This document shows, piece by piece, positions 1 to 64,000 of a stretch of DNA of 64,000 bases. The number at the start of each line of letters is the position of its first letter. The first letter of the stretch is position 1. The notes beneath the pieces were generated by a model that saw nothing but the letters and a program-made list of their open reading frames with translations, was not told the origin of the DNA and searched no databases. Source of the DNA: Escherichia phage inny; the sequence record MN850601.1; one strand, written 5' to 3'. The translations under genes and the position numbers were made by a program.

Positions 1-568
1 CATCTCCTTCGTTGGTGTGTATATTAATAAGGTCACAAAACAAAGTCAAGTGTTTTTGTGTTGGATGAAAACGATCTGCTCCTTGATAGATAGGATACTC
101 AAACACACCCTTATGGTAGGAAGCATTGAAGGTTGGCTTCGAACCTTTAACACAAACAATAGCCATCTCTTTAGCGTTACTAAGATAGTTAACACCACTG
201 TTGATGGGTACAGGGTTTGTTTTAATCCATTCGATAGTACGGAACATACGAAAACCAAGCGGTTCAAGGATTTCACGTAGCTCCTGGATCTTCCAGATAT
301 CATACCAAACTATGCAAGTACCACCTTTTCTAAGCACCCTGTAGGCTTCTTTGAATACTTCTTTAAAATAAGGAATATCTACAACATCCCAATCACCGAA
401 GTTGTAAGATACACGGAATCTATCCGTATCTTTTCCAGTAGGCTCTCCAGACTGAAAATTTGTGTCACGAGAAATAGCATATGGTGGGTCAGTAAGAATC
501 AAATCTACACTATTGCTTTCGAGGGTTTGCAGGTAGTTTAATGCAGTGTTGTTTACAAATTCGCTCAT
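1..568 (-). CDS. DNA methyltransferase, beta-class (N6-adenine/N4-cytosine type), partial; 3' end lies beyond window start
   Basis: Truncated by window edge so absent from ORF track; minus-strand ATG at 568 preceded by GAAGGAG; translation MSEFVNNTALNYLQTLESNSVDLILTDPPYAISRD... has DPPY motif near N-terminus, uninterrupted to position 1. Confidence 0.75.
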   Translation of the reverse strand, partial: MSEFVNNTALNYLQTLESNSVDLILTDPPYAISRDTNFQSGEPTGKDTDRFRVSYNFGDWDVVDIPYFKEVFKEAYRVLRKGGTCIVWYDIWKIQELREILEPLGFRMFRTIEWIKTNPVPINSGVNYLSNAKEMAIVCVKGSKPTFNASYHKGVFEYPIYQGADRFHPTQKHLTLFCDLINIHTNEGD

Positions 569-628
569 TATATCTCCTTCAAAGAAAAGGAGCCGTTAGG
601 CTCCTTATATTCACACAATACTTAACTA

Positions 629-1576
629 TTAGAAACAGTGCAGGAAGTTTCGACCATACTGCAAACCAATAGGAGCAAATGGGATATCATCATCGAAATC
701 TTGAACAACAGGTTCTGGTTCTTTCGGTGCTGGTTCTTTCTTCTCTACTTTTTTAGTTTCTTTCTTAACTTCTTGTACTGGGGTAGACATTCCACGGATA
801 GCAGCAGCTACTTTATCAGACAAAGCAAGAACTTCACGAGCAGCTTCAATAATCTCTTCTGCCGTTACAGTTTTACCTGTATGATCACGACAAGCGTTAA
901 GAATTGCGTGTCCAACTGAAGCACCAAGATCATAGTCAGTCACATCAACGCCACGATCTTTAGCAATTTCTGCTTTCAGAGTAACAGTTGCAGATTGTAC
1001 CACACCAGCCAAGTCGAAAGCATCACCTTTCACACCAGCACGTAGAAGCTCCAGAGCGCCGTTTACAGCGTGTCCTGTTTCAATCCCTACGGTATCACGT
1101 TTTTTGTAGTTAGGCTTGCTACCTTCGTTATTAGATGGCTTATTTCCACCTTTTGAAGAAGATTGTGCTTGCTGAACACCTTCTGTTGAAAGAATAGTGA
1201 TTTTACCTTTAGAGGAATTGTAGTATGTTTTGCCATTCCATTCAGAAGGTTTAACATCCATAGTTAGTTCTACACCTTTTTCGATAGTAACCCACTTATC
1301 ACCATCTTTAACTTGCAGGTTTTCATGTTCTGGGTGCAGTTTAACTTCACCTAGGCTAACCCAAACACCTTTATCATCAGCACCAGCACCTTTCTCTTTA
1401 ATAAGCAGGGATGCTTTGTGAGTTGATTCAATTTTCTTATCTGGTTGACCTGCAACCTTAATATAAGAGACTTTCATTTCATCAAACTTATCCAGTTTGA
1501 CATATTCAACGATACCTTCAGCCCAGAATGCTTCTTTTTTAGTACGACGGTCGATTTCAGAATTAATTACTGGCAT
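629..1576 (-). CDS. ssDNA-binding protein-like
   Basis: 315 aa; C-terminal region ...EPVVQDFDDDIPF matches E. coli SSB acidic tail motif (here followed by 15 more residues); Gly/Ser/Asn-rich linker. Confidence 0.45.
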   Translation of the reverse strand: MPVINSEIDRRTKKEAFWAEGIVEYVKLDKFDEMKVSYIKVAGQPDKKIESTHKASLLIKEKGAGADDKGVWVSLGEVKLHPEHENLQVKDGDKWVTIEKGVELTMDVKPSEWNGKTYYNSSKGKITILSTEGVQQAQSSSKGGNKPSNNEGSKPNYKKRDTVGIETGHAVNGALELLRAGVKGDAFDLAGVVQSATVTLKAEIAKDRGVDVTDYDLGASVGHAILNACRDHTGKTVTAEEIIEAAREVLALSDKVAAAIRGMSTPVQEVKKETKKVEKKEPAPKEPEPVVQDFDDDIPFAPIGLQYGRNFLHCF

Positions 1577-1592
1577 AAATTCTCCTCTATAA

Positions 1593-1991
1593 TTACATTA
1601 CTTTAACACAAAACTCTCGTAAAAGAGTAGCGTCAGTTTCTTCCAACAGGTATTTACCAAGACCAATACCAAATCCTATTTCACCACTTTCGAAATGGAG
1701 GATTTGTATCTTTTCTCCACCAAGATTAATTACTTTTGCTTTTCCAGGATTATCCAAAACATCTCGTATTGTATCCTGTAGTAACATAAGCTCACGTTTT
1801 GTGATAGTGGTTTCAGATATCTCTTTGTTTTCTACTCTCACTGTTAAACGATTGTATCCACCAAAGAGACATAGTATTTGAATAAAAAAGGTATTATCTT
1901 GAGGTTCAACATCTTTTTTGGTTAGCTCAAGACGATTAGTTTCTCTACTGTAGAACGTCTCGACTAAGATTTTAGAACGATTATCTGTCAT
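1593..1991 (-). CDS. hypothetical protein
   Basis: 132 aa ORF, co-directional with leftward block. Confidence 0.5.
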   Translation of the reverse strand: MTDNRSKILVETFYSRETNRLELTKKDVEPQDNTFFIQILCLFGGYNRLTVRVENKEISETTITKRELMLLQDTIRDVLDNPGKAKVINLGGEKIQILHFESGEIGFGIGLGKYLLEETDATLLREFCVKVM

Positions 1992-2034
1992 TCAAGTCCT
2001 CATAATAACACATAATTATAATGTTTGTCAACAC

Positions 2035-2628
2035 TTAAATTTTAAATTCTTCATTGTTAAATGAATCCAGTGTACGTACTTCTGGTTCTTTGGGAATGAA
2101 AACGTCTTTTACAAAACGGAACATAGGGAAACGTTCTGCCATTTTACGGACGTGTGCTTCTTTACCCGTGTATCGGTGATTAATAGTACAAATATTAGTT
2201 TTCAGTGCAAATTCAAAATCTGGATGATATACGTAATTTTGACCATCCCAGTAACACAAGCAAATAGCTACATCAAAGTTCCATACGATTTCACTGCGTA
2301 CACCTTCTTCCATGATCATAAAGTTAAACTTAAGATCTTTATAGTATGCTTCAAATACCCATTTCAAATGTGGTAGTTCGGCATAAGTGTGTTCTGTTTG
2401 CTTAGTAAGTTGTTTAACATTACGTGCACCAACACCCAACATCAAAAATTTCTCTACTAGTACGAGTGTATTGTGGTTAGGCATACGCAAGTAAATATCA
2501 ATATCTTGCGCAGGTTTCTCTAATCGCCAGTCACGTACAGCGCCGCCAGCTACAATTGCAAACGGATCTACCAGTTGGCACATACGTAATACTTCTAAAG
2601 CTCGTACTTTTTGATCTTCAATATTCAT
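2035..2628 (-). CDS. nucleotidyltransferase (Pol-beta superfamily; CCA-adding-enzyme head-like)
   Basis: 197 aa; motif IVAGGAVRDWRLEKPAQDIDIY (GGxVRD...DxD). Confidence 0.6.
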   Translation of the reverse strand: MNIEDQKVRALEVLRMCQLVDPFAIVAGGAVRDWRLEKPAQDIDIYLRMPNHNTLVLVEKFLMLGVGARNVKQLTKQTEHTYAELPHLKWVFEAYYKDLKFNFMIMEEGVRSEIVWNFDVAICLCYWDGQNYVYHPDFEFALKTNICTINHRYTGKEAHVRKMAERFPMFRFVKDVFIPKEPEVRTLDSFNNEEFKI

Positions 2629-2767
2629 ATTTTCTCCTATCTCTTATGGTCTTTGCGTTATTCTAGATGTTCAAACATCTAATTATGAAATGGTTTAAAA
2701 GTGCGGAACAACCTTGGCAATCACAGATTGTTCCACATAAAAACTCCTTATAAAACAATATGTTAGA

Positions 2768-5347
2768 CTAGTGACAAGACGCCCATGAGTTACCAACATC
2801 GTAACCAGCAGTGAGAGGTACATTAAGATTGTAATACTCACCAGCTTTATTAACAGCGATAGATGCTAATTCTCCAGCACGACTGTAGGCTGTAAACCAA
2901 CCACCTTTCGGAGATTCATGTACGTTAGCCCAAATCTTGCCAGTACGTTTCTCTTCCTCTTCTTTCCAGGCATTAACCTTATCCAAACATTCTTTATCAA
3001 TTTTCTTTTGTTCTTCTGGATCATCAACTTGAGTCCAACCTAAAGATTCTTTAGAAAACCATTTAAAATGCACCAGATCACGAGTTACTTCAAGCTGTGC
3101 TTCATCGTGATATGCAATCATTTGTTGAACGAATGACTTATTTTTCCAGTCATCAACAAAAAAGTCAACAGCTAATCCTTCTTCTTCGATAAGATCGTCG
3201 TAGATAACCATTGCTCTTTTTGCACAAATAACACCACCACTCTGGAACAGAGAGTTAAGTATTGCGTGTGCAGATCGTGTAGGTACTTTTCTACCATCAA
3301 TACCAAGAATGTATTTCTTACCTGTTTTAACCCAAAAATCATGCAGACGTTCTTTAAGAAGCGCAAGAGGTTTTGCAGCTTCCCAGAAAGCATCGTATAC
3401 AAGTTGTCCTGTATACATATCACTACCTATAGTTTTTGCTACTTTTGCAGCTTGAGCACCATAAGTAATACCATACTTAACAGATTTAGCAGGGCTTCGT
3501 TCAAACTTACGACCAATAGTGTCAGAAATACGTCGAGCCATCATTGTATGAACATCATTAGGTTTTTCCAATAATAGAGCATTACAATATTCGTGTGGTT
3601 CCTGCTCGTACCGCCAACAGTAGTGTGATTCTATTTTTGCCTCAAGAGAATCAAAGTCATAACCAATTTGGAAGTATTTTGGAACTTCTACACCAAATAA
3701 GTTACGCATTTCATATCCGTACAGAGATGTTACACGTGGGATATTTGCTACTAACCTATGTTTCATACGAGACGTAGCTGCATCACACGTTGCAGCAGGG
3801 GTTGGTATACGACCATCAGCCCTTACTGCCGCCAGATAACCTTTATCGTAATCCTCTTCATCTTCTTCCCAATCAGCACCACCACCTAGGATAGAGTTTC
3901 TACGATGTTTATACGTAAGATATTGCACAATCTGCGTAGCATAAGGAAACTTTTCACCCAGTGCTTCCAAGTTAGGACAAATATCTTTCTCTTGCCCTTT
4001 TGTAAAGGAAGGGTTAGTAAGCACTTTAACACCACGACCTTTAGCTTTAGCAATACGATCTCTTAGTTTCCATTCCAAAGTTTCTGGTGTGCACTCCAGA
4101 TGATCACATCTGTCCTGGCAGAAGTTAGATGCTAATGTTTGATCAACATAGTCACGAATAGCTTTCTCCATTTGTGCTTCATCTTTCTTAATCTTAGTGC
4201 CAGATTTAAGAGTGATATCTTTATCTTTATATTCAGATGGACTCCAACCTAAACCAACTAACCAGTTTTTAATATGTGTAGTGTCGTCTAAAGTAGCAGG
4301 TACTGTAGGATCACAAATAGGTTCTTCTGCTGGAATAGGGAGTTTAAACTCTTTACCTAATGCAAATAGCCACCAACCATCTTCTTTTTGTACAAGTTCA
4401 CCAGAATGTTTCTCTGCAAACTTTATCATGTTACTTGAAGGTTCACCATTCTTTTTAAACTGTAGTTTAGGTGGAATGAATGATTTCAAATAACCTTTAG
4501 TAGCAGGTTTAGGAGGTAACACAGGTTCTGCCTCTAAACGACATGCTTCCATTCGAGCATCCAGATCACGAATATTATCTTCTGCTTGTTTCATATTGAA
4601 AGCAAAGCCACGGTGCTCTTGACGTGTAATAATATCAGCTACACGTTGTTCTAAGTTAAAGGGTTCAGACCATTTATTATAATCACCCCACTCTTCCATC
4701 AAATAACGGAATACTGCGGTGTTAGCTTTGTTATCGTAAATACAGTAATACAGCATATCTGCTGCAAATGTTTTAAATCTTTCAGTTTCAGGAATGTTTT
4801 TTCTAAAATCAATTTTAACATCCCCTCCAGCTTTCTTAGATAACTCTGCCAGACTATGACCACCGAAGCGATCAGGGTTTAGTGTCTTACTTAAGATCAT
4901 AGTATCACAAATTTCAATGTTACTATTACCCCAAGTATTGTACTTAATACTGTAGTTGAGTTTAAAAAATAATTTAATTGCCAGTAAGTCAAAGTTAATG
5001 ATGTTATGTCCAACTACTTTGGTAATTTTATAGTTTGAATTACCTTTAAATTTACCTGTTCCATTTACAAAATCAGGAAAATCTTTAAGAGGGAAATGGG
5101 TATATTCTAAATGCTCATATTCCTCCAGTCGGTATTCATACTTTCCGTCAGTCTCAACATACGGACGACCATCGAAAAGATATTTATCACCATCATGGAA
5201 AGCAATAATCTCTCCAGTATCATGACTTTCGCACACAATACAGTGCATTGCAAAACTATCTTTTAAACGATATGGACTTGCCAAGTAATCTACACTTTCG
5301 TCATTAAGCAAGTTGTTACTTTCAATGTCGAAAGTAAAAGCTCCCAT
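2768..5347 (-). CDS. DNA polymerase, family A, with 3'-5' exonuclease domain
   Basis: 859 aa; exo motif FTFDIESNN at N-terminus; motif A-like GYDFDSLEAK, motif B RSPAKSVKYGITYG, motif C AYHDEAQ. Confidence 0.9.
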   Translation of the reverse strand: MGAFTFDIESNNLLNDESVDYLASPYRLKDSFAMHCIVCESHDTGEIIAFHDGDKYLFDGRPYVETDGKYEYRLEEYEHLEYTHFPLKDFPDFVNGTGKFKGNSNYKITKVVGHNIINFDLLAIKLFFKLNYSIKYNTWGNSNIEICDTMILSKTLNPDRFGGHSLAELSKKAGGDVKIDFRKNIPETERFKTFAADMLYYCIYDNKANTAVFRYLMEEWGDYNKWSEPFNLEQRVADIITRQEHRGFAFNMKQAEDNIRDLDARMEACRLEAEPVLPPKPATKGYLKSFIPPKLQFKKNGEPSSNMIKFAEKHSGELVQKEDGWWLFALGKEFKLPIPAEEPICDPTVPATLDDTTHIKNWLVGLGWSPSEYKDKDITLKSGTKIKKDEAQMEKAIRDYVDQTLASNFCQDRCDHLECTPETLEWKLRDRIAKAKGRGVKVLTNPSFTKGQEKDICPNLEALGEKFPYATQIVQYLTYKHRRNSILGGGADWEEDEEDYDKGYLAAVRADGRIPTPAATCDAATSRMKHRLVANIPRVTSLYGYEMRNLFGVEVPKYFQIGYDFDSLEAKIESHYCWRYEQEPHEYCNALLLEKPNDVHTMMARRISDTIGRKFERSPAKSVKYGITYGAQAAKVAKTIGSDMYTGQLVYDAFWEAAKPLALLKERLHDFWVKTGKKYILGIDGRKVPTRSAHAILNSLFQSGGVICAKRAMVIYDDLIEEEGLAVDFFVDDWKNKSFVQQMIAYHDEAQLEVTRDLVHFKWFSKESLGWTQVDDPEEQKKIDKECLDKVNAWKEEEEKRTGKIWANVHESPKGGWFTAYSRAGELASIAVNKAGEYYNLNVPLTAGYDVGNSWASCH

Positions 5348-5410
5348 TCTCCCTCCTTAAAATATTTCTAAAGTCTTAATTTGTTAATACTGTACCACAA
5401 ATTAATTGTT

Positions 5411-5437
5411 TTGTAAAGGGGCTTTCGCCCCTTCTTG
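5411..5437. terminator. GC hairpin (GGGGC-TTTC-GCCCC) just downstream of leftward gene; possible terminator
   Basis: Perfect 5-bp GC stem with 4-nt loop flanked by T-rich sequence, 6 nt after stop of 5438..5833. Confidence 0.35.
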
Positions 5438-5833
5438 TTATTTATTGTCAGCACTTAGTTGTACTTTAATAAGGCAATTAGGGACACCATTGGTATTTCT
5501 CAAGCCTACACGTTCAATTTTAACAGTGCCTGTCAAACCATTAAAAGTGGAAACAATGTTATTAATGTTTTCATCCTTACTAGTGATATCAAGAATAACT
5601 TTATCACTAACATTTTTCAACATACGATCTACAAGCTCTCCCACAAAACCACTGGTAGTTTGAATGAGAAGGTATAGACAACCATCTTCAAACCACAAAT
5701 GTTCACCATAAGCATAACCGTATGGTTCTAATTCTGATCCGTCTTGAAATTTAAACTTAGCAATAGTTTTCGTATAATCATACGCTAAAGCAGAAGGGCA
5801 TACCCCATAGAGGATATTTTCGTTGTCTTTCAT
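5438..5833 (-). CDS. hypothetical protein
   Basis: Track ORF 5438..5962 trimmed to internal ATG (MKDNENILYG...) preceded by AAGGAG, avoiding 119-nt overlap with upstream gene; 131 aa. Confidence 0.5.
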   Translation of the reverse strand: MKDNENILYGVCPSALAYDYTKTIAKFKFQDGSELEPYGYAYGEHLWFEDGCLYLLIQTTSGFVGELVDRMLKNVSDKVILDITSKDENINNIVSTFNGLTGTVKIERVGLRNTNGVPNCLIKVQLSADNK

Positions 5834-5843
5834 ATTTTTCTCC

Positions 5844-7616
5844 TTAATAAGAACCAGCAGAAATATTTTCTGGGTTACTTGTGTATTGATCGTAATCGTG
5901 AAGTGTAGCTGTTTTAATCTCATAAAAGAAACTACCTGCTGCACCAGTCTCTGAAAACTCACGGTTCTTTAGAATGTAGCAATATGTGCGGTTACGTTCC
6001 ATAGGATCTTCAGCTTGTTTATCACGCTCCAGCGCAATTGTGATACCAGCACCTTTAGCAAGGAAGCTACTACCCATTGCATCATCTTCTACAATATGTT
6101 CATTACTATTGTTAGAAGACTTTTTAACGTGTGAAATTACAACAATGGTTATTGCGTACTCTTTCATAATGCGTTTCAGCCACGTCGCAAGTTCCTCTTG
6201 TTGTGACACGTCCATACCAGAAAGCAAGTCAGAATAAGGGTCGATAACAAGAATGGTTACTCCGAAATAAATAATCATTTCCAGAACCTTCTCTTTAATC
6301 ACATCTACGTTAGCTCCACGATCATCACAAACATAGAAACGTGGTGTTCCATCTTCTCGTTCGTAAAAATCACGAATCTTTTCTTCATTATCTTTTAAAA
6401 TCTTTTCCTTCTCTTCTTTCGTTTTACGGTGAAGAGGGATATGCAAGAATGAAGACAGTAAGTTACGAGAATACTTCTTATACGTTGCCTCCAAAGATAA
6501 AATACCAAGAGTATGTTCTGGGTGTGCAAGAATAATGTGTTTCGTAATCTCGTTAACCAACAGTGTCTTACCGATACTTGTTTTTGCAAGTATAACAGTA
6601 ATTTCTTCTTCTACCAAGCCTCCACCTAACATATTTGAAGCAACACGCATGAATGGAGGAAGGGTGATCATTTTAGCTTCCAGGCATTCCAAGGCTGCTT
6701 CATACAGTACGTTAGAAGCGTAAACACCAGCAGGTGTGTACAGTTTAGCTTTGAAAAAGCGATCAATAAAATGATCAATTTTTCCTTCTACTAGTGCCTG
6801 GTTAGGATCTTTAACATCAGTTAGTTCCATCACGTAAACTTTATTACGTGGTAAGATTTTAACACATTTCTCAACTGCTGCACGTCCAGCTTCATCATTA
6901 TCCATACATAGAACAATCTTTTTAAATTGGTCTAAGAATTTATAACGATGTTGAAGCTGCTTATGCAGAGATGTTTCGCCACAAGTACCAGATACTACAG
7001 CAGGAACAGGATATTTACCACCCTTGTTATAATCTTTTAGCATCTGTGTTGCAGCCAGCATATCGTGTTCACCACCAACGATTAGAATAGTACCGCTGTG
7101 GTTACGATATTTAAACTCCCCAAAAAGATCACAATCCTTTCCTGTTTCACCGATAGGATGTGAGAAATCTTTTGGATCGATACGTTGTTTATACCCAGCA
7201 ATATTGTAATCTTTAGTTGTAGGGTATAGTGTTGAAATTACTTCGCCAGTAGCTTCATCGTACATATAACGTACACCGAAAGGCTTAGAGATATCTTCAC
7301 GAATACCGCGATAACCTTTTGGATTAGTTCCAGTGCTGGCTTTTAGTTTATCATGTACTTCTGGATTAAACTCACTACCCAAGATATCCTCCTCTTCAAT
7401 TTCTTCGCCGTGTGCATTTAACCATTTTTGATCAGGGATAGTAAAGCCACAAGAAAAACAATGTGCGCCTCGATGGTCTTCATCGGCATCTAAGCCATAT
7501 ACCATCAAATTGTTTTGTGATCGATCACGCCCTCCTTTCATACAACGAGGACACCCAGTATGTCCTTCTTGACTCAGATCAATGTTATACCCATATTTAT
7601 TTACAACATAAGACAC
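5844..7616 (-). CDS. DNA primase-helicase (T7 gp4-like, DnaG-type primase fused to DnaB-type helicase)
   Basis: 590 aa; N-terminal zinc finger CPRCMKGG...CFSCGF; TOPRIM-like VLCMDNDEAGR; helicase Walker A LAKTSIGKT. Confidence 0.9.
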   Translation of the reverse strand: MSYVVNKYGYNIDLSQEGHTGCPRCMKGGRDRSQNNLMVYGLDADEDHRGAHCFSCGFTIPDQKWLNAHGEEIEEEDILGSEFNPEVHDKLKASTGTNPKGYRGIREDISKPFGVRYMYDEATGEVISTLYPTTKDYNIAGYKQRIDPKDFSHPIGETGKDCDLFGEFKYRNHSGTILIVGGEHDMLAATQMLKDYNKGGKYPVPAVVSGTCGETSLHKQLQHRYKFLDQFKKIVLCMDNDEAGRAAVEKCVKILPRNKVYVMELTDVKDPNQALVEGKIDHFIDRFFKAKLYTPAGVYASNVLYEAALECLEAKMITLPPFMRVASNMLGGGLVEEEITVILAKTSIGKTLLVNEITKHIILAHPEHTLGILSLEATYKKYSRNLLSSFLHIPLHRKTKEEKEKILKDNEEKIRDFYEREDGTPRFYVCDDRGANVDVIKEKVLEMIIYFGVTILVIDPYSDLLSGMDVSQQEELATWLKRIMKEYAITIVVISHVKKSSNNSNEHIVEDDAMGSSFLAKGAGITIALERDKQAEDPMERNRTYCYILKNREFSETGAAGSFFYEIKTATLHDYDQYTSNPENISAGSY

Positions 7617-7628
7617 AGGATTCTCCTA

Positions 7629-7898
7629 CTAAAATGATTCGTTTGTCTCCATAATATATTGCATTTCCAAATCTTCCATATGTTTCTTAAATTGGTAAAC
7701 AATTTCCGATGGGGAAATATCTATATCAAAAAGTTCTTTTGTACCAGAATAAAATCTAATACCATCAACAATAAGACCACCATAATAATCCCAATCACTT
7801 TCTCGTGAGAAAGGGTTAGGTTCTTCATAATAGTAATCTACTTCAACAATAATAGGTTCTTTATTATCTTGTTTATACTCAAAATCAAAAGTGTTCAT
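7629..7898 (-). CDS. hypothetical protein
   Basis: 89 aa ORF in leftward block. Confidence 0.5.
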   Translation of the reverse strand: MNTFDFEYKQDNKEPIIVEVDYYYEEPNPFSRESDWDYYGGLIVDGIRFYSGTKELFDIDISPSEIVYQFKKHMEDLEMQYIMETNESF

Positions 7899-8842
7899 TA
7901 TAAATCCTCGATAAGCAGTCTGCGGGTTTCATTTAAATCATCAATATTGTAGTTATCTCTTACATACTTAGCAAGAGCCAATCCCTTCTCAATACAAACA
8001 TCAGGAGATTCGATTAAGTATTCTACAATATCTTTCCACTCTTTAACTGAATCAGCAAAGAAGATTAGATCTTTAAATTCTTCAGTATAATAGTTCTCTC
8101 GTGGTGAACAAACGAGTGGCAAACCTTTAGCACCAGCTTCAAGAATTTTTAAATTACTTTTGGCATTATTAAAATGATTATTTACTAATGGAGCTATGGA
8201 GATTTGATGACCATCGTATGCTTCCATATAACACTCATAAGGACGAATACCTTCATAAACACAATCTGGTTGAATATCTTCTTTAATTTGCAACCATTGA
8301 GCACTACTTAACTCTTCGTGATCTCTACGAAATCCACATAAAGTTAAATCTTTACCAAAACCAGGAAGAATTGCTAAATCATGTTTATGTGTTTCACTTC
8401 CCGCCCAAACTAGTGGACTTTTAGAATAACGGTCTTTCGTAAGAACAAACTGTCCTTCATCAAAAGGTAATCCGTTAGGCACAATATGTACATTATCATT
8501 GTATTGGCTTAATTCAACCTTTAATGCCGGAGTTGTTGTAGTTACAAGATCGCTTCTTTCAAGGAACCATTTTAGGTCATCTCGGATTTGATTTTCAAAT
8601 AGTCCTTCAAGCATATGCCCTTCAGGAATAATTAAAGAATCATCCAGATCCATTACCAATTTAAACCCAAGTTGTTTAAGAGCCAGGAAACCTGGCTTTC
8701 CACGTGTTGGTACTCCATTGAACACAAAAATATTATGCTTAGGATTAATTGTCAGTTTGCGTTTATATGGCAAAATGATTCTATGAAAATCACATATACT
8801 ATACTTTTCATTTCCGCGTGTGTCAAGAATAATATTAGGCAT
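7898..8842 (-). CDS. glycosyltransferase (GT-B fold-like)
   Basis: 314 aa; C-terminal KILEAGAKGLPLVCSP resembles GT-B donor-binding motif; paralog of next gene. Confidence 0.55.
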   Translation of the reverse strand: MPNIILDTRGNEKYSICDFHRIILPYKRKLTINPKHNIFVFNGVPTRGKPGFLALKQLGFKLVMDLDDSLIIPEGHMLEGLFENQIRDDLKWFLERSDLVTTTTPALKVELSQYNDNVHIVPNGLPFDEGQFVLTKDRYSKSPLVWAGSETHKHDLAILPGFGKDLTLCGFRRDHEELSSAQWLQIKEDIQPDCVYEGIRPYECYMEAYDGHQISIAPLVNNHFNNAKSNLKILEAGAKGLPLVCSPRENYYTEEFKDLIFFADSVKEWKDIVEYLIESPDVCIEKGLALAKYVRDNYNIDDLNETRRLLIEDL

Positions 8843-8853
8843 ATATCTCCTTG

Positions 8854-9828
8854 TTAAAGACTTTCAATAACTTGACGACGCAGTTCATTGGCATCTGCAA
8901 GATTATAATTAAGACGAACGTGTTCTGCAAGCATCATACCACGATCTTCTGTGTATCTAGGGTTCCTCATTAGCTTGACAACTTCATAATGCCAAGATGC
9001 TTTAGAGTCTGCATAGATAACAGCCTTTGCATCTACCGGATTGAAGTACGGCAGCACAGGAGAACAGATAATAGGAAGACCCTTTGCACCTGCTTCCAAA
9101 ATCTTCAAATTGCTTTTACAGTTGTTGAAGTCATTATCTACCAGGGGAGCAATTGCAATACTGTGACCGTCATACACAGACATATACTCACCTAAATTTT
9201 TAATAGCTGGTTTATACTGTGCATTTGGAATCTTACGTTTTATTTTAACCCACTCCGCAGTAGTTAGATACTGACTATTATTTCCAACAGGTGCAGAAGG
9301 ATACACTTCATACCCTGCAATTGTCAATAGTGTATCATCAAATGTATTAGCTACAAGAGATAAATCAGGTTCGTGGCTTGCTCCTCCAGCCCAGATAATA
9401 GGCGTGTCAGAATTACGGTCTTTTGTCAAAGTAAATTGACCTTCGTCGTAAGGTAGTGCGTTTCTAATAACGACAACATTACGATTTAAATGACGAATTT
9501 TGTAAGCTAGGTATTCTGTTGTTACAGTAACAACATCTGCTAACTTGACCATCTCTACAATAGTCTTTGAGTGATTAGTAAATACGCCAGCCATATAATG
9601 TTCAGGATTAAGTGAATAAAAATCATCTAAATCAACAATAATCTTAACACCTTGTGCCTTCAGGCGTTTAACCTCGTCTGCTCCACGAGAATACACTCTA
9701 TTAAAAACTAAAACGTCTTTCTTAGGTTTAAACGTATTTCCAGCAAATGGCATTACAATACGATGGTAATCACAACCACTGCCTAACTTATTATCACACT
9801 TAAGTACAGGAGTATTAGGATTTACCAT
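8854..9828 (-). CDS. glycosyltransferase (GT-B fold-like), paralog
   Basis: Track ORF 8854..9867 trimmed to ATG (MVNPNTP...) with GAGGAGG SD; shares FNRV/FNGV, DLDD and KILEAGAKGLP segments with 7898..8842. Confidence 0.55.
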   Translation of the reverse strand: MVNPNTPVLKCDNKLGSGCDYHRIVMPFAGNTFKPKKDVLVFNRVYSRGADEVKRLKAQGVKIIVDLDDFYSLNPEHYMAGVFTNHSKTIVEMVKLADVVTVTTEYLAYKIRHLNRNVVVIRNALPYDEGQFTLTKDRNSDTPIIWAGGASHEPDLSLVANTFDDTLLTIAGYEVYPSAPVGNNSQYLTTAEWVKIKRKIPNAQYKPAIKNLGEYMSVYDGHSIAIAPLVDNDFNNCKSNLKILEAGAKGLPIICSPVLPYFNPVDAKAVIYADSKASWHYEVVKLMRNPRYTEDRGMMLAEHVRLNYNLADANELRRQVIESL

Positions 9829-10501
9829 ATTTTTGAGCCTCCTCATAAGAGATAAAAGTTTTACCATTGCGAAGATCCTCCAGTGATTGTTTATATTGTT
9901 CCCAGTTTACACCAATCCCCTGTTCTTTCTCTTCTTTTGACAGATTCGCAAAAGGTAAAGGATTATCTCCAAATACATCATCAGGATGGATAAACGCCAT
10001 AATTCGAATAGGACATGGCACGCCTTGAATACCTCGGTTCAAACCTGCCAGTGGAACGCGATGAATCCACTCTGCATCTTCATATCCATAACCGTGGGTG
10101 TATGAGCGGAAATAGCCAGCTTTCTCAATAACTGCACGGGAATACATACCAAACTGGCACATACCTAGTTCCCAAATAACCACTTCCCCTTCAATACCTT
10201 TTACTTTATCTTTAAAGTATTCAGGCATACCAAAGAAATCCCAACCATTTTCCTTCGCCTGTTTTACAAAATATGTTTCCCAACCTTGAACAACAGGATA
10301 GCAATCATCATCAAAAATAAACCAGTAATCATACCCTTCATCATAAAACTTTTTCATCAGTTCATTACGAGCATATGCAACACCTTTTCGTTCACGATCA
10401 TACTGTACAACAAAAGTAGCATTAGGATCAGTCACAAGATAATCTTTAAGAGGACGCTTACCTACAGTAATAACACCAACACCAATTTTTGTATTTTCCA
10501 A
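9815..10501 (-). CDS. glycosyltransferase (GT-A fold-like, DXD motif)
   Basis: 228 aa; YWFIFDDDCYP acidic DXD-type motif typical of nucleotide-sugar transferases. Confidence 0.5.
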   Translation of the reverse strand: MENTKIGVGVITVGKRPLKDYLVTDPNATFVVQYDRERKGVAYARNELMKKFYDEGYDYWFIFDDDCYPVVQGWETYFVKQAKENGWDFFGMPEYFKDKVKGIEGEVVIWELGMCQFGMYSRAVIEKAGYFRSYTHGYGYEDAEWIHRVPLAGLNRGIQGVPCPIRIMAFIHPDDVFGDNPLPFANLSKEEKEQGIGVNWEQYKQSLEDLRNGKTFISYEEAQKYGKS

Positions 10502-10510
10502 AATAACTCC

Positions 10511-11074
10511 TTAAATAATTTTATTCATGTCTTGACAATGTAAAAGGTGTGAAACAGCTTTTCTAGGATCATCATTACCTAAACGGTAGGTGTGAAATAA
10601 ATATAACCCACGTAATAAACCTAGCCTTTTGTTGTTAGCATGTAATGCTTTAGAGAAAATTATATCAAACTGTATTGACCTTTCCTCAAAAGGGATTTCA
10701 TTCCACAGACTCTTACGAAAGAGAAGAAAGAATCCTGCTAAGATAGCATCTGTAGGTACTTCCTCTATTGAGTTTCCCCATTCTAGATGTGCTCTTTTTG
10801 CAATCTCAATGTGGTGTAATATATTCGGATCTTCACTTCTTTCATTATTAAATAATTGATATGTTGATCCCAATCTGTTACAAGATGCACCAAGAACATC
10901 AAAATCAGGATTTGAACGGACAATTGATTCCAGCCAAGCAGGTTGTTCTGGAAGAAGAAACATTGTATCAATGTCTCTTAGGCAAATCCAACTATCTTCT
11001 GGTAAGACACTTATTGTGTCATTGATACCTTTTCCAATATCTCCAGAAAGATAGGGAGTTATGTGAAATATCAT
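10511..11074 (-). CDS. hypothetical protein (possible nucleotide-sugar transferase)
   Basis: 187 aa; CLRDIDTMF DxD-like segment; adjacent to glycosyltransferase genes. Confidence 0.45.
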   Translation of the reverse strand: MIFHITPYLSGDIGKGINDTISVLPEDSWICLRDIDTMFLLPEQPAWLESIVRSNPDFDVLGASCNRLGSTYQLFNNERSEDPNILHHIEIAKRAHLEWGNSIEEVPTDAILAGFFLLFRKSLWNEIPFEERSIQFDIIFSKALHANNKRLGLLRGLYLFHTYRLGNDDPRKAVSHLLHCQDMNKII

Positions 11075-11131
11075 ACTCCCTCCGTATTATTACTTTAGCA
11101 TTTTTAGACTAAAAAGTCCAAATGGTTTTAC

Positions 11132-11326
11132 CTATTGATTACGTTTTGCGAGTTCCATTTGGATAGCTAAACTGTGATCTCGTGCTTCCATATACTCTTT
11201 ATATGTTTCATTAAGATGATCACAACAAACATCACGCAGTTTAATCAGTTTATCTGTAGGGATACCACTAAGATCATCCCAAGATTTTACAACTTCACCA
11301 GTATCATTGATCCCAATGGTTTTCAT
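11132..11326 (-). CDS. hypothetical protein
   Basis: 64 aa; strong SD (AAGGAGG) upstream of ATG. Confidence 0.5.
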   Translation of the reverse strand: MKTIGINDTGEVVKSWDDLSGIPTDKLIKLRDVCCDHLNETYKEYMEARDHSLAIQMELAKRNQ

Positions 11327-11534
11327 CTACAACCTCCTTAATTGCTACAGCACAGTTTTTGCAGATACACTGCCCTTTACCTTTAGAAATCTGAATGTAA
11401 GGTTCATTTTCATTTTCGCCCTTACGTGAGTCATATATTACAGTATTGAAGCACACAACGCAAATATTTTTTAAGATTGTATACTTATCAACTTTCTTTT
11501 TTGTTTTAAAGTTAACTTCAATAACATCAGCCAT
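11304..11534 (-). CDS. Cys-rich zinc-finger-like small protein
   Basis: Track ORF 11304..11582 trimmed to ATG overlapping upstream stop (ATGA); CVVC...CICKNC cysteine pairs. Confidence 0.45.
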   Translation of the reverse strand: MADVIEVNFKTKKKVDKYTILKNICVVCFNTVIYDSRKGENENEPYIQISKGKGQCICKNCAVAIKEVVDENHWDQ

Positions 11535-11812
11535 CAGTGTAACACTCCCAGTATGTTGCTTTGTGACATAACCATAGAACATTCAACATTATCGTGACTA
11601 CGTGAAAAACGTTCCCAAACCTCTTCATCGACTCGTAAAGCTATACAAGGATAGACGTTATCATTGATCATTTCAATTGAATAAACATCCATATTGTCTT
11701 CGTCTTCGATGAACATCATTGCAAACTGTTCTAAATGTTTCCTAATGTAATGTACATCCTCTTCTGTAAGACCAATAACAAGATAACTTGCAACGATAAC
11801 GCCATCTTTCAT
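11534..11812 (-). CDS. hypothetical protein
   Basis: 92 aa ORF in leftward block. Confidence 0.5.
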   Translation of the reverse strand: MKDGVIVASYLVIGLTEEDVHYIRKHLEQFAMMFIEDEDNMDVYSIEMINDNVYPCIALRVDEEVWERFSRSHDNVECSMVMSQSNILGVLH

Positions 11813-11822
11813 CTATATCTCC

Positions 11823-12332
11823 TTAGCGATAAAATTGATGTTCTTTGTAGCGGTACACTAGAACCATATCTTTTTCCCAGTGTGCTCTTATTGTAGATTT
11901 TTTAAAGTATAATGCTCCTTTTGTAATATCTAATGCAATTCGTAATTCTGGAAAATGCGTATCGAGATAAAGTAGACGTTCTGCTATAGCCTTAGCTTCC
12001 TTCCACTTATCACGTTCCATAACGTTGAATGTCTTTGTGTAAGAGAATTGTCCTTTTTGAAACAAAACTTCTTTTATAGTATCAGGGAAATATGAATCTC
12101 TAGCCCTATTCAATACTACATTACCAACAGCAGACATACCGCGCTTTCCTTGATTACGACTTTCTGCATAGATTGCACAAGCTAATAGATTTTCTTTACT
12201 ATCACGCTTTGTACACTTGTGAACTACTTTAGCAGTTTTTACGTTTGCAGCTTCGGCTTGCGCCACAACAGGTGTAAATGTAAAAGCAGTTAAGGATAGT
12301 AACGCAATTGCGACAAAGGTTTTTATTGACAA
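11823..12332 (-). CDS. secreted cell-wall hydrolase (SleB/CwlJ-like)
   Basis: 169 aa; N-terminal signal peptide MSIKTFVAIALLSLTAFTFTPVVAQA; LLACAIYAESRNQG...VGNVVLNRARDSYFPDTIKEVLFQKGQFS resembles Hydrolase_2 family. Confidence 0.55.
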   Translation of the reverse strand: MSIKTFVAIALLSLTAFTFTPVVAQAEAANVKTAKVVHKCTKRDSKENLLACAIYAESRNQGKRGMSAVGNVVLNRARDSYFPDTIKEVLFQKGQFSYTKTFNVMERDKWKEAKAIAERLLYLDTHFPELRIALDITKGALYFKKSTIRAHWEKDMVLVYRYKEHQFYR

Positions 12333-12425
12333 ACTTGCCTCCTATTTTGTTAAACGAACTTTTATTGTAACACAGAAGAGGCTGTTTTGCAAGTGGAGGG
12401 GGGATAATCCCCCTCTTAGACTCTG

Positions 12426-13028
12426 TTAGATATTGTAAACCTTTGTATGAGTTACTACACCATCTTCTACAAAATCAATACGTTCTTGATCCGTAACTAG
12501 TGCAGACAACACTTTAAATTTAATTTTTACACGTTCAAAAGCTGGTTGACCATCTTTAAGATAATTATGTTCGGTTGTCACTGTCTTGTTTACAAAATCA
12601 ACTTTCGCTTTACCGTTTTCGCGCAAGTGGAATGTTTTTCCTGCTTTATACACAATTTCAACATTACCTTCGAGAGTAATTCCTTCAAAAAGTTCACCCT
12701 CTTCTTCATTTTCTTCACTTTTGAACAGACGACGAAACTCTTCCATATCAAGATAAACAACATCTTCAGAATAACTATCAGTAAGGTATGTCTTACCATC
12801 CATTAACCCGAAATATTGCCAGATCGCAGAATAAACATCACTAGTTGATCCAAGGGTTTCTCTGAGTTTAGTTCCACGGATTACTTCATAAACTTCAAAA
12901 TTGAAACCAGACTGCAAAGCATCAAACAGTACATCACTAACTTCTACAGCATAATCTTGATTGTTGTCAACATCCACAAGAAAATTGCCGCTACGAATAA
13001 GTTTTTGACCTTCTAAAGTAATACCCAT
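12426..13028 (-). CDS. hypothetical protein
   Basis: 200 aa; GAGGAG SD upstream. Confidence 0.55.
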   Translation of the reverse strand: MGITLEGQKLIRSGNFLVDVDNNQDYAVEVSDVLFDALQSGFNFEVYEVIRGTKLRETLGSTSDVYSAIWQYFGLMDGKTYLTDSYSEDVVYLDMEEFRRLFKSEENEEEGELFEGITLEGNVEIVYKAGKTFHLRENGKAKVDFVNKTVTTEHNYLKDGQPAFERVKIKFKVLSALVTDQERIDFVEDGVVTHTKVYNI

Positions 13029-13040
13029 TGTTTTCTCCTC

Positions 13041-13072
13041 TTTTATTTAAAATATGCGCCCCGAAGGGCGCT
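13041..13072 (-). terminator. hairpin GCGCCC-CGAA-GGGCGC downstream of terD-like gene
   Basis: 6-bp GC stem followed by AT-rich tract on minus strand, between 13081 stop and next gene's RBS. Confidence 0.4.
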
Positions 13073-13080
13073 ATGATTTA

Positions 13081-13677
13081 TTACTCGAACCAATCGTCGC
13101 CAGCGCCAAACGCTTTAACTACATCGTAAATGTCAAGCCCAGCTTTACCCACACCATACGCTTTCAGTTTCCATTCGCTATCTTCTCGCACCAGGGAGGC
13201 AACGTGGCAAATGGTATTACCTGCAAGTTCTGGAGCTAAGAAATCAAAATCCAGCAGTTCAACGTTACGTTCATCATCGAAGATTTTAAGGAAACCTTCG
13301 GTAGCGTGACCAAGGCGTTTTTTACCCGTTTCGTCATCAATAGTAATTACGAATGCAATTTCCTGTGCTTCAGCAGAGATATTATCCAGCGTAACATCAA
13401 TCTGCTCCATCTGTCCTACACCGTCACGAACATCTTCACCTGCAAAAGTAGAACGTTCAGGATCAAATTTCTGTGCGTAGCATACCAGGTGGCGAGGAGA
13501 CAACAGTTCCGGCAGACCAGATGCATTGTGTCGGCAAATCAGAGCACTAACATCCAGATCCAGTTTTTCGTTAGATTTCCAAGAGAATTCCAGACGAATG
13601 CGTTTCAGTGCTGGTGCAATCTTTTTCAGAGAAACTTTTTCGCTAGAACCTTTTTTCAGGGAAATTTTCTGAGTCAT
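13081..13677 (-). CDS. terD: TerD-family protein (tellurium-resistance TerD/TerE/TerZ domain)
   Basis: 198 aa; ISLKKGSSEKVSLKK, DLDVSALIC, AFVITIDD, FLKIFDDERNVELLDFDF, EWKLKAYGVGKAGL align with canonical TerD from memory. Confidence 0.85.
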   Translation of the reverse strand: MTQKISLKKGSSEKVSLKKIAPALKRIRLEFSWKSNEKLDLDVSALICRHNASGLPELLSPRHLVCYAQKFDPERSTFAGEDVRDGVGQMEQIDVTLDNISAEAQEIAFVITIDDETGKKRLGHATEGFLKIFDDERNVELLDFDFLAPELAGNTICHVASLVREDSEWKLKAYGVGKAGLDIYDVVKAFGAGDDWFE

Positions 13678-13749
13678 AATTTATTATCTCCTTTGTTGTT
13701 AATTTACGTTGTCTATTTTACTAATCTTTTCTACAAAGTCAAGCGTTTT

Positions 13750-14544
13750 TTACGCTTTTGCTCCAAATTTTTTAACCCACTCGCCAAACTCTTCGGATAG
13801 CAGTTTATCGTAAAGTTCTTCGTCAGACAAGGACAAATCTGCAATACCGATAAAATCAACATTATCGTATTCTTTTGCCAAGTCTTTCAGGAATTTAAAG
13901 TTTGCATTACCTACACCAACCATAAACCAGTAAACAGGAGTGTTGCGGTGTTTGTTCAGCAAACTACGTACTGCTGAAGTATCCATGTTCTCCCCGTCAG
14001 TTTGGAAGAAAATCATTGCAGGAGTACGATCAACTTGTGCATCAGTATCTACAACCTGTTCTACAACAGTACGTGTAACTTCTACACGTTCTTTTTTACC
14101 AGTTAGTTTAGCAAGGAAGCCCTTAGCCGGAACTTCTTCATACTCAACGACTTCGCGTGTAATATTTTTCATAGGTACACTACCGAAGTATGTATCATAG
14201 ATCTCTTGCATTACTGGAGCATAAGCTGTACCACCATTGATGCAAACATTAGACATACAAGAGCCGACATAATCATCATATACATCAGCCGTTGCAGGAG
14301 GCAGTTCAAAAGAAGAACTATTGAAAGCCCACATGTCAATCTGTGCATTATCATCAAACTTCATACCAAACGGCAGCAGCTTACCTACAAAATCACTGAC
14401 AGTGCCATCACGATACAGCTCACACATACTACCCGAAATATCTAAGGCGCTACCTACACGAAGAACAACATCGTTAATCTTTTTCTTACGCAGGGATACA
14501 GTAAGAGTTTCTTGACGTTTTTTAAGACTGATTTTATTGGACAT
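13750..14544 (-). CDS. von Willebrand factor A (vWA) domain protein, TerY-like
   Basis: 264 aa; MIDAS motif VGSALDISGSM; N-terminus MSNKISLKKRQETLTVSLRKK echoes the TerD N-terminal motif. Confidence 0.7.
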   Translation of the reverse strand: MSNKISLKKRQETLTVSLRKKKINDVVLRVGSALDISGSMCELYRDGTVSDFVGKLLPFGMKFDDNAQIDMWAFNSSSFELPPATADVYDDYVGSCMSNVCINGGTAYAPVMQEIYDTYFGSVPMKNITREVVEYEEVPAKGFLAKLTGKKERVEVTRTVVEQVVDTDAQVDRTPAMIFFQTDGENMDTSAVRSLLNKHRNTPVYWFMVGVGNANFKFLKDLAKEYDNVDFIGIADLSLSDEELYDKLLSEEFGEWVKKFGAKA

Positions 14545-14545
14545 A

Positions 14546-14815
14546 TTATTTCTCCTTTCTGACTGTAATGTTAGTAACTTCTAAATCCACTTCTACCACT
14601 TCTGTATCATATAAAATACAGTTAAGTTGACCTCTTTGTGAACCGTTCAGACACATTGCTTGGTTTGTATTAACCTTAATAAACACTAAGTTTCTGAACG
14701 TATCTAAACCAGCATCTTGATAGGCAACATAATATACGAATGTATCACCTGTGTCAAGTTCTCCAAAACATTTAGGTTCATCTGATTTGTCGTCTTTGAT
14801 ATTAAATTTAAGCAC
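14546..14815 (-). CDS. hypothetical protein
   Basis: 89 aa ORF. Confidence 0.5.
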   Translation of the reverse strand: MLKFNIKDDKSDEPKCFGELDTGDTFVYYVAYQDAGLDTFRNLVFIKVNTNQAMCLNGSQRGQLNCILYDTEVVEVDLEVTNITVRKEK

Positions 14816-15371
14816 TGTCTTCTCCTTTACCTGCTCTCAAGCCTAAATAGAAAGCCTCTCTGGTGATCTTTTGCAACTCGTTTAAAGAGATAGTTACAAC
14901 TAAATCATCTTCAATTTCTAGCTTTGAGTCTTCTTCTGTCTCAATGCAAGTATTATGCACTTTGTGGTAAGGATTGTCAACACGTTTAAATTTATTATTT
15001 TCAGTGCTGAAGAAGCAATCTGGATCTTCTTCCCCATCACCCCAACCCTGGTTAGGATCTTCTTCAGATCTTTCTGTTGGGATCTCGCCTGTAAAGTGCT
15101 CTTCTAATACCAGAGCAATCCCATCTCCAAGATCGGAAGAGAACATCAAATTACAAACTTCTTCCCAAGGCATAGACCACTTAAATCTTTTACGATTGCC
15201 ATGTTTATCTTCTTCGTTAGAGAAAACACTACCATAGCTATCATAATTCCCATACATCTCTTCGACAACCTTACCACCTTTCAAAAGAAATAGGTAGCAA
15301 GGAGAGCCATCGAAAGAGGTAGAAAGAGCAGCATTACCAGACTCTTTGCACAAGAAACTAAAACACCCCAT
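14808..15371 (-). CDS. hypothetical acidic protein
   Basis: 187 aa ORF. Confidence 0.5.
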   Translation of the reverse strand: MGCFSFLCKESGNAALSTSFDGSPCYLFLLKGGKVVEEMYGNYDSYGSVFSNEEDKHGNRKRFKWSMPWEEVCNLMFSSDLGDGIALVLEEHFTGEIPTERSEEDPNQGWGDGEEDPDCFFSTENNKFKRVDNPYHKVHNTCIETEEDSKLEIEDDLVVTISLNELQKITREAFYLGLRAGKGEDSA

Positions 15372-15571
15372 TATACACCAGCCTTAAGATCAATTAAAGC
15401 CAAAGTTGTTTCAGAGTGTGTTTGCTCGTCTACAGGTGCAGTCATATGATAATACAAAAAATCTTCGGCATCATACCAATCTGATTCTTGACCTTGTTTC
15501 CAACCATCAATGAAAGCATCTTCCATAATGGTTTGCAATTCTTCACGAGTTAAGTGAATATCTTTACTCAT
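15371..15571 (-). CDS. hypothetical protein
   Basis: 66 aa ORF, overlapping stop/start with neighbours. Confidence 0.45.
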   Translation of the reverse strand: MSKDIHLTREELQTIMEDAFIDGWKQGQESDWYDAEDFLYYHMTAPVDEQTHSETTLALIDLKAGV

Positions 15572-15777
15572 TACACATTTTCCTCTTTTACCAATTCCAT
15601 TGTTGAATTGTCAAAACCATCTTTAGAAGAATAGGTATAGACAGCACGTAGTTCTCGCAGGACAGTGAATACATTAGGATCATCTAACCAAGCATCCTGG
15701 AGGAGAACATAACGATCTTCATTGTCATACTGGACAGCAATCATAGAGCCAGACAGTTTGTAAATTTTAATATTCAT
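15571..15777 (-). CDS. hypothetical protein
   Basis: Track ORF 15571..15804 trimmed to ATG (MNIKIYKL...) with AAGGAG SD. Confidence 0.45.
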   Translation of the reverse strand: MNIKIYKLSGSMIAVQYDNEDRYVLLQDAWLDDPNVFTVLRELRAVYTYSSKDGFDNSTMELVKEENV

Positions 15778-15790
15778 AATATATTTCTCC

Positions 15791-16894
15791 TTAAAGTAGA
15801 CCACGTTTAACAGTTTGAATCATACCATCTTCAAGAGATTGCACTTCTTGAATGTAATCAATACGAGCAGCACGGGCTTCAGTGTTGATTCGGTTAGTTT
15901 CTTCCAACATTTTAACTAAGTTTTCTTGATCACGACGCAATGTTTCAATATCCAATACTTGACGATTAGCAAGTTGTGTAGCTTCAATCTGGTTTTGTGC
16001 AGCCAGATCACTACCCATTGCAATAGCAGCATTAAATTCATTCAGTACGTTGTTCTGTGTATCGGCTGCTTTCTTCTGGCGCAGACTTTCAATATACATA
16101 GAAAAGTTTGCAGAGTAAGCAGGAATAACATTGTTCACAATATTACGGGCTGATCGCATCAAACTTGCAGATACTTTCTGCATACTTTGTACACGTGGCC
16201 CCATCTGAACGCACAGTAAGCGTAAGGCTTTCAGGTCTGCAATACGAATTTCAAGCAGATCCATAGTGTCACGAGTACGTTGACGCTCTTCTACTTCATT
16301 TTCAGGTAGTGTATTAAGGCGAACTTCTTCTTTTTCATAAGTAGCTGTTAGAAGCTCTATATCCCTGTTTAAGCTAAGAGCATATTTTGCAATAGCCTCC
16401 TCTAAACGTTGCAGATATCGTAAAGAATCTTCTTCTTTTTTCAAGTCTGTTTGGAGTGTCTTTACCAAACCCTCAATACGATTATTGATGGTGTCAAATT
16501 CTCCAAACAAATCTTCTTTCATACCTAATACTTTCTTAACTAACTTACCTAAACCTTTAGATTGTTTAATAGAATTAGGATCAAGTTGCTTTGCTTGCTT
16601 AATAAGTGCAGTTAAACGTTCACTCATTTCATCTCCCTGAGATGAACGCTGGTGTTTAAGCACTTCAGCATTAAGGTTACGAAGAGTAAGTCCTGCATCA
16701 GCACCAACTTGTTCAATCTCTTCACGAGACATTGGAGGCAGCATTTGTACAGGTCGTGCAACAGCAGGGGCATATACAGGACTTGCATCCATAGCACTTG
16801 GAGCAAACAAAGACTTACTTTTTTCTGTTGTTGCCGTGAATACACTCATTTCAGACGGTTTGCTTTTTACGGCACTGATAAAAGGACTGGACAT
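15791..16894 (-). CDS. TelA/KlaA-like toxic-anion-resistance family protein
   Basis: 367 aa, coiled-coil rich; KQLDPNS and C-terminal LDIETLRRDQENLVKMLEETNRINTEARAAR resemble TelA family as recalled; sits inside the Ter-like cluster. Confidence 0.6.
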   Translation of the reverse strand: MSSPFISAVKSKPSEMSVFTATTEKSKSLFAPSAMDASPVYAPAVARPVQMLPPMSREEIEQVGADAGLTLRNLNAEVLKHQRSSQGDEMSERLTALIKQAKQLDPNSIKQSKGLGKLVKKVLGMKEDLFGEFDTINNRIEGLVKTLQTDLKKEEDSLRYLQRLEEAIAKYALSLNRDIELLTATYEKEEVRLNTLPENEVEERQRTRDTMDLLEIRIADLKALRLLCVQMGPRVQSMQKVSASLMRSARNIVNNVIPAYSANFSMYIESLRQKKAADTQNNVLNEFNAAIAMGSDLAAQNQIEATQLANRQVLDIETLRRDQENLVKMLEETNRINTEARAARIDYIQEVQSLEDGMIQTVKRGLL

Positions 16895-16962
16895 TCAATT
16901 TCCTCCATATTCTTTAGTAGATGGTGATACCTCTGTACCACCATCATAACACAAATTAAGTA

Positions 16963-17814
16963 TTAAACAAACATATCTAAATAATTTGTAGTAATAAATG
17001 CTCCATCTGCTTCCAGATTAACATAACCAGTAGCATTAGTGGTTAAGAAATCCAGATCGAAGGACTCTTTAACACCCCGTACCTCAACACGAGAGATATC
17101 GAATACAGGTAGTGTAACAGCCTCTTCGTGCAATACCGTACCTTTGTAGGTTGCCTTAATGATAAACTTGATATTACCCGTTCCAGCATCATACAAAACA
17201 CTTTCAAACCCTTTGAGAGTATATTTATCACCAGAAGTGAAGTGCAAAGTTGCTTTGTTTACAGTACGTTTTTTACGAGGAGTTCCTTTCACACGTTTAT
17301 GATCACTACGTTTTTTGTATTTAGGAATGAATACAAACGATACACTCTCAAGAAAGGTATCAACATCAAGGATTTTAATATCCTCTGTTGCAGCAAATTT
17401 TGAAGTCGTTGCATCAAAATGCTTTTCCCTGCGATCATACATAAAGATATCAAACCGATCTTCTAAATCAAACAAATTATGTATTTTAATTTCAGAATGC
17501 TTGCGCATTGCAGCAACCTTGAACTCTTCAAAACGTGGGTGTTCTACAAGTTCTTCAAGTTTTACACCAAAGACAGTATATTGCTTCGAAGTCTTTTCTG
17601 GTGTTGGCATTACAGAAGCATAATCACCGATTGCGCTCTTAAAGCAAAATTGTTCTTGACCTGTATTTTTACCAACGAATTTACAGTATTCGTCATTGTG
17701 CATACTTTCCTTAGTAGTACCAACAAACTCAAAACCATCTTTATTCTTCTCAAGGATTTCTTGATTAAAGATCCAACCTTCCAGGCGATATACTTTACCA
17801 ACTTCTAGTTTCAT
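16963..17814 (-). CDS. hypothetical protein
   Basis: 283 aa ORF. Confidence 0.55.
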   Translation of the reverse strand: MKLEVGKVYRLEGWIFNQEILEKNKDGFEFVGTTKESMHNDEYCKFVGKNTGQEQFCFKSAIGDYASVMPTPEKTSKQYTVFGVKLEELVEHPRFEEFKVAAMRKHSEIKIHNLFDLEDRFDIFMYDRREKHFDATTSKFAATEDIKILDVDTFLESVSFVFIPKYKKRSDHKRVKGTPRKKRTVNKATLHFTSGDKYTLKGFESVLYDAGTGNIKFIIKATYKGTVLHEEAVTLPVFDISRVEVRGVKESFDLDFLTTNATGYVNLEADGAFITTNYLDMFV

Positions 17815-17849
17815 CTGTTTCTCCTTCTTATTTAATCTGTATTAAATTA

Positions 17850-18440
17850 TTAACGACGACGTGAGCTACTAAAACTACGTTTCGACGAAGAATAACTTTT
17901 CGAAGACTTACTATAAGAGCTAATAGGGCTTGAGTAAGACTTACGAGCAGAGTAATCACTATTCACTTTTGTTGTTGACGGGCGTGAATACGTTTGTACA
18001 CTTTGCTGCTTAATTGTGTTTTGTTTAGTGGTTGTATATTTATTTCCTTGTTTATCATAAAAACTATGCTTTTGTGTTGTATATGCTTTACTGTTAGTTG
18101 TAGGAGCAGCGTTGTTATTAATAATTGTTGTACTGCTACCACCATCTCTATAACCGCCACCGCCACTATTACCACTCAACATATGACCAAGAAGCATACC
18201 TGTAGCAAACTCACCTACACCAGAAGAACCACTGCCGCCTCCTTGCACAACAACTGTTGAAGGTTGTGCAGGTGCTGCTTGAACAACTTGAGGTGCAGGT
18301 TGATTTACATATTGTTCATCTACCATCTGATTTGGTGTTTGTTGGTAACGTTGATTTTGTACATTTTCAGAATCATCACAACCTACCAGCAATGCACTAC
18401 CTAATACAACTGCAACAATAAAAGATTTAATGTTTTTCAT
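17850..18440 (-). CDS. lipoprotein
   Basis: Track ORF trimmed to ATG (MKNIKSF...) with GAGGG SD; signal peptide + lipobox LLVGC; Gly-rich then S/Y-rich tail. Confidence 0.6.
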   Translation of the reverse strand: MKNIKSFIVAVVLGSALLVGCDDSENVQNQRYQQTPNQMVDEQYVNQPAPQVVQAAPAQPSTVVVQGGGSGSSGVGEFATGMLLGHMLSGNSGGGGYRDGGSSTTIINNNAAPTTNSKAYTTQKHSFYDKQGNKYTTTKQNTIKQQSVQTYSRPSTTKVNSDYSARKSYSSPISSYSKSSKSYSSSKRSFSSSRRR

Positions 18441-18633
18441 TTGTAACCCTCTCATTTAAAGTCTCAACACAATTTTTAAAATCCCTAGAGAAACAATACA
18501 TCTGTTCTCCGTTCCTGTTGATAGTAATTGTATGGTTATCAATATATGTTGTCAAGATAAAAATCAAACAAAACAACCCTAGAGCAAAACAAATATTTTC
18601 AAACAGAATCCAAAGAACACGTAAAACCACCAT
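18427..18633 (-). CDS. small hydrophobic protein
   Basis: 68 aa with hydrophobic stretch; short and overlapping. Confidence 0.3.
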   Translation of the reverse strand: MVVLRVLWILFENICFALGLFCLIFILTTYIDNHTITINRNGEQMYCFSRDFKNCVETLNERVTNEKH

Positions 18634-18672
18634 CAGATCACCTCAACAAAGCCCCCGAAGTGGCTTAATGAA

Positions 18673-19650
18673 TTAAGCAACAGTCTGGTCTTCTTTTTCA
18701 GGGAAGATTAAACTTGCAATAACACCCAACCCAAGAGTACCTAACACAATATACATACTGATCGTCGGATCAATGTGTGCTGGCAGGAAACTCACTTTTG
18801 CGTGCAGAGTTTCTGCAAACGGATGATACATCAGTTTTACACCCACAAACACCAGGACTACGATAACTGCTTTCTCCAGATGAACCAAATACTTCAGTGC
18901 AACACTAAGAACAAAGAACAGAGCACGTAAACCTAAGATTGCACAAAGCATCGAAGAGAACACCAGCAGAGGTTCTTGTGTCACTGCAATTACTGCTGGA
19001 ACAGAGTCTACTGCAAAGATTACGTCTACCATTTCCATTACAAACACACAAACCAGAGCCGGAGTTGCTACACGAACACCATTTTTGATTGTGAAGAACT
19101 TCTCACCATCCATCTGATCAGATACAGGGAACAGCTTACGAACAATACGAGTAGCCCAGTGTTTAGAGTAATCAATTTCTGCATCATTATCCCCAGCGAA
19201 TACCATTTTAGCCGCACAGAAAAGGATGACAGCACCGAAGAAGATATTAACATACCAGCCCAAACTCAACAAGTAAGTACCTACTGCTACAAACACACCT
19301 CGGAAGACAATTGCACCTGCAATACCCCAAAGTAGAATCTTGTGCTGCAAGTGTGTGCTTTTAATACCAAAACTTGCGAAGACTGCCACAAATACTACTA
19401 AGTTATCTACAGAAAGAGATTTCTCCAACACATAACCACTCAAGAACAAGCTCGCAAAATCAGCACCGTGTTGGAAGTATACAAAACCATAGTAGGCTAA
19501 TGATACCCCAATCCAGAAAATTGACCAACCAATTGCAGATTTAAATGAGATCTCTTTGTTTTCTCTGTGTCCAAAGAAGTCAATACAAATCGACAAGACT
19601 AAAATACCCACTAAAACAACCACATCAATAATTGGGAAACCCAGTTGCAT
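18673..19650 (-). CDS. terC: TerC-family integral membrane protein
   Basis: 325 aa polytopic; LEKSLSVDNLVVFVAVF and AVDSVPAVIAV repeat motifs. Confidence 0.8.
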   Translation of the reverse strand: MQLGFPIIDVVVLVGILVLSICIDFFGHRENKEISFKSAIGWSIFWIGVSLAYYGFVYFQHGADFASLFLSGYVLEKSLSVDNLVVFVAVFASFGIKSTHLQHKILLWGIAGAIVFRGVFVAVGTYLLSLGWYVNIFFGAVILFCAAKMVFAGDNDAEIDYSKHWATRIVRKLFPVSDQMDGEKFFTIKNGVRVATPALVCVFVMEMVDVIFAVDSVPAVIAVTQEPLLVFSSMLCAILGLRALFFVLSVALKYLVHLEKAVIVVLVFVGVKLMYHPFAETLHAKVSFLPAHIDPTISMYIVLGTLGLGVIASLIFPEKEDQTVA

Positions 19651-19664
19651 TCTTTTCTCCTCTT

Positions 19665-19690
19665 TAATGCGGAGGACAATCCTCCGCTCT
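19665..19690 (-). promoter_or_regulatory. hairpin GCGGAGG-N5-CCTCCGC in 5' leader of terC-like gene
   Basis: 7-bp inverted repeat 15 nt upstream of the terC-like start. Confidence 0.3.
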
Positions 19691-19727
19691 ATGTCTTATA
19701 CTATAAACTGTTTTTAAAGAAAGTCAA

Positions 19728-19976
19728 CTAGTTCAGTTCTGTAATTTTAAGTTTATCTTCTTTGTTAATGATAGGGAAAGCTACAGCATCACCTACGTCA
19801 TCAATAAAGCAAATAGCAATACCACCTTCCACTTTGCTAATCTGACCATTAAAGGCATGATACGGGGCAGGAACTTGATCTCCATCTTCAAGGAGAATAG
19901 CCTCGTAAACCTTGCCGATAGTACAATCACGAGTGTTTCTAAATTTTTCAAGCACTTCAACATTTACTTTACGCAT
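19728..19976 (-). CDS. hypothetical protein
   Basis: 82 aa ORF. Confidence 0.5.
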   Translation of the reverse strand: MRKVNVEVLEKFRNTRDCTIGKVYEAILLEDGDQVPAPYHAFNGQISKVEGGIAICFIDDVGDAVAFPIINKEDKLKITELN

Positions 19977-19990
19977 ATAAAAATCCTCTC

Positions 19991-20197
19991 TTATTTGTTA
20001 GATTGAAAGATACCACGAAGTACCGCAAGAATGAACGTCACACAGACTACACTCCAAAACGTTACAGGAACATGATGCCAGTCTAAACCGATAATGTCAA
20101 TCATATAGTTGTATGCTAAAAGCAGTAGCCAACTAGGGATTAACACAATCAAGAACACAACAATAAAACAACCTAATACTGCTAAAACACCTGCCAT
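19991..20197 (-). CDS. small membrane protein
   Basis: 68 aa, two hydrophobic helices. Confidence 0.5.
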   Translation of the reverse strand: MAGVLAVLGCFIVVFLIVLIPSWLLLLAYNYMIDIIGLDWHHVPVTFWSVVCVTFILAVLRGIFQSNK

Positions 20198-20206
20198 ACT
20201 TTCTCC

Positions 20207-20923
20207 TTATTTCAGTTTGTAAACAATTACATTTAAACCTTTGTTCACTAGAGTTTCTTCGATCATAAGTTTTACAATATTCCAAGAACCTCCAGCCAAA
20301 CCACAACCAAGCATTGGTAAACCTACAATTTTACCGCCTGAAGATACAACATCGTCTCCCATACTATCTAACGCATTGTAGATAGCTTCATAATTCAGGT
20401 CACGCTTACCTTCCTCACGACGACTATAACCATATTGTCCATATAAATTATAAATTGTCAAATTGTTTTCTGTATATTTGGTAAACGTACCTAATTTTTT
20501 ATAATCACCACGTTTAGTGGCACAATCTGCTTTAAACGCACCAGGCCACTTGCTTTTAATTTTTGGTGCAATACCACTACCCATAGTGCAAAAACAGTTA
20601 CAGCAGTGTGCTATAGCGTCTATATCGCCTCTCTCGGCTGCTGCTAAAAGATCACCGTATACCTCAATGATACCTGCCGGATAACTTGTTACAATTTCAT
20701 CTTCCCAATACATTTTCTCTACACCACCGATCAGTGCAAAGTTTTGTGTAATGCGATCATCAATATAGTTAAGACCTGAAACATACACAGCGTATTCATC
20801 CTGTGCTGTAATACCTTGCACACGAATTCTTAAGACACCATCTTTATCTGTTGCTACACGCCCAAAATCTTTTTCTGTAATATTGGTGATAGGATCTCCG
20901 AAAGTCATTACTTTATTAGACAT
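20207..20923 (-). CDS. macro-domain (ADP-ribose binding/processing) protein
   Basis: Track ORF trimmed to ATG (MSNKVMTF...) with AAGGGGA SD; IDAIAHCCNCFCTMGSGIA and LPMLGCGLAGGSW resemble macro motifs. Confidence 0.6.
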   Translation of the reverse strand: MSNKVMTFGDPITNITEKDFGRVATDKDGVLRIRVQGITAQDEYAVYVSGLNYIDDRITQNFALIGGVEKMYWEDEIVTSYPAGIIEVYGDLLAAAERGDIDAIAHCCNCFCTMGSGIAPKIKSKWPGAFKADCATKRGDYKKLGTFTKYTENNLTIYNLYGQYGYSRREEGKRDLNYEAIYNALDSMGDDVVSSGGKIVGLPMLGCGLAGGSWNIVKLMIEETLVNKGLNVIVYKLK

Positions 20924-21773
20924 AATAATCCCCTTTAACATTAGGTTTGTTGATAATGTTGCTTTCAAAAAATTGACGTAGGAAATCAAAGTTCTCTTTG
21001 TATTTTTCAATGTTATTGTAACCTTCTGCAAGGCAACCAAAGAACAGTTGTTCTACATAATACAAAGGAAGTTGTGAAAGTGCAATTTTAAAATCAACTT
21101 CGCTTTGACTCATTAGATACTTAATAGGACGAACCAAACATTTAGCATCAGCTTCTTGCTTAATCATTTTAATAAAAGCTGCCAGATTATTGATATAGTT
21201 GAAGTTAAGTGCAGCTTCGGTGTTGGCTTCTGTACCTTCATACTTTGCAAAGTACAGGAAAAACGTATCGTTTTCAACACCTTCTTTGTCTAAAATTTCA
21301 ATAAGTTTTTCTTCGTGTGTTCCTGTAATATTAACATCATCAATGAAAATCAGAGTTTTATTACCCCAGAAATCACGATTGATAGAGAAAGTGTCACCAT
21401 CGATCAAAGCCTTACGATCTTCTTTGCTAAGAAATCCATAATCATTGATATAGCTCACTTTACGATGAACGATATCCCACTCCACTGGTTTACCACCTTT
21501 GATAGAGATTAGGTAGTTGAGGTGATCTACAAAATGTTCAGATAACACTGTAGCTGCATTTTTCACATAGTTATATGGAGATGGAATAACAACAAAACTT
21601 TCATTTACCAGTCGTTCTTCATACTTAGAAAAGAAACTTTCAGCCAGAATGCGCCCCATTCTTTTTGCTGCCTGGTTACTACCAAACTTTAGTTTGGAAT
21701 AATCTGCAATGTTAAATTTTGCTTCCTTCAGGTTAGTAAAAGTATTAGCAAAATGTTGAATTTGATTACGCAT
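20916..21773 (-). CDS. phosphoribosyltransferase (PRTase)-like protein
   Basis: 285 aa; TLIFIDDVNITGTH resembles PRPP-binding motif. Confidence 0.5.
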   Translation of the reverse strand: MRNQIQHFANTFTNLKEAKFNIADYSKLKFGSNQAAKRMGRILAESFFSKYEERLVNESFVVIPSPYNYVKNAATVLSEHFVDHLNYLISIKGGKPVEWDIVHRKVSYINDYGFLSKEDRKALIDGDTFSINRDFWGNKTLIFIDDVNITGTHEEKLIEILDKEGVENDTFFLYFAKYEGTEANTEAALNFNYINNLAAFIKMIKQEADAKCLVRPIKYLMSQSEVDFKIALSQLPLYYVEQLFFGCLAEGYNNIEKYKENFDFLRQFFESNIINKPNVKGDYYV

Positions 21774-22422
21774 TAATAAGTTCCTCTTTTTTAAGTTTAG
21801 CCAACAAGTCTTCTGGATTAATAATATGACAGAACTTCATCCCTATGTCAACAGCTTTTCCATCATAAATCAAACTATCTCCAACGTGTAAAATCTCTTC
21901 TGGTGCGAGATCAAACGTCACCATTTCATCAAAAGAGAGTTTAAAAAACCTAGGATCTGGTTTACACAAGCAAAACTCGTCAGAAAAATGCATAAAGTCA
22001 AATGGTAATTTTGTTAAGCCAGAATATACAGCTAAGAAACTACCTGGTACAAAATTAGTATTGCTCTTAATACTCAAAGAGTAGGTTGAACTTAGCTCTT
22101 CCAACTTCTTGCAAAGTTCAGGATTCAATGTTGGAGGATGTTTTATAAACATTGCCAAACAATCTCTTTTTAACCCATCCACTTTATCAAGATCAATGTT
22201 CAAACGAGTAGAAAGTGTTACCCAAGCATCCTTAGACGTTCCACAAATGCCTTTTTCTGCTTTTAAATCCAAGAAAGTTTTTACCTCTTTGTATACGGTA
22301 GCTGCTTCTGCCTCAGAGCAAGAGGCATACTCGGCAATAACCTTGTTGCGCTCTTCTGCATACAAAGGGTTAGCAGTAATAAGAGTATTCCATACATCAA
22401 AAGAAATATGCTTAACAGTCAT
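21766..22422 (-). CDS. HAD-superfamily hydrolase
   Basis: Track ORF trimmed to ATG (MTVKH...) with GGAGGA SD; motif I ISFDVWNTL, motif IV HVGDSLIYDG. Confidence 0.55.
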   Translation of the reverse strand: MTVKHISFDVWNTLITANPLYAEERNKVIAEYASCSEAEAATVYKEVKTFLDLKAEKGICGTSKDAWVTLSTRLNIDLDKVDGLKRDCLAMFIKHPPTLNPELCKKLEELSSTYSLSIKSNTNFVPGSFLAVYSGLTKLPFDFMHFSDEFCLCKPDPRFFKLSFDEMVTFDLAPEEILHVGDSLIYDGKAVDIGMKFCHIINPEDLLAKLKKEELINA

Positions 22423-22591
22423 TTTTAATCCTCCGTCCAAAAGAATATCATCTGCTTAATTTTATTGATTTCTTGATGTAGTAACTTTCCAGCATGTGAT
22501 TGATCTTTAATATTGACAGCAAGAATTTCAAGTTCCGTTAGTTTTTCTTGGATAGCTTTATATTCATCATCTGTAAGCATTTTCTTCCCCT

Positions 22592-22783
22592 TTAGAATGG
22601 TAATCTTTGTATGTCACTTATCCCCACACCAAGAAGTCTAGCAATATCCTTATCTAAAAGCAACTCTTTTTGTTCTAAAATGTTAATCAGATCTCCTAAT
22701 ACTTCTTTAATGTCACGATCATTTTTAGCAACGTGACCACCTGCTGTATCAACTTTATCTTTAAAAACAAAGTAATGATCCAT
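22592..22783 (-). CDS. hypothetical protein
   Basis: Track ORF trimmed to ATG (MDHYF...) with GGAGGG SD; 63 aa. Confidence 0.45.
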   Translation of the reverse strand: MDHYFVFKDKVDTAGGHVAKNDRDIKEVLGDLINILEQKELLLDKDIARLLGVGISDIQRLPF

Positions 22784-22795
22784 AATACCCTCCAT

Positions 22796-22828
22796 ATAAA
22801 TAAAGGAGGCTTTCGCCTCCTTTTATCA
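22796..22828 (-). terminator. hairpin GGAGGC-N4-GCCTCC with flanking T tracts
   Basis: Perfect 6-bp stem immediately downstream of AAA ATPase gene stop. Confidence 0.45.
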
Positions 22829-22829
22829 C

Positions 22830-23990
22830 TTAGTAAGAACGACCACCAAACACATACTCTGTGTAGTTTTTACGTTCTTTGTTTTTAATAACAACTTCAA
22901 TGTTGTTGCCTTTATCATCGGTGAACACAAAGTGATAACCGTCACCACCCATTGTACGGATGTGTTTTTCATCATACGTCAGCAAGATACGGTCTACACC
23001 CCAGTAGTAGTCACCTTCTTCATCTTTGTCTTCTACTGTAACGACCCCTTCCATTTCAGGAAGATGCTCCTCTCCTAGCTTATGGTCTACAGCTACAACA
23101 TAACGATTACCGCTAAACAAACCCTGTGCTGTCATACCGTCAATATCGGTATCTGCCGAAACATCTCCTGTACGATCTACACCGTTAACTTTCAGGAGTT
23201 TAACTTCTTTTGCAGCATAGCGGTGTTCAGTAATACTGATACCCATTAATGCAAGTGCATCAGAGAATTTGTCATTAGGGTAACGGTTAAGTTCTTCTAC
23301 TAGTGACTGAACAATATCAAAGTTCAAGTCCACGGAAAGATTATAAAGCGTTTCAAAATCTGGTAAAAAGGCTTTGTTCTCCAGATTTTTAGCCAGATAG
23401 TCATCCATAGTAGCTTTAGGTAGTTTCTTATAGCTAAAACTGTAGAAAATACGGCTAGGACGATTACGCAAAAATTCTGATACATAACCATCATTTTTAG
23501 TCAATACAAACAGCTTGTCATAGCCACCTACACCATCCAGCAGAGTAAGCAAACCATCCTGTGCATCTTTTTCAGCATACAGTTTATCAAATTCATCGAT
23601 CATAATCATCACAGGTTGTGTGATTTTAGACATAAAATTGATAAAGCCTTCGCCATTAAAAGCACTACCGATAGAAATAGTAGGAATACCCATTTCACGA
23701 AGAGCAGAAGACAGCATTTTAGCTTGCAAAGTTTTACCACTACCCTTCGTACCCTCAAGGAGAACACCTGTGTTTTTACCTTTGCGGCTAAGGAACGTCT
23801 TGATAATACGTTCTGATTTATCATCAGTATCACCGTATGTTACTGAAGGGACTTCCATATCGTTTTTAGGATACAGGAAGAACTCACCACTTTGAGTAAC
23901 ACCTACACCAAAAGTTCCTGCTGGAATTTCTTCAATATCTGTACCAGATTTCTGACGCAGGAAGATTTGATTGCCGAATACTGTAAACAT
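22830..23990 (-). CDS. AAA+ ATPase (classic AAA clade)
   Basis: 386 aa; Walker A GTKGSGKT, Walker B IMIDEFDK, LLTLLDG, FLRNRPSRIFYSF; paralog of 39536..40663. Confidence 0.75.
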   Translation of the reverse strand: MFTVFGNQIFLRQKSGTDIEEIPAGTFGVGVTQSGEFFLYPKNDMEVPSVTYGDTDDKSERIIKTFLSRKGKNTGVLLEGTKGSGKTLQAKMLSSALREMGIPTISIGSAFNGEGFINFMSKITQPVMIMIDEFDKLYAEKDAQDGLLTLLDGVGGYDKLFVLTKNDGYVSEFLRNRPSRIFYSFSYKKLPKATMDDYLAKNLENKAFLPDFETLYNLSVDLNFDIVQSLVEELNRYPNDKFSDALALMGISITEHRYAAKEVKLLKVNGVDRTGDVSADTDIDGMTAQGLFSGNRYVVAVDHKLGEEHLPEMEGVVTVEDKDEEGDYYWGVDRILLTYDEKHIRTMGGDGYHFVFTDDKGNNIEVVIKNKERKNYTEYVFGGRSY

Positions 23991-24010
23991 AGTTTTCTCC
24001 TCTATTTAAT

Positions 24011-24481
24011 TTAGTCAGATTCCCAAATGTTGTCTTTCTTAACCCACATTCGTTGATTATCTGAACCTCTATAACGTTTCGTTGTTGGTTGATTCATATC
24101 ATACTTACCATCTATCACTATGTCAACCAGTTTTTTAATTTTCTCTGGAATTTCTTCAAAAAGATATCCTGTATATAAGACAATATCTTTTTTGTTTCCA
24201 AAACAATCTCTTACCTTCTCAAGAACATACTCTACAGTGTCAATGTTCTCTTTGTCAAGAGGTTCACCACCTAAAACTGTTAATCCTTTAATGAAAGGTC
24301 GAGATAAATCTTCCAAGATAAGATCTAATGTTTCAGTAGTGAACTCTTGTCCGTAGTTATACGACCAGGCTTTCTGGTTAAAGCAGCCACGGCAACCGTG
24401 GCTACAACCGCTCACCCACAAAGAGCATCTTACACCATCACCGTTGAGCATGTCAACAGGTTCATATCCGGCGTAATTCAA
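24011..24481 (-). CDS. nrdG: anaerobic ribonucleotide reductase activating protein (radical SAM)
   Basis: 156 aa; LNGDGVRCSLWVSGCSHGCRGCFN (CxxxCxxC cluster); directly downstream of nrdD. Confidence 0.9.
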   Translation of the reverse strand: MNYAGYEPVDMLNGDGVRCSLWVSGCSHGCRGCFNQKAWSYNYGQEFTTETLDLILEDLSRPFIKGLTVLGGEPLDKENIDTVEYVLEKVRDCFGNKKDIVLYTGYLFEEIPEKIKKLVDIVIDGKYDMNQPTTKRYRGSDNQRMWVKKDNIWESD

Positions 24482-26277
24482 AAATGTTTCTCCCTTTCTA
24501 GTACCTCTTGCATTTTACCTTTATTATAAGGGCGAGAGTTAGGGGCAGAAAGGTATCCTGACACTCTTCTGATTACAGATATAGATTCTTCCTCATGATT
24601 GCCACAACTTGGACACTCGAAGCCTTTAGCTGTTGCCTTAAATTCACCATGAAAACCACATTTGAAACACTGATCTACAGGTTGGTTCACGCCAAAATAA
24701 GGAATTTTGTTGTAGGCATAATCTACAAGAGTTTCCAGTGCTTGCAAGTTATTTTTAAGGTTTGGTGTTTCTACATAACCTATGTTCCCACCGTTACTGA
24801 TTTGTGCAAAACCTTCCTCATAATCCCACTTTTGGAACGGGGTAGTGTGCATCCACACAGGTTGATGGAAAGAGTTTGTCAAGTAGTCACGATCAATAGA
24901 ACCAGGATAGCGATCATTTAATGCTTTGGCAAATTTATAGCACAAGGATTCTGCTGGTGTTCCATACAAACTAAAAGCTAAACCAGAACGTTCTTTAAAT
25001 GTGCCACAGATATCCTTCATATATTGAAGGATGTTTTTACCCATTGCTTTTGGATTGGTGTTACCTGGGTATAAAATCTCCATAGCTTCTGCTAAACCTA
25101 CATAACCGATACTAATAGAGGCATAACCACCTTCAAATAGTTTACCAATCTCTTCATTAGCTTCTAGTCGAGCTAAAGCCCCTTCCATAAACAATGTAGG
25201 GTTTTGAGATGCTTTGGTATGTCTAATACGGTTAACACGTAGCATATGTGCCTTATACGCCATCTCCATATGTTGTTCCAACAGTTCAGTAAATAAGATG
25301 CCCTTTTCACGGGACTCTGCTGCAATGATAGGTAAGTTTAAAGAAACTACGCCTAAGTTGAAACGACCATCATATTTTTCACCTTGCTCTGTTGCATAGT
25401 ATGACAAGAAGCTACGGCAACCCATGCTTGTGACGCGACCATCTGAAGATCCTGTAACTTCTTTATTTAAAGGTACAGAGATAAAATCAGGATAAATGCG
25501 TTCAGCACAACACTCCATTGCCAGTTGCTTCAAATCATAGTTTGGATCGCCAGCTTTCATGTTAACACCATCTTCCAAGAAGAAGATAACTTTAGGAAAC
25601 ACAGGAGTTACCCTATCTTTTCCCAATCCTTGTTTGTGCACCATTAGGTAGTTTTTAGTGATCATTCTACCAAAAGCAGAGGTATCCAAACCTAAACTAA
25701 TTGTTATAAAAGGTGACTGACCATTTACACTCATTAGAGTGTTCACCTGGTAGATTAAAGTTTGCATTGCATCATAGACCTGTTTATCTACCATACGCAT
25801 AGCAATATCATAATCGCCAACATCGGCATATATTTTATTAAAACTTGCTTTAACGTATTGACTAAGCCCAGTATCAACATGTGCACAAGTTTGTCCACCA
25901 TATTGGCTAGAAGCTACTGCTTGAATAATTTGAGTTAGGACAGTAGTCGCTACACCGATAGATTTTGGTTTTTCAATATGTGCATTACCAATACGGAAAC
26001 CGTTCTCAAGCATATCTTGGTAATTTACCAGGCAACAATTAGTTAAAGGTGAGAGTAAATAATCTAAATCGTGAATGTGACCATACCCACTTTTATGCCA
26101 TTCTGCCAGATCTTCCGGTAAAATATGGGTCATTGCCATGTGCTTGCTTAGGATACCTGCTAGTAAGTCTCGGTGAGTATTAACAATCATTGCAGGTTTG
26201 TTTGCATTTTCACGAGTAAATTCTTCGGATGTTTGTTCGAGGAATCCGATTACATCCTCATATAGTTTTTGGGTCAT
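24478..26277 (-). CDS. nrdD: anaerobic ribonucleoside-triphosphate reductase
   Basis: Track ORF trimmed to ATG (MTQKLYED...) with GGAGGA SD; C-terminal zinc ribbon CFKCGF...CPSCGN and glycyl-radical region IRRVSGYLSAPNSRPYNKGK. Confidence 0.92.
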   Translation of the reverse strand: MTQKLYEDVIGFLEQTSEEFTRENANKPAMIVNTHRDLLAGILSKHMAMTHILPEDLAEWHKSGYGHIHDLDYLLSPLTNCCLVNYQDMLENGFRIGNAHIEKPKSIGVATTVLTQIIQAVASSQYGGQTCAHVDTGLSQYVKASFNKIYADVGDYDIAMRMVDKQVYDAMQTLIYQVNTLMSVNGQSPFITISLGLDTSAFGRMITKNYLMVHKQGLGKDRVTPVFPKVIFFLEDGVNMKAGDPNYDLKQLAMECCAERIYPDFISVPLNKEVTGSSDGRVTSMGCRSFLSYYATEQGEKYDGRFNLGVVSLNLPIIAAESREKGILFTELLEQHMEMAYKAHMLRVNRIRHTKASQNPTLFMEGALARLEANEEIGKLFEGGYASISIGYVGLAEAMEILYPGNTNPKAMGKNILQYMKDICGTFKERSGLAFSLYGTPAESLCYKFAKALNDRYPGSIDRDYLTNSFHQPVWMHTTPFQKWDYEEGFAQISNGGNIGYVETPNLKNNLQALETLVDYAYNKIPYFGVNQPVDQCFKCGFHGEFKATAKGFECPSCGNHEEESISVIRRVSGYLSAPNSRPYNKGKMQEVLEREKHF

Positions 26278-26290
26278 TAATCCTCCGTGG

Positions 26291-26318
26291 AAAATAAAAG
26301 CCAGCATTAAGCTGGCTT
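26291..26318 (-). promoter_or_regulatory. stem-loop AAGCCAGC-N5-GCTGGCTT + T tract abutting nrdD RBS (terminator/attenuator)
   Basis: 8-bp perfect stem followed on minus strand by TTTTATTTT, about 14 nt upstream of nrdD ATG. Confidence 0.5.
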
Positions 26319-26366
26319 TAGGGTGGATCTTTATTTTAAATCTTTTTCGTAAGATTGTCCTTGATC

Positions 26367-27317
26367 TTAGTCAAGGTTTTTGGTAATACGTGTACAACCA
26401 TCAGAAGTCAAACCGTCAACTTGAGTTTCCCAAGTGCCATGAATATTTCGGAACAATGTTGTTACACCTTTTGGTTCATTAATAATGATTGCCATAACAA
26501 GTTTAGGATCGATAACAGACATAATCTTTTCCTCAATACCCTCTGTAATAACATTATTACGCACAATATTAATTACATCTTCTTGTACAGAAAGGGTACT
26601 TACGTTCTTAAGAGTATATACCTGCTGCGTAGTGTAAATGATACGAACATAACTTACAGAACGAGTAGGCACAGGTTTACGCGGTCGGCGAAAACGTGGT
26701 TTTGGTGAAGATTCAGTCTTACTTTCATTTTTTGAATAATACTCCTCAAACAGTTTAGTAAATGTTTTTACATCAACTACAAACCGATCTTTCCTATATG
26801 GAGAATTCTTATGTGCACCATTAATACCACTGTTTTCATCGAAGAAAGTAATGTTTTCTTCAGTTGAATATGTTAGATAATGGTTTGCATCTTTCCAATG
26901 TGGTTGTGGACAATGCGGATTACAAACGGAAAGCAGATAACTAATATCTTCTTCCGTTGCACTAGTATCCAAGAAACACGTATTATGCACAGTCAGTTCT
27001 ACTTTTGCAACCATATCCATTTCTTTATCCTCATTGGCAAGATATTCAGTACGAATAATCTCCAGAAAACCTTCAGGTGTTACTTCCATAAATGTGTATT
27101 CAGGGTGAAGTTCCATATATTCAAATCCACAACCATCTAATTGCTGTAGGAAGTTAGGATAGAAGAACAAGTCATTAACACTATGAATCAGATCATTGAT
27201 TTCTGCTTCAGATGTGTAACCAAAACTTTTGTGAATTGCTTCATTAAGAATATGCAGGATACCCATCTCTTCTGCTGCTTTTTTAACTTCCAGTTTATTA
27301 GCGTAAAATGCAATCAT
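26367..27317 (-). CDS. hypothetical protein
   Basis: 316 aa ORF. Confidence 0.55.
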   Translation of the reverse strand: MIAFYANKLEVKKAAEEMGILHILNEAIHKSFGYTSEAEINDLIHSVNDLFFYPNFLQQLDGCGFEYMELHPEYTFMEVTPEGFLEIIRTEYLANEDKEMDMVAKVELTVHNTCFLDTSATEEDISYLLSVCNPHCPQPHWKDANHYLTYSTEENITFFDENSGINGAHKNSPYRKDRFVVDVKTFTKLFEEYYSKNESKTESSPKPRFRRPRKPVPTRSVSYVRIIYTTQQVYTLKNVSTLSVQEDVINIVRNNVITEGIEEKIMSVIDPKLVMAIIINEPKGVTTLFRNIHGTWETQVDGLTSDGCTRITKNLD

Positions 27318-27334
27318 TATGTTCTCCTTCTAAA

Positions 27335-27769
27335 TTAGTTTAAAATTTCTTTGGCAATGGTAGAAGCAAGTTTTCCATCATATTGATTAGGATACTCTGC
27401 TTTAAGGTGTTTCATCATATCTGGCATTTTCTTGCCTGTCAAGGCAAATTCTTCAGCAATCGCTCGAAGGTCATCTTCAGATAGCATTTCTGGTAAATAT
27501 TTTTCCAGAGTGGTGATATCACGCATAGCTCGCTCACATTTGCTAATGGAAGCATTAACTTTCTTAAGTGAGTCTAGCTCCTCTTTAGCGTGTGCAATAC
27601 CAATCTTAACAATGTTAATCATAATATCATCTTCTGATTTATTTAGATTTGCCTTTTGAGTACGAGCAAGGTCAAACTCACCAATAATATTAGTTAACAA
27701 AGCAAAAGCACCCTTATCGGTTGTACGTGCTAAGATACGATCTGCTTTCATTTGTGTCACAATAGACAT
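27335..27769 (-). CDS. GatB/YqeY-domain protein
   Basis: 144 aa; KYLPEMLSEDDLRAIAEEF...MKHLKAEYPNQYDGKLASTIAKEIL resembles YqeY family. Confidence 0.65.
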   Translation of the reverse strand: MSIVTQMKADRILARTTDKGAFALLTNIIGEFDLARTQKANLNKSEDDIMINIVKIGIAHAKEELDSLKKVNASISKCERAMRDITTLEKYLPEMLSEDDLRAIAEEFALTGKKMPDMMKHLKAEYPNQYDGKLASTIAKEILN

Positions 27770-27781
27770 TCTATTCTCCTC

Positions 27782-28354
27782 TTATTTGCTAATGCTTTGA
27801 ATCTTATTTACAACACGGTTTATTGCCAGTGAAGCCCTAGGCTCCGCAATACCTGTTGCATAGATATAAGGATGACCTTTTGGAGACTCCCTTATACCGA
27901 ATGAACCTAATTCTAAACCATATTCATCTTCTACGTCAACCCCAATATTAGTGGGTACTAAATATGTTTTAACTCCATAATAAGTAGAGAAGAAACAGCG
28001 CATAGAGTTAGCATACTCTTCAATTGTAGCATCAGGGTAGAACTCAATCAACTCCAATTTCAAGAAAATATTAAAATGAGTATCATCTAAATTTTCTTCT
28101 GTACGGTAACATGGTGTTAGTGCCATATAAGGATTACCTGCTGCAAATTCAAAACCATCCTTCTCCATTTGCAGGAAAGATTGTTCTGCACTGGCTACAT
28201 AGTATTTACCGTTAGGATGCCCTAATGGGCGATCCTCTTTATTTTCTGGTAGTGTGTACGCCAGTATATCAGCATCCACGAGATATGGAACTTCCAACAT
28301 CTGTGCAAACCGACCATAGTAATCAATAGCTTGAGCTATTACTTCAACATTCAT
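27782..28354 (-). CDS. hypothetical protein (possible class II aaRS-like minimal catalytic core)
   Basis: 190 aa; YRTEENLDDTHFNIF (motif-2-like fRxE...HxxxF) and GLELGSFGIRE (motif-3-like); tentative. Confidence 0.5.
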   Translation of the reverse strand: MNVEVIAQAIDYYGRFAQMLEVPYLVDADILAYTLPENKEDRPLGHPNGKYYVASAEQSFLQMEKDGFEFAAGNPYMALTPCYRTEENLDDTHFNIFLKLELIEFYPDATIEEYANSMRCFFSTYYGVKTYLVPTNIGVDVEDEYGLELGSFGIRESPKGHPYIYATGIAEPRASLAINRVVNKIQSISK

Positions 28355-28602
28355 GAGCGACCTCCATTGCGGAATGCACGTTTAGTAATGTTCGACATAG
28401 TGATCAAATCTTGAAGCGTCATATCAGGAAAATGCTGTTCAAGAACACCTTCAACAGCGCCTACAATATCTGATAACTCGATAAGTTGCATCAGCTTGCA
28501 ATCTTGATCAATAGCATCCTGAAGTTCATAAAGCTCTTCTTGAATTTTAGCAATAGAACCATATTCCTCTTTGCTAATCTCCTTCAAATGATACCCTGCC
28601 AC
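28351..28602 (-). CDS. hypothetical protein (possible MazG-like all-alpha NTP pyrophosphohydrolase)
   Basis: 83 aa; EEL.EL.DA and E.V.E glutamate-rich helices; C-terminus resembles 56277..56594 product. Confidence 0.4.
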   Translation of the reverse strand: MAGYHLKEISKEEYGSIAKIQEELYELQDAIDQDCKLMQLIELSDIVGAVEGVLEQHFPDMTLQDLITMSNITKRAFRNGGRS

Positions 28603-28612
28603 TTTAACCCCC

Positions 28613-30349
28613 TTAGTTTACCAGTTTATTTATATCTGGTAAAAGATTTATTTCACCTAAAAAATCACCTTCACCTTCCTCTAACCAACTCTCATATGCT
28701 TGTGCATGATTATAGTTACCATCAAAAGAATCTGCAACAAATTTTTCTACAGCTTTTCGAGATGTGCCAGTGCCAAATACACCAAGTTTAATACCATTGA
28801 TCGGTAAAGTGGTGCTTGTTGGTACTTTCTCTGTTGCAACACGGTTAATATCTATAATCTCCTGTACGGTTGTGTTCCATTGTAAGCATTTAACACAACG
28901 GGTATGCGCTACATACAGTAGGTTTCGCTCTGCCTCTTCCAGTCCTATCCATTGACCAGTCTTTTTATCATAGTTGGAAGGAAAATCATTAGCAACAATA
29001 ACCTGATCCCACTCCAAACCTTTAGACTTGTGTGCTGTAGTCAGTGTGACTTTTGCTGTAGGAGAATTTCTATGCGTTCTAAGTGTATGTGCTATAGTGT
29101 TTGCCTTACCAGAAACTACGATGTTTAACAAGCGTTTAGCATCTGGATCAGCCTCTGCACACTCAACAAATTCATTCCAGTCTGCGTAAGGTAATACAGT
29201 TTCATGTTTTACTTTCTCAATATCTCCTCTCCGAAGAGCATTAACACTATCTACCATAGAGATAAAATCCCTGGTATCTACGTTAATAATAATTTCTTCC
29301 CCATCTGCAATACGATCCATTGCCTCCATAAGCAAGGTTAAATTCTTGCGAAAGATGATAGTGTAAGGTTTTGTATAGTCTACAACATCTGATTTGTAGC
29401 TACCTACTACAGTATCAAAGCCTTTACCAACCAAAGGATGACGCAAAGGTTCTTTATCGCTTAAAATCATATTGGCAATGTTTGCCACTTTGGGGCCAAA
29501 ACGGAAGCAAGCAGTTAATGGAAGCTCTGCCCCATATGTAGAGGTTTCCTTCATCATATTTTGGCTTCCACGGAACTGGTAGATGCTCTGATATTCGTCA
29601 CCCACCACTACTACTTGTTTTGCAGATTTAGCATTTCGCAGAATAGACAAGAATGCAGGGTTAACATCCTGAAATTCATCACCAAAAATAATATCATAAC
29701 CAAGATCAGCACCAGATAATTCAAACAATTTTACATAGGTATCATGCGTCATCAAAGTATCTGTATTAGGATCGATGCGCTCTCGCCACAATTGTTTTGC
29801 ATACTTAACTACTTCTGTAATTAGTTTGTGTTCGTTAATACCTTTTCTTTTAATATCTGCAAGATGTACACTAGGAAAATGTTTACGGCTGATAAAAGGA
29901 TCATCCGAAAATTCAAACTTACCTACGGTTTGCTTGATCATTAAACCAATCATAGCACGAGTTAAAAGTGTTTTCCCTCGTTTATCAATAAGATTATTAA
30001 TCTTAAATTTCTTTGCTATCTCACTACCTGTACCTGCAACGTTAACATACTGTCCTTCTGGTCGTGACAGTTTTGCACGTAAACGATGATCCAGGAATTG
30101 ATAGCAAATAGAATGCAATGTACGGCATTCTACATTTAGTGGCATCTTACGTCGTGCTTCTTCTGCCATGCTTTTATTGAAAGCTAAGTAAAGAATGCGA
30201 TCTTCTGTACTGTTAGCCAGCAAATAAAGTGTTGACGTTTTGCCTGATCCAGATTTAGCTTGGATAGTTAAAAAGCGATGGTCTGGAAAAGCCTCCTTAA
30301 TAGCTGTTTGCTCTTCTGTTGGAGTGAAGCTCAACTCTTTCTTAGCCAT
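28613..30349 (-). CDS. UvrD/Rep-family superfamily 1 DNA helicase
   Basis: Track ORF trimmed to ATG (MAKKELSF...); Walker A AKSGSGKTS, motif II FGDEFQDVN. Confidence 0.8.
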   Translation of the reverse strand: MAKKELSFTPTEEQTAIKEAFPDHRFLTIQAKSGSGKTSTLYLLANSTEDRILYLAFNKSMAEEARRKMPLNVECRTLHSICYQFLDHRLRAKLSRPEGQYVNVAGTGSEIAKKFKINNLIDKRGKTLLTRAMIGLMIKQTVGKFEFSDDPFISRKHFPSVHLADIKRKGINEHKLITEVVKYAKQLWRERIDPNTDTLMTHDTYVKLFELSGADLGYDIIFGDEFQDVNPAFLSILRNAKSAKQVVVVGDEYQSIYQFRGSQNMMKETSTYGAELPLTACFRFGPKVANIANMILSDKEPLRHPLVGKGFDTVVGSYKSDVVDYTKPYTIIFRKNLTLLMEAMDRIADGEEIIINVDTRDFISMVDSVNALRRGDIEKVKHETVLPYADWNEFVECAEADPDAKRLLNIVVSGKANTIAHTLRTHRNSPTAKVTLTTAHKSKGLEWDQVIVANDFPSNYDKKTGQWIGLEEAERNLLYVAHTRCVKCLQWNTTVQEIIDINRVATEKVPTSTTLPINGIKLGVFGTGTSRKAVEKFVADSFDGNYNHAQAYESWLEEGEGDFLGEINLLPDINKLVN

Positions 30350-30350
30350 T

Positions 30351-30827
30351 TCAACCTCTCTTAATTTGTTTAACAAGCATAGGAACAAAATCTCGTTTTA
30401 AAATTTGTTCAATAATATGATCAGGTAGCTGTTGGAAATTATAATTAAAAGCTACTGTCTCACCTTTAGGTGTTTCTACCCGCACATATAACATGTTACG
30501 AAGTTTATCCACTTGTGCTGTATATTCTAAACCATGTAATTGATGCATTGCAAACATCAAGTCATCAGTTTCAGTTTGGAATCTATCATTTGCTTGCATT
30601 AAGGACAAGGTAAAAGGTAGATTTTCCCTAAGAGCCACCTTCTTAGGAACTAGTGAAGGAAAATACTCACCAATAACTTCCTGTGTAAGCTGGATACACT
30701 CTTTTTCAAGTTGGTTTTGTTCCTTAAGTTCACAAACACTTTTTTGTAAAGTGTTAACCTCTTTTTGCAAAGCTGCTAGTTGAGCACTTAACTTTCTTTT
30801 TTGATTACGACCAAAACGTTTAGACAT
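30351..30827 (-). CDS. hypothetical protein
   Basis: 158 aa; N-terminal coiled coil. Confidence 0.55.
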   Translation of the reverse strand: MSKRFGRNQKRKLSAQLAALQKEVNTLQKSVCELKEQNQLEKECIQLTQEVIGEYFPSLVPKKVALRENLPFTLSLMQANDRFQTETDDLMFAMHQLHGLEYTAQVDKLRNMLYVRVETPKGETVAFNYNFQQLPDHIIEQILKRDFVPMLVKQIKRG

Positions 30828-30835
30828 ATTTCCCC

Positions 30836-31351
30836 CTAGTAAAACCCTTTAACAATCTGTATTAACTCGGCACAACGGTTGACCAACTTTTCCTCATACA
30901 ATACACGTTGTGGCATATGTTGTATAATATACTCCATTTGCTCATGCCATGTCCACTTTTCTTTTTTGTCTGGGATAACATCACTAGCACGAGAATTATC
31001 TTTTAATGTTTGTATAATCCAATTGCTTGGAAAGTGCTCTCCACCTTTCTTAAATGGTTTATAGTGGCCTAGAGTGAATTGAGAATCCCCTGTTAGAGCA
31101 CCCAATTTATTTAAATGGATAATCAAACTACGAAACACGTAGTATTCATAGATGTTATCCACCGTATAGCAAGCATAATATTTCAAGATGCCCTTATCTC
31201 GCGGATACTTACCAACATCCAGATTGCACCAGTTGACATTTTCTGGATCATAGTGGTGTTCCTTAAGCCATATTTCTCTTTCATCAAAGTCTGGATATAT
31301 TACCGCCCTGCTTACAGAGTCAACAAGTGGAAATTGAGCATCAAAAAACAT
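30836..31351 (-). CDS. hypothetical protein
   Basis: 171 aa ORF. Confidence 0.55.
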   Translation of the reverse strand: MFFDAQFPLVDSVSRAVIYPDFDEREIWLKEHHYDPENVNWCNLDVGKYPRDKGILKYYACYTVDNIYEYYVFRSLIIHLNKLGALTGDSQFTLGHYKPFKKGGEHFPSNWIIQTLKDNSRASDVIPDKKEKWTWHEQMEYIIQHMPQRVLYEEKLVNRCAELIQIVKGFY

Positions 31352-31372
31352 TATATTTTCCTTATTGGTTTG

Positions 31373-31738
31373 TTAAACGTTTTCTAAATCTTTTAAGGCA
31401 TTACCCAACGTTAGAACAATAACATCGTTTGCTGCCTCTTCCCCATTGATATTGGTGAAATTTGGTGTGACAAAAGTAACCATATAAAACTCGTCTACCT
31501 GGAAGACAGCAATAACACCATCCATCTTAACATCTTGACGAAAGGAAAAACCAATCATCTTCTCTTGCAAAGGCATATCCCCTTCCTTCATTACCGCTAG
31601 GGAGTTTTCAGGAATGTTATATTTATCTGCTCCGATGTAGATGTACGTAATGTTATCTTTATCGTGATGATACAGGGTTGCTTTTTCCATATCTAAACCT
31701 GACAGATCAAATACGTTAATTTCTTGTGTAGTCTTCAT
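31373..31738 (-). CDS. hypothetical protein
   Basis: Track ORF 31373..31813 trimmed to ATG (MKTTQEINVF...) with GGGAGGA SD. Confidence 0.5.
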   Translation of the reverse strand: MKTTQEINVFDLSGLDMEKATLYHHDKDNITYIYIGADKYNIPENSLAVMKEGDMPLQEKMIGFSFRQDVKMDGVIAVFQVDEFYMVTFVTPNFTNINGEEAANDVIVLTLGNALKDLENV

Positions 31739-32102
31739 AAATATCCTCCCAAATCCAATAATCATCTGTGTAAGTAGGATGCCTTTTATCCCACTCTGTT
31801 CTAGCCCAAGCAACCGCTGCTACTAACACATCACCATGACAAGGTTGAGGTGAGCAGAAGCAAACTAAGTCTTTCCCTTCTAATTCTAACAAATCCTCAA
31901 GAGTGATTTTACCACAACGAATTTGTTCCCACAACCACTCTTTATATCTTTGTATAGTTGACCCTCGTGGTTCATCATCCTTTAACTTAAAAGGATTTGC
32001 AAACTTTGAGGCTTTTAACCCCATATGAGGCATAGCTCTGCCAATGTAAACTGCACCTTCAGGTATTACTTTACCTAAGTGGTAAAAATTTAATACTTTC
32101 AT
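31716..32102 (-). CDS. conserved hypothetical protein with CxC...PxPCHxD motif
   Basis: Track ORF trimmed to first ATG (MKVLNFYH...); motif GKDLVCFCSPQPCHGDVL. Confidence 0.5.
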   Translation of the reverse strand: MKVLNFYHLGKVIPEGAVYIGRAMPHMGLKASKFANPFKLKDDEPRGSTIQRYKEWLWEQIRCGKITLEDLLELEGKDLVCFCSPQPCHGDVLVAAVAWARTEWDKRHPTYTDDYWIWEDIYEDYTRN

Positions 32103-32103
32103 A

Positions 32104-32454
32104 TTAACCCAAACACATCTGTGCAATCAAGCCCTGTATAAATTTATTAGCTTCTTTACTGTCGTAGTCAGTCTCTTCTGGATATCCATCTTCATCGTAC
32201 ACAACTGTACCTTCAATATACCCTGCCTCAATTAAGGCGCGGATCATATCAAATTGCCAGCATGAGTTACCAAATGGACGTTTACCATTAAAACACTCTT
32301 CTTCTCTCCATAACGTAGAGAGTAGTTGTCGGAAATATTCCCGTACAGTGACAGTACCAAGATCTGAATCCTCAAACATAACATCCAAGGCATCAGGATT
32401 GCTTTTCTCTACATAAGGAATATATTTAACACCATTAATAGTTACATCAAGCAT
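32104..32454 (-). CDS. hypothetical protein
   Basis: 116 aa ORF. Confidence 0.5.
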   Translation of the reverse strand: MLDVTINGVKYIPYVEKSNPDALDVMFEDSDLGTVTVREYFRQLLSTLWREEECFNGKRPFGNSCWQFDMIRALIEAGYIEGTVVYDEDGYPEETDYDSKEANKFIQGLIAQMCLG

Positions 32455-32817
32455 TTATTTCTCCTTATCATCATATTCTAGGAACATATCTGCACGATAT
32501 GCTTTACGCTCTTCAAACTTAGCAGGATCTACAACAATAAGCAATACAAGGTTAACATCTAAATACTTCTTAACAAATAGAAATAAATCTTTTCCACAGT
32601 TAAAACCTACACCAGTATAGGCATCCCCATATTGATCTACTGATTTAATCTTCTTACTAACCGTACACTCTATGCTATTCTTTTCTTCTTGGTATAAGGC
32701 TTTCCCACCCCAATATGTAAAGAATTTAGTACCGTCAGCACCAAGTTTAAAACCCTCTGTTGCATGTCCCGCAAATGAAAGTAAACATAACCAAGTGATC
32801 ATCAGGTACTTTAGCAT
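32455..32817 (-). CDS. secreted/periplasmic hypothetical protein
   Basis: Track ORF trimmed to ATG (MLKYLMITWLCLLSFAGHA...), signal-peptide-like N-terminus. Confidence 0.5.
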   Translation of the reverse strand: MLKYLMITWLCLLSFAGHATEGFKLGADGTKFFTYWGGKALYQEEKNSIECTVSKKIKSVDQYGDAYTGVGFNCGKDLFLFVKKYLDVNLVLLIVVDPAKFEERKAYRADMFLEYDDKEK

Positions 32818-32818
32818 T

Positions 32819-33301
32819 TTAACCACCCAATTGCAAATGTTTAGAAAGAACAATATCCCACTGATCACCACAACCGTTATCTATGCGGAACATAATGTAC
32901 GTATCATCTTCTTCTACAACATACCGTACCTCATAGGAGTTACAACAGCCTTCCCAATTTTTAACGGCTTCTGGTGTATGATGTGTAAGAATTTCATTAC
33001 CATCATATGACCAAAACAAAGGGGTAAGGTTTTCGAAGGTCAGTGAAGTAGGGTTTACTTCGTCTTTAACTGCTTCCTCATATTCCTTATGCGTTTGTAC
33101 TGCTTTAGTTAGTGTACTCATGTCTATCTCCTTTTCTCCTTCTTGACTATAGAGGATAGCGAACTCTCTAAACTCCACTTCACGCCATGTTTTCAGGTAG
33201 TGCTTTATAATTTTATCAACATCTGCCTGTTCAACATTACTTTTCAAGCAATAGTAGTCATGGTCTTCACCCATTCTACCCCATATGCTATACATTATCA
33301 T
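32819..33301 (-). CDS. hypothetical protein
   Basis: 160 aa ORF. Confidence 0.55.
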   Translation of the reverse strand: MIMYSIWGRMGEDHDYYCLKSNVEQADVDKIIKHYLKTWREVEFREFAILYSQEGEKEIDMSTLTKAVQTHKEYEEAVKDEVNPTSLTFENLTPLFWSYDGNEILTHHTPEAVKNWEGCCNSYEVRYVVEEDDTYIMFRIDNGCGDQWDIVLSKHLQLGG

Positions 33302-33569
33302 CTGATTGATCCTTCACATTGCTCTTGGCATACACAGGAATAACATCATGGTGATCTTTATTACTTTCGTCTGTTAAAGCCCAAAACAACTTACCTGCCG
33401 GATGTTTAAAGATGTAAGCAATAGGTTCCTCTTCCTGTGCCTCTTTGCTACGGATGCCATCCCGCCAGGCAAGCCAAGTGTAGATCATCATCTCTTGACG
33501 TTCTTCTTCATTAGGCCACAGATGGGGTAGAAAGTTTTTATCAAACCATTGCTTAAATTCTTCAGTCAT
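33288..33569 (-). CDS. hypothetical protein
   Basis: 93 aa ORF. Confidence 0.5.
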   Translation of the reverse strand: MTEEFKQWFDKNFLPHLWPNEEERQEMMIYTWLAWRDGIRSKEAQEEEPIAYIFKHPAGKLFWALTDESNKDHHDVIPVYAKSNVKDQSDDNV

Positions 33570-33579
33570 AGTCTACTCC

Positions 33580-33744
33580 TTAGCGTACAAAATTAACTTC
33601 TGCTTCTTTCAGCTTTGACACTTCTACATAACCACCATGATCATCTTTAATCCATTCTTTTCCTTTACGGATGATAACAGGATATGTAGAGTGAGTAAGT
33701 TTAGGTACAGATCTTTTTGTTTTAGTGATAGAAATGTTTTGCAT
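33580..33744 (-). CDS. small hypothetical protein (about 54 aa)
   Basis: Below ORF-track size cut-off; ATG preceded by AAGGAG; MQNISITKTKRSVPKL...; coordinates approximate. Confidence 0.35.
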   Translation of the reverse strand: MQNISITKTKRSVPKLTHSTYPVIIRKGKEWIKDDHGGYVEVSKLKEAEVNFVR

Positions 33745-33804
33745 AGTAATCTCCTTAGTAAACTTTACATAGAGTTTAGATTATTTAGTAGGTAGAGTCA
33801 ATAA

Positions 33805-34071
33805 CTAATTACTGTTAGATCTGTATTCTGTCTTCCATTCACAATGGTAAACTTCAACAGGTTCTAACTTCCAATGTTCAGGAACTAATTCAGGGCAATA
33901 TCTACAAAAGAGAAATAGATAGATAACTAAGACAGGTATTAAATAGTAAAATGGTATACGATCATAACCATACTTACGAGATAACATGTAGACATATAGA
34001 TAGGGTATAACAATTAATCCTATAACTATAAGTAAGAAGAGAAGTATAAACCTTAGTGTAGTAACACCCAT
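33805..34071 (-). CDS. small membrane protein
   Basis: 88 aa, two hydrophobic helices. Confidence 0.5.
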   Translation of the reverse strand: MGVTTLRFILLFLLIVIGLIVIPYLYVYMLSRKYGYDRIPFYYLIPVLVIYLFLFCRYCPELVPEHWKLEPVEVYHCEWKTEYRSNSN

Positions 34072-34235
34072 AGCATTCTCCTATACAGTAATATACTCTG
34101 TTCCTGCCCCTCCATGAGTGACAGGAACAATATCTATAGAGAATACTAACTCGCTTCGCTCGTCACCTTTCAGGTTTAGGGTAGCATGTTTTTCTGAAAA
34201 AGTCAATACTCTCCACAAAACTTTACAAAATACTT

Positions 34236-34508
34236 TTACATAGGTACAACAGAGTCTGTTTTGAAGTCGTACATATGATTTACACCTGTGATTTTTGACA
34301 TAGAGATTGCACGTTTAGCACCTGCAATTACCTGGTCTGTCTTCTTAATCTCTTCACGGAACTTACGTACAGTTAAAGAGAAGAAACGATGATCCATCCA
34401 TTGACGATTCACACGATCACGCTTGAAGTGACGGAAATCTTCAATCTGTTTATTGCGCAATCGGCGCAGTACATGCAATAGTTTATAGTAAGGGTGTTTA
34501 TTTTTCAT
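34236..34508 (-). CDS. hypothetical basic protein
   Basis: 90 aa, Arg/Lys-rich. Confidence 0.5.
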   Translation of the reverse strand: MKNKHPYYKLLHVLRRLRNKQIEDFRHFKRDRVNRQWMDHRFFSLTVRKFREEIKKTDQVIAGAKRAISMSKITGVNHMYDFKTDSVVPM

Positions 34509-34511
34509 AAT

Positions 34512-34940
34512 TTATTCTCCAAATCGAAAATCGTCAATATCATCAAACCATACACAATGGCGAGTCCTTTCTTTTTCTGTTGCAGACATTGTTTCAACAG
34601 CTTTAGGACTAAGCACAACAGGAATGTAACGAACAGGTCGTTCATAATAGTAGCCATACTTTTCTGTATTAGCTGCCTCAAAGACTTTACGGCGTTCTTC
34701 AAGATCTTCTATGGTGAATCCTACCATATAACCATCATGTTTGCTACCCCATCCTTCCTCACTTTCAACAATCGGGATATAAAAGCCGTTACGCGTCCCT
34801 GACGCTGGTTCTTCTTGAGCCTGAAGGCAAGCCTCCCATCCTGCTTTAAAGACGTTATAGAGCGATTTACGCACGTTATGAGTGCCGCTTTCGCTTGCTG
34901 GATAGAGTTCATTAAATTTGTCTTGGATTTGTTGTGTCAT
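34512..34940 (-). CDS. hypothetical protein
   Basis: 142 aa ORF. Confidence 0.55.
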   Translation of the reverse strand: MTQQIQDKFNELYPASESGTHNVRKSLYNVFKAGWEACLQAQEEPASGTRNGFYIPIVESEEGWGSKHDGYMVGFTIEDLEERRKVFEAANTEKYGYYYERPVRYIPVVLSPKAVETMSATEKERTRHCVWFDDIDDFRFGE

Positions 34941-35083
34941 ACTCGCCCCTTAGTGATTATTTGACCAGCTAAACAAATAGCTTGTAGTACAATAAAGAAG
35001 TAGCCTAATTTTACACTACCCAATACCCAGAATGCAATGTTTGCAAACAAACAAAAAGCAATATTAAGTCTAAAGAATAACAT

Positions 35084-35284
35084 TTAATCCCCTTCATATT
35101 TAGGTAAAGGCATATATGCCACAATAGGAGGGTAATCAAAGTGAAAATGATGGTTCACCACAATAATCTTACCAGACATACTTTTATGCACTTCACAATA
35201 CCCTTTTCCACCATCTTCCATTACCACCACATACTCACCTAGTGGGATATCGTATGGGTCTTCTACTTTTACCCATTCTGTCAT
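35084..35284 (-). CDS. hypothetical protein
   Basis: 66 aa ORF. Confidence 0.45.
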   Translation of the reverse strand: MTEWVKVEDPYDIPLGEYVVVMEDGGKGYCEVHKSMSGKIIVVNHHFHFDYPPIVAYMPLPKYEGD

Positions 35285-35550
35285 TTTGGAAACACCTCTT
35301 GTCCATCTTCATGCATTTGTAGTAAAGTTTCACAGATTTCATACACATCTTGATATGTTACAACTGAGAGATCAGATTCTTGATCTTCGACAAGCATAGC
35401 ACAAAGAGCTTTAATGTCAATACCTTTACAATGTTCCGTAGCTATACGGTACATTTCACCATCCTCCCAAACAATTGGTTGCGGAAGCAAAACGTCTGTA
35501 CCATCTTCACAAGTTACAATGTAGTCTGCAATATTATCACGAATTTTCAT
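35281..35550 (-). CDS. hypothetical protein
   Basis: 89 aa ORF. Confidence 0.5.
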   Translation of the reverse strand: MKIRDNIADYIVTCEDGTDVLLPQPIVWEDGEMYRIATEHCKGIDIKALCAMLVEDQESDLSVVTYQDVYEICETLLQMHEDGQEVFPK

Positions 35551-35804
35551 TGTACTACCCCCTTAAATCCAGATGTGCTGCCAGTTTTAACTTTTGCTTT
35601 AAGATGTTCCAACTCTACCATAGGTGTTGCTACTTGTATAGGATTTTCCTCAACCTCATGGATATAATATTCATAATAAGCATACTTACCAATAGAGTGC
35701 AGATACTTAATTGCATGTTCAGGCGAATCTGCTTCGACATACCCTAAATCTTTTGTGGTACGACCTTCGCAATCACCTTCGGTAGTTACATGATAAAGTG
35801 TCAT
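35547..35804 (-). CDS. hypothetical protein
   Basis: 85 aa ORF. Confidence 0.5.
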   Translation of the reverse strand: MTLYHVTTEGDCEGRTTKDLGYVEADSPEHAIKYLHSIGKYAYYEYYIHEVEENPIQVATPMVELEHLKAKVKTGSTSGFKGVVQ

Positions 35805-35953
35805 AAAACCTCCTCATAGTAAGGTAAAGCCTTGATCAGTTGTTCTGAAGTGCCATTTTGTACCCACGTAACACCATTGTCAACAGAAACATACCCTTTT
35901 TTGTCAATAAATTTACGCAGACAGCCAGTGAACTTATTTTTGTAGATAACCAT
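35801..35953 (-). CDS. small hypothetical protein (about 50 aa)
   Basis: Below track cut-off; GGAG upstream of ATG; stop overlaps next start (ATGA); coordinates approximate. Confidence 0.35.
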   Translation of the reverse strand: MVIYKNKFTGCLRKFIDKKGYVSVDNGVTWVQNGTSEQLIKALPYYEEVL

Positions 35954-35962
35954 GTTTACTCC

Positions 35963-37066
35963 TTAATCAATTTTTTCACTAACAAAATTTTTTATATTTT
36001 CATAATCTTCTAGATTATATGTTTCTGTATATCCATCCGGTAGCCACTCTTTTAAGCATAAAGAGCGGTTAAAACATTTTTTAACTTCTTTCTCCAAAGC
36101 GAAAATAGTAGCATAATCTCCACTGAAACTGTCAAGTAGATAATGCTTAAACATGCTGTTTTTACTTTGCTCTTTGATTCTACGATCAATATCTACCGTA
36201 ATCCCTGCTTTCAAGCAGGTATAAAACGGAGAAACCAATTTTTGTATATAAAAACACCAATTTGATTGTTGGTTTTCGGTGTACGGAATTTCTTTTACTC
36301 TTTTTTGCTTTTTAACATTCATCTCTGTAAAGGGTAATGCTTTATAGAGTGATGTTTGACCGTGGCGTGTCTCTACAGAAAGAACTCCCATATCAACAAA
36401 CATATTTATAATATTGCGTACCTGACGATCACTAACCATTCCAATATTAGCTAATGTTTTTTGAGTAGCGTAACATTCTTGCCCTTGTTCATTGAATCCA
36501 GCTATATAGCTATAGATTTCAACGGCTGGCAGTGTAGCGGTGTATTCATTACCAGATGGTGAATACCATTTTTTAAACATTTTCCATTCTGTAGGGGGAA
36601 GCTGTTCAGGAACAGCTTTAACAGTAGATACTTGCTCTGTCTGTGGCTTTTCTGCATTTACAGAGGCTTTCGCTTCTCTTGGGGGAGTAATATGTGCATC
36701 TGTGAGAGGTAGCGCACGTAATTTTAAAGGACGTTTTGGAATTCGTTCTCCGACCTCTTCTAAAAGACCGATTTTAATCATAATACCAATCAATTCATTA
36801 ACTGTCTTACGGCTACAGCTACAAACTTTACTTAACTTCGTTTGTGTTTCAAAACATATTCCCCCTGATTTATCCCAATCTGAAACATAGCAATATAATT
36901 TTTGCATTTCTACACTAAACTTAACTTTTCCACCACCAACACTTGAGGAGTAGATAAACTCAATCTCACAAAAGTAATGAGGTATATTCAAAGTTCGGTC
37001 TTTAATTTCTCCTGTTTGTTTATCAACATACTGGTATTTTTCACGAATCAATTTAATTTTAGACAT
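35963..37066 (-). CDS. putative DNA-binding protein with two helix-turn-helix-like segments
   Basis: Track ORF trimmed to ATG (MSKIKLIREK...) with AGGAG SD; HTH-like SRKTVNELIGIMIKIGLL and SDRQVRNIINMFVDMGVL. Confidence 0.5.
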   Translation of the reverse strand: MSKIKLIREKYQYVDKQTGEIKDRTLNIPHYFCEIEFIYSSSVGGGKVKFSVEMQKLYCYVSDWDKSGGICFETQTKLSKVCSCSRKTVNELIGIMIKIGLLEEVGERIPKRPLKLRALPLTDAHITPPREAKASVNAEKPQTEQVSTVKAVPEQLPPTEWKMFKKWYSPSGNEYTATLPAVEIYSYIAGFNEQGQECYATQKTLANIGMVSDRQVRNIINMFVDMGVLSVETRHGQTSLYKALPFTEMNVKKQKRVKEIPYTENQQSNWCFYIQKLVSPFYTCLKAGITVDIDRRIKEQSKNSMFKHYLLDSFSGDYATIFALEKEVKKCFNRSLCLKEWLPDGYTETYNLEDYENIKNFVSEKID

Positions 37067-37103
37067 TAGAATAATCTCCTTATAAATCACGCTTAATGCG
37101 CTA

Positions 37104-37286
37104 CTAAAGTGAATGAGGATCATTTACCTTTTTTTGTTTGATATTCTCTGCTGCTTCAGTAATGATTTCTAACATCAAATCACTGACCATAATTTGCCTT
37201 TTCTTGGCTTCAGCAAATAAAACCTTGAAGATTTCAGGGTCAACGTGTAGGTAAGTGCGCGGAATTGGTTTCTTAGTTTCGCTCAT
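37104..37286 (-). CDS. ribbon-helix-helix (CopG/Arc-like) small DNA-binding protein
   Basis: Track ORF trimmed to ATG (MSETKKPIPRTYLHVDPEIFKVL...) with AAGGAG SD; beta-strand + two helices pattern. Confidence 0.45.
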   Translation of the reverse strand: MSETKKPIPRTYLHVDPEIFKVLFAEAKKRQIMVSDLMLEIITEAAENIKQKKVNDPHSL

Positions 37287-37299
37287 AGTTTTCTCCTTA

Positions 37300-37653
37300 T
37301 TACATCCACAGATTATGGAAATACTTAGCAAACAAAATACGACCTTCTAAACGATCTTGCCGCTGTTTTTCATTAACTTCTTCTGGTGGAGTTGAGTCCT
37401 TAAAAGAAGACTCCATTTTTTCAAGAATTTCTAACCAGTGTTCTGCTGCTCGTTCTTCCATATAAGGTAGATAGTCACCTTTAGCGTGTGGGTACATCCG
37501 ACGAAGTAACCCACTAGGAATTTTAACATTGTTTGTGGCTATCACTTTTGCACGATATGCAGAAAGTGCATTGTAGATCAGTTTACTTAGTGTCACATCT
37601 AGATCAAGAAGATCACTCTCTTCAAATTGAATTTCATCGTGTACAATTTTCAT
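37300..37653 (-). CDS. hypothetical protein
   Basis: 117 aa ORF. Confidence 0.5.
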   Translation of the reverse strand: MKIVHDEIQFEESDLLDLDVTLSKLIYNALSAYRAKVIATNNVKIPSGLLRRMYPHAKGDYLPYMEERAAEHWLEILEKMESSFKDSTPPEEVNEKQRQDRLEGRILFAKYFHNLWM

Positions 37654-37664
37654 ATCACTCTCCT

Positions 37665-37955
37665 TTATAGTAAAACACGTTTTGCACTGCTTGGTGCATT
37701 GTCGAACATGTTTATCACTTTGTCAAGTTTGTGTATTAACTCGTTCGTAATGTTCCACTCTTTGTATGATCTCCATTGTTTCTTATTCTCACCTACCTGG
37801 TGTAAAACTTTGATTGGTGCATTCAAACGTACATTGCGTTCTTTGTCCTCTTCAAAAGAGGCTAACCATTTTTCGTTATGCCCATGAACAGCAATAATAA
37901 TGCCAAAACCATCAAAAGTTTCTGTAATATTCTTAGTTGCTAGTGTGATGTTCAT
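37665..37955 (-). CDS. hypothetical protein
   Basis: 96 aa; first gene of leftward block. Confidence 0.5.
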   Translation of the reverse strand: MNITLATKNITETFDGFGIIIAVHGHNEKWLASFEEDKERNVRLNAPIKVLHQVGENKKQWRSYKEWNITNELIHKLDKVINMFDNAPSSAKRVLL

Positions 37956-38014
37956 ATCTAACCTCTTTTGTTACGATGCACACAGAGTACCAGAAATTAA
38001 TTTCAGATCAAGTA

Positions 38015-38042
38015 TTGACATACTGTTTTATTGTGCTAATCT
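38015..38042 (+). promoter_or_regulatory. sigma70-like promoter (TTGACA-N16-TAATCT) at strand-switch region
   Basis: Consensus -35 with spaced -10-like hexamer about 35 nt upstream of first rightward gene. Confidence 0.4.
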
Positions 38043-38074
38043 TAATGCATACACAAATGAGAGGAGATAAACGA

Positions 38075-38626
38075 ATGCAAAACATCGATCTGACTTGGAT
38101 AGAAGCCAAAGAAGCAATGTTAAAAGGCAAACGCGTTAAACATAAATACTTCTGCGAAGGAGAATGGTTTGAAATGTGTAACCGATCCATTGTAGATGAA
38201 AAAGGGAATGACATGCAACAATGGTTCAAAAATGAAATTTGGCAGGGAACAGGTTGGTCTATAGTTGAAGAGCAGCCTAGCTCAAGCGCACTGTTTAGCC
38301 CTATTATGTATCGCGTTATCGGTGCTTTAGTTGTTGATCACGGGATTGCAGTGGAAAAAGAATGCTGGGAAGAGGTATCTTTTTTCAACCTGGCTTCTTA
38401 TGCAAAAAGCCATATGCACTTGTTTGAAGAAGGGGATGAATTTGTTCTTCGTATGCGATATGGCAAAGAATTCAGATTACCACTTGATAACGATGTAGAC
38501 ACTGTTGTAAAATGGTTAGCAGAGCATTACGCTTACGATGCAATTTGTGGTCGCAGCTTCGGCAACGAACGCTGGGACATGATTTGTGAAAAATATGATT
38601 TTGAGCCGGAGTACGGAGTTTTATAA
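38075..38626 (+). CDS. hypothetical protein
   Basis: Track ORF 37976..38626 trimmed to ATG (MQNIDLTW...) with GAGGAG SD. Confidence 0.55.
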   Translation: MQNIDLTWIEAKEAMLKGKRVKHKYFCEGEWFEMCNRSIVDEKGNDMQQWFKNEIWQGTGWSIVEEQPSSSALFSPIMYRVIGALVVDHGIAVEKECWEEVSFFNLASYAKSHMHLFEEGDEFVLRMRYGKEFRLPLDNDVDTVVKWLAEHYAYDAICGRSFGNERWDMICEKYDFEPEYGVL

Positions 38627-38877
38627 TGTTAAGTATCAAACCTAAAATGATAACAGAAGACGAAGCAGACTTTATTTTCAAATGTGGACGTGTATGGAGA
38701 GAATTCACAAAAGGGAATGAAGTGGTGGTTGTTGTCGAACACAAGATATCTATCCAGGATCTGTTTGGACAATATGTTGATGTTATTAAATTAGGTATTG
38801 ACAAGGGTTTAGTTGAGGTGTTAACATTAGATCAAGTTGAAGCAGAGCACCTCGACAAAGTAGTGGTTGAATTTTAA
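38626..38877 (+). CDS. hypothetical protein
   Basis: 83 aa ORF. Confidence 0.5.
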   Translation: MLSIKPKMITEDEADFIFKCGRVWREFTKGNEVVVVVEHKISIQDLFGQYVDVIKLGIDKGLVEVLTLDQVEAEHLDKVVVEF

Positions 38878-38897
38878 AATACAGATGGGAGAAAGGT

Positions 38898-39071
38898 ATG
38901 AGTTTCTTTGTTACAGTATTTATGGCTATCTGGATTGTAGTCTCACTCGTTCTTTTCCTGGTGGGTTGTCTGGAAGAGATTAAGAAAGCGGTTATTTGCG
39001 GTTTCTTTGGCTTTATTATCTCTCCTGCCTGGATGTGGTTCTTCATTATGATTGGTTTCCTTAAAAGGTAA
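38898..39071 (+). CDS. small membrane protein (57 aa)
   Basis: Below track cut-off; GGGAGAAAGGT upstream of ATG; MSFFVTVFMAIWIVVSLVLFLVGCLEE... Confidence 0.4.
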   Translation: MSFFVTVFMAIWIVVSLVLFLVGCLEEIKKAVICGFFGFIISPAWMWFFIMIGFLKR

Positions 39072-39085
39072 GTGAGGAATAAAGA

Positions 39086-39523
39086 ATGAGTAAAACAAAC
39101 GCAATCGCAGATAAAGCAACTGATGTACTTCTGAACATGGTTAACGTCACTATTCAAACAATGAGTGATGTTGTAGAGTTTGGAAAACAACAAATTCCAG
39201 AAGTAATTCATCAATTATTAATGTGGAAAGCAGTATCCGCAGGTTTATGGCAACTTTTTAGTATTTGCTTTATGTTTATTACTTTTATTGTTGTGCGGAA
39301 CCTCATAAAAGCAATTAAAGATAAAGAATGTCTGTGGTCACGAGATCGCTATGGTGAGGTATCTGCTTTGCCTATTGTTGGTCTTGTTGTCTGTGCTTTC
39401 TTTTTCTTTTTAGGATTTGTTATTTTCTTTTCGAATTTCGATTGGCTAAAAATTATTATTGCACCAAAAGTGTATCTGATTGAATTTGCTGCTGATTTAA
39501 TTCGTTCATCTCAACAAAGATAA
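39086..39523 (+). CDS. membrane protein (two TM helices)
   Basis: 145 aa; GAGGAA SD; hydrophobic segments. Confidence 0.55.
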   Translation: MSKTNAIADKATDVLLNMVNVTIQTMSDVVEFGKQQIPEVIHQLLMWKAVSAGLWQLFSICFMFITFIVVRNLIKAIKDKECLWSRDRYGEVSALPIVGLVVCAFFFFLGFVIFFSNFDWLKIIIAPKVYLIEFAADLIRSSQQR

Positions 39524-39535
39524 AAGGGGTTTAAA

Positions 39536-40663
39536 ATGAAATACACGATTTATGGTGATATTGTAAGTGTAAATAAAGATATGGGCGTGGAATCTAACTA
39601 TCTTCCACCTGGATTCTATACTGTTAGTCGTGATCCCCTTGGCAATTACTTTTTAAGCCGTGGTAATCTAACAGGTGTACCGGATGTTCTGTATGGTGAA
39701 ACAGAAAAACGAGCAAATCACGTTATTCGTACATTCCATCGCCGGAGTGCACAAGGTAAAAACACAGGTTTGCTCCTGACAGGCACTAAGGGCAGTGGTA
39801 AAACTATGTTAGCCAAACTCATTAGTCGTGACCTTGTAGAAGAAGGTATTCCAACTATTATGGTTACTCAAGCCTACAGCGATGCTAATTTCATTGAACT
39901 TATTAGCAAGATCACCGACAAAGCAGTGATTATTTTTGACGAGTTTGATAAAGTATATGAGAAGAAACAAGATCAAGAAGCACTTCTCACTTTGTTAGAT
40001 GGTACTGGCAGTGGTAATAAACTGTTTATTCTAACTAAAAACAGTGGCTTTATCTCTGAATTCTTTCTAAATCGTCCTAGTCGTGTGTTTTATAATTTTA
40101 ATTATGATAAAATCTCACTAGAAACTATGATTGACTATTTAGATAAAAACCTGGATAACAAAGCACACTTTGATAATTTCCAAAGGCTTTGGGATGTAAG
40201 TTTAGAGTTGTCCTTTGATGTGATCCAAGGTATAGTAGAAGAACTTAATTTCTACCCTGATTTATCCTTTAAAGAATGCATCTCTATGATGGGCGTTTCT
40301 TTGGGTGGTGGTAATAAGTGGGATATCAGCAGCGTTGTTATTAATGGGAAACTTCAGAAAGTTAGCTGGGTATCTAGTTGGCATAACTTCACACCTGCAA
40401 TCTTTTTAGGTGGCTCGTGCACACTAGACGTGTACTTGTCATCTCCAAGTGATGCAGACTCTAAAGAAGCCCTTGCTAATAGCTCTTACGTGGTTTTTGA
40501 TGATGAAGGAGATGCTCGAATTCCATTGAATGCGACAAAAATGAAAGCAGATCTTATTACAGGCGGTAAAATCGTTGTGTTTAGTGATGATCCAGAAGAT
40601 TCTTTCCGTATTGTTCTGGAACCAACTATCACCAATGGTGCAACTTTGGCAAGCGTGTTTTAA
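39536..40663 (+). CDS. AAA+ ATPase (classic AAA clade), paralog of 22830..23990
   Basis: 375 aa; Walker A GTKGSGKT, Walker B IIFDEFDK, LLTLLDG, FLNRPSRVFYNF. Confidence 0.75.
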   Translation: MKYTIYGDIVSVNKDMGVESNYLPPGFYTVSRDPLGNYFLSRGNLTGVPDVLYGETEKRANHVIRTFHRRSAQGKNTGLLLTGTKGSGKTMLAKLISRDLVEEGIPTIMVTQAYSDANFIELISKITDKAVIIFDEFDKVYEKKQDQEALLTLLDGTGSGNKLFILTKNSGFISEFFLNRPSRVFYNFNYDKISLETMIDYLDKNLDNKAHFDNFQRLWDVSLELSFDVIQGIVEELNFYPDLSFKECISMMGVSLGGGNKWDISSVVINGKLQKVSWVSSWHNFTPAIFLGGSCTLDVYLSSPSDADSKEALANSSYVVFDDEGDARIPLNATKMKADLITGGKIVVFSDDPEDSFRIVLEPTITNGATLASVF

Positions 40664-40679
40664 GTAAGCCAGCAAATAA

Positions 40680-40702
40680 AAACCCGCTCCGGCGGGTTTT
40701 CT
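40680..40702 (+). terminator. rho-independent terminator
   Basis: AAACCCGC-TCCG-GCGGGTTT followed by TCTTG, 17 nt after ATPase stop. Confidence 0.6.
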
Positions 40703-40737
40703 TGTATTGATGCCAGATTTAATAAGAGGAGTAATAG

Positions 40738-41910
40738 ATGACAGCACCAAAATCATGGGAACAATATAAAGAAGAATTAACACCCCTTGCTAAAAATCGC
40801 AATATTCAAATCCGGGGTTATGTTGGTGAATGGAAAGGGAACAAGACTAAACTTAAGCTATCTTGCCCTAAACATGGAGAGTGGAACACCACGAACATTA
40901 ATGATTTTAAGAAGGGACGTGGTTGTCCTATCTGTTCTGGTAAGAAGCCGTTAACATGGGAAACAGAATTGCCGATCTTGGAAGAGATAGCACAGAAGAG
41001 GGGGTATCAGGTGTTAGGGTACGTGGGAGAATGGAAAGGGAATAAAACAAAACTTGATTTGTTGTGTCATTGTGGTAATAAATGGGATACTACAAGTATT
41101 AACAATTTTAAACGTGGTAGCGGTTGTCCACAATGTAAGAGGGAGAGACAAACAATGTCCGACGATCAACATATTGCAGATTTCTTTTCTACAGGGGAAT
41201 TTAAGGAAGGCACTATCTTCACCAATACAGGGAAACGTAACAAGCGTGATGCAGTATGGATGGTTGAGTGTCCTGTTTGCTCCCATGATGAATATGTTCA
41301 AGCAGGTGTTTGTGATGGTAAATTTTACTCTGCAGGACATAACCTTAAACAAGGGTATATTCCGTGTCGTTGTGGGAACTATCAGTATACAGAAGACCAG
41401 ATCACCTATAGGGTAAAAAAGGAAGTAGAAGGGAAAGGGTATGTCTGGGTAGATTGGATTACCAAACCCTCTTCTATAGGTAAGTTTAAATATCTTTGTC
41501 TTGTGCATGGTGAGCAGATAGGGAGTGCTCGTAATTTATTAAGCCTCGGTCAAGGTTGTCCACAGTGTGCTGGTCATAATCAACAGCAATTATATATTAA
41601 TATTGTTAAAGATAATGATATTATAGTTGCTCTTAAGTTTGGTATATCTAAAGATAGCGATAGACGATTAAACGGTCAAAATAGCCGTAATCTGTTTTTT
41701 ATGGAGCGTATTTGTTTATATGATTTTAGCACAGTGAAACAATGTAGGGCTGCTGAAAGAGCTATAAAGAAAAAATTAAAAACTGGTATTTTAACGGCAA
41801 GAGAGTTGAAAGATGGTTATACAGAAACAGTAAGTGTTTCTGATTTGGAAAATCTTCAAAAAATTATTACACAATATGGTGGCAAATTAGTATACAGTAA
41901 GGAGATGTAA
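40738..41910 (+). CDS. multi-zinc-ribbon repeat protein (possible nucleic-acid-binding/nuclease)
   Basis: 390 aa; four repeats of GYVGEWKGNKTKL...W.TT.IN.FK.G.GCP.C type; CxxC pairs. Confidence 0.55.
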   Translation: MTAPKSWEQYKEELTPLAKNRNIQIRGYVGEWKGNKTKLKLSCPKHGEWNTTNINDFKKGRGCPICSGKKPLTWETELPILEEIAQKRGYQVLGYVGEWKGNKTKLDLLCHCGNKWDTTSINNFKRGSGCPQCKRERQTMSDDQHIADFFSTGEFKEGTIFTNTGKRNKRDAVWMVECPVCSHDEYVQAGVCDGKFYSAGHNLKQGYIPCRCGNYQYTEDQITYRVKKEVEGKGYVWVDWITKPSSIGKFKYLCLVHGEQIGSARNLLSLGQGCPQCAGHNQQQLYINIVKDNDIIVALKFGISKDSDRRLNGQNSRNLFFMERICLYDFSTVKQCRAAERAIKKKLKTGILTARELKDGYTETVSVSDLENLQKIITQYGGKLVYSKEM

Positions 41911-42462
41911 ATGCGGATTACTGATAAGTATGTGTTCTTCTTCTCGGCAAAAGATGAATTTAGCAACTGGTATCTATCATCTTTTATTGAACCTTTAGCT
42001 CCCAAGTATAATAATTCTATTACAAGTTCTGTTGAATTTACTTGTGTGGAACAATATATGATGTGGAGAAAAGCATGTTTGTTTTATGATTACAACATTG
42101 CATCTTCTATTTTAACCGGAGATCTAAGATATACAGGAGAAAAAGAACAGGCATATTATAAGCGACTAGGTAGATTAGTTAAAGATTACGATGAAGCTAC
42201 TTGGACTTCTTTACGGGAGAAGATTGTCAAGCGTGGTTTGTATCTTAAATACACACAAAATGAAGATCTCAAAAATAAACTTATCGCTTACGCAGATAAG
42301 GAGTTCGTAGAGGCAAGCCCTTATGATTCTATTTATGGTATCAAAATGGGAATGTGGGATCGTGATGTGGAAAATAAGGACTGTTGGAAAGGACAAAATC
42401 TTTTAGGAAAATGGCATACAGACCTTGCTGTTTATCTAAAAGCACAATCTGATATTTCCTGA
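41911..42462 (+). CDS. NADAR (YbiA-like, DUF1768) domain protein
   Basis: 183 aa; FFFSAKDEFSNWY, FTCVEQYMMWRKA, EASPYDSIYGIKMG, WKGQNLLGKW align with YbiA as recalled. Confidence 0.7.
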   Translation: MRITDKYVFFFSAKDEFSNWYLSSFIEPLAPKYNNSITSSVEFTCVEQYMMWRKACLFYDYNIASSILTGDLRYTGEKEQAYYKRLGRLVKDYDEATWTSLREKIVKRGLYLKYTQNEDLKNKLIAYADKEFVEASPYDSIYGIKMGMWDRDVENKDCWKGQNLLGKWHTDLAVYLKAQSDIS

Positions 42463-42678
42463 TATTTTGAAAATTTTTATTTTTATAAAAAGGGGTGTGG
42501 GTTTCATGTACGGAAATCCACCCTCTGAATAATATATCCAGAGTAAATATTATTCTGTACTCTGTTAATAAAGTATTTAATTTGTTTGTTTGACTATGGT
42601 ATCTGATCTTTAAAAGACATACTATCTCTTAACTACTACTTATAACAGAACAGTAAAATCATTTTTATAAAAAGTACA

Positions 42679-42885
42679 AAATTATTTAAAGTTTTTACAG
42701 ATTTTTGGGTACAAATTTTGAAAATGAAAAGTTCAAGTTTGGTCAAAATTATTTAAAGTTTTTGTACGTATTTCTGTCCAGATTTTGAAAATGAAAACTT
42801 CAATTTTTTAAAAATTCCCCAGTTTATTTAAAGTTTTTTTGCCTTTTTCCGTAGAAAAATCAAAAATGAAAAGTTCAATTTCGTG
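42679..42885. repeat. three tandem copies of a ~66-bp unit (ATTTAAAGTTTTT ... TTTGAAAATGAAAAGTTCAA)
   Basis: Direct repeats seen at about 42679, 42746, 42811. Confidence 0.7.
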
Positions 42886-42899
42886 TTTTTATAGGTGTG

Positions 42900-43015
42900 T
42901 TAATGAGAATCATTTTCGTTTGTAAATGAGAATCATTATCATTTAACTATGTAAGTGATAATCATTCTCAGTAAGAGAATGAGAATCATTAGCAAATGAG
43001 AATTTTCTCATTTAG
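42900..43015. promoter_or_regulatory. cluster of five ATGAGAATCATT-type palindromic boxes (Fur-box-like)
   Basis: atgagaatcatt x2, gtgataatcattctca, aatgagaatcatt, aatgagaattttctcatt; ATGAGAATCATTATC matches 14/15 of the Fur consensus core. Confidence 0.45.
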
Positions 43016-43244
43016 AGAATAACGCGCAGGGGCGGTGTTTGTCTCGCGCTCCCGTGTCCCCTCGCCATACAATAAGAATAGCATAACCAACAACAAAAGC
43101 AAGCGATTATTTTTATCTTTACATTTCTTTACAAATTTATTTTAGACGAGCTACCGGCGATCAACCTTCCAACCAGTGCCCCCTGGTATGTTAGCCCCGC
43201 CTTTACGCCGTGGGGGTGGCGTTTCCTCTTCTGTATGTAAAACA

Positions 43245-43272
43245 GTATAAGCCCGATCCCTGGGCTTGTCAA
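43245..43272 (-). promoter_or_regulatory. orphan sigma70-like promoter (TTGACA-N17-TATACT) reading leftward into GC-rich non-coding DNA
   Basis: Reverse complement of tgtcaa...agtata; no ORF with plausible start downstream. Confidence 0.35.
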
Positions 43273-43274
43273 GA

Positions 43275-43541
43275 TTATTTTTTGTTTTCTTGCCAGGATA
43301 GGACACCTAACCAAAAATACATGTCGCCCCGCGCCCCTGGCGGGATCTTGCTTTCCCCGCCGCCACTACAAGCCCATAGATAACCATTAGCGAACGGATC
43401 AAAATGATCTATTTCTTCCACCTTATGATCGCCCAGGTTGAGAACGGTTTCAACCTTTAAGCCCGTTGCGCTTGCTACCTGGTGCACCGTGCCGCCTTGC
43501 CAGCCTAATGAGTGCATGAGGTGTAGAGTAGTATTTGTCAT
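43275..43541 (-). CDS. hypothetical protein
   Basis: 88 aa; led on minus strand by hairpin + CATCAAAGAAAGGG RBS like the rightward cassettes. Confidence 0.5.
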   Translation of the reverse strand: MTNTTLHLMHSLGWQGGTVHQVASATGLKVETVLNLGDHKVEEIDHFDPFANGYLWACSGGGESKIPPGARGDMYFWLGVLSWQENKK

Positions 43542-43544
43542 GGT

Positions 43545-43640
43545 ATCGCCCTTTCTTTGATGTGCGCCCTGGTTGGCGCGGTAGAAAGATAATAGCCCTT
43601 TCCTTTATAGATAGCAAGCAAAAAAAAGAAATGAAAAAAA
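43545..43640 (-). promoter_or_regulatory. promoter + stem-loop cassette (minus-strand copy)
   Basis: On minus strand: TTGCTT-N17-TATTAT, then hairpin GCGCC-N6-GGCGC, then ACATCAAAGAAAGGG. Confidence 0.4.
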
Positions 43641-43664
43641 GATTAAAAAAGGGGTTGACGTTCC

Positions 43665-43693
43665 TCACCTGGTAGCGTATTATTCATCTTGTC
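43665..43693 (+). promoter_or_regulatory. sigma70-like promoter (TTGACG-N17-TATTAT)
   Basis: Divergent from minus-strand cassette. Confidence 0.4.
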
Positions 43694-43810
43694 GAGGGGG
43701 GCGAGGCACAACGACAATAAACAAAAGGAGGGCGCAATGTAGGACGGGCAAAGGTGAGGATCTCCATAATCCACCGTCACAATAACATTACTTATAAAAG
43801 GTTGATAACG

Positions 43811-43906
43811 ATGATCAAGAAAGAAAACAGCTTGACGGTTGGAACGATTAACGCTATCATTCTTGCCGTTCCATTTTGGATTGTAGTTGCGGTTATTATT
43901 TTTTAA
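43811..43906 (+). CDS. tiny hydrophobic peptide (31 aa), speculative
   Basis: MIKKENSLTVGTINAIILAVPFWIVVAVIIF; weak SD. Confidence 0.25.
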   Translation: MIKKENSLTVGTINAIILAVPFWIVVAVIIF

Positions 43907-43914
43907 AAATATTC

Positions 43915-43970
43915 TTGACAACGTTTTTTAATCTGATAAGATGTATCACATAGGGCGGCAATAGTGCCGC
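43915..43970 (+). promoter_or_regulatory. early promoter + 5' stem-loop cassette
   Basis: TTGACA-N16-TAAGAT, then CATAGG + hairpin GCGGCA-ATAG-TGCCGC. Confidence 0.55.
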
Positions 43971-43994
43971 TCATAACAGAAGAGAGAAATAATC

Positions 43995-44267
43995 ATGGCA
44001 TCATATAGCGCATCAATGATCGTAATGGGCATCACTGGTAAACCTATGCGCGGTGGCGGATCTTTCGCTAACATCAATATTGATGGGCGTTTATCCCTGG
44101 ATGCAGCGATCACCGTGGCACGGGAAACATTTAAAAAAGAATGTAATTTCAATAAACAAGATTATCTCGGTTTCGCTATTGAAAAAACCGCGCGATTTGT
44201 GGATTATAAAAGCCCGAAAATGATCGACACTACACTAAAAGCGCAAGATGTAGCGTTTTTGCTTTAA
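43995..44267 (+). CDS. hypothetical protein
   Basis: 90 aa; follows cassette. Confidence 0.55.
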   Translation: MASYSASMIVMGITGKPMRGGGSFANINIDGRLSLDAAITVARETFKKECNFNKQDYLGFAIEKTARFVDYKSPKMIDTTLKAQDVAFLL

Positions 44268-44269
44268 GT

Positions 44270-44330
44270 CTTGACACTGAAAAATAATTTGGTAATATAT
44301 ACTCCATAAGGCGGGAAATGGTTTCCCGCC
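44270..44330 (+). promoter_or_regulatory. early promoter + 5' stem-loop cassette
   Basis: TTGACA-N16-TAATAT, hairpin GGCGGGAAA-TGG-TTTCCCGCC, then CATCAAAGAAAGGG. Confidence 0.55.
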
Positions 44331-44355
44331 AGGCCATCAAAGAAAGGGTAACACA

Positions 44356-44718
44356 ATGAGCAAGCAAATCAATACTATCATGTTAAACCTGGTATCTTTC
44401 CGCGACGACGTGAAAAATCTTCCACGTGATGCAGTGGATGCACGGATCGAAAGCTATCGCTCACAGATCGCAACGCTACCGCTAAAACGTGATCAACATG
44501 CCGCTAATATGATGCTTAATGCTATGCTTAAAAAGATGATTCAATGTGATCTTACCCTGGCTTATGAATATGCTGGCGATCTCTTTGTAACATATAGCAA
44601 GCCCGTACCAGGTATGAGCACAACGGAAGAATTGCATGCCTTAAATCTGCGACAAGATGCATGGGATAACATGCGCCGTGTTATGGTATGGGTAGAAAGC
44701 GGTAAAATTTACGAATAA
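44356..44718 (+). CDS. hypothetical protein
   Basis: 120 aa; follows cassette. Confidence 0.55.
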   Translation: MSKQINTIMLNLVSFRDDVKNLPRDAVDARIESYRSQIATLPLKRDQHAANMMLNAMLKKMIQCDLTLAYEYAGDLFVTYSKPVPGMSTTEELHALNLRQDAWDNMRRVMVWVESGKIYE

Positions 44719-44724
44719 AAACGG

Positions 44725-44778
44725 TTGACATTGCACTAAAACCTGATAAGCTATCTTAAAGCGGGAATAGTTCCCGCT
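44725..44778 (+). promoter_or_regulatory. early promoter + 5' stem-loop cassette
   Basis: TTGACA-N16-TAAGCT, hairpin GCGGGAA-TAG-TTCCCGC. Confidence 0.5.
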
Positions 44779-44796
44779 TACATAGGATAAAACTTT

Positions 44797-44943
44797 ATGA
44801 AACAATATGTAATGAGTATTCACACCAAAAACGGCGCTACTGTTACGACTCCGGCACGGTTTGCACTTGTAAACCGTTGCAAGAGACTAAAACGAGAGCT
44901 AAAAAACAACCGTGCAACGGGCTTTAAACGCTGGGGAGGATAA
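44797..44943 (+). CDS. small basic protein (about 48 aa)
   Basis: Below track cut-off; MKQYVMSIHTKNGATVTT...KRLKRELKNNRATGFKRWGG; coordinates approximate. Confidence 0.4.
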   Translation: MKQYVMSIHTKNGATVTTPARFALVNRCKRLKRELKNNRATGFKRWGG

Positions 44944-44945
44944 TC

Positions 44946-45206
44946 TTGTTTTTTCTAAAAGTTTTTGATAATGTGATCGCTTTTGAACATGCTACAACGT
45001 TCAACCTGGCGAGATACGCTATCAGGTTTAAAGATAATGTTTATCCCCGTGCTGGCGGCGGTTACACTATTTTTAATCATCGTAATGCGCAACTAACAGA
45101 TATAACGAATCCAGATCCTGGGGTGTATCGCATAGGCTGGCTACCGTCAAAAGACGCGGCAAGCATGTTTAAGGTATGTAAACTACTAACAGAAGAGGCG
45201 AACTAA
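44946..45206 (+). CDS. hypothetical protein (TTG start)
   Basis: 86 aa; GGAGGA 5 nt upstream of TTG, coupled to previous stop. Confidence 0.4.
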   Translation: MFFLKVFDNVIAFEHATTFNLARYAIRFKDNVYPRAGGGYTIFNHRNAQLTDITNPDPGVYRIGWLPSKDAASMFKVCKLLTEEAN

Positions 45207-45207
45207 C

Positions 45208-45762
45208 ATGGGGCGTGAATATGTGATCCAGTCCTGGGTAAAGCATGATGCTAATGATCCGCGCATAATACCAGATGACATGATCGATCACATGGTAGGA
45301 TATAGCGGGGAGCAGATAGGAAATCGAGCGGCAAAGAGCAACGGCAACACAAAGGCGCGATCCGTTCGCCCTGGTTGGCTGGCAAATGGTAACGCTGACA
45401 TTGCAAGCGCCGCAGATCCAAGCGATGACGCTAAAAATAATCCCTTATACAGCATTGATCCGGCTTTTAAGGTGTTAGAAGAGTATCCCGCTAAATTAGC
45501 CGCACTAGATAAGGCATACGAAGAAAAGCGCATGGCATGGACTGTATACAACACCGCTAAAATGGTGCTAGATGCAAAATTGATTAAAGCCCAGGAGAAG
45601 ATCAATAAACTTGTTGCAGTAGCGCAAGAGGAAGACCAGGACGACCAGGAGGAAGAGGAAGAAATCATGCCTACCCTGGAAGAGGAAGAGATCCAGCCAT
45701 ACATGCCGACGGAAGAGGAAAAAAGACAAGCCCTAAAAAATTATGAAAATTGTATTGTGTAA
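45208..45762 (+). CDS. hypothetical protein with strongly acidic C-terminal region
   Basis: 184 aa; QEEDQDDQEEEEEIMPTLEEEEIQPYMPTEEE. Confidence 0.55.
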   Translation: MGREYVIQSWVKHDANDPRIIPDDMIDHMVGYSGEQIGNRAAKSNGNTKARSVRPGWLANGNADIASAADPSDDAKNNPLYSIDPAFKVLEEYPAKLAALDKAYEEKRMAWTVYNTAKMVLDAKLIKAQEKINKLVAVAQEEDQDDQEEEEEIMPTLEEEEIQPYMPTEEEKRQALKNYENCIV

Positions 45763-45765
45763 GGC

Positions 45766-45871
45766 TTGACATATGCAAACAAGCCCCGTAATATGTACCA
45801 CATAAAGCGGGGCAACGCCCCATAAGGTGAAATAAAAAATCACTTGACACCTGAAATCAGTAAGCTATAAT
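45766..45871 (+). promoter_or_regulatory. tandem early promoters, first with stem-loop
   Basis: TTGACA-N17-TAATAT + hairpin GGGGC-AAC-GCCCC; then TTGACA-N16-TATAAT. Confidence 0.5.
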
Positions 45872-45908
45872 GCTTATATAGATTGAAACATTACTAAGGA
45901 ATAAAAGC

Positions 45909-46088
45909 ATGGCTATTATTGCAAATACTGAGATCGTAGGTTTAGATTCTATCATCCTGGCATATGAGGAAGCTATAGAAATGTATGTGGTTTCCTATGG
46001 TGATTATATCCGTGAATATAAATCTATTGATCTAGCTTTTGAATGTTATATTCGCCAGGTCAATAAAGCCTATGATGATTATCGTTAA
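45909..46088 (+). CDS. small hypothetical protein (59 aa)
   Basis: Below track cut-off; AAGGA upstream; MAIIANTEIVGLDSIILAYEEAIEMYV... Confidence 0.4.
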   Translation: MAIIANTEIVGLDSIILAYEEAIEMYVVSYGDYIREYKSIDLAFECYIRQVNKAYDDYR

Positions 46089-46107
46089 AAGTTTTAGTCT
46101 TGTGCTA

Positions 46108-46136
46108 TTGACAACGAACGATAGTACAAGCATAAT
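46108..46136 (+). promoter_or_regulatory. sigma70-like promoter (no stem-loop)
   Basis: TTGACA-N17-CATAAT. Confidence 0.4.
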
Positions 46137-46183
46137 AACTTTTATCGGGAATACTCCTAACTAATCAAAAGAGATTAAAGACT

Positions 46184-46549
46184 ATGGCTAAAAATATCAA
46201 TGTTTCTGCTTATGCTACCCTGGCTAACACTGCTAAAATTGAACTATCCAGCATTGAAGCGGTACATATTAGCGCCCGTCGCTGGTTTCAAAAGTCTTAT
46301 GGTAATACTTATTTCTCTTTGATGGTTGACGTTGAGATCGGCGGTAAACTGATTGAAGTCGTTAACGTTCCGTTTCAATATGGTTATGGTGATCATTTTG
46401 ATACCGTTGCCCTAGAAGAGTTTAGCAAGGTTATCAACCTGGAAGGTAAAGACTTTTCAAATTATGCTTACCTTTCCCGTTTTTGCCGTGACAATGGGAT
46501 CGCTGTATACAGTCATGCAAGCGATGTTAAACGTAAAAAAGATCTATAA
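46184..46549 (+). CDS. hypothetical protein
   Basis: 121 aa ORF. Confidence 0.55.
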   Translation: MAKNINVSAYATLANTAKIELSSIEAVHISARRWFQKSYGNTYFSLMVDVEIGGKLIEVVNVPFQYGYGDHFDTVALEEFSKVINLEGKDFSNYAYLSRFCRDNGIAVYSHASDVKRKKDL

Positions 46550-46555
46550 AAAGCA

Positions 46556-46612
46556 TTGACAACAGAAAGAAAAAGAGTAAACTGTATCACATCAGGACGG
46601 GGAACGGTTTCC
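46556..46612 (+). promoter_or_regulatory. early promoter + 5' stem-loop cassette
   Basis: TTGACA-N16-TAAACT, hairpin GGGGAA-CGGT-TTCCCC, then CTAACAAAGAGAG. Confidence 0.5.
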
Positions 46613-46638
46613 CCCTCCTAACAAAGAGAGAAATAAAA

Positions 46639-46821
46639 ATGGCTAAATGCACTATCTGTAAGAAAGAAATAGTATTAGTTCCAAGCGCCCGTGAACGTGC
46701 CGCTAAGTTCGGTGGCAAACCGTCAGACTATACGAAAATGTTTACTACCCATGCAGCTTGTCAGGTAGCAAAACGTTCACAAGAAAGCGTAGAATTAATG
46801 CGTAAACTTTCCAAAAAATAA
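46639..46821 (+). CDS. hypothetical protein
   Basis: 60 aa; follows cassette. Confidence 0.5.
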   Translation: MAKCTICKKEIVLVPSARERAAKFGGKPSDYTKMFTTHAACQVAKRSQESVELMRKLSKK

Positions 46822-46823
46822 TA

Positions 46824-46883
46824 TTGACAAAGTATTTTATTACTATATAATGGTTTACATCGAGAGCGGGAATAGTTCCCGCC
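46824..46883 (+). promoter_or_regulatory. early promoter + 5' stem-loop cassette
   Basis: TTGACA-N16-TATAAT, hairpin GCGGGAA-TAG-TTCCCGC. Confidence 0.55.
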
Positions 46884-46906
46884 TCACTGAAAAAGAGATT
46901 AACATC

Positions 46907-47146
46907 ATGGCTAAATCAAAAATGTTCTTAGGTCACAAAAATAAAACTCATTGGAATGTAAGCCTTTGGATCAACAACGATGAAGGTTTTTATAATCTTG
47001 CGCGTGAATTTATCGCAGCTAACACCAATAAGAATGACGCAGCGCGGGATATGATGTTATTCCTTGAAAGTATGGATCAAGATAAAACGCCAGACGGTTA
47101 CAAGTTCAGTAAAACTGCAATCCGTGCCGCTATGGTAGGAATGTAA
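46907..47146 (+). CDS. hypothetical protein
   Basis: Track ORF 46850..47146 trimmed to ATG after cassette (MAKSKMFLGH...). Confidence 0.5.
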   Translation: MAKSKMFLGHKNKTHWNVSLWINNDEGFYNLAREFIAANTNKNDAARDMMLFLESMDQDKTPDGYKFSKTAIRAAMVGM

Positions 47147-47155
47147 TAAAATAGC

Positions 47156-47216
47156 TTGACACTGTTTTTTATTCTGGTATAGTTTATCACATAGGGCGGG
47201 AAATGGTTTCCCGCCA
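47156..47216 (+). promoter_or_regulatory. early promoter + 5' stem-loop cassette
   Basis: TTGACA-N17-TATAGT, CATAGG + hairpin GGCGGGAAA-TGG-TTTCCCGCC, AAATCAAAGAAAGG. Confidence 0.55.
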
Positions 47217-47237
47217 AATCAAAGAAAGGTTATTATT

Positions 47238-47465
47238 ATGGCTATCGTTATTGTTCGCGTATCCGGTACGGTTGGAAGCTCCCAAGTAGTAGCAGTTATC
47301 ACCGAGAAGAAAGGGGATGATCTTCACTCTTCCTTGAATAGCTGGGCGGTCGCTAACTTCGGGCAATGGTCGAGCGTTGAGTACATCGAATCCTACCAGG
47401 TGCCAACGATTAGCCTAACAGATCTGAATGTTGATCGCTTGTTGTGCCTGGATGGATTAAACTAA
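47238..47465 (+). CDS. hypothetical protein
   Basis: 75 aa; follows cassette. Confidence 0.5.
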   Translation: MAIVIVRVSGTVGSSQVVAVITEKKGDDLHSSLNSWAVANFGQWSSVEYIESYQVPTISLTDLNVDRLLCLDGLN

Positions 47466-47473
47466 AAATAATC

Positions 47474-47530
47474 TTGACAAGATAACTAAAATCAGTAAAA
47501 TGTAATGCATAGGGCGGCAATAGTGCCGCT
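47474..47530 (+). promoter_or_regulatory. early promoter + 5' stem-loop cassette
   Basis: TTGACA-N16-TAAAAT, CATAGG + hairpin GCGGCA-ATAG-TGCCGC. Confidence 0.55.
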
Positions 47531-47552
47531 CATAGTAAGAGAGATTATCAAA

Positions 47553-47768
47553 ATGGCTAATATCCGCACACTGTTAAAAAATGCAAGTCAAGTTTTATTT
47601 TCAGATGACGAGTATTTCAACAAAGACATTACAGGCGTGAAAAATTTAAAAGACGTGAAGGATGTTATCGGTATCCGTGGATCTTTACGTAAAGGTGACA
47701 TATACGGTAACAAGGTGCAATATAAACTGTCAAAAGATTATGATTTTACTTTGACAATTATTTCATAA
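47553..47768 (+). CDS. hypothetical protein
   Basis: Track ORF 47505..47768 trimmed to ATG after cassette (MANIRTLL...). Confidence 0.5.
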   Translation: MANIRTLLKNASQVLFSDDEYFNKDITGVKNLKDVKDVIGIRGSLRKGDIYGNKVQYKLSKDYDFTLTIIS

Positions 47769-47774
47769 AACCGC

Positions 47775-47836
47775 TTGCAATACTGCAAAAATAAAGTAAA
47801 CTGTATTCATCAAGGCGGTGGAATAGCCCACCGCCT
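47775..47836 (+). promoter_or_regulatory. early promoter + 5' stem-loop cassette
   Basis: TTGCAA-N17-TAAACT, hairpin GGCGGTGG-AATAGC-CCACCGCC. Confidence 0.5.
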
Positions 47837-47859
47837 AACAAAGAGAAGAGGAAAACATC

Positions 47860-48030
47860 ATGATCACTTTCGCTACCCGTGAAGCCGCTCGCAACGTTGC
47901 ACGTAAAGTTAACGCCGCCAACCTGGGCGCTACGCTTAAAGCCCCGGTAAAAGATGAATCAGGTAAATGGATCTTCCCTGGTTTGCGTCACGCTGATAAG
48001 CTGGGAACGTTAACGTTAAAAAATAAATAA
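47860..48030 (+). CDS. small hypothetical protein (about 56 aa)
   Basis: Below track cut-off; MITFATREAARNVARKVNAANLGATLKAPVKDESGKW...; coordinates approximate. Confidence 0.4.
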   Translation: MITFATREAARNVARKVNAANLGATLKAPVKDESGKWIFPGLRHADKLGTLTLKNK

Positions 48031-48037
48031 TATCCGC

Positions 48038-48098
48038 TTGACAGTAGCATGATTTATAAGTAAAGTAACAACAACGGCGGGAAATGGTTTCCCGCCAT
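48038..48098 (+). promoter_or_regulatory. early promoter + 5' stem-loop cassette
   Basis: TTGACA-N17-TAAAGT, hairpin GGCGGGAAA-TGG-TTTCCCGCC. Confidence 0.55.
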
Positions 48099-48116
48099 CA
48101 ATAAAGAGATAAGATT

Positions 48117-48476
48117 ATGAAATCAGCAAAAGCAATTAAAACTTATATTGTGTCGGCTATTTCTTTTGAAGGTACTACAACCGAAAAAGAAAAGATCACC
48201 GAACTGATGCGCCGTTTTAACTCTGAATACTGGTATCCCGATAATCAAAAACGTTACAATTATAACGTGATCAAGGCGATAGCCTCATGGTTACAAGGTT
48301 TACCGTCAGAAATCAATATTGCTTTTGATTATAACGAGATCGATCACTTATTAATTGAATGGAAGTACATAAAAGAAACAAGCAAAGAAACAACCGTTAC
48401 CCGTGAGCGGGAAAATTATTGGTTATATATTGCAAGCATGATCGTAATCCTGGCAAAACAGCATAACGTGGCGTAA
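48117..48476 (+). CDS. hypothetical protein
   Basis: 119 aa; follows cassette. Confidence 0.55.
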   Translation: MKSAKAIKTYIVSAISFEGTTTEKEKITELMRRFNSEYWYPDNQKRYNYNVIKAIASWLQGLPSEINIAFDYNEIDHLLIEWKYIKETSKETTVTRERENYWLYIASMIVILAKQHNVA

Positions 48477-48490
48477 TTAAGAGGAAAAAC

Positions 48491-48628
48491 ATGAACGCAT
48501 CACAGCAGATCGAAAAATTCAACCGCAGCAAGGCGCGTAAAGATTGGAACGAAGAGATCACCAAAAAAGGCGACAAGCGGAACAAAACAAAGAGAGATCG
48601 CAGCACAAAAAGATACTGGAACGAATAA
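48491..48628 (+). CDS. small basic protein (about 45 aa)
   Basis: Below track cut-off; AAGAGGAAAAAC upstream; MNASQQIEKFNRSKARKDWNEEITKKGDKRNKTKRDR... Confidence 0.35.
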   Translation: MNASQQIEKFNRSKARKDWNEEITKKGDKRNKTKRDRSTKRYWNE

Positions 48629-48633
48629 CAAAA

Positions 48634-48656
48634 AAGGGCGCTTATTGCGCCCTTTT
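48634..48656 (+). terminator. rho-independent terminator
   Basis: AAGGGCGC-TTAT-TGCGCCCTTTT. Confidence 0.6.
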
Positions 48657-48746
48657 AGCTTATATAGAGGCTTGTTACCCATAGGCAATGGTAACGCCAG
48701 GATAAGCCTATAAACCACGTTAGACAGCTTTACAGGAGCTTTAAAA

Positions 48747-48929
48747 ATGAAATTAGAAGAAATAAGCAAGGCACTAGCCCAGGGGCAAAGGTTAAACGCC
48801 CGTTATCGTGATCAATATGGCTTCATAACCAGCGGCGTGATCCTGGGGATTGAAGGCAATAAGATTTTTATTGACACGTTGAAAAACGTTGTATATAGTG
48901 ACAATATAATCTCAATAAAACATATATGA
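48747..48929 (+). CDS. hypothetical protein
   Basis: 60 aa; AGGAG SD. Confidence 0.45.
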   Translation: MKLEEISKALAQGQRLNARYRDQYGFITSGVILGIEGNKIFIDTLKNVVYSDNIISIKHI

Positions 48930-48937
48930 GGCAAGAA

Positions 48938-49339
48938 ATGAAAAAATTATTGATCGCTGGTTTAATCTCTTTTGGCATGGTTGGAACATCTAGCGCGGCG
49001 ATATCCTCCACAGTAGCAGAATTAAGCGCCGTTGATGCAATGGAAAACGTGATGCTTATTAATAATGCGATCCCCGATGAAATCATGGAGGATTCACACA
49101 TGATCGCTTATGGTGCTGTTACACAACTAACGGCAAAAATAGATAAATCTATTGTTAATGGCTTAAATGAAGATGTACCATGTGAAATTATTACCAGTGT
49201 GCTCACTACTCAAAATTTTACGCCGTGGTTAAAAAGTATTCAAAAAGTACACAGTACAGCCGCAGATCGTAGCAATGAAAAACTAGTGTCAGCACTTGCA
49301 ACGTATACCCTGGCAAAATGCACCGAGATAAAAGATTGA
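48938..49339 (+). CDS. secreted hypothetical protein
   Basis: Track ORF trimmed to ATG (MKKLLIAGLISFGMVGTSSAA...), signal-peptide-like. Confidence 0.55.
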   Translation: MKKLLIAGLISFGMVGTSSAAISSTVAELSAVDAMENVMLINNAIPDEIMEDSHMIAYGAVTQLTAKIDKSIVNGLNEDVPCEIITSVLTTQNFTPWLKSIQKVHSTAADRSNEKLVSALATYTLAKCTEIKD

Positions 49340-49364
49340 CAACATAGAAAGCACGTTATAAGAT
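49336..49364 (+). promoter_or_regulatory. sigma70-like promoter (no stem-loop)
   Basis: TTGACA-N17-TAAGAT. Confidence 0.4.
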
Positions 49365-49386
49365 ACACACAACAAAGGAGAACTAC

Positions 49387-49689
49387 ATGAACGGCATAGC
49401 TAAAACGTTTTTTCTTTTTTCTGGTGTAAATGATCCATCAATAAAAGTCGATAGTGTAAAAGAAAACAATACTATCACCGCTAAATTGTTTCAAGATGAA
49501 ACAAATAACGTGCTAATCATTAATCTTAAAGAAATAACGAAAGGTTATTGTACTATTGCTTACCATGCAATCTATCATGCTGGTACTAGTGAGGAAGTGC
49601 AAACAAGCAACAACGAAAGCGCGGCGCTACCTGGTGATCTGGTGCTGGGCGTTATCAGTTTAATTGTCAATGATTTTTTTAAGGAGTAA
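49387..49689 (+). CDS. hypothetical protein
   Basis: 100 aa; AAAGGAG SD. Confidence 0.55.
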   Translation: MNGIAKTFFLFSGVNDPSIKVDSVKENNTITAKLFQDETNNVLIINLKEITKGYCTIAYHAIYHAGTSEEVQTSNNESAALPGDLVLGVISLIVNDFFKE

Positions 49690-49693
49690 AACC

Positions 49694-49789
49694 ATGCCCT
49701 ATTTACATTTATTTTTCGGGATCTTATTGTCAGGATCTTTTTTCTTCTGTATACTTGTTTCTATTGTAAACCACGTTTTAAGACATTAA
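49694..49789 (+). CDS. tiny hydrophobic peptide (31 aa), speculative
   Basis: AAGGAG SD; MPYLHLFFGILLSGSFFFCILVSIVNHVLRH. Confidence 0.25.
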   Translation: MPYLHLFFGILLSGSFFFCILVSIVNHVLRH

Positions 49790-49798
49790 GGAAACAAC

Positions 49799-49918
49799 AT
49801 GAAAATTATTCCCGTACAGTATAGCGTAATAAATCCAGCATATGAGGAAGGAAGGAAAACAAGCATGGTTTTATGTTATATTGCTACTATAGCCATGTTG
49901 TTATATATTGTGTTTTAA
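49799..49918 (+). CDS. tiny membrane peptide (39 aa), speculative
   Basis: MKIIPVQYSVINPAYEEGRKTSMVLCYIATIAMLLYIVF. Confidence 0.25.
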   Translation: MKIIPVQYSVINPAYEEGRKTSMVLCYIATIAMLLYIVF

Positions 49919-49947
49919 TAGGTTTTATAGTTGTACGCTTTAAAGGC

Positions 49948-49975
49948 TTGACAATTTTTTGTTATGCTTTAAAAT
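49948..49975 (+). promoter_or_regulatory. sigma70-like promoter (no stem-loop)
   Basis: TTGACA-N16-TAAAAT. Confidence 0.4.
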
Positions 49976-50018
49976 ATATCTTGAAAACGGCAAAGGCCGC
50001 AAACAAAAGGGTAAAATT

Positions 50019-50342
50019 ATGAAATCTGTGATAGGTGTTTATTTGGATAACTCTGATTTTTTCTATCATCGCGCGCGTTTACTTGATGCTATTGAAATGA
50101 TAGAATCAGGCTTTAAAGAGTATCGCCTTGCACATGATGACCTGGAAGCATTACAGGGCAATAGTGTTTTTACATTGCAAGCGAAAGCACTATGCAAAAG
50201 CCGGATCGAGATTGCGAGCAAAAAGATAGAACGCGGCATGTCCTGGTTGCGCACCGCAGAAATCAACATGGGGCAATGGTACGGCGAAAACTTAGAAAAT
50301 AAACATACTTTTGTCAATGTAGAAAATATTGAAGATTATTGA
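50019..50342 (+). CDS. hypothetical protein
   Basis: Track ORF 49959..50342 trimmed to ATG (MKSVIGVY...). Confidence 0.5.
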   Translation: MKSVIGVYLDNSDFFYHRARLLDAIEMIESGFKEYRLAHDDLEALQGNSVFTLQAKALCKSRIEIASKKIERGMSWLRTAEINMGQWYGENLENKHTFVNVENIEDY

Positions 50343-50343
50343 T

Positions 50344-50406
50344 TGACAGCACACCGAACGGGTAGTATATTGTATCTCATAGAGCGGGGAAATGGTTTCC
50401 CCGCCT
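50344..50406 (+). promoter_or_regulatory. early promoter + 5' stem-loop cassette
   Basis: TTGACA-N17-TATATT, CATAGAG + hairpin GCGGGGAAA-TGG-TTTCCCCGC. Confidence 0.55.
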
Positions 50407-50424
50407 TAAAAGAAGAGATAAGCT

Positions 50425-50709
50425 ATGAAGATCACAAAAGCACTTTCCAACTATGCAGCACGTCGCGGCTTATGTTTAACCGTTGAAAACTTAGGGAAAG
50501 AAGATTTTTTGTGCTTTTGGGAGCTTGAGAATGATAATGAGTGGATCTTCTCTTATTCTATCTGCGAAGATCAAAACGGTTGTTTATTAACCTGGCGCGG
50601 TAATATCTATCTACCGGAAGAAATCAAAGAAGAATTACCAGGCACGATCATGACTGAGAAACAGCTTAAGGAAGTGATTAATTTTGTAGGGCAAAACATT
50701 AAAAAATAA
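50425..50709 (+). CDS. hypothetical protein
   Basis: 94 aa; follows cassette. Confidence 0.55.
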   Translation: MKITKALSNYAARRGLCLTVENLGKEDFLCFWELENDNEWIFSYSICEDQNGCLLTWRGNIYLPEEIKEELPGTIMTEKQLKEVINFVGQNIKK

Positions 50710-50710
50710 T

Positions 50711-50771
50711 TTGACACTAGGCAAACAACGTAGTAAAGTTTATCACATAGGGCGGCAATAGTGCCGCTCAT
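50711..50771 (+). promoter_or_regulatory. early promoter + 5' stem-loop cassette
   Basis: TTGACA-N17-TAAAGT, CATAGG + hairpin GCGGCA-ATAG-TGCCGC (near-identical to 43915 and 47474 copies). Confidence 0.55.
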
Positions 50772-50790
50772 AACAGAAGAGAAACAAATC

Positions 50791-50961
50791 ATGATCCCGA
50801 CTATGTTTTATGTATCGCGCAAAGGTCACAATATTTTTTGGTCTGAAGATTTAAATGAAGCCATGACGTTTGCCCGTGATCGTGTAGCTATCGGTGGCGT
50901 TAACATCACCGTAACCGATGAAAACGGCATTGAATACTATAACGGCGACGATGAAGAGTAA
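50791..50961 (+). CDS. hypothetical protein
   Basis: Track ORF 50761..50961 trimmed to ATG after cassette (MIPTMFYVSRKGHN...). Confidence 0.45.
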   Translation: MIPTMFYVSRKGHNIFWSEDLNEAMTFARDRVAIGGVNITVTDENGIEYYNGDDEE

Positions 50962-50965
50962 TTAA

Positions 50966-50992
50966 TGAGGCGGGGGAGTATTCCCCGCCGTC
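50966..50992 (+). promoter_or_regulatory. 5' stem-loop without obvious own promoter
   Basis: GGCGGGG-N-CCCCGCC hairpin then GTCAATAAAGAGG before ATG of 51009. Confidence 0.4.
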
Positions 50993-51008
50993 AATAAAGA
51001 GGTAAATC

Positions 51009-51278
51009 ATGAAAATATCTTTGGACGTTGCAATCAAGGCCATCGAATCCGGTTACACCCTGGTAAAAGATGATAAGGCTAAAACCGTGCACCACGTTAA
51101 CAAGGAAACAGGCGAAAGCATGATCACATATAAAGCCGCCTACTTTCTCCAATCAGTAGCAGATCCGCGCGTACAACGCCAGGTTACGGCGGCTATTGCT
51201 AAAAAATTATGTGCTTTACAGGGTACAAGTTTTAACGAGATCGCCCCGTGTTTTGACTGGTCGAGCTTGAAAAAATAG
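51009..51278 (+). CDS. hypothetical protein
   Basis: 89 aa ORF. Confidence 0.55.
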   Translation: MKISLDVAIKAIESGYTLVKDDKAKTVHHVNKETGESMITYKAAYFLQSVADPRVQRQVTAAIAKKLCALQGTSFNEIAPCFDWSSLKK

Positions 51279-51280
51279 TT

Positions 51281-51340
51281 TGACAATACGCGGTTATCTG
51301 GTAAAGTGTACGACATAGGGCGGGGCAATAAGGCAACGCC
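51281..51340 (+). promoter_or_regulatory. early promoter + 5' stem-loop cassette
   Basis: TTGACA-N16-TAAAGT, CATAGG + GC-rich hairpin (GGGCGGGGCAATAAGGCAACGCCC). Confidence 0.5.
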
Positions 51341-51360
51341 CATTAATGAGGGTAGAATCA

Positions 51361-51465
51361 TGTTAGAGAAAATTTTCACGGTTGTAGTAGTGGGCCTGGC
51401 GTTATCGGTTGGAGTGGTTGCAACTATGGCTAACATGATCCTATCTTCCCACGGTATTGGATAAG
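51361..51465 (+). CDS. tiny membrane peptide (about 34 aa), speculative
   Basis: MLEKIFTVVVVGLALSVGVVATMANMILSSHGIG; coordinates approximate. Confidence 0.3.
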
Positions 51466-51474
51466 GTGAATCAA

Positions 51475-51690
51475 ATGATCACGAATAAGACAGGTAAAAC
51501 GGAATTCTTGCGCGGCTTGCAAATAGGTAAACCTGAGATCTGGCATTGCACTAAATCCGCGCATAATGAAATGAAAGATTTTACCGCTACTTTACAACGT
51601 GTTAAAATATCTATCACGCAGAAAAAAGCCTTGTTAGTAGTAGAAAACGAGATACCGCAAACCATTATTATTGTCGAGCGTACAGCATGA
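51475..51690 (+). CDS. hypothetical protein
   Basis: Track ORF 51457..51690 trimmed to first ATG (MITNKTGK...). Confidence 0.45.
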   Translation: MITNKTGKTEFLRGLQIGKPEIWHCTKSAHNEMKDFTATLQRVKISITQKKALLVVENEIPQTIIIVERTA

Positions 51691-52073
51691 AAACTGAAAT
51701 CATTATTGAAATCATCAACGGTTATAAAGAAGCCTTTATTTTTGCTGAATCAGCCAGGGATCATGAAGGTAATTTTATAGATGACATGACTGATCATGAG
51801 TTTTCAGATCAAGCCCATCAGCGGATCATACATGACGTGGCGGCGTTTTGTGATGCCAATGATGCCGCTATCTCTGAGGCAATGAGCGACGGCGCTACAG
51901 CAAACCAGATCGGGAATGACTTACATTTCACCCGTAACGGTCACGGTGTAGGCTTTTGGGATCGCCCTGAAATATACACTACTAACACCGCCAACCGCCT
52001 AACAAATGCAGCTAAATTAATGCCATCGGTGCATGCTTACATTGGTGAAGATAATTTGATTTATATTGAATAA
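51687..52073 (+). CDS. hypothetical protein
   Basis: 128 aa; start overlaps previous stop. Confidence 0.55.
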   Translation: MKTEIIIEIINGYKEAFIFAESARDHEGNFIDDMTDHEFSDQAHQRIIHDVAAFCDANDAAISEAMSDGATANQIGNDLHFTRNGHGVGFWDRPEIYTTNTANRLTNAAKLMPSVHAYIGEDNLIYIE

Positions 52074-52079
52074 AAAGTA

Positions 52080-52137
52080 TTGACACCGATCCCCAATATG
52101 GTACTATTTACCACGTAGGCGGGAAGTGGTTTCCCGC
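52080..52137 (+). promoter_or_regulatory. early promoter + 5' stem-loop cassette
   Basis: TTGACA-N16-TACTAT, hairpin GGCGGGAAG-TGG-TTTCCCGCC. Confidence 0.5.
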
Positions 52138-52161
52138 CAGGTAATCAAAAAGGTAAATACT

Positions 52162-52551
52162 ATGCGCAACCTGGTTTCTGTTTCTAACGTTGAAAAATTT
52201 CAATCTTTACAGGGTATCGTTAACAACGTAGCGCCTTTTTTAGTCAACGGCTTGATTGCAAAGATGAAAAATAAACATCATGCGGCATGGTCTGCTTACT
52301 GCTTTGATAATGATGAAAAAGCGGCTGAAATGATGTTAAATATGCTGTTAGACAGTGTAGAATCATCTTTACCGGAAAACATCGCAGAAGAGATCACCTA
52401 TCGTTATAATATGGCGATCACTTACCAGGAGGTTGCGCAATTCAACATGATGGATGATGACGAACAACAGGATCAGGAAATGTTTTGGGAGTATGCAGAT
52501 CGTCAATCGGCTTTTGATGAAAAATTAGCGATGTATTATAACGAATATTAA
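52162..52551 (+). CDS. hypothetical acidic protein
   Basis: Track ORF 52126..52551 trimmed to ATG (MRNLVSVS...); acidic MMDDDEQQDQEMFWEY. Confidence 0.55.
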   Translation: MRNLVSVSNVEKFQSLQGIVNNVAPFLVNGLIAKMKNKHHAAWSAYCFDNDEKAAEMMLNMLLDSVESSLPENIAEEITYRYNMAITYQEVAQFNMMDDDEQQDQEMFWEYADRQSAFDEKLAMYYNEY

Positions 52552-52566
52552 TACACGGTAAAAGAA

Positions 52567-52592
52567 AGGGGCGCACTAAGCGCCCTTTTTTG
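52567..52592 (+). terminator. rho-independent terminator
   Basis: GGGGCGC-ACTAA-GCGCCCTTTTTTG. Confidence 0.6.
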
Positions 52593-52936
52593 TATTCTTT
52601 TTTCACGATGGAAGTAACACGTAAAGAATAGGCGTAAAGGTGGCGTAAAACAGCCTAAAACCGATTATAACCGCTTAAACAAGGTAATAATGATTAATCA
52701 CCTTGCCAGGATGAAAAAGCTGTTATAAAGCTATTTAGAGCGTTTAAAGCACATAGGAAATAATTTGCTTTTTATCTTGCCTTTTATCCTGCTTTTGATT
52801 ATTATTATGGAACGGGCGGCACCTGGGAGCAGGGGAAGATAATCACCGGACGATCTTATTATATATTGATAGCTTCCACCTATCAAATAACAAAACATCA
52901 AAGAAATAAACTATCAAATCTTTACAATTCTACCTA

Positions 52937-52996
52937 TTGACACCGGATCGCCCTTATACTAAGATGTATCACGTAAGGCGGGAAGTGGTTTCCCGC
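52937..52996 (+). promoter_or_regulatory. early promoter + 5' stem-loop cassette
   Basis: TTGACA-N17-TAAGAT, hairpin GGCGGGAAG-TGG-TTTCCCGC. Confidence 0.55.
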
Positions 52997-53015
52997 TCAA
53001 TATAGGAATCATATC

Positions 53016-53246
53016 ATGATCGAACAAATTAAACGCGCTGAAGCTATTAACGGCAATGTGATCTATTCTGTCAGCAATAACGAAAAAGGCGTACCCTATG
53101 CAGCGGTGATAGTACAGCCTGACGGTGATTATTGGTTTACTGTATACGGATCTTATTCTTTTGGGCGTCCAGTACATGATAAAATTTTGAAAGTAGCTAA
53201 TCCCACTGGGAAGAATATCACAGTAGAAAAATTTTTTGAAAAATAA
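53016..53246 (+). CDS. hypothetical protein
   Basis: 76 aa; follows cassette. Confidence 0.5.
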   Translation: MIEQIKRAEAINGNVIYSVSNNEKGVPYAAVIVQPDGDYWFTVYGSYSFGRPVHDKILKVANPTGKNITVEKFFEK

Positions 53247-53321
53247 CTTGCTTTATAGCCTCTGTTAACTTATAGTTATCGTGTAGGGCAAATCATTTTA
53301 AACGGTAAACGAGGAATCACC

Positions 53322-53705
53322 ATGAGCAATATCATCAACCTGGCGGCTACTGTAAACGGTAAAGATTTTAACGGCGCTGTAGATCGTGATCCTATGTGGT
53401 GCTTATCAGTGTTTAAAGGTGACTTGGTTGAAGTTAGAACAACCGAAGGGTATAGCGATGATTATAAATGCGAGATCCATTTACATAACTGGTACACGGG
53501 TAAAACTTATGCGCTGAATCACGCGTTTATCGGGAAAATTGAATATCGCGAGATGATCGACGAAGAAACGGGGCAAGATTTTAGCCAGCATGTTTATATT
53601 CGTTCCGAAACATTAGCCGAACGTTTGATCGAGAAAATGAAAGCAAAAAATAAAATTAATTTATCTCATTGGATTGATATAACAAACGATCCGGCTTATA
53701 AGTAA
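53322..53705 (+). CDS. hypothetical protein
   Basis: 127 aa; GAGGAA SD. Confidence 0.55.
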   Translation: MSNIINLAATVNGKDFNGAVDRDPMWCLSVFKGDLVEVRTTEGYSDDYKCEIHLHNWYTGKTYALNHAFIGKIEYREMIDEETGQDFSQHVYIRSETLAERLIEKMKAKNKINLSHWIDITNDPAYK

Positions 53706-53719
53706 ATAACATTTCACAC

Positions 53720-53748
53720 CAGGGCGCACAAAGCGCCCTTTCTTTTTA
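53720..53748 (+). terminator. rho-independent terminator
   Basis: GGGCGC-ACAAA-GCGCCCTTTCTTTTT. Confidence 0.55.
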
Positions 53749-53951
53749 CCTAAAGAAAGATGATAGCTTTTACCTATCAAAAACGTTCACCGAAAAAAGT
53801 GAATAGATCGCGGTATCGAGCTAATCAAGGAGCAGATGAACAACCATACCATGAAGATCATAAGGCGCTTACAACGTGTTTTAGACCGCTTATTTTTAAT
53901 TTCTTCATGCAACTATCTGGCAAAAACAGCCTTTTTCTTGTCTTTCCCCTT

Positions 53952-54025
53952 AAATGATAATCATTCTTATCTATAGCTGATTATTTATGCAATAAATTGC
54001 ATAATGCAATAATGATAATCATTCC
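53952..54025. promoter_or_regulatory. two Fur-box-like palindromes
   Basis: AAATGATAATCATTCTTATC and ATAATGATAATCATTC against consensus GATAATGATAATCATTATC. Confidence 0.45.
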
Positions 54026-54319
54026 TAACTTAAGACCATCTAACCTATAAAATAATAAGTTATCTAACTAAATTAAAACTAATTATCTCACTTTTATTTA
54101 TAACTTACTGTTACTATCTCATTGATAACATTGTATTAAACAACAATAACTAATATAAATCATTACTAAGCTAAATATAATCTATCTAACCCTTAAAACT
54201 ACAATTATAATCTATCGAATTGTTGCACAAAGTAACTATTAAATTGTTAGTAACATTACTAAATAATTCACATCCTATCTATTTATGATCTAATCTTTAC
54301 CTTCCTATCTATTACTTAG

Positions 54320-54371
54320 ATAATCATTTCATACAGTAACCATTTCATGTAGTAATCATTCCATACAATAA
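54320..54371. repeat. three tandem ~17-bp iteron-like repeats
   Basis: taatcatttcatacagtaac / catttcatgtagtaat / cattccatacaataac. Confidence 0.6.
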
Positions 54372-54503
54372 CTATAACAAGAAATATAATTCGCAAGCGT
54401 ATCATTAGCAGCCTATGCCGGACACATAGGCGGCTAATAATAACGCAACTACACACCCCACATAATAACCATCACCGATAGTCATTATTTGTGCTTATGT
54501 AGC

Positions 54504-54563
54504 TTGCAACAACTGCAAGCGCAACAATATACAATTGTATATTGTATCCCTTACATTGTTGCG
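54504..54563. repeat. nested inverted repeats around a perfect 20-bp palindrome
   Basis: TTGCA-ACAAC-TGCAA; GCAACAAT ... ATTGTTGC flanking CAATATACAATTGTATATTG. Confidence 0.6.
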
Positions 54564-54892
54564 GTGCGTTATTATTAGCTAATGTTTAGAACATTGGCTA
54601 TAATATAAGCTAAATAATAAGCTATACAATAATAAACATCGTGAATAATGATGCTGATGATCATAATGCGCCACCTTCCAGGGGGCGCTATGTGAACACA
54701 AAGAAATCTTTCTTGTCAAGAAAAATATTAACACTATTGCGCAAAATTATTTATATATGAATAGATGGTTTTTCATACTATTGTTATTATTTATCGGGCA
54801 TAGTTATAGCCTATTTGTTGAGCCTACTCTTTTAAAAGCGCAATAAAGTAGAATTATCTTGATTTTTAGTCGGTTTTATAGTACAGAAAGTA

Positions 54893-54915
54893 TGCAAATG
54901 ATAATCATTATCAAC
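54893..54915. promoter_or_regulatory. near-consensus Fur-box-like palindrome
   Basis: AAATGATAATCATTATC matches 16/17 of Fur consensus TAATGATAATCATTATC. Confidence 0.5.
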
Positions 54916-55078
54916 TATCTTCCACGGGTGGCACTATTTCACGCCAGATCATTTCATTTGGCAAGGTGTATATAGATGTTTAGACTTGCCAAGCCATTGA
55001 TTTACTTAGAATTTATCTGTTTTGTTGTGAGTAGTACCTTTCTTGCTCAGAAAATAATCAAAAGTCTTATAAGTCATT

Positions 55079-55110
55079 GAATGATAATGCAAATGATAAT
55101 TATTCTCATT
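55079..55110. promoter_or_regulatory. tandem Fur-box-like half-sites
   Basis: GAATGATAATGCAAATGATAATTATTCTCATT. Confidence 0.4.
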
Positions 55111-55229
55111 GATATTTGAGGGGGACGGTCGGCAGAAATCGGGGGGGCGCTGAAAATCGCGTTAAGCACCTCTCGCAAGCGAGCAGTGTTTTGCGGCAAG
55201 TTATTGATATTATTGACTTTACGCTTATG

Positions 55230-55342
55230 AAAAGGGGGTGTGTCGAAATAAATCGGGTATACCGGAAAATTTTTGTGGCATAGATATTTATTTGTCTATA
55301 TTATGTACAAAGGGGTGTGTTAAAAATAATAGGTATATATAG
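55230..55342 (+). promoter_or_regulatory. two copies of conserved motif AAAGGGG(G)TGTGT-N11-12-GGTATA upstream of rightward late-type block
   Basis: aaagggggtgtgtcgaaataaatcgggtata and aaaggggtgtgttaaaaataataggtatata; partial third copy near 42489. Confidence 0.35.
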
Positions 55343-55470
55343 AATAATTGATAGGGAAATCCTATACTAATCCCTCCATTAATGATGTTCCTAGATTACT
55401 GTTCTTGTAATAGATGAAAAGACGCTGTATAATGTGTGGCATGAAACGTAAACTTATAAAGGAGTCTGAT

Positions 55471-55848
55471 ATGTGTGTCCCTCTCAGCAGTCCACTGCTG
55501 TTAGAATTTTACAAAGCATGGATGGAAGATCATTCCTCAATGCATCGTGAGAATGTTGGTTTGTGTATTTGCCTTATGGATTATCTGGCAACCACTATGT
55601 CAAAGAAAAAACCTACGCAAGAAGATATAGAACATTTCAAGATGGTTCGTAGTAAAACGTTAGAAGAGATGAAATTGCAATTCACGTGTGCTGGGCTATC
55701 CTCCTTCCTGCCCTTTAATGATGACCTTCTGTGTTATGAAGATGAAGGTAAGAAACATTCTTGCCATACTAACCCAGGGAGATTGCAGTGGGTGAAAGAT
55801 CGTATTGCCGATTCATGTTTGGTGTTAGGGGGTGGTAATGAAAAGTAA
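55471..55848 (+). CDS. hypothetical protein, paralog family A (LLEFYKAW...CHTN..RLQWVKDRI)
   Basis: Track ORF 55414..55848 trimmed to ATG with AAGGAG SD (MCVPLSSPLLLEFYKAWMEDH...). Confidence 0.55.
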   Translation: MCVPLSSPLLLEFYKAWMEDHSSMHRENVGLCICLMDYLATTMSKKKPTQEDIEHFKMVRSKTLEEMKLQFTCAGLSSFLPFNDDLLCYEDEGKKHSCHTNPGRLQWVKDRIADSCLVLGGGNEK

Positions 55849-56206
55849 TATTCCGTTGAGTAGTGCAGCTTTAATACGATTCTATAAAGCATGGATTGCC
55901 AACCATCCGGCAATGAATCGCACAACGAGTGGCTTGTGTGGTTGTCTGGTAGATTATGTAGATGATTTTGTTGGCGAGGTAACTAGAGAAGAAGATAAAA
56001 GATGGCGTGATCGTTTGTTGGATAGTTTGAAATACGAAATGAGGAAACAATTTACATGTGCAGGACTGGACTACAATCTTCCGTTCAATGTAGATTGCAT
56101 GGATTACCTTTCAGAGTGTATAGACTTGGCGTGTCATACCAACACGTTACGTCTTCAATGGGTGAAAGACAGAATCGAAGATGCAAATAATGCTTGCATT
56201 GAATAG
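55838..56206 (+). CDS. hypothetical protein, paralog family A
   Basis: Track ORF trimmed to ATG (MKSNIPLSSAALIRFYKAWIANH...); shares GLCGCLVDY, FTCAGL, LPFN, CHTNTLRLQWVKDRIED. Confidence 0.55.
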   Translation: MKSNIPLSSAALIRFYKAWIANHPAMNRTTSGLCGCLVDYVDDFVGEVTREEDKRWRDRLLDSLKYEMRKQFTCAGLDYNLPFNVDCMDYLSECIDLACHTNTLRLQWVKDRIEDANNACIE

Positions 56207-56276
56207 AAATGTCTGTACACTGTGTTCCATAAGATATGCAATATCGCGCATAACAAACTACTAATGAGAGGTGTAA

Positions 56277-56594
56277 ATGAGAACCTTAGCTTTGTATATT
56301 GATCCTCACTCCATTCGAGAAATGCGAGATGTACAACAGGACTATGAATTCTACCCAGAAATTTGTGAACGCTATGAAACTATTCTTAGTTCTGTAGAAG
56401 ATCCAGATACTAGTGAAACAGGTGTTTCCCACTTACTGTGGATGTTGAATGAAATTCAGGATGGGTGTAATGGTATGTCTGAAACCAAACGCCATCGTTG
56501 GCTAGGCTATATTCAGGGTGTTATGGTTATGAAAAACCTTATTACAGTGAATGATGAACGTAATGCTACACGCCCTGTCTTTAATGGAGCATAA
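56277..56594 (+). CDS. hypothetical protein
   Basis: 105 aa; GAGAGG SD. Confidence 0.55.
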   Translation: MRTLALYIDPHSIREMRDVQQDYEFYPEICERYETILSSVEDPDTSETGVSHLLWMLNEIQDGCNGMSETKRHRWLGYIQGVMVMKNLITVNDERNATRPVFNGA

Positions 56595-56595
56595 C

Positions 56596-56811
56596 ATGAA
56601 AAGCATTCAGGTGTGTATTGAAAATAATTGTGGTTATCTGGGGTTGACACACGTTGCTTTCCCTCTTATGTTAGATGCCGATATCGCTTACAGCGGAGTT
56701 GCTTATGTGTCATTCAAGACAATGAGCCAAGTACCTGGCTGGAAGTGGGAAGTAGTTGATGTTGTTGAAGGAGAAGACTATGTTTTCCTTCCACACGAAT
56801 ATACTGTTTAA
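56596..56811 (+). CDS. hypothetical protein
   Basis: Track ORF 56551..56811 trimmed to ATG (MKSIQVCIENN...). Confidence 0.5.
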   Translation: MKSIQVCIENNCGYLGLTHVAFPLMLDADIAYSGVAYVSFKTMSQVPGWKWEVVDVVEGEDYVFLPHEYTV

Positions 56812-56826
56812 AAAGAGGAAAAGAAG

Positions 56827-57003
56827 ATGGATAAACAAACTACTGTATACTTAGTAACAAAGAATACCCCAGGCTGGAGCCAATGCAGCACTGTACCTTA
56901 CAAAATCTGTGCAACATTAGAACTAGCACAACGTGCAGAAGCAGAAGTGAATGCCATGCAATACAGCTATGGTGAAATCATTCCTTTTACTCTTGAACAA
57001 TAA
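56827..57003 (+). CDS. small hypothetical protein (about 58 aa)
   Basis: Below track cut-off; AAGAGGAAAAGAAG upstream; MDKQTTVYLVTKNTPGWSQCSTVPYKI... Confidence 0.4.
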   Translation: MDKQTTVYLVTKNTPGWSQCSTVPYKICATLELAQRAEAEVNAMQYSYGEIIPFTLEQ

Positions 57004-57014
57004 GGAGTTGTGTA

Positions 57015-57467
57015 ATGTTTGAAATTGGTAAAGTGTATCGTTTTAAGAACCCATCTTATATCCGTAAGTTTGCTAACGTGTCTGAGTGCAATAGCAGGAT
57101 TGCTTCTTTTTTAGGTGATTCCTATTTTCGTGTATTAGATGTGGATGACTGGTATGGTGTCACTGCTTTGCAATCCTTAGCAGGAGAACAAGAAATTATC
57201 GCTCAAAATGAAGGAGACTTTCTTCAGTGTTACACGTTACTTGCAAAAAGTGAGTTTGAGTATTTTGTAGAAGTCTTAGAGGAAGCACCAAAAAGTAAAC
57301 ACGAAGAGAAATACCTGCTTGTAGTGGATGGAGTTCCGATCATGGAAACCATCTCCCGTGAGGAAGTTGAAAAAGAGGCGAAACGTTACAAGCTGGATCG
57401 TACACAGAGTGTAGTTGAAGTCTATTCTCTTGTTGGTGTTGCAGATATTAGTGTGAACATCGTATAA
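57015..57467 (+). CDS. hypothetical protein
   Basis: 150 aa; AAGGAG SD. Confidence 0.55.
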   Translation: MFEIGKVYRFKNPSYIRKFANVSECNSRIASFLGDSYFRVLDVDDWYGVTALQSLAGEQEIIAQNEGDFLQCYTLLAKSEFEYFVEVLEEAPKSKHEEKYLLVVDGVPIMETISREEVEKEAKRYKLDRTQSVVEVYSLVGVADISVNIV

Positions 57468-57470
57468 TAT

Positions 57471-57683
57471 ATGTGTAATGACAGATACATTCTTCGTGTA
57501 TCTGATAAGTCTCCTATGTTTGACTGGCGGGGCTGGTGGCTACTAGCTCCGATGCAAGGTCTGACAGACGTGGAAAAGGAGGCTTATGTGTATACAAAAG
57601 AAGAGATAGAAGATAGCCTTTATTTGACAGATAACATTAAGAATGGTATCTTTGAGTGTAAATTGAAAGGAGAGGAAGAATGA
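57471..57683 (+). CDS. hypothetical protein
   Basis: 70 aa; no clear SD. Confidence 0.4.
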   Translation: MCNDRYILRVSDKSPMFDWRGWWLLAPMQGLTDVEKEAYVYTKEEIEDSLYLTDNIKNGIFECKLKGEEE

Positions 57684-57979
57684 CTATTACAGAAAAACTG
57701 CGCTGTATTGCAAAGCAAAGTGGAGAAGGTTTATGGTTTCCTATTGAGGAAATTATTCAGGACTGTTATGATCAGGCTAAGACTGGCAAATACTCCAAAG
57801 CATTTAAACCGTCTGTTTTCGGTTTGGATGACTATCCAAAAAATGAACAAGCAAAGAAACGACAAGTTGATTTGATTGATCTTGCTATGGAAGCACTACG
57901 AGAGCATGGGCTTAGTAAGGTGTATGCTTTAAACACCAAAGAGGGTTTTGTAGATTCAGTGATCGTAGATTGGTATTAA
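57680..57979 (+). CDS. hypothetical protein
   Basis: 99 aa; AAAGGAGAGG SD. Confidence 0.55.
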   Translation: MTITEKLRCIAKQSGEGLWFPIEEIIQDCYDQAKTGKYSKAFKPSVFGLDDYPKNEQAKKRQVDLIDLAMEALREHGLSKVYALNTKEGFVDSVIVDWY

Positions 57980-57988
57980 GGAGAGATC

Positions 57989-58207
57989 ATGCAAGACAAC
58001 AGTGGATGTAACCTGACTGTAGGTGATACTGTTATTTACACACCGATGAAACCCAATGATTTTCCTATGCTCGGTACTGTTGTAGATATTACAGACCGTT
58101 TTGTCACCATCTCTACAGGAGATATGCAGGTTGTACGTGATCGCAGAAATATCACCCGCTTTACGGACACTAAAACAACATCTGAGAAGTGGTATCCTGT
58201 ACACTAA
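57989..58207 (+). CDS. hypothetical protein
   Basis: 72 aa; AAGGAGAG SD. Confidence 0.5.
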   Translation: MQDNSGCNLTVGDTVIYTPMKPNDFPMLGTVVDITDRFVTISTGDMQVVRDRRNITRFTDTKTTSEKWYPVH

Positions 58208-58221
58208 AAGGAGTGTGTAAC

Positions 58222-58563
58222 ATGAAAAGCAGCCCCTATTTGCTAGAATTTTATAAGTGGTGGTTAGAACAAGAAGATACAAACTTTAGCAAAAAGCATT
58301 ATGGTCTTTGCACGTGTCTTGTAGACTTCTTATACAATATTGCTTGGATAAAAGATGTTGAGAGTGTATCAAAGCTCCAATCCTCTGTACGAGAGGAAAT
58401 GAAGGAACAGTTTAAGAAAGCGGGTTTGAACCATTTACATCCGTTTAATACGGATTTCTCGCACTACTTTACGGAAACAGAACTAGGCATTGCACACCTT
58501 AATAAAGAACGTGTACAATGGGTGATTGATCGTATTCGTGATATGGAGGAATACAATGGTTAA
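58222..58563 (+). CDS. hypothetical protein, paralog family A
   Basis: Track ORF trimmed to ATG (MKSSPYLLEFYKWWLEQ...); GLCTCLVDF, LHPFN, RVQWVIDRIRD. Confidence 0.55.
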   Translation: MKSSPYLLEFYKWWLEQEDTNFSKKHYGLCTCLVDFLYNIAWIKDVESVSKLQSSVREEMKEQFKKAGLNHLHPFNTDFSHYFTETELGIAHLNKERVQWVIDRIRDMEEYNG

Positions 58564-58765
58564 GTTTAAAACTTTCTGTGCAATCACTGTTTGTCTTATT
58601 CTTGCATACGTGTTATTCTCTAGTATCATTCGTTTAGGTGAGTATATGGCAAGAGAAGCTCGTGAAAGTGAAGCTAAAAAAGAACAGTGCATCGTGTTAA
58701 AGCACCAAAGGGATGCTGAAAAATTTCTTGAACAGGATTGTGGGCGCTATGTGAATTATAATTAG
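58556..58765 (+). CDS. small membrane-anchored protein, paralog family B
   Basis: Track ORF trimmed to ATG (MVKFKTFCAITVCLILAYVLF...); C-terminus KEQCIVLKHQRDAEKFLEQDC matches 63553..63777. Confidence 0.5.
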   Translation: MVKFKTFCAITVCLILAYVLFSSIIRLGEYMAREARESEAKKEQCIVLKHQRDAEKFLEQDCGRYVNYN

Positions 58766-58774
58766 GAGGGAAGT

Positions 58775-59023
58775 ATGTTAGATATTTTTACCTTTGATCG
58801 TGTTGGTACACCGATTACCGAAGAAGAACGTACCAAAATTGAACAAGAATTGGATGCTTTACGTGCGTCTCTTACAGACACAGCCTCACTACAACGTGAA
58901 GCTGCACATCTCACAGAGATCACTGGTATTCAGTGGAACACGGAGTGGGTTGTAATTACAATTGAAGCGGATATTTGGGGACATGAAGAGACGCTACGTA
59001 CCGGAGTAGTAACGGTTTGGTGA
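58775..59023 (+). CDS. hypothetical protein
   Basis: 82 aa; AGGAGGG SD. Confidence 0.55.
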   Translation: MLDIFTFDRVGTPITEEERTKIEQELDALRASLTDTASLQREAAHLTEITGIQWNTEWVVITIEADIWGHEETLRTGVVTVW

Positions 59024-59069
59024 TAGATGTTATTCTTTTGTGTTTCTTGATATATAAATAGGAGGGTTT

Positions 59070-59294
59070 ATGGTAAAACGTCTGGAATGGGATGCGTGTA
59101 CTGCTCACGCTTGTCACTGTGATATTGTTGAAGATCCTAATGGAGAGATGGTGTATTATGAGGATTACGAAGCATTGCACAATGCTGTGATTGCTTTACT
59201 GGATGATATTAGCTCACGCTATCCAGGACAACAATTCACGTGTCCACATATCCAACTATTAGCCGAACTTACGGAGTATCCAAGTGTTCCATAA
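59070..59294 (+). CDS. hypothetical Cys/His-rich protein
   Basis: 74 aa; AGGAGGG SD; CTAHACHCD ... CPH. Confidence 0.5.
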   Translation: MVKRLEWDACTAHACHCDIVEDPNGEMVYYEDYEALHNAVIALLDDISSRYPGQQFTCPHIQLLAELTEYPSVP

Positions 59295-59295
59295 T

Positions 59296-59463
59296 ATGGG
59301 TGTCCCTGAACAACTGCTCTTTATTGTAGGATTAGTAGGCTTATTGGCGGCTGGCGCTAAAGCCGCTTCTCACACGCATTACATAATGTTAAGATTTCTG
59401 TTCCTACTCCCTTCTATCCTTGTATTATTAGTCATATTGATTGATAACATTTTTCACAATTAA
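59296..59463 (+). CDS. tiny membrane protein (about 55 aa), speculative
   Basis: MGVPEQLLFIVGLVGLLAAGAKAASHTHYIMLRFLFLLPSILVLLVILIDNIFHN. Confidence 0.3.
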   Translation: MGVPEQLLFIVGLVGLLAAGAKAASHTHYIMLRFLFLLPSILVLLVILIDNIFHN

Positions 59464-59472
59464 GGAGAGGTT

Positions 59473-60057
59473 ATGAGTAAAATTATACCAAGCAGTTATG
59501 AATTATTGCAGTTTTATGTATATTACTTAGACTGGGTTAATAGATCGAATGTTAAAGACAATGCGATGTTTAGTAAAAACATCTGTTTAACAGAAAGTAT
59601 CTTCCGTTATTGGCACACAGGCAGAAAGTGTACACACAGTGAAGCTATGCGCATTGTAGGTGAATACCTGGAGCAATTGCAAAAAGCAGAACTTCCTGTC
59701 CTTCACCCATTCAACGAATCTAAAGAAGAATTAGAACAAGAGTGTAGAGAAGGTAAGTGCCATTTAAATGAAAAACGTATCGAATGGGTGAGGCAACGTT
59801 TAGCCGATGCAGGGAATCCTCCTAGTGACTCTGACTATACGTGGTATGATGTAGAGGGTTTAGTTCAAGGTTTTGAGGCTTGTGCTATAGGTAATACCAA
59901 CTTTGCCAAAGTTTTATGCGAGGTTTATGATCTGGCAGATAAAATCCGAAATCACGGATGGAAACAAGAGCATAAAGAATCATATGAACGCCTTGACAAG
60001 ATTTTCAAACAGATCTATTCTAACCACAAAGAGATGTTCCAAATGGAGGATGTGTAA
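59473..60057 (+). CDS. hypothetical protein, distant member of paralog family A
   Basis: 194 aa; AAGGAGAGG SD; LLQFYVYYLDW, LHPFN, RIEWVRQRLAD. Confidence 0.55.
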   Translation: MSKIIPSSYELLQFYVYYLDWVNRSNVKDNAMFSKNICLTESIFRYWHTGRKCTHSEAMRIVGEYLEQLQKAELPVLHPFNESKEELEQECREGKCHLNEKRIEWVRQRLADAGNPPSDSDYTWYDVEGLVQGFEACAIGNTNFAKVLCEVYDLADKIRNHGWKQEHKESYERLDKIFKQIYSNHKEMFQMEDV

Positions 60058-60743
60058 TGAAAGAGATTATGTTTGAAGGGCATCGTTACGAAGTTCCAGA
60101 CAATGCAAATTTCATGGCTCGTGATATCACTGGAGATGTGTTCTGGTTTGAAGATGAACCTGTGTTTTCTTCGAACAAACACTGGTTTTCACAACAATCT
60201 TCTTCGGAAAATATGACTTTTGGCTACGTAGAGCCTAAAGTGCGCTGCAAAGCAGCTTCTTCTTTGGTAAAAATTTCCCAAGATGATCAAGAAAATACTC
60301 CAGATGTTGTTAGTGCACTACTGAAGTACATTGCAGAACTTGAGAAGAAAATTAAAGAAGCAGAAACTAAGGTGAAAGCACGATCAGCCATCATTGAAGC
60401 TATGTCTGAACGTATCTTAGAGCTAGAAGATTTGTGTGGAGAGGCTTATCAAGTGGTTGGTGCGCTGGCTTGTGAAGCACAAATGTTTGAAACTTCAGAA
60501 CAAGTTTCACATATGTTAGATAATTTGAGTGAATGTAAAATGATTCATGATGATGTATTGCCATTTTGTTGCAATGTTAACAAAACAGAGCAAACACAAG
60601 ATTCAGAAACAGTTTATGTTCCGCTAATGTGTGTTCCAGATCATCTAAAAGGTGTATTCTCTTGTAAATGGTCGCTGTTGAGCGTTACTAATTGTGGTGA
60701 AAACTATTCTGCCAACATTGAATTGCTAAAACACGTTAAATAA
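60057..60743 (+). CDS. hypothetical Cys-rich protein
   Basis: 228 aa; GGAGGA SD; coiled-coil centre. Confidence 0.55.
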   Translation: MKEIMFEGHRYEVPDNANFMARDITGDVFWFEDEPVFSSNKHWFSQQSSSENMTFGYVEPKVRCKAASSLVKISQDDQENTPDVVSALLKYIAELEKKIKEAETKVKARSAIIEAMSERILELEDLCGEAYQVVGALACEAQMFETSEQVSHMLDNLSECKMIHDDVLPFCCNVNKTEQTQDSETVYVPLMCVPDHLKGVFSCKWSLLSVTNCGENYSANIELLKHVK

Positions 60744-60753
60744 GGAGAGTAAT

Positions 60754-61158
60754 ATGTGGTCTGTTAAAATCAAATATAATGCGCAGTATTATGGTGGAAA
60801 GCCTTACGAAGTTGTTATTTGTGACTGTATCTCTAAAGAAGTTGCACAGCTTTGTGGCGCTGGTGTTAGTGAAGCTATGAACAAAATGCATAACTCGACT
60901 GTGCGTTACCTGGATCAAGATATTCCAGAAGATGTAAATGACTATGCTTACGAAGTTATTTACAGTGAAGGTAAGAAGCTCTCTATTGAAGATGCACTTA
61001 AAGCACTACCTGCTATGTGCAGCCCAACGCCAGAAGCAGTTAAAGAGGTTTTACCAGAATCCAACCCCGATGAATATGCTTCTATGGTTGCTTCAGATAT
61101 GTGGAATCTCTGTCGAGAAACTATGATTAAAAATCTTGTGGAAATGGCGCATGAGTAA
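60754..61158 (+). CDS. hypothetical protein
   Basis: 134 aa; AAGGAGAG SD. Confidence 0.55.
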   Translation: MWSVKIKYNAQYYGGKPYEVVICDCISKEVAQLCGAGVSEAMNKMHNSTVRYLDQDIPEDVNDYAYEVIYSEGKKLSIEDALKALPAMCSPTPEAVKEVLPESNPDEYASMVASDMWNLCRETMIKNLVEMAHE

Positions 61159-61369
61159 AACACACTTTATACATCCGTTTGATCCAAAGAACAAGGCGGT
61201 TATACACCGCCGTTGGACTGAAACGCGCATTACAAAATGTCCTGTGCCAGCAGCACAGGAATATAACAAAACATATAAAGCAGAATTTGTGGAGTACACC
61301 TTTGTAAATAACAAAGGGAAGGAGGTTTATGTTCCAGAATACTGCCTTTGGATAAAATGGGAGGAATAA
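61151..61369 (+). CDS. hypothetical protein
   Basis: Track ORF 61136..61369 trimmed to ATG (MSKTHFIHPF...). Confidence 0.5.
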   Translation: MSKTHFIHPFDPKNKAVIHRRWTETRITKCPVPAAQEYNKTYKAEFVEYTFVNNKGKEVYVPEYCLWIKWEE

Positions 61370-61536
61370 TGCAAACATTTTTTATCGACAAGTTCAATAA
61401 AAGTATGAACACGTGGATGGCAACATTCACTATGCAATTTGCGTCATTTAAAGAAGCTCAAGAATGGTGCGATCAACACAAGGATTTTGATTTTTACTAT
61501 CAAGTTAATGCAAACCTTTCTCCAGAGGAGAAATAA
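61369..61536 (+). CDS. small hypothetical protein (55 aa)
   Basis: Track ORF 61348..61536 trimmed to ATG with GGGAGGA SD (MQTFFIDKF...). Confidence 0.45.
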   Translation: MQTFFIDKFNKSMNTWMATFTMQFASFKEAQEWCDQHKDFDFYYQVNANLSPEEK

Positions 61537-61537
61537 T

Positions 61538-61882
61538 ATGTTGGCTGATATTGAAATCCTTATGTACCGACAAGGTATGATCAAAATGTGGTTAGATTCT
61601 TTTAGCAACATATACTGCACAGTACGATCAGCAGACGAGCGTAAAACGCTTATTTTATCTGCTATTGTTGATAAACAACGTTTCTTCAAAGAAATTTTGC
61701 AAACAGGCTTCTCCGATGCAGGAGTAGAAATTGCAACTCTTAGTCTTGGGGTGCTGTCTTACTTGGAATCTGTTGTTTTATATGTCTTCTCTTTAGAGGA
61801 AGACTTGCAATTCGAAGCATTAAAACTTATCTTAGATGCTGCAATTGACATAGAACAAAATCGAATTGATTCTTTTGAATAA
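61538..61882 (+). CDS. hypothetical protein
   Basis: Track ORF 61439..61882 trimmed to ATG with GGAGAAATAAT upstream (MLADIEIL...). Confidence 0.5.
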   Translation: MLADIEILMYRQGMIKMWLDSFSNIYCTVRSADERKTLILSAIVDKQRFFKEILQTGFSDAGVEIATLSLGVLSYLESVVLYVFSLEEDLQFEALKLILDAAIDIEQNRIDSFE

Positions 61883-61897
61883 AATAAGGAGAAAACT

Positions 61898-62356
61898 ATG
61901 AAAGAGGTTAAACATTATCCACATGGTCGTAGTTTTGTAGCTGTATGGCATGTTCCTGCTCGTAATGAACTATTTTGTGCATCTTTTCATTACAAAGATG
62001 GACAATATTTCACCTATGACGAGACGATGGATGATTTTATCCCAGAGTGCGATCATGGGTATACACCAATGTTCTTTAAACGTATGAAAGCTCGTTTCTT
62101 CGTTACAGATGTTGATGGTGAACCTACTTGGCACATCGAAGAAGATTGGCAAGATTCTGTGGATATTAAAGAAGCCCCAGAATGGGCTACACTACTGGTA
62201 CACGTCAAAACCCCTACTCTTGACGTTATGGCGTGGGTTAATCATGATGATACCCATTACCAATACATAAATGGTAGCACAGAGATTTCTGGTGAGATTA
62301 TTGGTCGTTGGAAGCCTACGAATCAGGTTGCTATTGTCGGGTATAAGACAGTATAA
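61898..62356 (+). CDS. hypothetical protein
   Basis: 152 aa; AAGGAG SD. Confidence 0.55.
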   Translation: MKEVKHYPHGRSFVAVWHVPARNELFCASFHYKDGQYFTYDETMDDFIPECDHGYTPMFFKRMKARFFVTDVDGEPTWHIEEDWQDSVDIKEAPEWATLLVHVKTPTLDVMAWVNHDDTHYQYINGSTEISGEIIGRWKPTNQVAIVGYKTV

Positions 62357-62357
62357 T

Positions 62358-62552
62358 ATGAAAAATAGTGTAGATTGGGATGATTTATCCGATTTTGAAA
62401 AATGGTTCTTAGGTAGTGGTTGTTATGCAGATGGGGATCTCGAAAGAGATCCTTCTGGAAACTACACTATGCCATTAACCCAAGGTTTTTATGAGTGCTG
62501 GTGCGCAGCACAAAACAACGTACTGAATAAGGAGACAACACAATGCAATTAA
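62358..62552 (+). CDS. hypothetical protein
   Basis: Track ORF 62271..62552 trimmed to ATG (MKNSVDWDDL...). Confidence 0.45.
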   Translation: MKNSVDWDDLSDFEKWFLGSGCYADGDLERDPSGNYTMPLTQGFYECWCAAQNNVLNKETTQCN

Positions 62553-62782
62553 ACATCGGACAACCAATTTTTGATGCAGATACTGGTCAATATGCAGTGA
62601 TTGTTGCTCGTATGAGCGGTGATGACCTTATTGTTTCAGAACTACTCGGATCAGATCCGCAACTGCGCGTAGTATGTGACCTATATCTTCGAGACGAAAG
62701 TGATCGCATTGCACTGAAAGAAGATGGTATGCTCTACTATACCTGGACTAGAGATCCTGGGGTAACGGAGGTAGAGGTATAA
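62543..62782 (+). CDS. hypothetical protein
   Basis: 79 aa; AAGGAGA SD. Confidence 0.5.
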   Translation: MQLNIGQPIFDADTGQYAVIVARMSGDDLIVSELLGSDPQLRVVCDLYLRDESDRIALKEDGMLYYTWTRDPGVTEVEV

Positions 62783-63081
62783 TGGTAAGGAATAGGGGTT
62801 TACATAAAAGAAGACACCTTACTTACTGGCATCGTAAAGTACATGAACCTGTATCAAAGAAAGAATGGCAATATCTGCCTTATGGGAAGGAGCGAAGAAA
62901 GTATCTGTTAGCTCATTTAAGGGTACATGGTTCTCTTCCTGTTAACAGTAAGTGGCAATTGCAAACAGCTTATGACGAAGATATGAAATATCTGTTAAAG
63001 AGAGGCATTATTTGCCTTGTTAAGATAGGGCGATGGAAATCTCGTCAATCTTATATCGTACTTAAACAGGAGAAACCATGA
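62782..63081 (+). CDS. hypothetical basic protein (possible winged-helix DNA binding)
   Basis: 99 aa, Arg/Lys-rich; GGAGGTAGAGG upstream. Confidence 0.5.
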   Translation: MVRNRGLHKRRHLTYWHRKVHEPVSKKEWQYLPYGKERRKYLLAHLRVHGSLPVNSKWQLQTAYDEDMKYLLKRGIICLVKIGRWKSRQSYIVLKQEKP

Positions 63082-63329
63082 ATATCAAAGATGTTGTAGC
63101 ATATGTAGAAGATGAAGTTAAAAACCATACAAGTTTACTGAAAGTAATGGTTGTGGTTAAAGATGGTATTGGACAAGTAAACGTACAACATGTCTTATCT
63201 GACACTGTATACAATGTGTTTGAATGTAAAGAAACACCTCATGGAGTACGTGTGGTTTATATTGATAACAATTTCAAAGAATGTGTGAGACATACCTTAG
63301 AAGATGAACTAAGGATCACAATCTTATGA
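63078..63329 (+). CDS. hypothetical protein
   Basis: 83 aa; AGGAGAAACC SD. Confidence 0.5.
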   Translation: MNIKDVVAYVEDEVKNHTSLLKVMVVVKDGIGQVNVQHVLSDTVYNVFECKETPHGVRVVYIDNNFKECVRHTLEDELRITIL

Positions 63330-63499
63330 GTTATTATGTTGTACCTTATGCCAATAAGTGGAGAGTAAGAGAAACTTGTTTTCTATTCTCCTGGTGGGCT
63401 ACGTTCGGAGATGGTTGTGGAAATGATACAGGAAAGCCTGTAGAGTACGACACAAAAGAAGAATGTGAACAATGGATAAAATTAACACAAAGATGTTGA
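63326..63499 (+). CDS. small hypothetical protein (about 57 aa)
   Basis: Below track cut-off; MSYYVVPYANKWRVRETCFLFSWWATFGDGCGND...; coordinates approximate. Confidence 0.35.
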   Translation: MSYYVVPYANKWRVRETCFLFSWWATFGDGCGNDTGKPVEYDTKEECEQWIKLTQRC

Positions 63500-63552
63500 C
63501 ACGATCTTAACTTCTTGTTAGTATCAATGTGTACTAACGATAAGGAGGGTTT

Positions 63553-63777
63553 ATGAAGTCTGTAAACAAGTTGCAACAATTTTTGTTATCAACAGCAATC
63601 TCTTTGCTTTTGTTAATTGGTATTCTGTATGGTGCATCTAACTTGTACAATCTACATAATGATGTAGAACAGAACAAAGAGAAGTGCATCATTCTAAAAC
63701 ACAATAAACAAGCAGAAGATTTCTTAAAGAATAAGTGTTACAACTACATTGATTATGAGGAGACAAACAATGATTAA
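63553..63777 (+). CDS. small membrane-anchored protein, paralog family B
   Basis: 74 aa; AAGGAGGG SD; TM helix then KEKCIILKHNKQAEDFLKNKC. Confidence 0.5.
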   Translation: MKSVNKLQQFLLSTAISLLLLIGILYGASNLYNLHNDVEQNKEKCIILKHNKQAEDFLKNKCYNYIDYEETNND

Positions 63778-64000
63778 AGAATTAGGTATGCGAGTATACA
63801 GTGAGTGGACTCCAAGCAATGGCCCAGGAGTTGTTGCAGCTAAATGTATCAATGGTCGTATTGAGTACCTGGAAGGGTATGAAGATAATGAAGAGTTAGT
63901 AGATTATGCTAAATCTTTTATTGAAGATGATACAGACTTTATTGTATTATATGATACAGGAGAGTTAGAGTATGGATATGATGGAGATGGGGATATCTTT
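63770..64000 (+). CDS. hypothetical protein, partial (3' end beyond window)
   Basis: GAGGAGACAAACA upstream of ATG; MIKELGMRVYSEWTPSNGPGVVAAKCINGR... open to window end; coordinates approximate. Confidence 0.4.
   Translation, partial: MIKELGMRVYSEWTPSNGPGVVAAKCINGRIEYLEGYEDNEELVDYAKSFIEDDTDFIVLYDTGELEYGYDGDGDIF

Follow-up and report, generated by a model that had tools for sequence, protein, structure and literature searches.

A two-unit TerD-like element ahead of the vWA domain of TerF-like proteins is conserved and co-varies with the TerD protein of the same locus

The vWA gene of phage inny and its ter cluster

The DNA analysed here (the window) is a 64,000-nt stretch of Escherichia phage inny (sequence record MN850601.1), which carries on its minus strand an ORF (13750-14544, ATG start) encoding a 264-aa protein whose translation begins MSNKISLKKRQETLTVSLRKKKINDVVLRVGSALDISGSM. 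The domain proper, which spans positions 13750..14478 (minus strand, stop codon included) and contains strand β1 (LRVGSAL) as well as the C-terminal helices, belongs to the vWA-TerF-like family (Pfam PF10138; 134.5 bits for a cut-off of 29.4, E=7.2e-39), and the only other Pfam match of the protein is a weak one to PF00092. The residues of the MIDAS metal site are all present, i.e. the DISGSM motif (14425-14442, minus strand; residues 35-40), which does follow the N-terminal peptide as the earlier note had stated, together with the GGT and TDG motifs. An alignment of 34 homologues shows no variation at D35, S37, S39 and D183, and at least 90% conservation at T106. The AlphaFold2 (AF2) model built from this alignment (mean pLDDT 89.8, pTM 0.81) predicts a vWA α/β fold; Foldseek searches with the model retrieved BON1, the MDN1-MIDAS domain, integrin I domains and RGLG (E about 1e-6), and BON1 was also the best solved vWA structure by sequence profile (E=6e-5). 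A long β-hairpin inserted in the domain (14035..14184, minus strand; residues about 121-170, with predicted strands at 125-139 and 151-165) is specific to the phage clade, the region being a gap in the bacterial and fusion homologues of the same alignment. No TerD domain was found by Pfam in the chain of the phage protein, which is therefore not a TerF proper, and no C2 domain either; the likeness to copines and BONZAI proteins is confined to the vWA core.

The terD gene (13081-13677, minus strand) lies 72 bp downstream and encodes a 198-aa protein whose translation begins MTQKISLKKGSSEKVSLKKIAP and which is a member of the TerD family (Pfam PF02342; 98.2 bits for a cut-off of 25.3, E=5e-28). 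Among solved structures it matches the TerD proteins 2kxt (E=8.6e-15) and 3ibz (E=3.3e-13), in alignments that begin at residue 5; as regards the Ca2+-binding motifs of the family, it reads FAGEDVRDGVGQ at the position of HTGDNRTGEGDGDD in 2kxt. Its N-terminal motif, MTQKISLKKGSSEKVSLKK (13621..13677, minus strand; residues 1-19), consists of the units ISLKK and VSLKK with a Lys-Gly (KG) turn between them, and from residue 5 onwards it is covered by the TerD domain model. Further along the same strand are the genes for TelA (15791..16894; PF05816, E=5e-34) and for the membrane protein TerC (18673..19650; PF03741, E=1e-38), followed by a group of Ter-associated metabolite-synthesis genes (20207..22440) that encode a Macro domain protein (20207-21040; PF01661), a ComF-like PRTase_3 (20916-21773; PF15610, E=1e-41) and a HAD hydrolase (21766-22440; PF00702). 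The vWA gene thus shares its strand with TerD, TelA, TerC, PRTase_3 and HAD genes, all within 9 kb, which makes this a ter locus. Stand-alone vWA genes elsewhere also reside in ter clusters, beside genes for TerD, TerC, TelA and TerB. Across the 3-kb stretch that was compared (12400-15400), the identity to Escherichia phage ALITA and related phages (Stephanstirmvirinae, Justusliebigvirus) is about 99%.

Ter systems are found widely, on plasmids, on pathogenicity islands and in phages, and have been linked to resistance to tellurite, colicins and phages. TerD proteins bind Ca, and the soluble Ter components are the TerD paralogues, the TerF vWA protein, TelA and TerB.

A TerD-like motif at the N-terminus of the vWA protein

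The first 22 residues of the vWA protein, MSNKISLKKRQETLTVSLRKKK (14479..14544, minus strand), form a TerD-like two-unit motif in which the pattern h-x-L-x-K occurs twice, just ahead of strand β1 and the MIDAS site. Unit 1, ISLKK (14518..14532, minus strand; residues 5-9), is identical to unit 1 of the neighbouring TerD, and unit 2, VSLRK (14485..14499, minus strand; residues 16-20), has VSLKK as its TerD counterpart. The N-terminal likeness on which the earlier note was built is thus real at the level of the letters, the sequences that it quoted being exact. This element lies outside the PF10138 model, which matches from β1 onwards only.

Taken as a single pair, the two N-termini are only marginally more similar than chance would allow, as judged from the sequences. 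The earlier note had proposed pairwise and profile alignment as the check; the former gave 11 identities in 20 positions when vWA residues 1-20 were compared with TerD residues 1-19 by BLASTP, but with an E-value of 0.086 for this single pair, and the latter, an hhalign comparison of the N-terminal profiles of the two families, aligned 38 columns in register with P=0.002 but a probability of only 13%, a similarity that appears too weak for a claim of homology. When residues 2-24 were shuffled with their composition preserved, the observed local score was reached in 350 of 20000 shuffles of one side and in 208 of 20000 shuffles of both sides. Among the 218 ORF N-termini of the window, that of the vWA protein ranks first after TerD itself, although a spurious 63-aa ORF scores nearly as high. 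The Pfam TerD model matched neither the first 30-47 residues of the vWA protein nor the pre-vWA segments of a fusion and of a Paenibacillus homologue. We count the similarity as real because of two further properties of the element, namely its conservation in homologues and its pairing with the cognate TerD.

Conservation of the element in the vWA-TerF-like family

L18 of the element never varies in the 34-homologue alignment, which extends down to about 25-30% identity, and conservation reaches at least 90% at L7, K9 and K20, so that these positions are as conserved as the MIDAS residues. The pattern opens every full-length stand-alone member among 64 homologues from a collection clustered at 90%. 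When 1.84 billion representative sequences were searched with a profile, 2461 vWA-TerF-like members emerged, and nearly all of the best 150 of these, which share less than 50% identity with each other, carry two and sometimes three h-x-L-x-K units immediately before β1. At least two units were present within the 30 residues before β1 in 296 of 323 usable members, as compared with 49 of 2246 control windows drawn from the same 323 proteins. The element is among the most conserved features of the family. A lysine-rich artefact with no conservation in homologues, which the earlier note had named as the finding that would undo its claim, is not what is seen.

In the vWA copies the unit spacing ranges from 7 to 12 residues, and some family members show a heptad-like spacing (VNLSKxx repeats). 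The Lys-Gly turn is invariant in TerD (132 of 132 sequences), whereas most vWA elements (227 of 296) have Lys-Lys or Lys-Arg at that position.

We also asked whether the element depends on a nearby terD gene. Stand-alone vWA genes kept the two units in 11 of 14 loci with no TerD gene within 8-10 kb and in 17 of 19 loci with one (Fisher p=0.63), and such a dependence was rejected. In the loci lacking a neighbouring terD, TerD may be encoded elsewhere in the genome, or the element may serve a function that does not involve TerD.

The element in TerD-vWA fusions, in gut phages and in the IncHI2 operon

Proteins in which TerD and vWA domains are fused are abundant (2744 matches to one fusion query, the best 120 of which are nearly all TerD plus vWA). 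In all fusions inspected the order is TerD domain, low-complexity linker, element, β1 and MIDAS; for example, TerD's own N-terminus reads MQLLKGQKVDVTK and the pre-vWA element reads IDLRKKIVQITLEKKKL. The element is thus internal in these proteins, located between the disordered linker and β1, indicating that it belongs to the vWA module, and since the fusions have both the TerD N-terminus and the element, the latter is not the leftover of a fused TerD. In a large clade of gut phages the element, here in a TerD-like KG version (IDMSKGSKIDMTK), is likewise internal, with a MGLFxKLFGKK leader as well as a low-complexity stretch ahead of it. The element thus has no need of a free N-terminus. In 114 fusions examined intramolecularly, the element did not resemble the N-terminus of the TerD domain to which it is fused (score 17-19, versus 26-31 for split pairs), nor was there any paired excess in the co-variation of the two. 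The fused TerD domain as template of the element was rejected on this test.

A different match emerged in the terZABCDEF operon of IncHI2 plasmids, where the region preceding the vWA domain of TerF is RISLEKKLETRSPRLVSLAKKASVSLTKNKL. Three units (ISLEK, VSLAK and VSLTK) stand there before AVAFVLDASGSM, and the element, VSLAKKASVSLTK, matches the N-termini of the stand-alone TerE and TerD proteins (VSLVKGGNVSLTK). The last two TerF units match the TerE and TerD N-termini (MAVSLVKGGNVSLTK, MSVSLSKGGNVSLSK) with equal spacing, and TerF's own N-terminus, VNLQSGQNIPLQQS, is not the sequence matched. From these sequences, it would seem that the mimic is modelled on the stand-alone TerD paralogues. 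TerA of the same operon also carries extra units (ISLSK, VSLTK and ISLTK), which follow a linker.

Co-variation of the element with the TerD protein of the same locus

The relation between separate vWA and TerD proteins was examined in 277 loci (some of them overlapping on one contig) taken from homologue-carrying assemblies, viral contigs, bacterial genomes and one plasmid, in each of which the vWA and TerD ORFs were placed by HMMs. The independent lineages in this set are modest in number, about 10-25, and are mostly phage contigs. Each pair was given the local BLOSUM62 score of its element against its TerD N-terminus; the loci were first dereplicated according to the identity of their vWA bodies, and partners were then permuted among them.

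In loci with separate genes, the likeness of the vWA element to the N-terminus of its own TerD goes far beyond the expectation from family membership. In phage inny, KISLKK...VSLRK in the vWA protein is accompanied by KISLKK...VSLKK in TerD, and in locus L011 MAKVSLKK...KVSLKK is accompanied by MAKVSLKK...KVSLRK. Other versions are likewise found in both proteins: MDFDL(A/S)KK...TFTFEL in the vWA proteins of L025/L026 is found with MADFDLSKGQTFDL (DFDLSK) in TerD, MELLNLNKT with MEMLNLSKT (L029), LSLEK...LSLEK with LTLEK...LSLEK (L018), I-x-LEK with I-x-LEK (L003, L196 and L270; INLEK in L196), IELDK with INLDK (L190), and AGINL with AGINL (L195). In the large gut-phage clade the Leu is replaced by Met in vWA and TerD alike (IDMSK...IDMSKGSKIDMTK and VINMSKNQKISMxK, respectively), and in the sister loci L059, L106, L218 and L242 it is Leu that is found in both (KVDLTK in each protein).

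When the 26-aa element was compared with the 21-aa TerD N-terminus, the paired excess corresponded to z-scores of about 7.3 (n=47) and 4.0 (n=24-25), and in smaller sets to about 3.8 (n=18-19) and 3.2 (n=9-13). With the units alone, z was 8.6, 6.2 and 5.5 at 90, 60 and 45% dereplication, respectively, and none of 10000 permutations attained the observed value (median run). The excess persisted upon removal of the residues before unit 1 (z=3.9-6.7), as well as upon exclusion of both the phage-inny clade and the Met clade (z=3.3-4.7, p about 0.001 or less). It was confined to the motif: the vWA linker plus β1 and the next 18 TerD residues, segments that directly adjoin the motif in both proteins, showed no paired excess (z -0.3 to 0.5), and a 26-31-aa piece of the vWA body gave z about 0. 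An element whose residues were shuffled with composition preserved gave z about 1-2, indicating that composition contributes a little.

Within unit 1, the identity in paired versus unpaired comparisons was 0.87 versus 0.52 at h1, 0.53 versus 0.30 at x2, 0.96 versus 0.87 at L3 and 0.43 versus 0.19 at x4. An exact TerD pentapeptide occurred in the vWA element in about 20-23% of the dereplicated loci, as opposed to 3.5-3.9% of non-cognate pairs, and the locus-specific TerD units were essentially absent from the other ORFs of the loci (1 match for 66 unit sets). The sequence of the mimic thus tracks that of the original across lineages.

Predicted conformation of the two copies

According to the AF2 model, residues 7-20 of the phage vWA protein form an α-helix (pLDDT about 93 for residues 11-20). 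The fusion P0057 (pLDDT 90.0, 85-sequence alignment) offers both copies in one chain: its TerD N-terminal motif is predicted as two short strands (residues 3-5 and 10-12), its linker (194-218) as disordered (pLDDT below 50), and its pre-vWA element as a helix (residues 221-235); the TerD and vWA domains are undocked in the model, with their relative placement undefined (pTM 0.55). In these monomer predictions, then, the vWA element and the TerD motif differ in conformation, helix versus strands. The earlier note was correct that one peptide is shared by two different folds, yet the peptide itself would not adopt the same structure in both. The invariant Lys-Gly turn of TerD, the Lys-Lys or Lys-Arg of the vWA copies and their variable spacing agree with a structural difference between the copies, and this difference, so far as the models predict it, is the main argument against true structural mimicry.

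Comparison of the two genes at the DNA level

The vWA and terD genes are about 0.6-3.6 kb apart where they are separated, and the island of similarity is only 45-60 nt long, with unrelated flanks. The longest exact nucleotide match was no longer in own pairs (median 8, maximum 15) than in unpaired comparisons (median 7, maximum 15), exact matches of 14-15 nt being found in two own pairs (L056 and L195). Identical codons at identical residues were somewhat over-represented (133 observed for 109 expected, z=3.3), an excess that may reflect codon preferences at the 5′ ends of genes. For the Ser of unit 1, the vWA gene uses AGT and terD uses TCC, both in phage inny and in L007, whose vWA proteins are 73% identical. 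Because long identical tracts are absent, exact DNA matches are not longer in own pairs, the Ser codons belong to different families and the paired excess ends after unit 2, selection on the peptide is a simpler account than homogenisation of the DNA.

A candidate recognition peptide and its alternatives

The interpretation that we favour, with a probability of roughly one half, is that the element is a TerD-mimicking recognition peptide, maintained by selection at the protein level, that couples the vWA protein to TerD non-covalently. The first ~22 vWA residues, with their two h-x-L-x-K units, would be a conserved add-on to the vWA-TerF-like domain that imitates the β1-turn-β2 motif at the N-terminus of stand-alone TerD, and protein-level selection would keep the add-on matched to the cognate TerD. 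Such matching would most likely be due to both peptides being read by one binding site. This site could be on TerD itself, in which case the vWA protein would engage TerD by pseudo-homotypic pairing or by exchange of the N-terminal hairpin; alternatively, it could be on a common Ter partner. In either case the peptide would attach the metal-binding vWA module to TerD non-covalently, which TerF does covalently. From the sequences we infer that vWA and TerD, or a common partner, may physically bind through the element; a functional link between vWA and TerD is independently implied by their common fusions and shared ter clusters. Of the roles that the earlier note had offered for the shared peptide, that of a common interaction element is the one that gains from these results, conservation and co-variation with the cognate TerD being indirect support for it. 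The predicted helix is not explained by the recognition-peptide proposal.

That helix is central to the reading in which the element is a structural part of the vWA fold, an N-terminal helix α0 packed on the domain, and resembles TerD only because two short segments, both amphipathic and rich in lysine, have converged, with no partner in common. The helix is predicted confidently in two distant subfamilies, most vWA elements lack the Lys-Gly turn of TerD, some members have heptad-like spacing, the element persists where no TerD is next to it, and the profile-profile similarity to TerD is weak, all of which fits. Left unexplained, though, are the tracking of the cognate TerD at h1, x2 and x4 and the confinement of the excess to the motif, with nothing in the adjacent residues or the vWA body; a unit spacing of 7 to 12 residues would be awkward for a fixed packing face, and the gut-phage clade has the TerD-like KG version IDMSKGSKIDMTK. 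We regard this reading as unlikely. If the element were instead a relic, i.e. the first two TerD strands left before the vWA domain by an ancestral chimera or fusion, its likeness to TerD would be due to common descent, and its present function, if any, would have nothing to do with TerD. The abundance of TerD-vWA fusions, the 38 N-terminal columns aligned in register by hhalign (P=0.002) and the ISLSK/VSLTK/ISLTK units after the linker of IncHI2 TerA could be taken in this sense, but hhalign gives a probability of no more than 13%, similarity due to descent alone should be the same in paired and unpaired comparisons, contrary to the data, and the fusions hold a full TerD N-terminus in addition to the element, the two being unlike each other. 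The simple fusion or duplication history considered in the earlier note is accordingly not borne out, and as a complete explanation we find the relic quite improbable; as an account of origin it is compatible with a recognition peptide.

Homogenisation at the DNA level, whether through gene conversion of short tracts or through recurrent exchange of segments between the two 5′ regions, would produce matching peptides with no shared protein function, and the proximity of the genes (within about 0.6-3.6 kb where separated), the excess of identical codons and the 14-15 nt matches in L056 and L195 are what it would lead one to expect. Exact matches that are no longer in own than in unpaired comparisons, AGT facing TCC in phage inny and L007 alike, an island of 45-60 nt in unrelated flanks, a paired excess that ends abruptly past unit 2 and the internal position of the element in the gut-phage vWA gene all run against it, and we judge it very improbable. 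That the shared peptide might be an N-terminal signal for targeting or membrane association of both proteins, another suggestion of the earlier note, is in keeping with its lysine-rich, amphipathic character in both and with the view, given in PMC7824862, that Ter proteins act at the membrane. The element has an internal position in fusions, as it does in the gut-phage clade with its separate MGLFxKLFGKK leader, the TerD motif belongs to a folded domain, and generic membrane binding would not need residue-by-residue matching, so that targeting seems to us extremely unlikely. None of these alternatives explains a paired excess confined to the motif as simply as a recognition peptide does.

A more speculative extension of the recognition-peptide reading, which we consider doubtful, treats the element as a lineage-specific address code: a chameleon peptide, helical on the vWA protein at rest, that upon activation would pair with or replace the N-terminal β-hairpin of the cognate TerD and give rise to TerD-vWA arrays under the membrane. 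If so, the co-variation at h1, x2 and x4 would mean that each Ter system, whether of phage, plasmid or host, assembles only its own components, and a phage Ter module would be insulated from, or selectively interfere with, that of its host.

Relation to known systems and implications

The closest known relative is TerF of IncHI2 plasmids and of the E. coli O157 island, which belongs to the same subfamily (PF10138, the Pfam entry for a vWA domain at the TerF C-terminus), has the MIDAS motif and the h-x-L-x-K units before β1, and occurs in the same ter context with TerD, TerC and TelA. In TerF a TerD domain and a Pro/Ala-rich linker precede the vWA module within one chain, whereas the phage protein consists of that module only; in the phage, terD is a separate gene located downstream, an order opposite to that of the domains in TerF, and the phage protein has the β-hairpin insertion of ~45 residues that distinguishes it from TerF. 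Ter clusters with terC, a terF-type vWA gene, terD and telA are described in Klebsiella phage phiKp34 and in jumbo phages, with superinfection exclusion or stress response as suggested roles (PMC8386662; PMC7824862). The gene set of these phage-borne clusters equals that of the present one, likewise in virulent phage, and the examined passages of the two papers make no mention of the N-terminal element or its TerD match.

In the TerD family (PF02342; structures 2kxt/2kxv and 3ibz) the same pattern, h-S-L-x-K ... h-S-L-x-K, is found at the extreme N-terminus, where it constitutes strands β1 and β2 of the domain, joined by the invariant Lys-Gly turn; the vWA copy differs in that it precedes an unrelated α/β fold, is usually without the Gly and is predicted to be helical. 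Copines and BONZAI proteins (C2-C2-vWA) and RGLG provide the nearest solved vWA structures by profile and by fold, and the former have an analogous architecture in which a Ca-binding β-sandwich is combined with a vWA domain. They are eukaryotic, however, with C2 rather than TerD domains where such domains are present and without a TerD-like peptide, and the likeness does not extend beyond the vWA core. Donor-strand complementation in chaperone-usher pili and short linear motif mimicry share with the present case the concept that a terminal strand or peptide of a partner is copied and the match kept, a likeness that we offer purely as an analogy. The ter cluster, the vWA-TerF-like family and TerD were already known, and the element is a new feature within that system: no description of the pre-β1 element, of its TerD likeness or of the co-variation was found in the literature examined.

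Being conserved, outside the annotated domains and matched to the cognate TerD, the peptide is a concrete, mutable handle on Ter assembly. If the matching code holds, a swap of ~15 residues should rewire or break the vWA-TerD partnership. Coupling through the peptide would also explain why TerD and vWA occur either fused, as in TerF, or as neighbours, and the matching suggests a possible specificity code by which the Ter modules of phage and host could be kept separate. As for annotation, the functional unit of PF10138 proteins begins about 25 residues upstream of the Pfam boundary.

Variants of the two-unit element in other vWA and Ter proteins

In the gut-phage clade (viral contigs from gut metagenomes: L042, L051, L054, L056, L061, L064-L074, L097 and others), the vWA protein carries an additional N-terminal peptide, MG(L/F)FxKLFGKK, that resembles an amphipathic membrane anchor and is followed by a low-complexity linker and then by three units, the second and third of which contain a TerD-like KG turn (IDMSKGSKIDMTKH). 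Many bacterial stand-alone vWA-TerF-like genes (Ruminococcus and Oscillospiraceae genomes: L116, L119, L121-L124, L128-L167) lack a TerD gene in the surrounding 10 kb, and these carry a variant element with a degenerate second unit (LTKNPELNKKISLRKEIVLDEVK).

Tandem units also occur in TerA of the IncHI2 plasmid pIOMTU792 (L277, 7075-8232), where a Pro/Ala-rich linker leads into three of them (KISLSKVSLTKEKPAISLTK), followed by a C-terminal TerD-like domain. That is, TerA has one unit beyond what the TerD N-terminus needs, an arrangement that recalls the pre-vWA element of TerF. The TelA homologue of a phage-like contig (L003) starts with MSLNLNLPK, and its 293-aa neighbour, which has no recorded family, contains several LNLPKP repeats (regions 4895-5986 and 8466-9347). 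This LNLPK-type stretch may represent a second short motif common to Ter-locus proteins.

Other features of the phage ter region

The AF2 prediction for the phage vWA protein includes a long two-stranded beta arm (14035-14184; residues ~121-170), with strands at residues 125-139 and 151-165, inserted within the vWA domain; the region is missing from the bacterial and fusion homologues.

Immediately downstream of terD, on the minus strand, lies a 200-aa ORF (12426-13028) whose product has no Pfam match and whose counterparts in related phages are annotated as hypothetical. The protein begins MGITLEGQKLIR, and GITLEGN recurs at about residue 113. Its N-terminus faintly echoes the I-S-L-x-K-G-Q-K motif of TerD.

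The Ter-associated genes for PRTase_3 (ComF-like), a HAD hydrolase and a Macro domain protein (20207-22440) adjoin TerC, so that the phage bears a fairly complete Ter system. Farther along the window are NrdD and NrdG (24011-26307), genes of the anaerobic ribonucleotide reductase. As listed, the Macro ORF has a TTG start and shares 125 nt with the PRTase gene, and the true start of the protein is therefore probably the internal MSNKVMTF.

Follow-up and report, generated by a model that had tools for sequence, protein, structure and literature searches.

Two paralogous ATPase genes in a phi92-like phage

The window, by which we mean the entire 64,000-nt stretch of DNA analysed here (Escherichia phage inny, MN850601.1), comes from a phi92-like E. 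coli myovirus (Justusliebigvirus, ~98% nucleotide identity) and carries two ATPase genes, ORF A and ORF B, one on each strand with 15.5 kb between them (Table 1). Both open reading frames lie at exactly the coordinates and on the strands of the original prediction, and its statements on their surroundings are also correct: ORF A comes after nrdD-nrdG and before the PRTase/Ter cluster, and ORF B is in the rightward block past the divergent region. The nrdD-nrdG-ATPase string has ORF A as its final gene and is closed by a hairpin terminator. The phi92 orthologs, gene_190 and gene_221, both carry the annotation "ATPase", so the pair has carried an AAA ATPase annotation in phi92-like genomes from the phi92 record onwards. 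The AAA fold itself ranks with the best-known protein machines, and as it stands the finding is largely an ordinary one. The ORF B ortholog in Bas60, bas60_0109, is labelled 'FtsH-like protease', and the ORF B type is the single copy present in Phapecoctavirus (64% identity). An ORF at 35963-37123, also of 386 aa, was considered as a third paralog and is no ATPase, matching HTH_36 and, marginally, MUG113. The tRNA that the phi92 record has within ORF A is not detected by ARAGORN. Promoter-like sites are no commoner in the region than in shuffled sequence (56 found, 65.1 expected from shuffles), so only gene position argues for early expression.

Table 1 Positions of the two genes, their domains and motifs, and adjacent transcription elements in the window
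Feature	Position	Strand	Detail
ORF A	22830..23990	minus	386 aa; A-type paralog; phi92 gene_190 ortholog, 99.5% identical
ORF A N-terminal small beta-domain	23826..23990	minus	aa 1-55
ORF A Walker A GTKGSGKT	23730..23753	minus	aa 80-87, Lys86; homologous columns invariant in 71-sequence alignment
ORF A Walker B MIMIDEFDK	23583..23609	minus	Asp132, Glu133
ORF A sensor-1 Asn166 and second region of homology FLRNRPSRIFYSF	23436..23495	minus	Arg177, Arg180
ORF A C-terminal beta-domain and tail	22833..23231	minus	aa 254-386; part unlike B
Terminator-like hairpin AAAGGAGGCGAAAGCCTCCTTT and T-run	22802..22823	minus	6 nt past ORF A stop
Candidate sigma-70-like site TTGACA-17-TATGAT (11/12)	24098..24126	minus	in 3' part of nrdG, ~100 nt upstream of ORF A
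ORF B	39536..40663	plus	375 aa; B-type paralog; phi92 gene_221 ortholog
ORF B N-terminal small beta-domain	39536..39700	plus	aa 1-55; strands 3-6, 9-12, 18-20, 27-32, 38-43; pLDDT 86-95
ORF B Walker A GTKGSGKT	39782..39805	plus	aa 83-90, Lys89
ORF B Walker B VIIFDEFDK	39926..39952	plus	Asp135, Glu136, both family-invariant
ORF B sensor-1 Asn169 and second region of homology NRPSRVFYNF	40040..40099	plus	Arg180, Arg183, both invariant
ORF B C-terminal beta-domain and flexible tail	40295..40660	plus	aa 254-366; tail aa 367-375, ...ATLASVF
Terminator-like hairpin AAAACCCGCTCCGGCGGGTTTT	40679..40700	plus	15 nt past ORF B stop

Judged by their sequences, ORF A and ORF B are true paralogs that are predicted to be catalytically intact. 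As had been claimed, they are diverged copies, sharing 47% identity and 70% positives over A 2-253 and B 3-256 (BLASTP, E 1e-81). Identity is 30% in the N-terminal beta-domain, 38% in helix alpha0, 57% in the AAA core, 45% in the lid and ~20% in the C-terminal domain, and the alignment is gapless from residue 2-3, which places the divergence in the C-terminal ~130 residues. The expectation of different N-terminal domains of ~90 residues is therefore reversed: the N-terminal domain is common to both proteins and it is the C-terminal part that differs, although even these divergent C-termini fit a single PHROG profile end to end. A regex search of both ORFs recovered the predicted Walker A GTKGSGKT and LLTLLDG in each. 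The proposed Walker B pattern (I/M)IFDEFDK describes B and fails for A, and the proposed second region of homology (SRH) pattern FL(R/N)NRPSR(I/V)FY(S/N)F describes A and fails for B (FFLNRPSRVFYNF), which is shifted by one substitution.

A phage family with a classic-clade AAA core

Both proteins belong end to end, without differences, to PHROG 2376, with ORF A 1-376 matching phrog_2376 positions 2-359 of 363 (E 3.6e-104) and ORF B 1-367 matching positions 1-357 of 363 (E 6.6e-108). Its members, listed as 'ATPase', include phi92 gp190/gp221, Salmonella phage 7-11 gp125, Bcp1_221 and phiEF24C gp215, and Foldseek also recovers the entire family architecture in BFVD. The profile search thus leads to a family with a generic name, and to none of the well-known phage families whose roles are established. 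The next match after the proteins' own family is the clamp-loader PHROG, phrog_168 (E 4e-5, and 1e-8 for B), and NCBIfam and PADLOC scans of the ORFs gave P-loop matches only, all sub-threshold. The family occurs in 379 of 50,697 phage records, in large phages whose hosts include Gram-negative and Gram-positive bacteria, and has 3343 clusters at 50% identity with E<=1e-30 (8873 hits with E<=1e-3), nearly all of 350-400 aa. Species genomes contain only 39 loci in 185,579, almost all on MAG contigs, and PHROG 2376 is essentially phage-restricted. Given these numbers, and two ATPases already annotated in phi92-like genomes, the description of such proteins as uncommon in phages was overstated. 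Domain fusions were not informative: among the best 150 representatives the only partner domain was a LAGLIDADG/Hom_end insert in the long member P0224, the N-terminal extension of P0244 had no Pfam match, and P0253, P0212 and P0241 had AAA-type P-loop matches only. Literature searches returned no functional study or experiment on any family member, and only Iyer et al. 2021 comment, in general terms, on BCS1-like AAA+ proteins of phages.

Family members share one layout (AF2 model of ORF B, pLDDT 89.3). A small N-terminal beta-domain and helix alpha0 lead into a classic-clade AAA core, which is followed by a four-helix lid, a C-terminal beta-domain specific to the family and a short, flexible tail. 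The tail ends in an aromatic or hydrophobic residue (last residue F/Y/L/V/I/W in 67 of 71 sequences), and a PDB comparison of the C-terminal domain gave no relative. PF00004 matches A with 29.4 bits and B with 38.9 bits (cut-off 21.2), and Walker A, Walker B, N169, R180 and R183 (B numbering) are invariant among the 71 family members. The family consensus NRPGR(I/V) lines up with p97 'lRPGRl', and NRPGR is the 'RPGR' of classic AAA proteins. Erzberger and Berger are said to have described, in 2006, the classic AAA clade as having no sensor-2 arginine in the lid. The only (near-)invariant lid residues of the phage family in the 71-sequence alignment are F227, D228, E235, E236, N238 and Y240, with no Arg among them. 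Searched against the PDB, the family profile finds p97/Cdc48 D2 first (E 2.5e-13), then VAT, AFG2, NVL and Rix7, with BCS1 at 8e-8. The closest relatives by both profile and fold are classic-clade AAA proteins, and the classic-clade signature is present in sequence and fold.

Compared with p97, the phage proteins are shorter in both pore-loop regions, by ~5-7 residues at pore loop 1 and by ~12 at pore loop 2; the beta2-alpha2 loop of B has only ~6 residues (111-116, TQAYSD), about 5-7 fewer than p97. With these shortened loops, and with neither HExxH nor a peptidase module in the proteins, the earlier description of them as unfoldases that may degrade host targets has no support. A [W/F/Y/H]-x-G is semi-conserved in the shortened beta2-alpha2 loop of most members, and this residual motif leaves room for substrate threading, which may still occur.

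In a neighbor-joining tree (numpy Kimura distance, 100 bootstraps) the A and B groups each have a support of 100, and A+B+C+P0030 a support of 93. The duplication is old, within the Stephanstirmvirinae lineage. A diverged 151.5-kb contig retains both copies, P0017 (B-type, 65% identical to ORF B) and P0035 (A-type), the latter still after nrdD-nrdG. ORF B sits where Phapecoctavirus has its single copy, an A-like C-group copy occupies a B-like position in another contig, and a single copy is the rule in most other phages.

Gene neighbourhoods and candidate roles

HAD, PRTase_3 and phosphatase-Macro genes lie downstream of ORF A in the window, and NADAR lies 1.2 kb downstream of ORF B. In isolate phages the ATPase gene is found among small early-type genes, with Prs-like and NAMPT-like genes near the homolog of Salmonella phage 7-11, and the isolate neighbourhoods examined hold no conserved partner gene. 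Metagenomic neighbourhoods were taken from the best 80 IMG/VR matches, a biased sample of related phages, in which Macro (17 loci), RIIB (11), NAMPT (9), RIIA (8) and NMNAT-NUDIX (6) recur; the gap between NAMPT and the ATPase gene is <100 nt in 5 of the 9 NAMPT loci. Counted by ATPase lineage, a NAD/ADP-ribose neighbour is present in only 12 of 52 and rII in 9 of 52. The 19 most recurrent neighbour clusters of these 80 loci include no replication or structural family, nor does any protease recur near the ATPase gene. These associations may be mere co-location in accessory regions. A conserved adjacent partner was considered and discarded, in particular a membrane protein like the 145-aa product with two TM segments that is encoded upstream of ORF B. 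The genes on either side of the homolog, upstream and downstream, in Phapecoctavirus, 7-11, Aeromonas 4_4572 and Bcp1 bear no relation to one another, and few of them encode membrane proteins. Ksap2 (Bas60_220, the KpAvs2 trigger) is not a neighbour of ORF B, the ortholog of which is bas60_0109.

On balance, we favour the reading that the pair are early-expressed, ring-forming protein remodelers of a phage-only AAA family, with specificity set by the C-terminal domain. ATP hydrolysis would need an oligomeric, probably ring-shaped, assembly, because the invariant arginines (R180/R183 in B) are expected to act in trans. With both pore-loop segments shortened, threading of substrates into a protease would be less likely than an activity like that of BCS1, Trip13 and NSF, the remodelling or disassembly of folded proteins or complexes. 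Docking of clients or partners would fall to the C-terminal beta-domain, which is poorly conserved, and to the conserved aromatic tail; since the paralogs differ mainly in these, A and B would serve different clients. The neighbours (HAD, PRTase_3 and Macro for A, NADAR for B, and Macro, NAMPT, NMNAT-NUDIX and rIIA/rIIB in relatives) would place the family in an early, accessory host-interaction programme, and suggest early host interaction and not DNA replication, proteolysis or virion assembly.

A more specific and rather speculative version of this reading is counter-defence tied to the NAD+/ADP-ribose genes, in which the C-terminal domain and aromatic tail choose the target and A and B address two host systems. 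The machine would use ATP to take apart oligomeric assemblies of host immunity, such as NAD-depleting or ADP-ribosylating effectors, or alternatively would activate neighbouring NAD-salvage or de-ADP-ribosylation enzymes. Guilt by association is the only argument for it, drawn from Macro/NAMPT/NMNAT-NUDIX in the 12 lineages, the neighbours in the window and the phage 7-11 genes.

That A and B form one hetero-oligomeric ring with a single target, as Pex1/Pex6 and Yta10/Yta12 do, appears doubtful. Retention of both copies over substantial divergence (P0017 and P0035 on one contig), complete catalytic residues in both ORFs and the best conservation in the two regions that carry ring interfaces, the AAA core and the lid, would all fit such a ring, but the B-type alone suffices in Phapecoctavirus and most other phages have a single copy. 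The separation of the genes, each with its own terminator, also speaks against it, as do the age of the duplication and the A-like C-group copy in a B-like position.

An accessory ATPase of DNA replication, whether a clamp loader, a helicase loader or an initiator-like switch on DNA or the replisome, is an improbable alternative. It draws on the weak matches to phrog_168 and DnaC-like loaders, on weak NCBIfam matches to Hda, IstB and RuvB, all far under cut-offs, and on a beta2-alpha2 loop as short as in the minimal clamp-loader core; some sources also call relatives 'DNA replication protein DnaC' or 'putative DNA replication protein'. Also in its favour, Iyer et al. 2021 (PMC7824862) noted for jumbo myoviruses of the PolA type an 'RFC-like loader without a detectable clamp'. 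However, a family A polymerase and a Toprim-DnaB_C (T7 gp4-like) primase-helicase are encoded in the window and make up a T7-type replisome that needs no clamp or loader, and the phi92 stretch examined has no annotated clamp. In place of a helical collar the proteins have a beta-rich C-terminal domain, the SRH is RPGR-type with two arginines and not SRC, there is no sensor-2 Arg, classic AAA proteins top both the profile and the fold rankings, and the recurrent neighbours include no replication gene.

We also regard as unlikely a BCS1-like assembly chaperone or translocase that folds, translocates or loads proteins in membrane-proximal virion morphogenesis. A virion-assembly role has been proposed for the 'BCS1 orthologs' of jumbo phages (Iyer et al. 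2021, PMC7824862); the paper gives no accession, and these orthologs could be PHROG 2376. Besides this published proposal, BFVD neighbours beyond the proteins' own family include giant-virus 'mitochondrial chaperone BCS1' proteins. On the other hand, there is no BCS1_N (PF08740) match and no transmembrane anchor, the N-terminus being a 45-residue beta-domain, and p97-type proteins outscore BCS1 by sequence. The surroundings of the genes are small early or accessory genes and not structural modules, and the isolate loci examined show no conserved membrane-protein neighbour.

Least credible by far is an AAA partner of the vWA/Ter cluster (a MoxR-vWA-like pair) or an FtsH-like protease, prompted by a vWA-TerF-like protein and Ter cluster in the window and by the GenBank labels 'putative ATPase or Zn metalloprotease' and 'FtsH-like protease': the vWA domain is TerF-type, in a TerD/TerF/TelA set 8.3 kb from ORF A, the family is widespread in phages with no vWA or Ter genes at the locus, the MoxR domain AAA_3 matches neither ORF, AAA_5 is marginal on A (E 0.036, 14.5 bits) and on B (E 1.3e-4, 22.4 bits) just over its 22-bit cut-off and far under PF00004, and the ORFs have no HExxH or HxxEH, no M41 or other peptidase Pfam domain and no TM segment. 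The suggested partnership with the vWA protein falls with it, and the protease labels with the missing motifs.

What is at stake is the function of a large, almost exclusively viral family with thousands of 50%-identity clusters, the C-terminal domain of which has no solved relative. Should it prove to be a host-takeover or counter-defence remodeler, an ATP-driven class would join a field in which small stoichiometric inhibitors and enzymes dominate, and the A/B pair, as carried by the BASEL-collection phages Bas60-62, would offer a convenient genetic entry point.

Comparison with known systems

T4 gp44-type/RFC clamp loaders (phrog_168) have the compact AAA core and short beta2-alpha2 loop in common with the phage proteins, which differ in having neither the helical collar nor the SRC motif and in coming from a phage with a PolA/T7-type replisome. 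The bacterial Trip13/Pch2 of CBASS operons (PDB 6p8v) has no family match at the sequence level; the phage side has no HORMA partner and the phage family an extra C-terminal domain. BCS1, the mitochondrial AAA translocase of the folded Rieske protein, is more distant by sequence than p97 (8e-8 versus 2.5e-13) and lacks the phage C-terminal beta-domain and tail, whereas the phage proteins lack BCS1_N and the membrane anchor. The best sequence-profile relatives are the classic-clade unfoldases p97/Cdc48/VAT D2, AFG2, NVL and Rix7, which share with the phage proteins Walker A and B, the 'LLTxxDG' alpha3 motif, the sensor-1 Asn, the RPGR-type double arginine, an 'S-x-D'-type lid motif and the absence of a sensor-2 Arg. 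In contrast to this group, the phage proteins consist of a single AAA module of ~175 residues plus lid, flanked by other N- and C-terminal domains, and their Walker A reads GxKGSGKT where that of the p97 group reads GPPGxGKT.

The ATPase pair and its phage family

Two AAA ATPase paralogs are encoded exactly where the original prediction had placed them: ORF A (22830-23990, minus strand, 386 aa) and ORF B (39536-40663, plus strand, 375 aa). Residues 2-253 of A and 3-256 of B align with 47% identity and 70% positives (BLASTP, E 1e-81), which bears out the proposed paralogy. The motifs quoted for the pair are largely right: GTKGSGKT and LLTLLDG occur in both proteins, while the Walker B pattern (I/M)IFDEFDK does not fit ORF A, which reads MIMIDEFDK against VIIFDEFDK in ORF B. 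In the SRH stretch, ORF A reads FLRNRPSRIFYSF and ORF B reads FFLNRPSRVFYNF. The paralogs had also been said to differ in their N-terminal ~90 residues, which is wrong, as the divergence is C-terminal: identity is 30% in the N beta-domain, 38% in helix alpha0, 57% in the AAA core, 45% in the lid and ~20% in the C-terminal domain. The first observation is real and partly misdescribed. A third paralog candidate, the 386-aa ORF at 35963-37123, is unrelated; its domain matches are HTH_36 and, marginally, MUG113.

By megablast, the part 22000-41000 of the window is ~98% identical at 90-93% query coverage to phi92-like E. coli myoviruses, including Nernie, Paula, alia, muut, PaulScherrer/Bas60 and phi92 (genus Justusliebigvirus, subfamily Stephanstirmvirinae). 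RefSeq lists the phi92 counterparts of ORF A and ORF B, gene_190 and gene_221, each as 'ATPase' and annotates them 'predicted AAA domain fold; putative ATPase or Zn metalloprotease', and the Bas60 label for the ORF B ortholog is 'FtsH-like protease'. The protease reading is ruled out by the lack of HExxH and of a peptidase domain in either ORF. PHROG 2376 ('ATPase', category 'other') matches both end to end (E 3.6e-104 for A, 6.6e-108 for B), and the second-ranked PHROG is a clamp-loader family (E 4e-5 and 1e-8 for the two ORFs). The sole Pfam match is PF00004 (29 and 39 bits, cut-off 21.2; profile positions 1-107/110 of 131), and NCBIfam and PADLOC scans of the two ORFs gave no match over threshold. 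ORF A and ORF B are already-annotated members of a known, uncharacterised phage family. Within the ORF A ortholog, on the other strand, the phi92 record also annotates a 'hypothetical tRNA' (locus L001, 7263-7350); ARAGORN found no tRNA anywhere between window positions 22000 and 41500.

The original prediction called such ATPases uncommon in phages. This overreaches: by tblastn, 379 of 50,697 phage records carry the family, and a profile search of 1.84 billion representatives gave 8873 matches at E<=1e-3, of which 3343 reach E<=1e-30; almost all matches are full-length and 350-400 aa. Carriers include Stephanstirmvirinae, jumbo phages of Erwinia, Serratia, Yersinia, Xanthomonas, Agrobacterium and Acinetobacter, Salmonella phage 7-11, Aeromonas Lahexavirus and Proteus phages, as well as Herelleviridae of Bacillus, Enterococcus and Lactobacillus, large Staphylococcus and Lactococcus siphoviruses, Microbacterium phages and crAss-like phages. 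A search of 185,579 species-representative genomes gave only 39 loci, almost all on MAG contigs, and the family is therefore essentially viral. It is neither rare nor new to databases. One 727-aa metagenomic member (P0224) carries a LAGLIDADG/Hom_end insert, an intein-type homing endonuclease, within its AAA module.

Genomic setting in the window

Features of the window and modelled segments of ORF B
Feature	Position	Strand	Evidence or remark
Family A DNA polymerase	2768-5347	-	
T7 gp4-like primase-helicase	5844-7616	-	Toprim + DnaB_C
Glycosyltransferase-like ORFs	7898-8842, 9815-10501		incl. weak TET-associated glycosyltransferase match
Ter cluster: TerD, vWA-TerF-like, TelA	13081-16894	-	phi92 record adds TerC-like membrane protein
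277-aa protein, Macro domain in C-terminal half	20207-21040	-	Pfam E 3e-7; Macro part labelled 'phosphatase' by PHROG
PRTase_3 (ComF-like, Ter-associated)	20916-21773	-	
HAD hydrolase	21766-22440	-	directly downstream of ORF A
Candidate promoter TTGACA-17-TATGAT	~100 nt upstream of ORF A, inside nrdG		sequence scan
nrdD	24478-26307	-	609 aa
UvrD-like helicase	28613-30388	-	591 aa
386-aa ORF	35963-37123	-	HTH_36; marginal MUG113/GIY-YIG-like C-terminus
Strong hairpin	40679-40700		after ORF B
CapR/T5orf172 endonuclease-like gene	40738-41910	+	three CapR-homology/zinc-ribbon repeats, T5orf172 (GIY-YIG-like) end; phi92: 'endonuclease'
NADAR-domain protein	41911-42462	+	E 2e-36
N-terminal mini-domain, five-stranded	ORF B residues 3-43		AF2 model
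Helix alpha0	ORF B residues 56-72		AF2 model
AAA core, canonical	ORF B residues 77-190		AF2 model
Lid, four-helix	ORF B residues 195-252		AF2 model
C-terminal domain, beta-rich	ORF B residues 262-363		AF2 model
Tail, low confidence	ORF B residues 367-375		AF2 model

ORF A starts 20 nt past the nrdG stop, with a GAGGAG ribosome-binding site ahead, and a 9-bp hairpin with a T-run lies 6 nt beyond its own stop; thus ORF A closes an nrdD-nrdG-ATPase string. The promoter-like site within nrdG is only a candidate, since such sites show no excess in the region scanned (56 found versus 65.1 in shuffles). Downstream of ORF A follow the HAD hydrolase, PRTase_3 and phosphatase-Macro fusion genes, in that order. 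The vWA domain of the protein suggested as a partner of the ATPases is of TerF type and lies within the TerD/TelA/TerC cluster at a distance of 8.3 kb from ORF A, and relatives of the ATPases in other isolates occur without a vWA or Ter gene nearby; the partnership overreaches and a MoxR-vWA pair is ruled out.

ORF B is the fifth ORF of a rightward block that starts after a divergent region near 37.2-38 kb, and is followed by the endonuclease-like gene and then the NADAR gene. The NADAR family is known to reverse DNA ADP-ribosylation, and this downstream pair may represent an anti-DarT-type counter-defence gene next to a mobile endonuclease.

Some elements differ from those of the relatives. 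The phi92 annotation has only small genes in the stretch matching the 386-aa ORF, which may therefore be a mobile-element insertion and could be part of the ~7% of the query uncovered by the closest genomes. The nrdD gene is a single uninterrupted ORF, versus two pieces and a spliced variant in phi92, and the UvrD-like helicase is shorter than its phi92 counterpart of 2775 nt (~924 aa), with the PaulScherrer label reading 'intein-containing UvrD/Rep family helicase precursor'. The genome may therefore be without an intervening element that relatives carry.

Neighbourhoods and history of the family

Isolates carry the ATPase gene amid small, early-type hypothetical genes. In Salmonella phage 7-11 an Srd-like sigma-70 decoy is close by, and Prs-like and NAMPT-like genes follow 3-5 kb downstream. 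For environmental phages we fetched 80 IMG/VR loci (of the first 600 pattern matches, 448 were confirmed as relatives), called their ORFs and clustered these by all-against-all BLASTP. The recurrent neighbours are all on the ATPase strand, and the most frequent (17 of 80 loci) is a stand-alone Macro-domain protein (PHROG 335 'phosphatase') that aligns to the Macro part of the window's phosphatase-Macro fusion. RIIB (11 loci), NAMPT (9, with a gap <100 nt in 5), RIIA (8) and NMNAT-NUDIX (6) follow, along with metallophosphoesterases, GDSL, AhpD-like, SPFH and PNK families, and the 19 most recurrent clusters include no replication or structural family. When ATPase lineages are defined at 80% identity, a NAD/ADP-ribose neighbour is present in 12 of 52 and an rII neighbour in 9 of 52. 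All this neighbourhood evidence is guilt by association, and its sample is biased and phylogenetically non-independent. Still, it consistently suggests a place in the early accessory, host-interaction region of the genome and, weakly, a tie to NAD+/ADP-ribose biology.

A same-strand string NMNAT-NUDIX - Macro - NAMPT - AAA ATPase recurs in environmental large phages (loci L023, L041, L050, L059, L064, L070 and L075), with NAMPT-to-ATPase gaps of 74-95 nt in five of them. It resembles a NAD+ salvage/ADP-ribose module that ends with the ATPase gene.

Among isolates, A-type copies occur only in Justusliebigvirus and Klebsiella phage phi1_175008 (75%), and Phapecoctavirus has the B-type only (64%), in syntenic position. 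An NJ tree of residues 1-253 (100 bootstraps) supports an A-group, a B-group and an uncultured C-group at 100 each, A+C at 73 and A+B+C with the family member P0030 at 93; the duplication is therefore old, yet falls within the lineage of these phages. Both types are present on a diverged metagenomic contig of 151.5 kb, which holds a B-type (P0017, 65%) and an A-type copy (P0035), the latter still placed in the order nrdD-nrdG-ATPase-...-PRTase_3-TerC-TelA. Neither copy has been lost and both keep every catalytic residue, which speaks for non-redundant functions.

AAA clade and possible mode of action

In a 71-sequence family alignment (ORF B numbering), Walker A residues G83, G86, G88 and K89, Walker B residues D135 and E136, K139, Q147, D155-G156 of 'LLTLLDG', sensor-1 N169, R180 and R183 (consensus NRPGR) and F227-D228 at the start of the third lid helix are invariant, and the lid has no conserved arginine. 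Against PDB sequences the family profile ranks p97/Cdc48 D2 first (E 2.5e-13), followed by VAT, AFG2/SPATA5, NVL, Rix7 and BCS1 (8e-8). Together with the fold of an AF2 model of ORF B (pLDDT 89.3, pTM 0.73), the motifs and this ranking support the predicted classic-AAA assignment. A BCS1 ortholog is ruled out by architecture, as both the BCS1_N domain and a TM anchor are missing. A clamp loader is ruled out by a beta-rich C-domain in place of a helical collar and by RPGR in place of an SRC motif, and further disfavoured by the phage's family A polymerase and T7 gp4-like primase-helicase.

The extreme C-terminus is conserved, with F/Y/L/V/I/W as the last residue in 67 of 71 sequences and A/L/V as the penultimate in 51 of 71, a pattern of roughly [F/Y]-[N/D]-[Y/W/F]-x-x-A-[F/L/Y]-COOH. 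It falls in a model region with pLDDT <50, which suggests a docking peptide. The variable C-terminal beta-domain and this aromatic tail are likely specificity and docking elements; a specificity role would account for the divergence of the paralogs in this part and for the retention of both.

Our literature search found no experimental work on any family member. The only related statement comes from Iyer et al. 2021 (PMC7824862), who propose, giving no accession numbers, a role in membrane-proximal assembly for the 'BCS1 orthologs' of jumbo phages. That the ATPases are counter-defence remodelers with a link to NAD/ADP-ribose genes is improbable.

The invariant trans-arginines suggest that the ATPase is oligomeric and probably ring-shaped. 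The proposed unfoldase or degradation role overreaches, given the absent peptidase features and truncated pore loops. One classic-AAA feature, the beta2-alpha2 helix insert bearing pore loop 1, is not clearly present, the loop having ~6 residues with a semi-conserved [W/F/Y/H]-x-G, and in alignments with p97 the phage ATPases are ~5-7 residues shorter at pore loop 1 and ~12 shorter at pore loop 2. These truncations and the closest structural relatives, BCS1, Trip13 and NSF-D2, would favour remodelling or disassembly of folded clients over processive unfolding.

Follow-up and report, generated by a model that had tools for sequence, protein, structure and literature searches.

The nrdD leader of Escherichia phage inny carries a hairpin and U-tract that very probably form a functional intrinsic (Rho-independent) terminator, and immediately upstream of it we predict a promoter that depends on the host regulator FNR. 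We analysed a stretch of 64,000 nt from record MN850601.1, hereafter the window. The hairpin is most likely a Rho-independent terminator of the canonical type that acts on host RNA polymerase, set within a conserved module of about 110 nt before nrdD, which runs on the minus strand from the FNR box (26374..26361) through a 22-nt spacer, the -10 hexamer, a start near 26326, the hairpin, the U-tract and the Shine-Dalgarno (SD) sequence to the ATG at 26277. In the most likely reading the hairpin is a constitutive terminator or attenuator, and it is the FNR promoter that provides the oxygen switch. The whole picture, a terminator/attenuator in the leader together with FNR-controlled nrdDG, is the one we favour, albeit with modest confidence. 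As a feature the hairpin is unremarkable, and related genomes already have it annotated; the FNR link to phage nrdD is a modestly novel prediction, well supported by sequence comparison, and our literature search found no paper on FNR control of phage nrdD.

The nrdD leader and its hairpin

The window comes from a phi92-like coliphage myovirus (Justusliebigvirus, Stephanstirmvirinae). Over bases 24400-27400 it shares 99.6% identity with Escherichia phage ALITA and 97-99% with about 54 other phi92-like myoviruses. The minus strand carries every gene from ~37,955 down to 1, a 38-kb cluster in which a helicase, a small ORF, two tRNA-synthetase-like ORFs and the gp194 homologue are followed by nrdD, nrdG, an AAA ATPase gene and a second terminator (Table 1). 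nrdG overlaps the nrdD stop by 4 nt, the position of the nrdD start is the same in Paula, phi92 and PATM, and the gp194-nrdD intergenic region, 89 nt long, contains the hairpin. The possibility that gp194 is a split-off N-terminal piece of a long NrdD was rejected, as gp194 has no similarity to the 1005-aa NrdD of Klebsiella phage FBKp34, whose length is due to an ATP-cone and an insertion.

Table 1. Features in and around the nrdD leader (positions in the window)
Feature	Position	Strand	Description or evidence
YqeY-like ORF	27769..27335	-	second of the two tRNA-synthetase-like ORFs
Sigma70-type promoter TTGACA-17-TATGAT	27414..27442	-	11/12; lies in the yqeY-like gene, 97 nt upstream of the gp194 ATG
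phi92 gp194 homologue	26367..27317	-	316 aa, no Pfam domain
Predicted FNR box TTGAC-TAAG-ATCAA	26361..26374	-	9/10 match to TTGAT-N4-ATCAA (consensus TTGATnnnnATCAA)
-10 hexamer TAAAAT	26333..26338	-	5/6; 22 nt past the FNR box
Candidate anti-SD GAUCCACC	26322..26329	-	partly complementary to the SD region GGAGGAUU; judged non-functional
Predicted transcription start	26324..26326	-	7th-9th nt after the -10 hexamer, from spacing
Terminator hairpin	26297..26319	-	9-bp stem AAAGCCAGC/GCUGGCUUU (RNA), loop UUAAU (5 nt); folding, scan, relatives
Hairpin 5' arm, DNA AAAGCCAGC	26319..26311	-	
Hairpin loop, DNA TTAAT	26310..26306	-	
Hairpin 3' arm, DNA GCTGGCTTT	26305..26297	-	
U-tract UUUUAUUUU	26291..26299	-	right after the G+C core of the stem
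SD GGAGG of nrdD	26282..26286	-	RBS feature annotated in phi92
nrdD	24478..26277	-	599 aa, no ATP-cone; start ATG 26277..26275; Pfam NRDD 3.3e-166 and Gly_radical
nrdG	24011..24481	-	radical-SAM activating protein; Pfam Fer4_12 and Radical_SAM
AAA ATPase gene	23990..22830	-	
Next strong terminator AAAGGAGGC-GAAA-GCCUCCUUU	22802..22823	-	followed by SD and ATG 8 nt on; annotated in Paula and PATM

A first-pass annotation had noted a strong stem-loop and T tract about 14 nt upstream of the nrdD start. Such a structure is indeed present on the minus strand, with 13 nt counted from the last U to the ATG; the coordinates and the spacing given there were right, and the number of T's was not, two or three of them having been counted twice, once in the stem and once in the tract. 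Along the minus strand the leader reads ...UAAAAUAAAGAUCCACCCU-AAAGCCAGC-UUAAU-GCUGGCUUU-UAUUUUCCAC-GGAGG-AUUA-AUG, and the DNA across the stem end and the tract reads GCTGGC-TTTTATTTT-CC. Eight U are found among the 9 nt beyond the G+C core, the first three U of the tract also closing the stem, and the tract, which ends at 26291, is followed by CCAC, the SD and the ATG. Six of the nine stem pairs are G-C or C-G. Folded alone, the hairpin has a dG of -14.6 kcal/mol, with z = -4.9, and not one of 200 shuffled sequences matched it. A consensus scan of 22-32 kb ranked it first among the terminator-like sites of the coding strand, and a stricter scan, for a hairpin with at least 6 U in 9, returned six sites at dG <= -14 across the 64 kb and none in 40 Markov shuffles. 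Read on the plus strand, the stem runs into TTTAGGGTGG, which is no T-tract, so that the signal is unidirectional and acts in the direction of the genes only. The hairpin lies 48 nt past the stop codon of the co-directional gp194 homologue.

Other leader-type devices were sought in the same region. Long and short RNA folds all keep the stem, and no antiterminator-type pairing that competes with it was found in them. There was likewise no leader peptide, the sole leader ATG (26307, in the loop) being lost in the haplotype with an ATTAA loop. A pairing of the A-tract AAAAUAAA with the U-tract was rejected; a 12-nt bulge lies between it and the stem, and the minimum free energy (MFE) structure of the window does not contain it. 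As read from the sequences, one A-U pair of this A-tract/U-tract pairing is changed to G-C in FBKp34.

The hairpin sequence is conserved among relatives. The module is present in each of the 54 Justusliebigvirus records, at 96.7-100% identity, and in an alignment of seven haplotypes neither stem, U-tract nor SD varies, almost all of the differences falling in the 5-nt loop (TTAAT, ATTAA, TTAGA or TTAGT). The TTAAT loop is shared by the window and 25 other records, which are identical over the 119-nt region, whereas phi92, Paula and UAB_1 have the ATTAA loop; about 23 records belong to the class with 97.5% identity that includes phi92 and Paula. The loops TTAAT and ATTAA are reverse complements of each other, letter for letter, so what separates the two main haplotypes is a loop inversion between perfectly inverted arms. 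The hairpin of FBKp34 has diverged to AAGCCAGU-UAAC-GCUGGCUU (-10.9 kcal/mol), with the top C-G pair of the stem changed to U-G and pairing kept, and the U-tract is conserved as CUUCUUAUUUU. A double compensatory change in the stem was not seen, just two diverged versions having been found. A 'terminator' is already annotated at the homologous site in Paula, vB_Eco_PATM and, in its diverged version, FBKp34. A metagenome scan anchored on the flanks recovered just two true modules, both identical to the window, and a hairpin-anchored IMG/VR scan (AAGCCAG..CTGGCTT..TTATTTT), the gap range of which excluded the window's own 7-nt spacing, returned unrelated generic terminators only.

Co-directional intrinsic terminators inside gene clusters include the rplL-rpoB partial terminator of E. 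coli and T-phi between genes 10 and 11 of T7. The nrdD hairpin resembles these, and the annotated terminators of Paula, PATM and FBKp34, in its G+C-rich stem, short loop and 9-nt U-rich tract, and in preceding a gene that needs read-through. What sets it apart is a promoter-like module just upstream, so that the terminator is predicted to fall within the first 36 nt of one transcript and also at the end of another.

The hairpin is not specific to nrdD. Our scan found three strong coding-strand terminators in the 38-kb minus-strand cluster (at 606..587, at 22823..22802 and in the nrdD leader), and all three have a strong SD 7-10 nt further on, within 7-8 nt at the first two; an ATG is visible after the SD at two of them, and at 606..587 the stretch printed ends before any start codon. 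The terminator at 22823..22802 closes the nrdD-nrdG-ATPase block, which is thus bracketed by two terminators, and the terminator-then-SD arrangement also occurs in unrelated IMG/VR phages. Of the leaky, nrdD-gating terminator put forward in the first-pass annotation, the strong terminator-type hairpin therefore holds, whereas a gate special to nrdD does not, since the other two strong terminators have the same layout. Its remark that no promoter fits between the hairpin and the nrdD SD was borne out, and any polymerase that transcribes nrdDG must consequently read through the hairpin. Taking TATTTT as a -10 would place the start past the hairpin; this was rejected because the SD would be lost. 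Read-through at phage terminators is known to vary widely (PMC10204088).

Which transcripts reach the hairpin was assessed from promoter-like sites. Sigma70-type sites with at least 11 of 12 matches number 17 in the window against 3.2 expected and lie mostly on the coding strand, so the phage is predicted from its sequence to rely on sigma70-type promoters. The site inside the yqeY-like gene (27442..27414) is the likely source of transcripts reaching the hairpin, and the same hexamer pair recurs at 24126..24098, within nrdG and upstream of the ATPase gene. As a phage-specific promoter, the rV5 'late-like' motif TggTAaAAtA was considered and rejected: TGNTAAAAT is weakly enriched (13 vs 7.7), TAAAATA is not enriched, and the window has TTTAAAATA, without the TG of that motif.

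These promoters bear on a temporal explanation, in which the three terminators (26319, 22823 and 606) stop unmodified host polymerase early in infection and are passed later by means of a phage antitermination or RNA polymerase-modifying factor. Lambda N and Q are antitermination factors of the kind that such a gate would use. Factors that antiterminate or modify RNA polymerase are thus known in other phages, gp39 of P23-45 being a further comparison (PMC3351154), and the terminators do abut downstream genes that need expression. However, internal sigma70 promoters (24126..24098 and 27442..27414) would already serve the downstream genes, and we consider a temporal gate very unlikely.

A predicted FNR promoter upstream of the hairpin

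Between position 27414 and the nrdD ATG there is no sigma70 site with 10 or more of 12 matches. The sole candidate, AGGACA-17-TAAAAT (9/12, 26361..26333), lies upstream of the hairpin, and its -35-like AGGACA (26361..26356) is weak, with four of six matches. This same -10 hexamer is preceded by a predicted FNR box. The box matches the known FNR consensus, and in E. coli 19 of 23 FNR-activated promoters have the box at -41.5 (PMC3688515). With the predicted start at 26324..26326, the centre of the box in the window would fall at -41.5 to -43.5, the value of -41.5 corresponding to a start at 26326; the seventh nucleotide after the -10 is a C and not a purine. By sequence, then, the geometry of box and -10 is that of a class II FNR-activated promoter: like dmsA, narG, nirB and ydfZ, class II E. 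coli promoters with the box at -41.5, the window has a box 22 nt before the -10 and a poor -35. Overall, an FNR-dependent promoter upstream of the hairpin is probable. The parallel extends to the host genes, as nrdDG of the host is FNR-activated (PMC2892513, citing Roca 2008), and FNR control of anaerobic ribonucleotide reductase is what we predict here; unlike the host FNR promoters, that of the window belongs to a virulent phage and is predicted from sequence.

FNR boxes alone show no enrichment in the window (8 vs 6.6 expected). A composite, defined as a box with at most one mismatch, N20-23 and a -10 with at least five of six matches, occurs twice in the window, once at the nrdD leader, against a null of 0.45 per 64 kb over both strands. 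The stop codon TAA of gp194 (26369..26367) sits in the spacer of the FNR box, the palindrome spanning it; as the left half-site is therefore in coding sequence, conservation of the box within the genus is no independent evidence for it. A NrdR-box-like palindrome was not evident by eye in the phage module.

From the predicted start, the hairpin would occupy about +8 to +30, and would extend to +36 with the U-tract. A precedent is the E. coli greA leader, in which an intrinsic terminator constitutively ends two-thirds of transcripts at +40-60 and the remainder become mRNA (PMC2836576), and which indicates that a terminator so close to the start can work. In both cases the terminator lies within tens of nucleotides of the start and just before the gene; the greA stem has 11 bp and ends at +40-60 whereas that of the window has 9 bp and a predicted end at about +34-36, and the greA promoters are of the sigma70 and sigmaE types whereas that of the window is predicted to be FNR-dependent.

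The greA leader also makes short RNAs (GraL), which invites an explanation in which a small RNA is the main product here, a transcript of about 35 nt (5'-CCACCCUAAAGCCAGC...UUUU), and nrdDG mRNA a by-product of read-through. The geometry of promoter and terminator would fit, and sub-threshold Rfam matches point to enterobacterial sRNAs. No Rfam family was matched in the window at gathering score, however; the best sub-threshold match in 26150-26500 was STnc430 (22.4 bits vs a gathering score of 47), and the sub-threshold matches, every one to an sRNA or leader that bears a terminator, reflect this generic element. Such an RNA would carry a single-stranded CCACC 'anti-SD' seed and an Hfq-type hairpin and U-tail, and the putative seed is different in FBKp34 (CUACUUUU). 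We regard a small RNA as main product as highly improbable.

The first-pass annotation had alternatively suggested a 5' structural element that controls translation. In its explicit form, GAUCCACC would pair with the SD region across the hairpin base in long read-through transcripts and block nrdD translation, and transcripts with other 5' ends would escape, somewhat like the early/late hairpins of T4 e, soc, 49 and I-TevI. The outer helix does appear in both the MFE and the centroid structures of 66-nt and 126-nt RNAs (-19.8 in total vs -14.6 with the hairpin alone), and the predicted start falls within its 5' arm. Yet this helix is weak: it adds about -5 kcal/mol (RNAfold) and consists of 7 bp with an A-A mismatch and a 2x10-nt internal loop. 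In FBKp34 the arm is GAUCUACU and the helix is absent from both MFE and centroid. Whichever 5' end is taken between 26450 and 26320, the SD has an unpaired probability of 0.21-0.38, since it can pair downstream instead, and the U-tract would be left without a role. Translational control by this element is accordingly most improbable, and that suggestion does not survive.

FNR boxes at other phage nrdD loci

Most of the weight for the module comes from comparison with other phages. FBKp34 has the box cTGAT-TTAA-ATCAA, 22 nt and TAAAAT, thus keeping the module even though the spacer sequence has diverged and the upstream gene is yqeY, not gp194; its nrdD has an ATP-cone, which that of the window lacks. 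In ECGD1 the -10 is TAGAAT. Phapecoctavirus members carry TTGAT-CCTG-AaCAA, 21 nt and then TGgTAAAAT, in an intergenic region with no evident similarity to that of the window as judged by reading and not by formal alignment. Jumbo phages of the GAP32/PBECO4/CBB type have a perfect TTGATCTAGATCAA, 23 nt and then TATTAT or TGaTATAAT, and L108 has a box identical to that of the window, 22 nt and then TGgTATAAT. Upstream of nrdD, a box/-10 spacing of 21-23 nt is therefore shared by at least four lineages of phages. In T5-like phages a box is found about 70 bp from a consensus promoter. No FNR box was found upstream of nrdD in T4-like phages among the clustered IMG/VR loci, and Vequintavirinae (rV5, PVP-SE1 and phiTE types) have neither hairpin nor FNR composite at nrdD, which in this group has an ATP-cone and is tightly joined to grx or phoH.

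A sample of 80 phage nrdD loci from IMG/VR gave a broader view. The 200 nt upstream of nrdD contained 17 boxes with at most one mismatch, nine of them perfect, a density of 1.05e-3 per nt compared with 1.4e-4 over the remainder of these loci, or about 7-fold enrichment. After clustering, a box was present in seven of 28 sequence clusters (binomial P ~6e-6).

These comparisons weigh on a plainer alternative, the first of the two readings offered in the first-pass annotation, that of a leaky operon-internal terminator, whose read-through merely lowers the nrdDG dose relative to gp194, with the box and TAAAAT placed there by coincidence. Much of what was found in the window fits this: the strong terminator features (fold, U-tract and the six-to-none scan), the terminator-then-SD layout at two other junctions that have no promoter-like module, the want of a good sigma70 site from 27414 to nrdD, and the chance frequency of FNR boxes taken alone. 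Coincidence does not, however, readily account for a 21-23-nt composite in at least four lineages, some with visibly dissimilar intergenic DNA, for the roughly 7-fold enrichment of boxes upstream of phage nrdD, or for a module that stays with nrdD despite a different upstream gene in FBKp34. A plain leaky terminator is thus possible but unlikely, and a constitutive terminator or attenuator behind an FNR promoter is preferred.

The same lineages differ in where the terminator stands. Phapecoctavirus and the jumbo phages resemble the window in having a class II-spaced FNR box with a terminator hairpin less than 60 nt from it. In Phapecoctavirus, though, the order is terminator, FNR box, -10, and at five jumbo-phage loci the hairpin falls within the promoter spacer and its U-tract overlaps the -10. 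As the terminator precedes the start in both, it can insulate nrdD selectively from upstream transcription. In the window and FBKp34, unlike these, the hairpin comes after the predicted start.

Proposed mechanism and its significance

We propose that polymerases arriving from gp194, started at the 27442..27414 promoter and at others further upstream, would mostly halt at the hairpin, which would give the gp194 mRNA a protected 3' end and leave little aerobic read-through into nrdDG. Under anoxia, host FNR would switch on the class II promoter that immediately precedes the hairpin. Transcripts begun there would carry the hairpin at about +8 to +36 and so would be attenuated too, such that the read-through fraction alone would provide nrdDG mRNA, bearing a stable 5'-proximal stem-loop. 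The first-pass annotation had suggested the hairpin as an anaerobic gate and had missed the conserved FNR box/-10 module upstream, which is the likelier switch; oxygen gating, if any, is most likely exerted by host FNR at this predicted promoter and not by the hairpin.

Since a hairpin downstream of the start attenuates upstream and FNR-initiated transcripts alike, it offers no selective insulation, and given that two other lineages put the terminator before the start, the arrangement in the window is the least easily rationalised. A way round this would be a terminator that is 'transparent' to its own FNR promoter and stops the mature complexes coming from gp194. With a start 8 nt upstream and the U-tract at about +35, many polymerases may still retain sigma70 and lack NusA; those started by FNR would read through, and one hairpin would insulate nrdDG aerobically yet let the anaerobic promoter pass. 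We think such transparency rather improbable. Taken more broadly, this reading would have virulent phages of several families wiring their oxygen-sensitive class III ribonucleotide reductase to host FNR.

Our literature search found no transcriptomes of Justusliebigvirus or Stephanstirmvirinae. The leader of nrdD offers a natural test bed for the behaviour of an intrinsic terminator 8-36 nt from a start site. More broadly, a virulent coliphage appears to put its oxygen-labile ribonucleotide reductase under the oxygen sensor of its host, an arrangement that recurs in at least four phage lineages. A lytic phage would here be using a transcription factor of its host to fit an auxiliary metabolic gene to the physiological state of the cell, which may matter for how phages replicate in the anoxic gut.

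The hairpin loop and the nrdD start codon

The loop of the predicted terminator stem-loop in front of nrdD (window 26306-26310) reads TTAAT in one and ATTAA in the other of the two main Justusliebigvirus haplotypes, an exact 5-nt inversion among the comparison loci L001, L002 (phi92) and L030-L032. In the haplotype alignment the inverted loop is flanked by perfect inverted arms, and its origin looks like template switching or a hairpin-mediated inversion. We found two further loop variants, TTAGA and TTAGT, in Justusliebigvirus; outside the loop, the remaining 114 nt are nearly without variation among the haplotypes.

The loop also bears on annotation. It contains a second in-frame ATG (26305-26307), the real nrdD start lying 30 nt downstream, and because of this ATG ORF calling yields 609 aa for nrdD. 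The record of phage SD2 likewise has nrdD beginning at the loop ATG (L029 274). Since this ATG is missing in the ATTAA-loop haplotype, a start at this position is probably a mis-call.

Coding sequences of nrdD and its neighbour

In the window, nrdD (24478-26277) is uninterrupted and has no ATP-cone. Several relatives carry insertions of 280-770 bp, and phi92 nrdD has a group I intron (Rfam RF00028, 70.6 bits; L002 3936-4210). NrdD of Klebsiella phage FBKp34 (L011 576-3593) is 1005 aa long; it includes an ATP-cone and, between residues 178 and 476, an intein-like insertion of ~300 aa.

The upstream gene, a gp194 homologue (26367-27317), is a 'ribonucleotide reductase' according to PHROG 15930, whose name accounts for this label in many records. 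The name looks unsupported, because no Pfam domain was found in the protein and the long NrdD of FBKp34 shows no similarity to it. Phapecoctavirus has a 499-aa gene in the equivalent position, the C-terminus of whose product looks similar to the gp194 homologue when the translations are compared by reading.

Plus-strand promoters and a palindromic hairpin

Near-consensus sigma70 promoters are densely arrayed on the plus strand at 43,600-53,000, and a divergent switch point lies at ~37,960. The stretch at 43,600-53,000 is a typical early region. Each of its two perfect promoters has a small ORF ~50 nt downstream, and a palindromic hairpin within the region is a candidate bidirectional terminator.

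Predicted regulatory features in the window
Feature	Position	Strand	Detail
Perfect promoter	45844	+	TTGACA-16-TATAAT
Perfect promoter	46824	+	TTGACA-16-TATAAT
9-bp perfect palindromic hairpin	48632-48656		AAAAGGGCGC-TTATT-GCGCCCTTTT; T-tracts on both strands
FNR-like box, 1 mismatch	24089-24102		overlaps -10 TATGAT (24103..24098) of strong promoter inside nrdG
Second FNR-box/-10 composite	15819-15861	minus	TTGATTACATTCAA, 23 nt, TATGAT

FNR boxes in the window and at phage nrdD genes

The strong promoter within nrdG precedes an AAA-ATPase gene; an FNR-like box so placed over the -10 would be expected to repress, and could be there by chance. The second composite sits within a 'tellurite resistance'-like gene, at its 3' end and ~40 nt upstream of a 68-aa ORF of unknown function, and falls within what chance predicts.

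Across collected phage nrdD loci (L038-L117, L034, L035), FNR boxes are enriched ~7-fold within 200 nt 5' of nrdD, an enrichment of which we found no report in the literature. None was found in these 200-nt regions of T4-like phages. Nine of the boxes are perfect. The boxes lie at -72 to -99 relative to the ATG, and the phages that have them include Stephanstirmvirinae, jumbo GAP32/PBECO4/CBB-like phages, T5-like phages and others.
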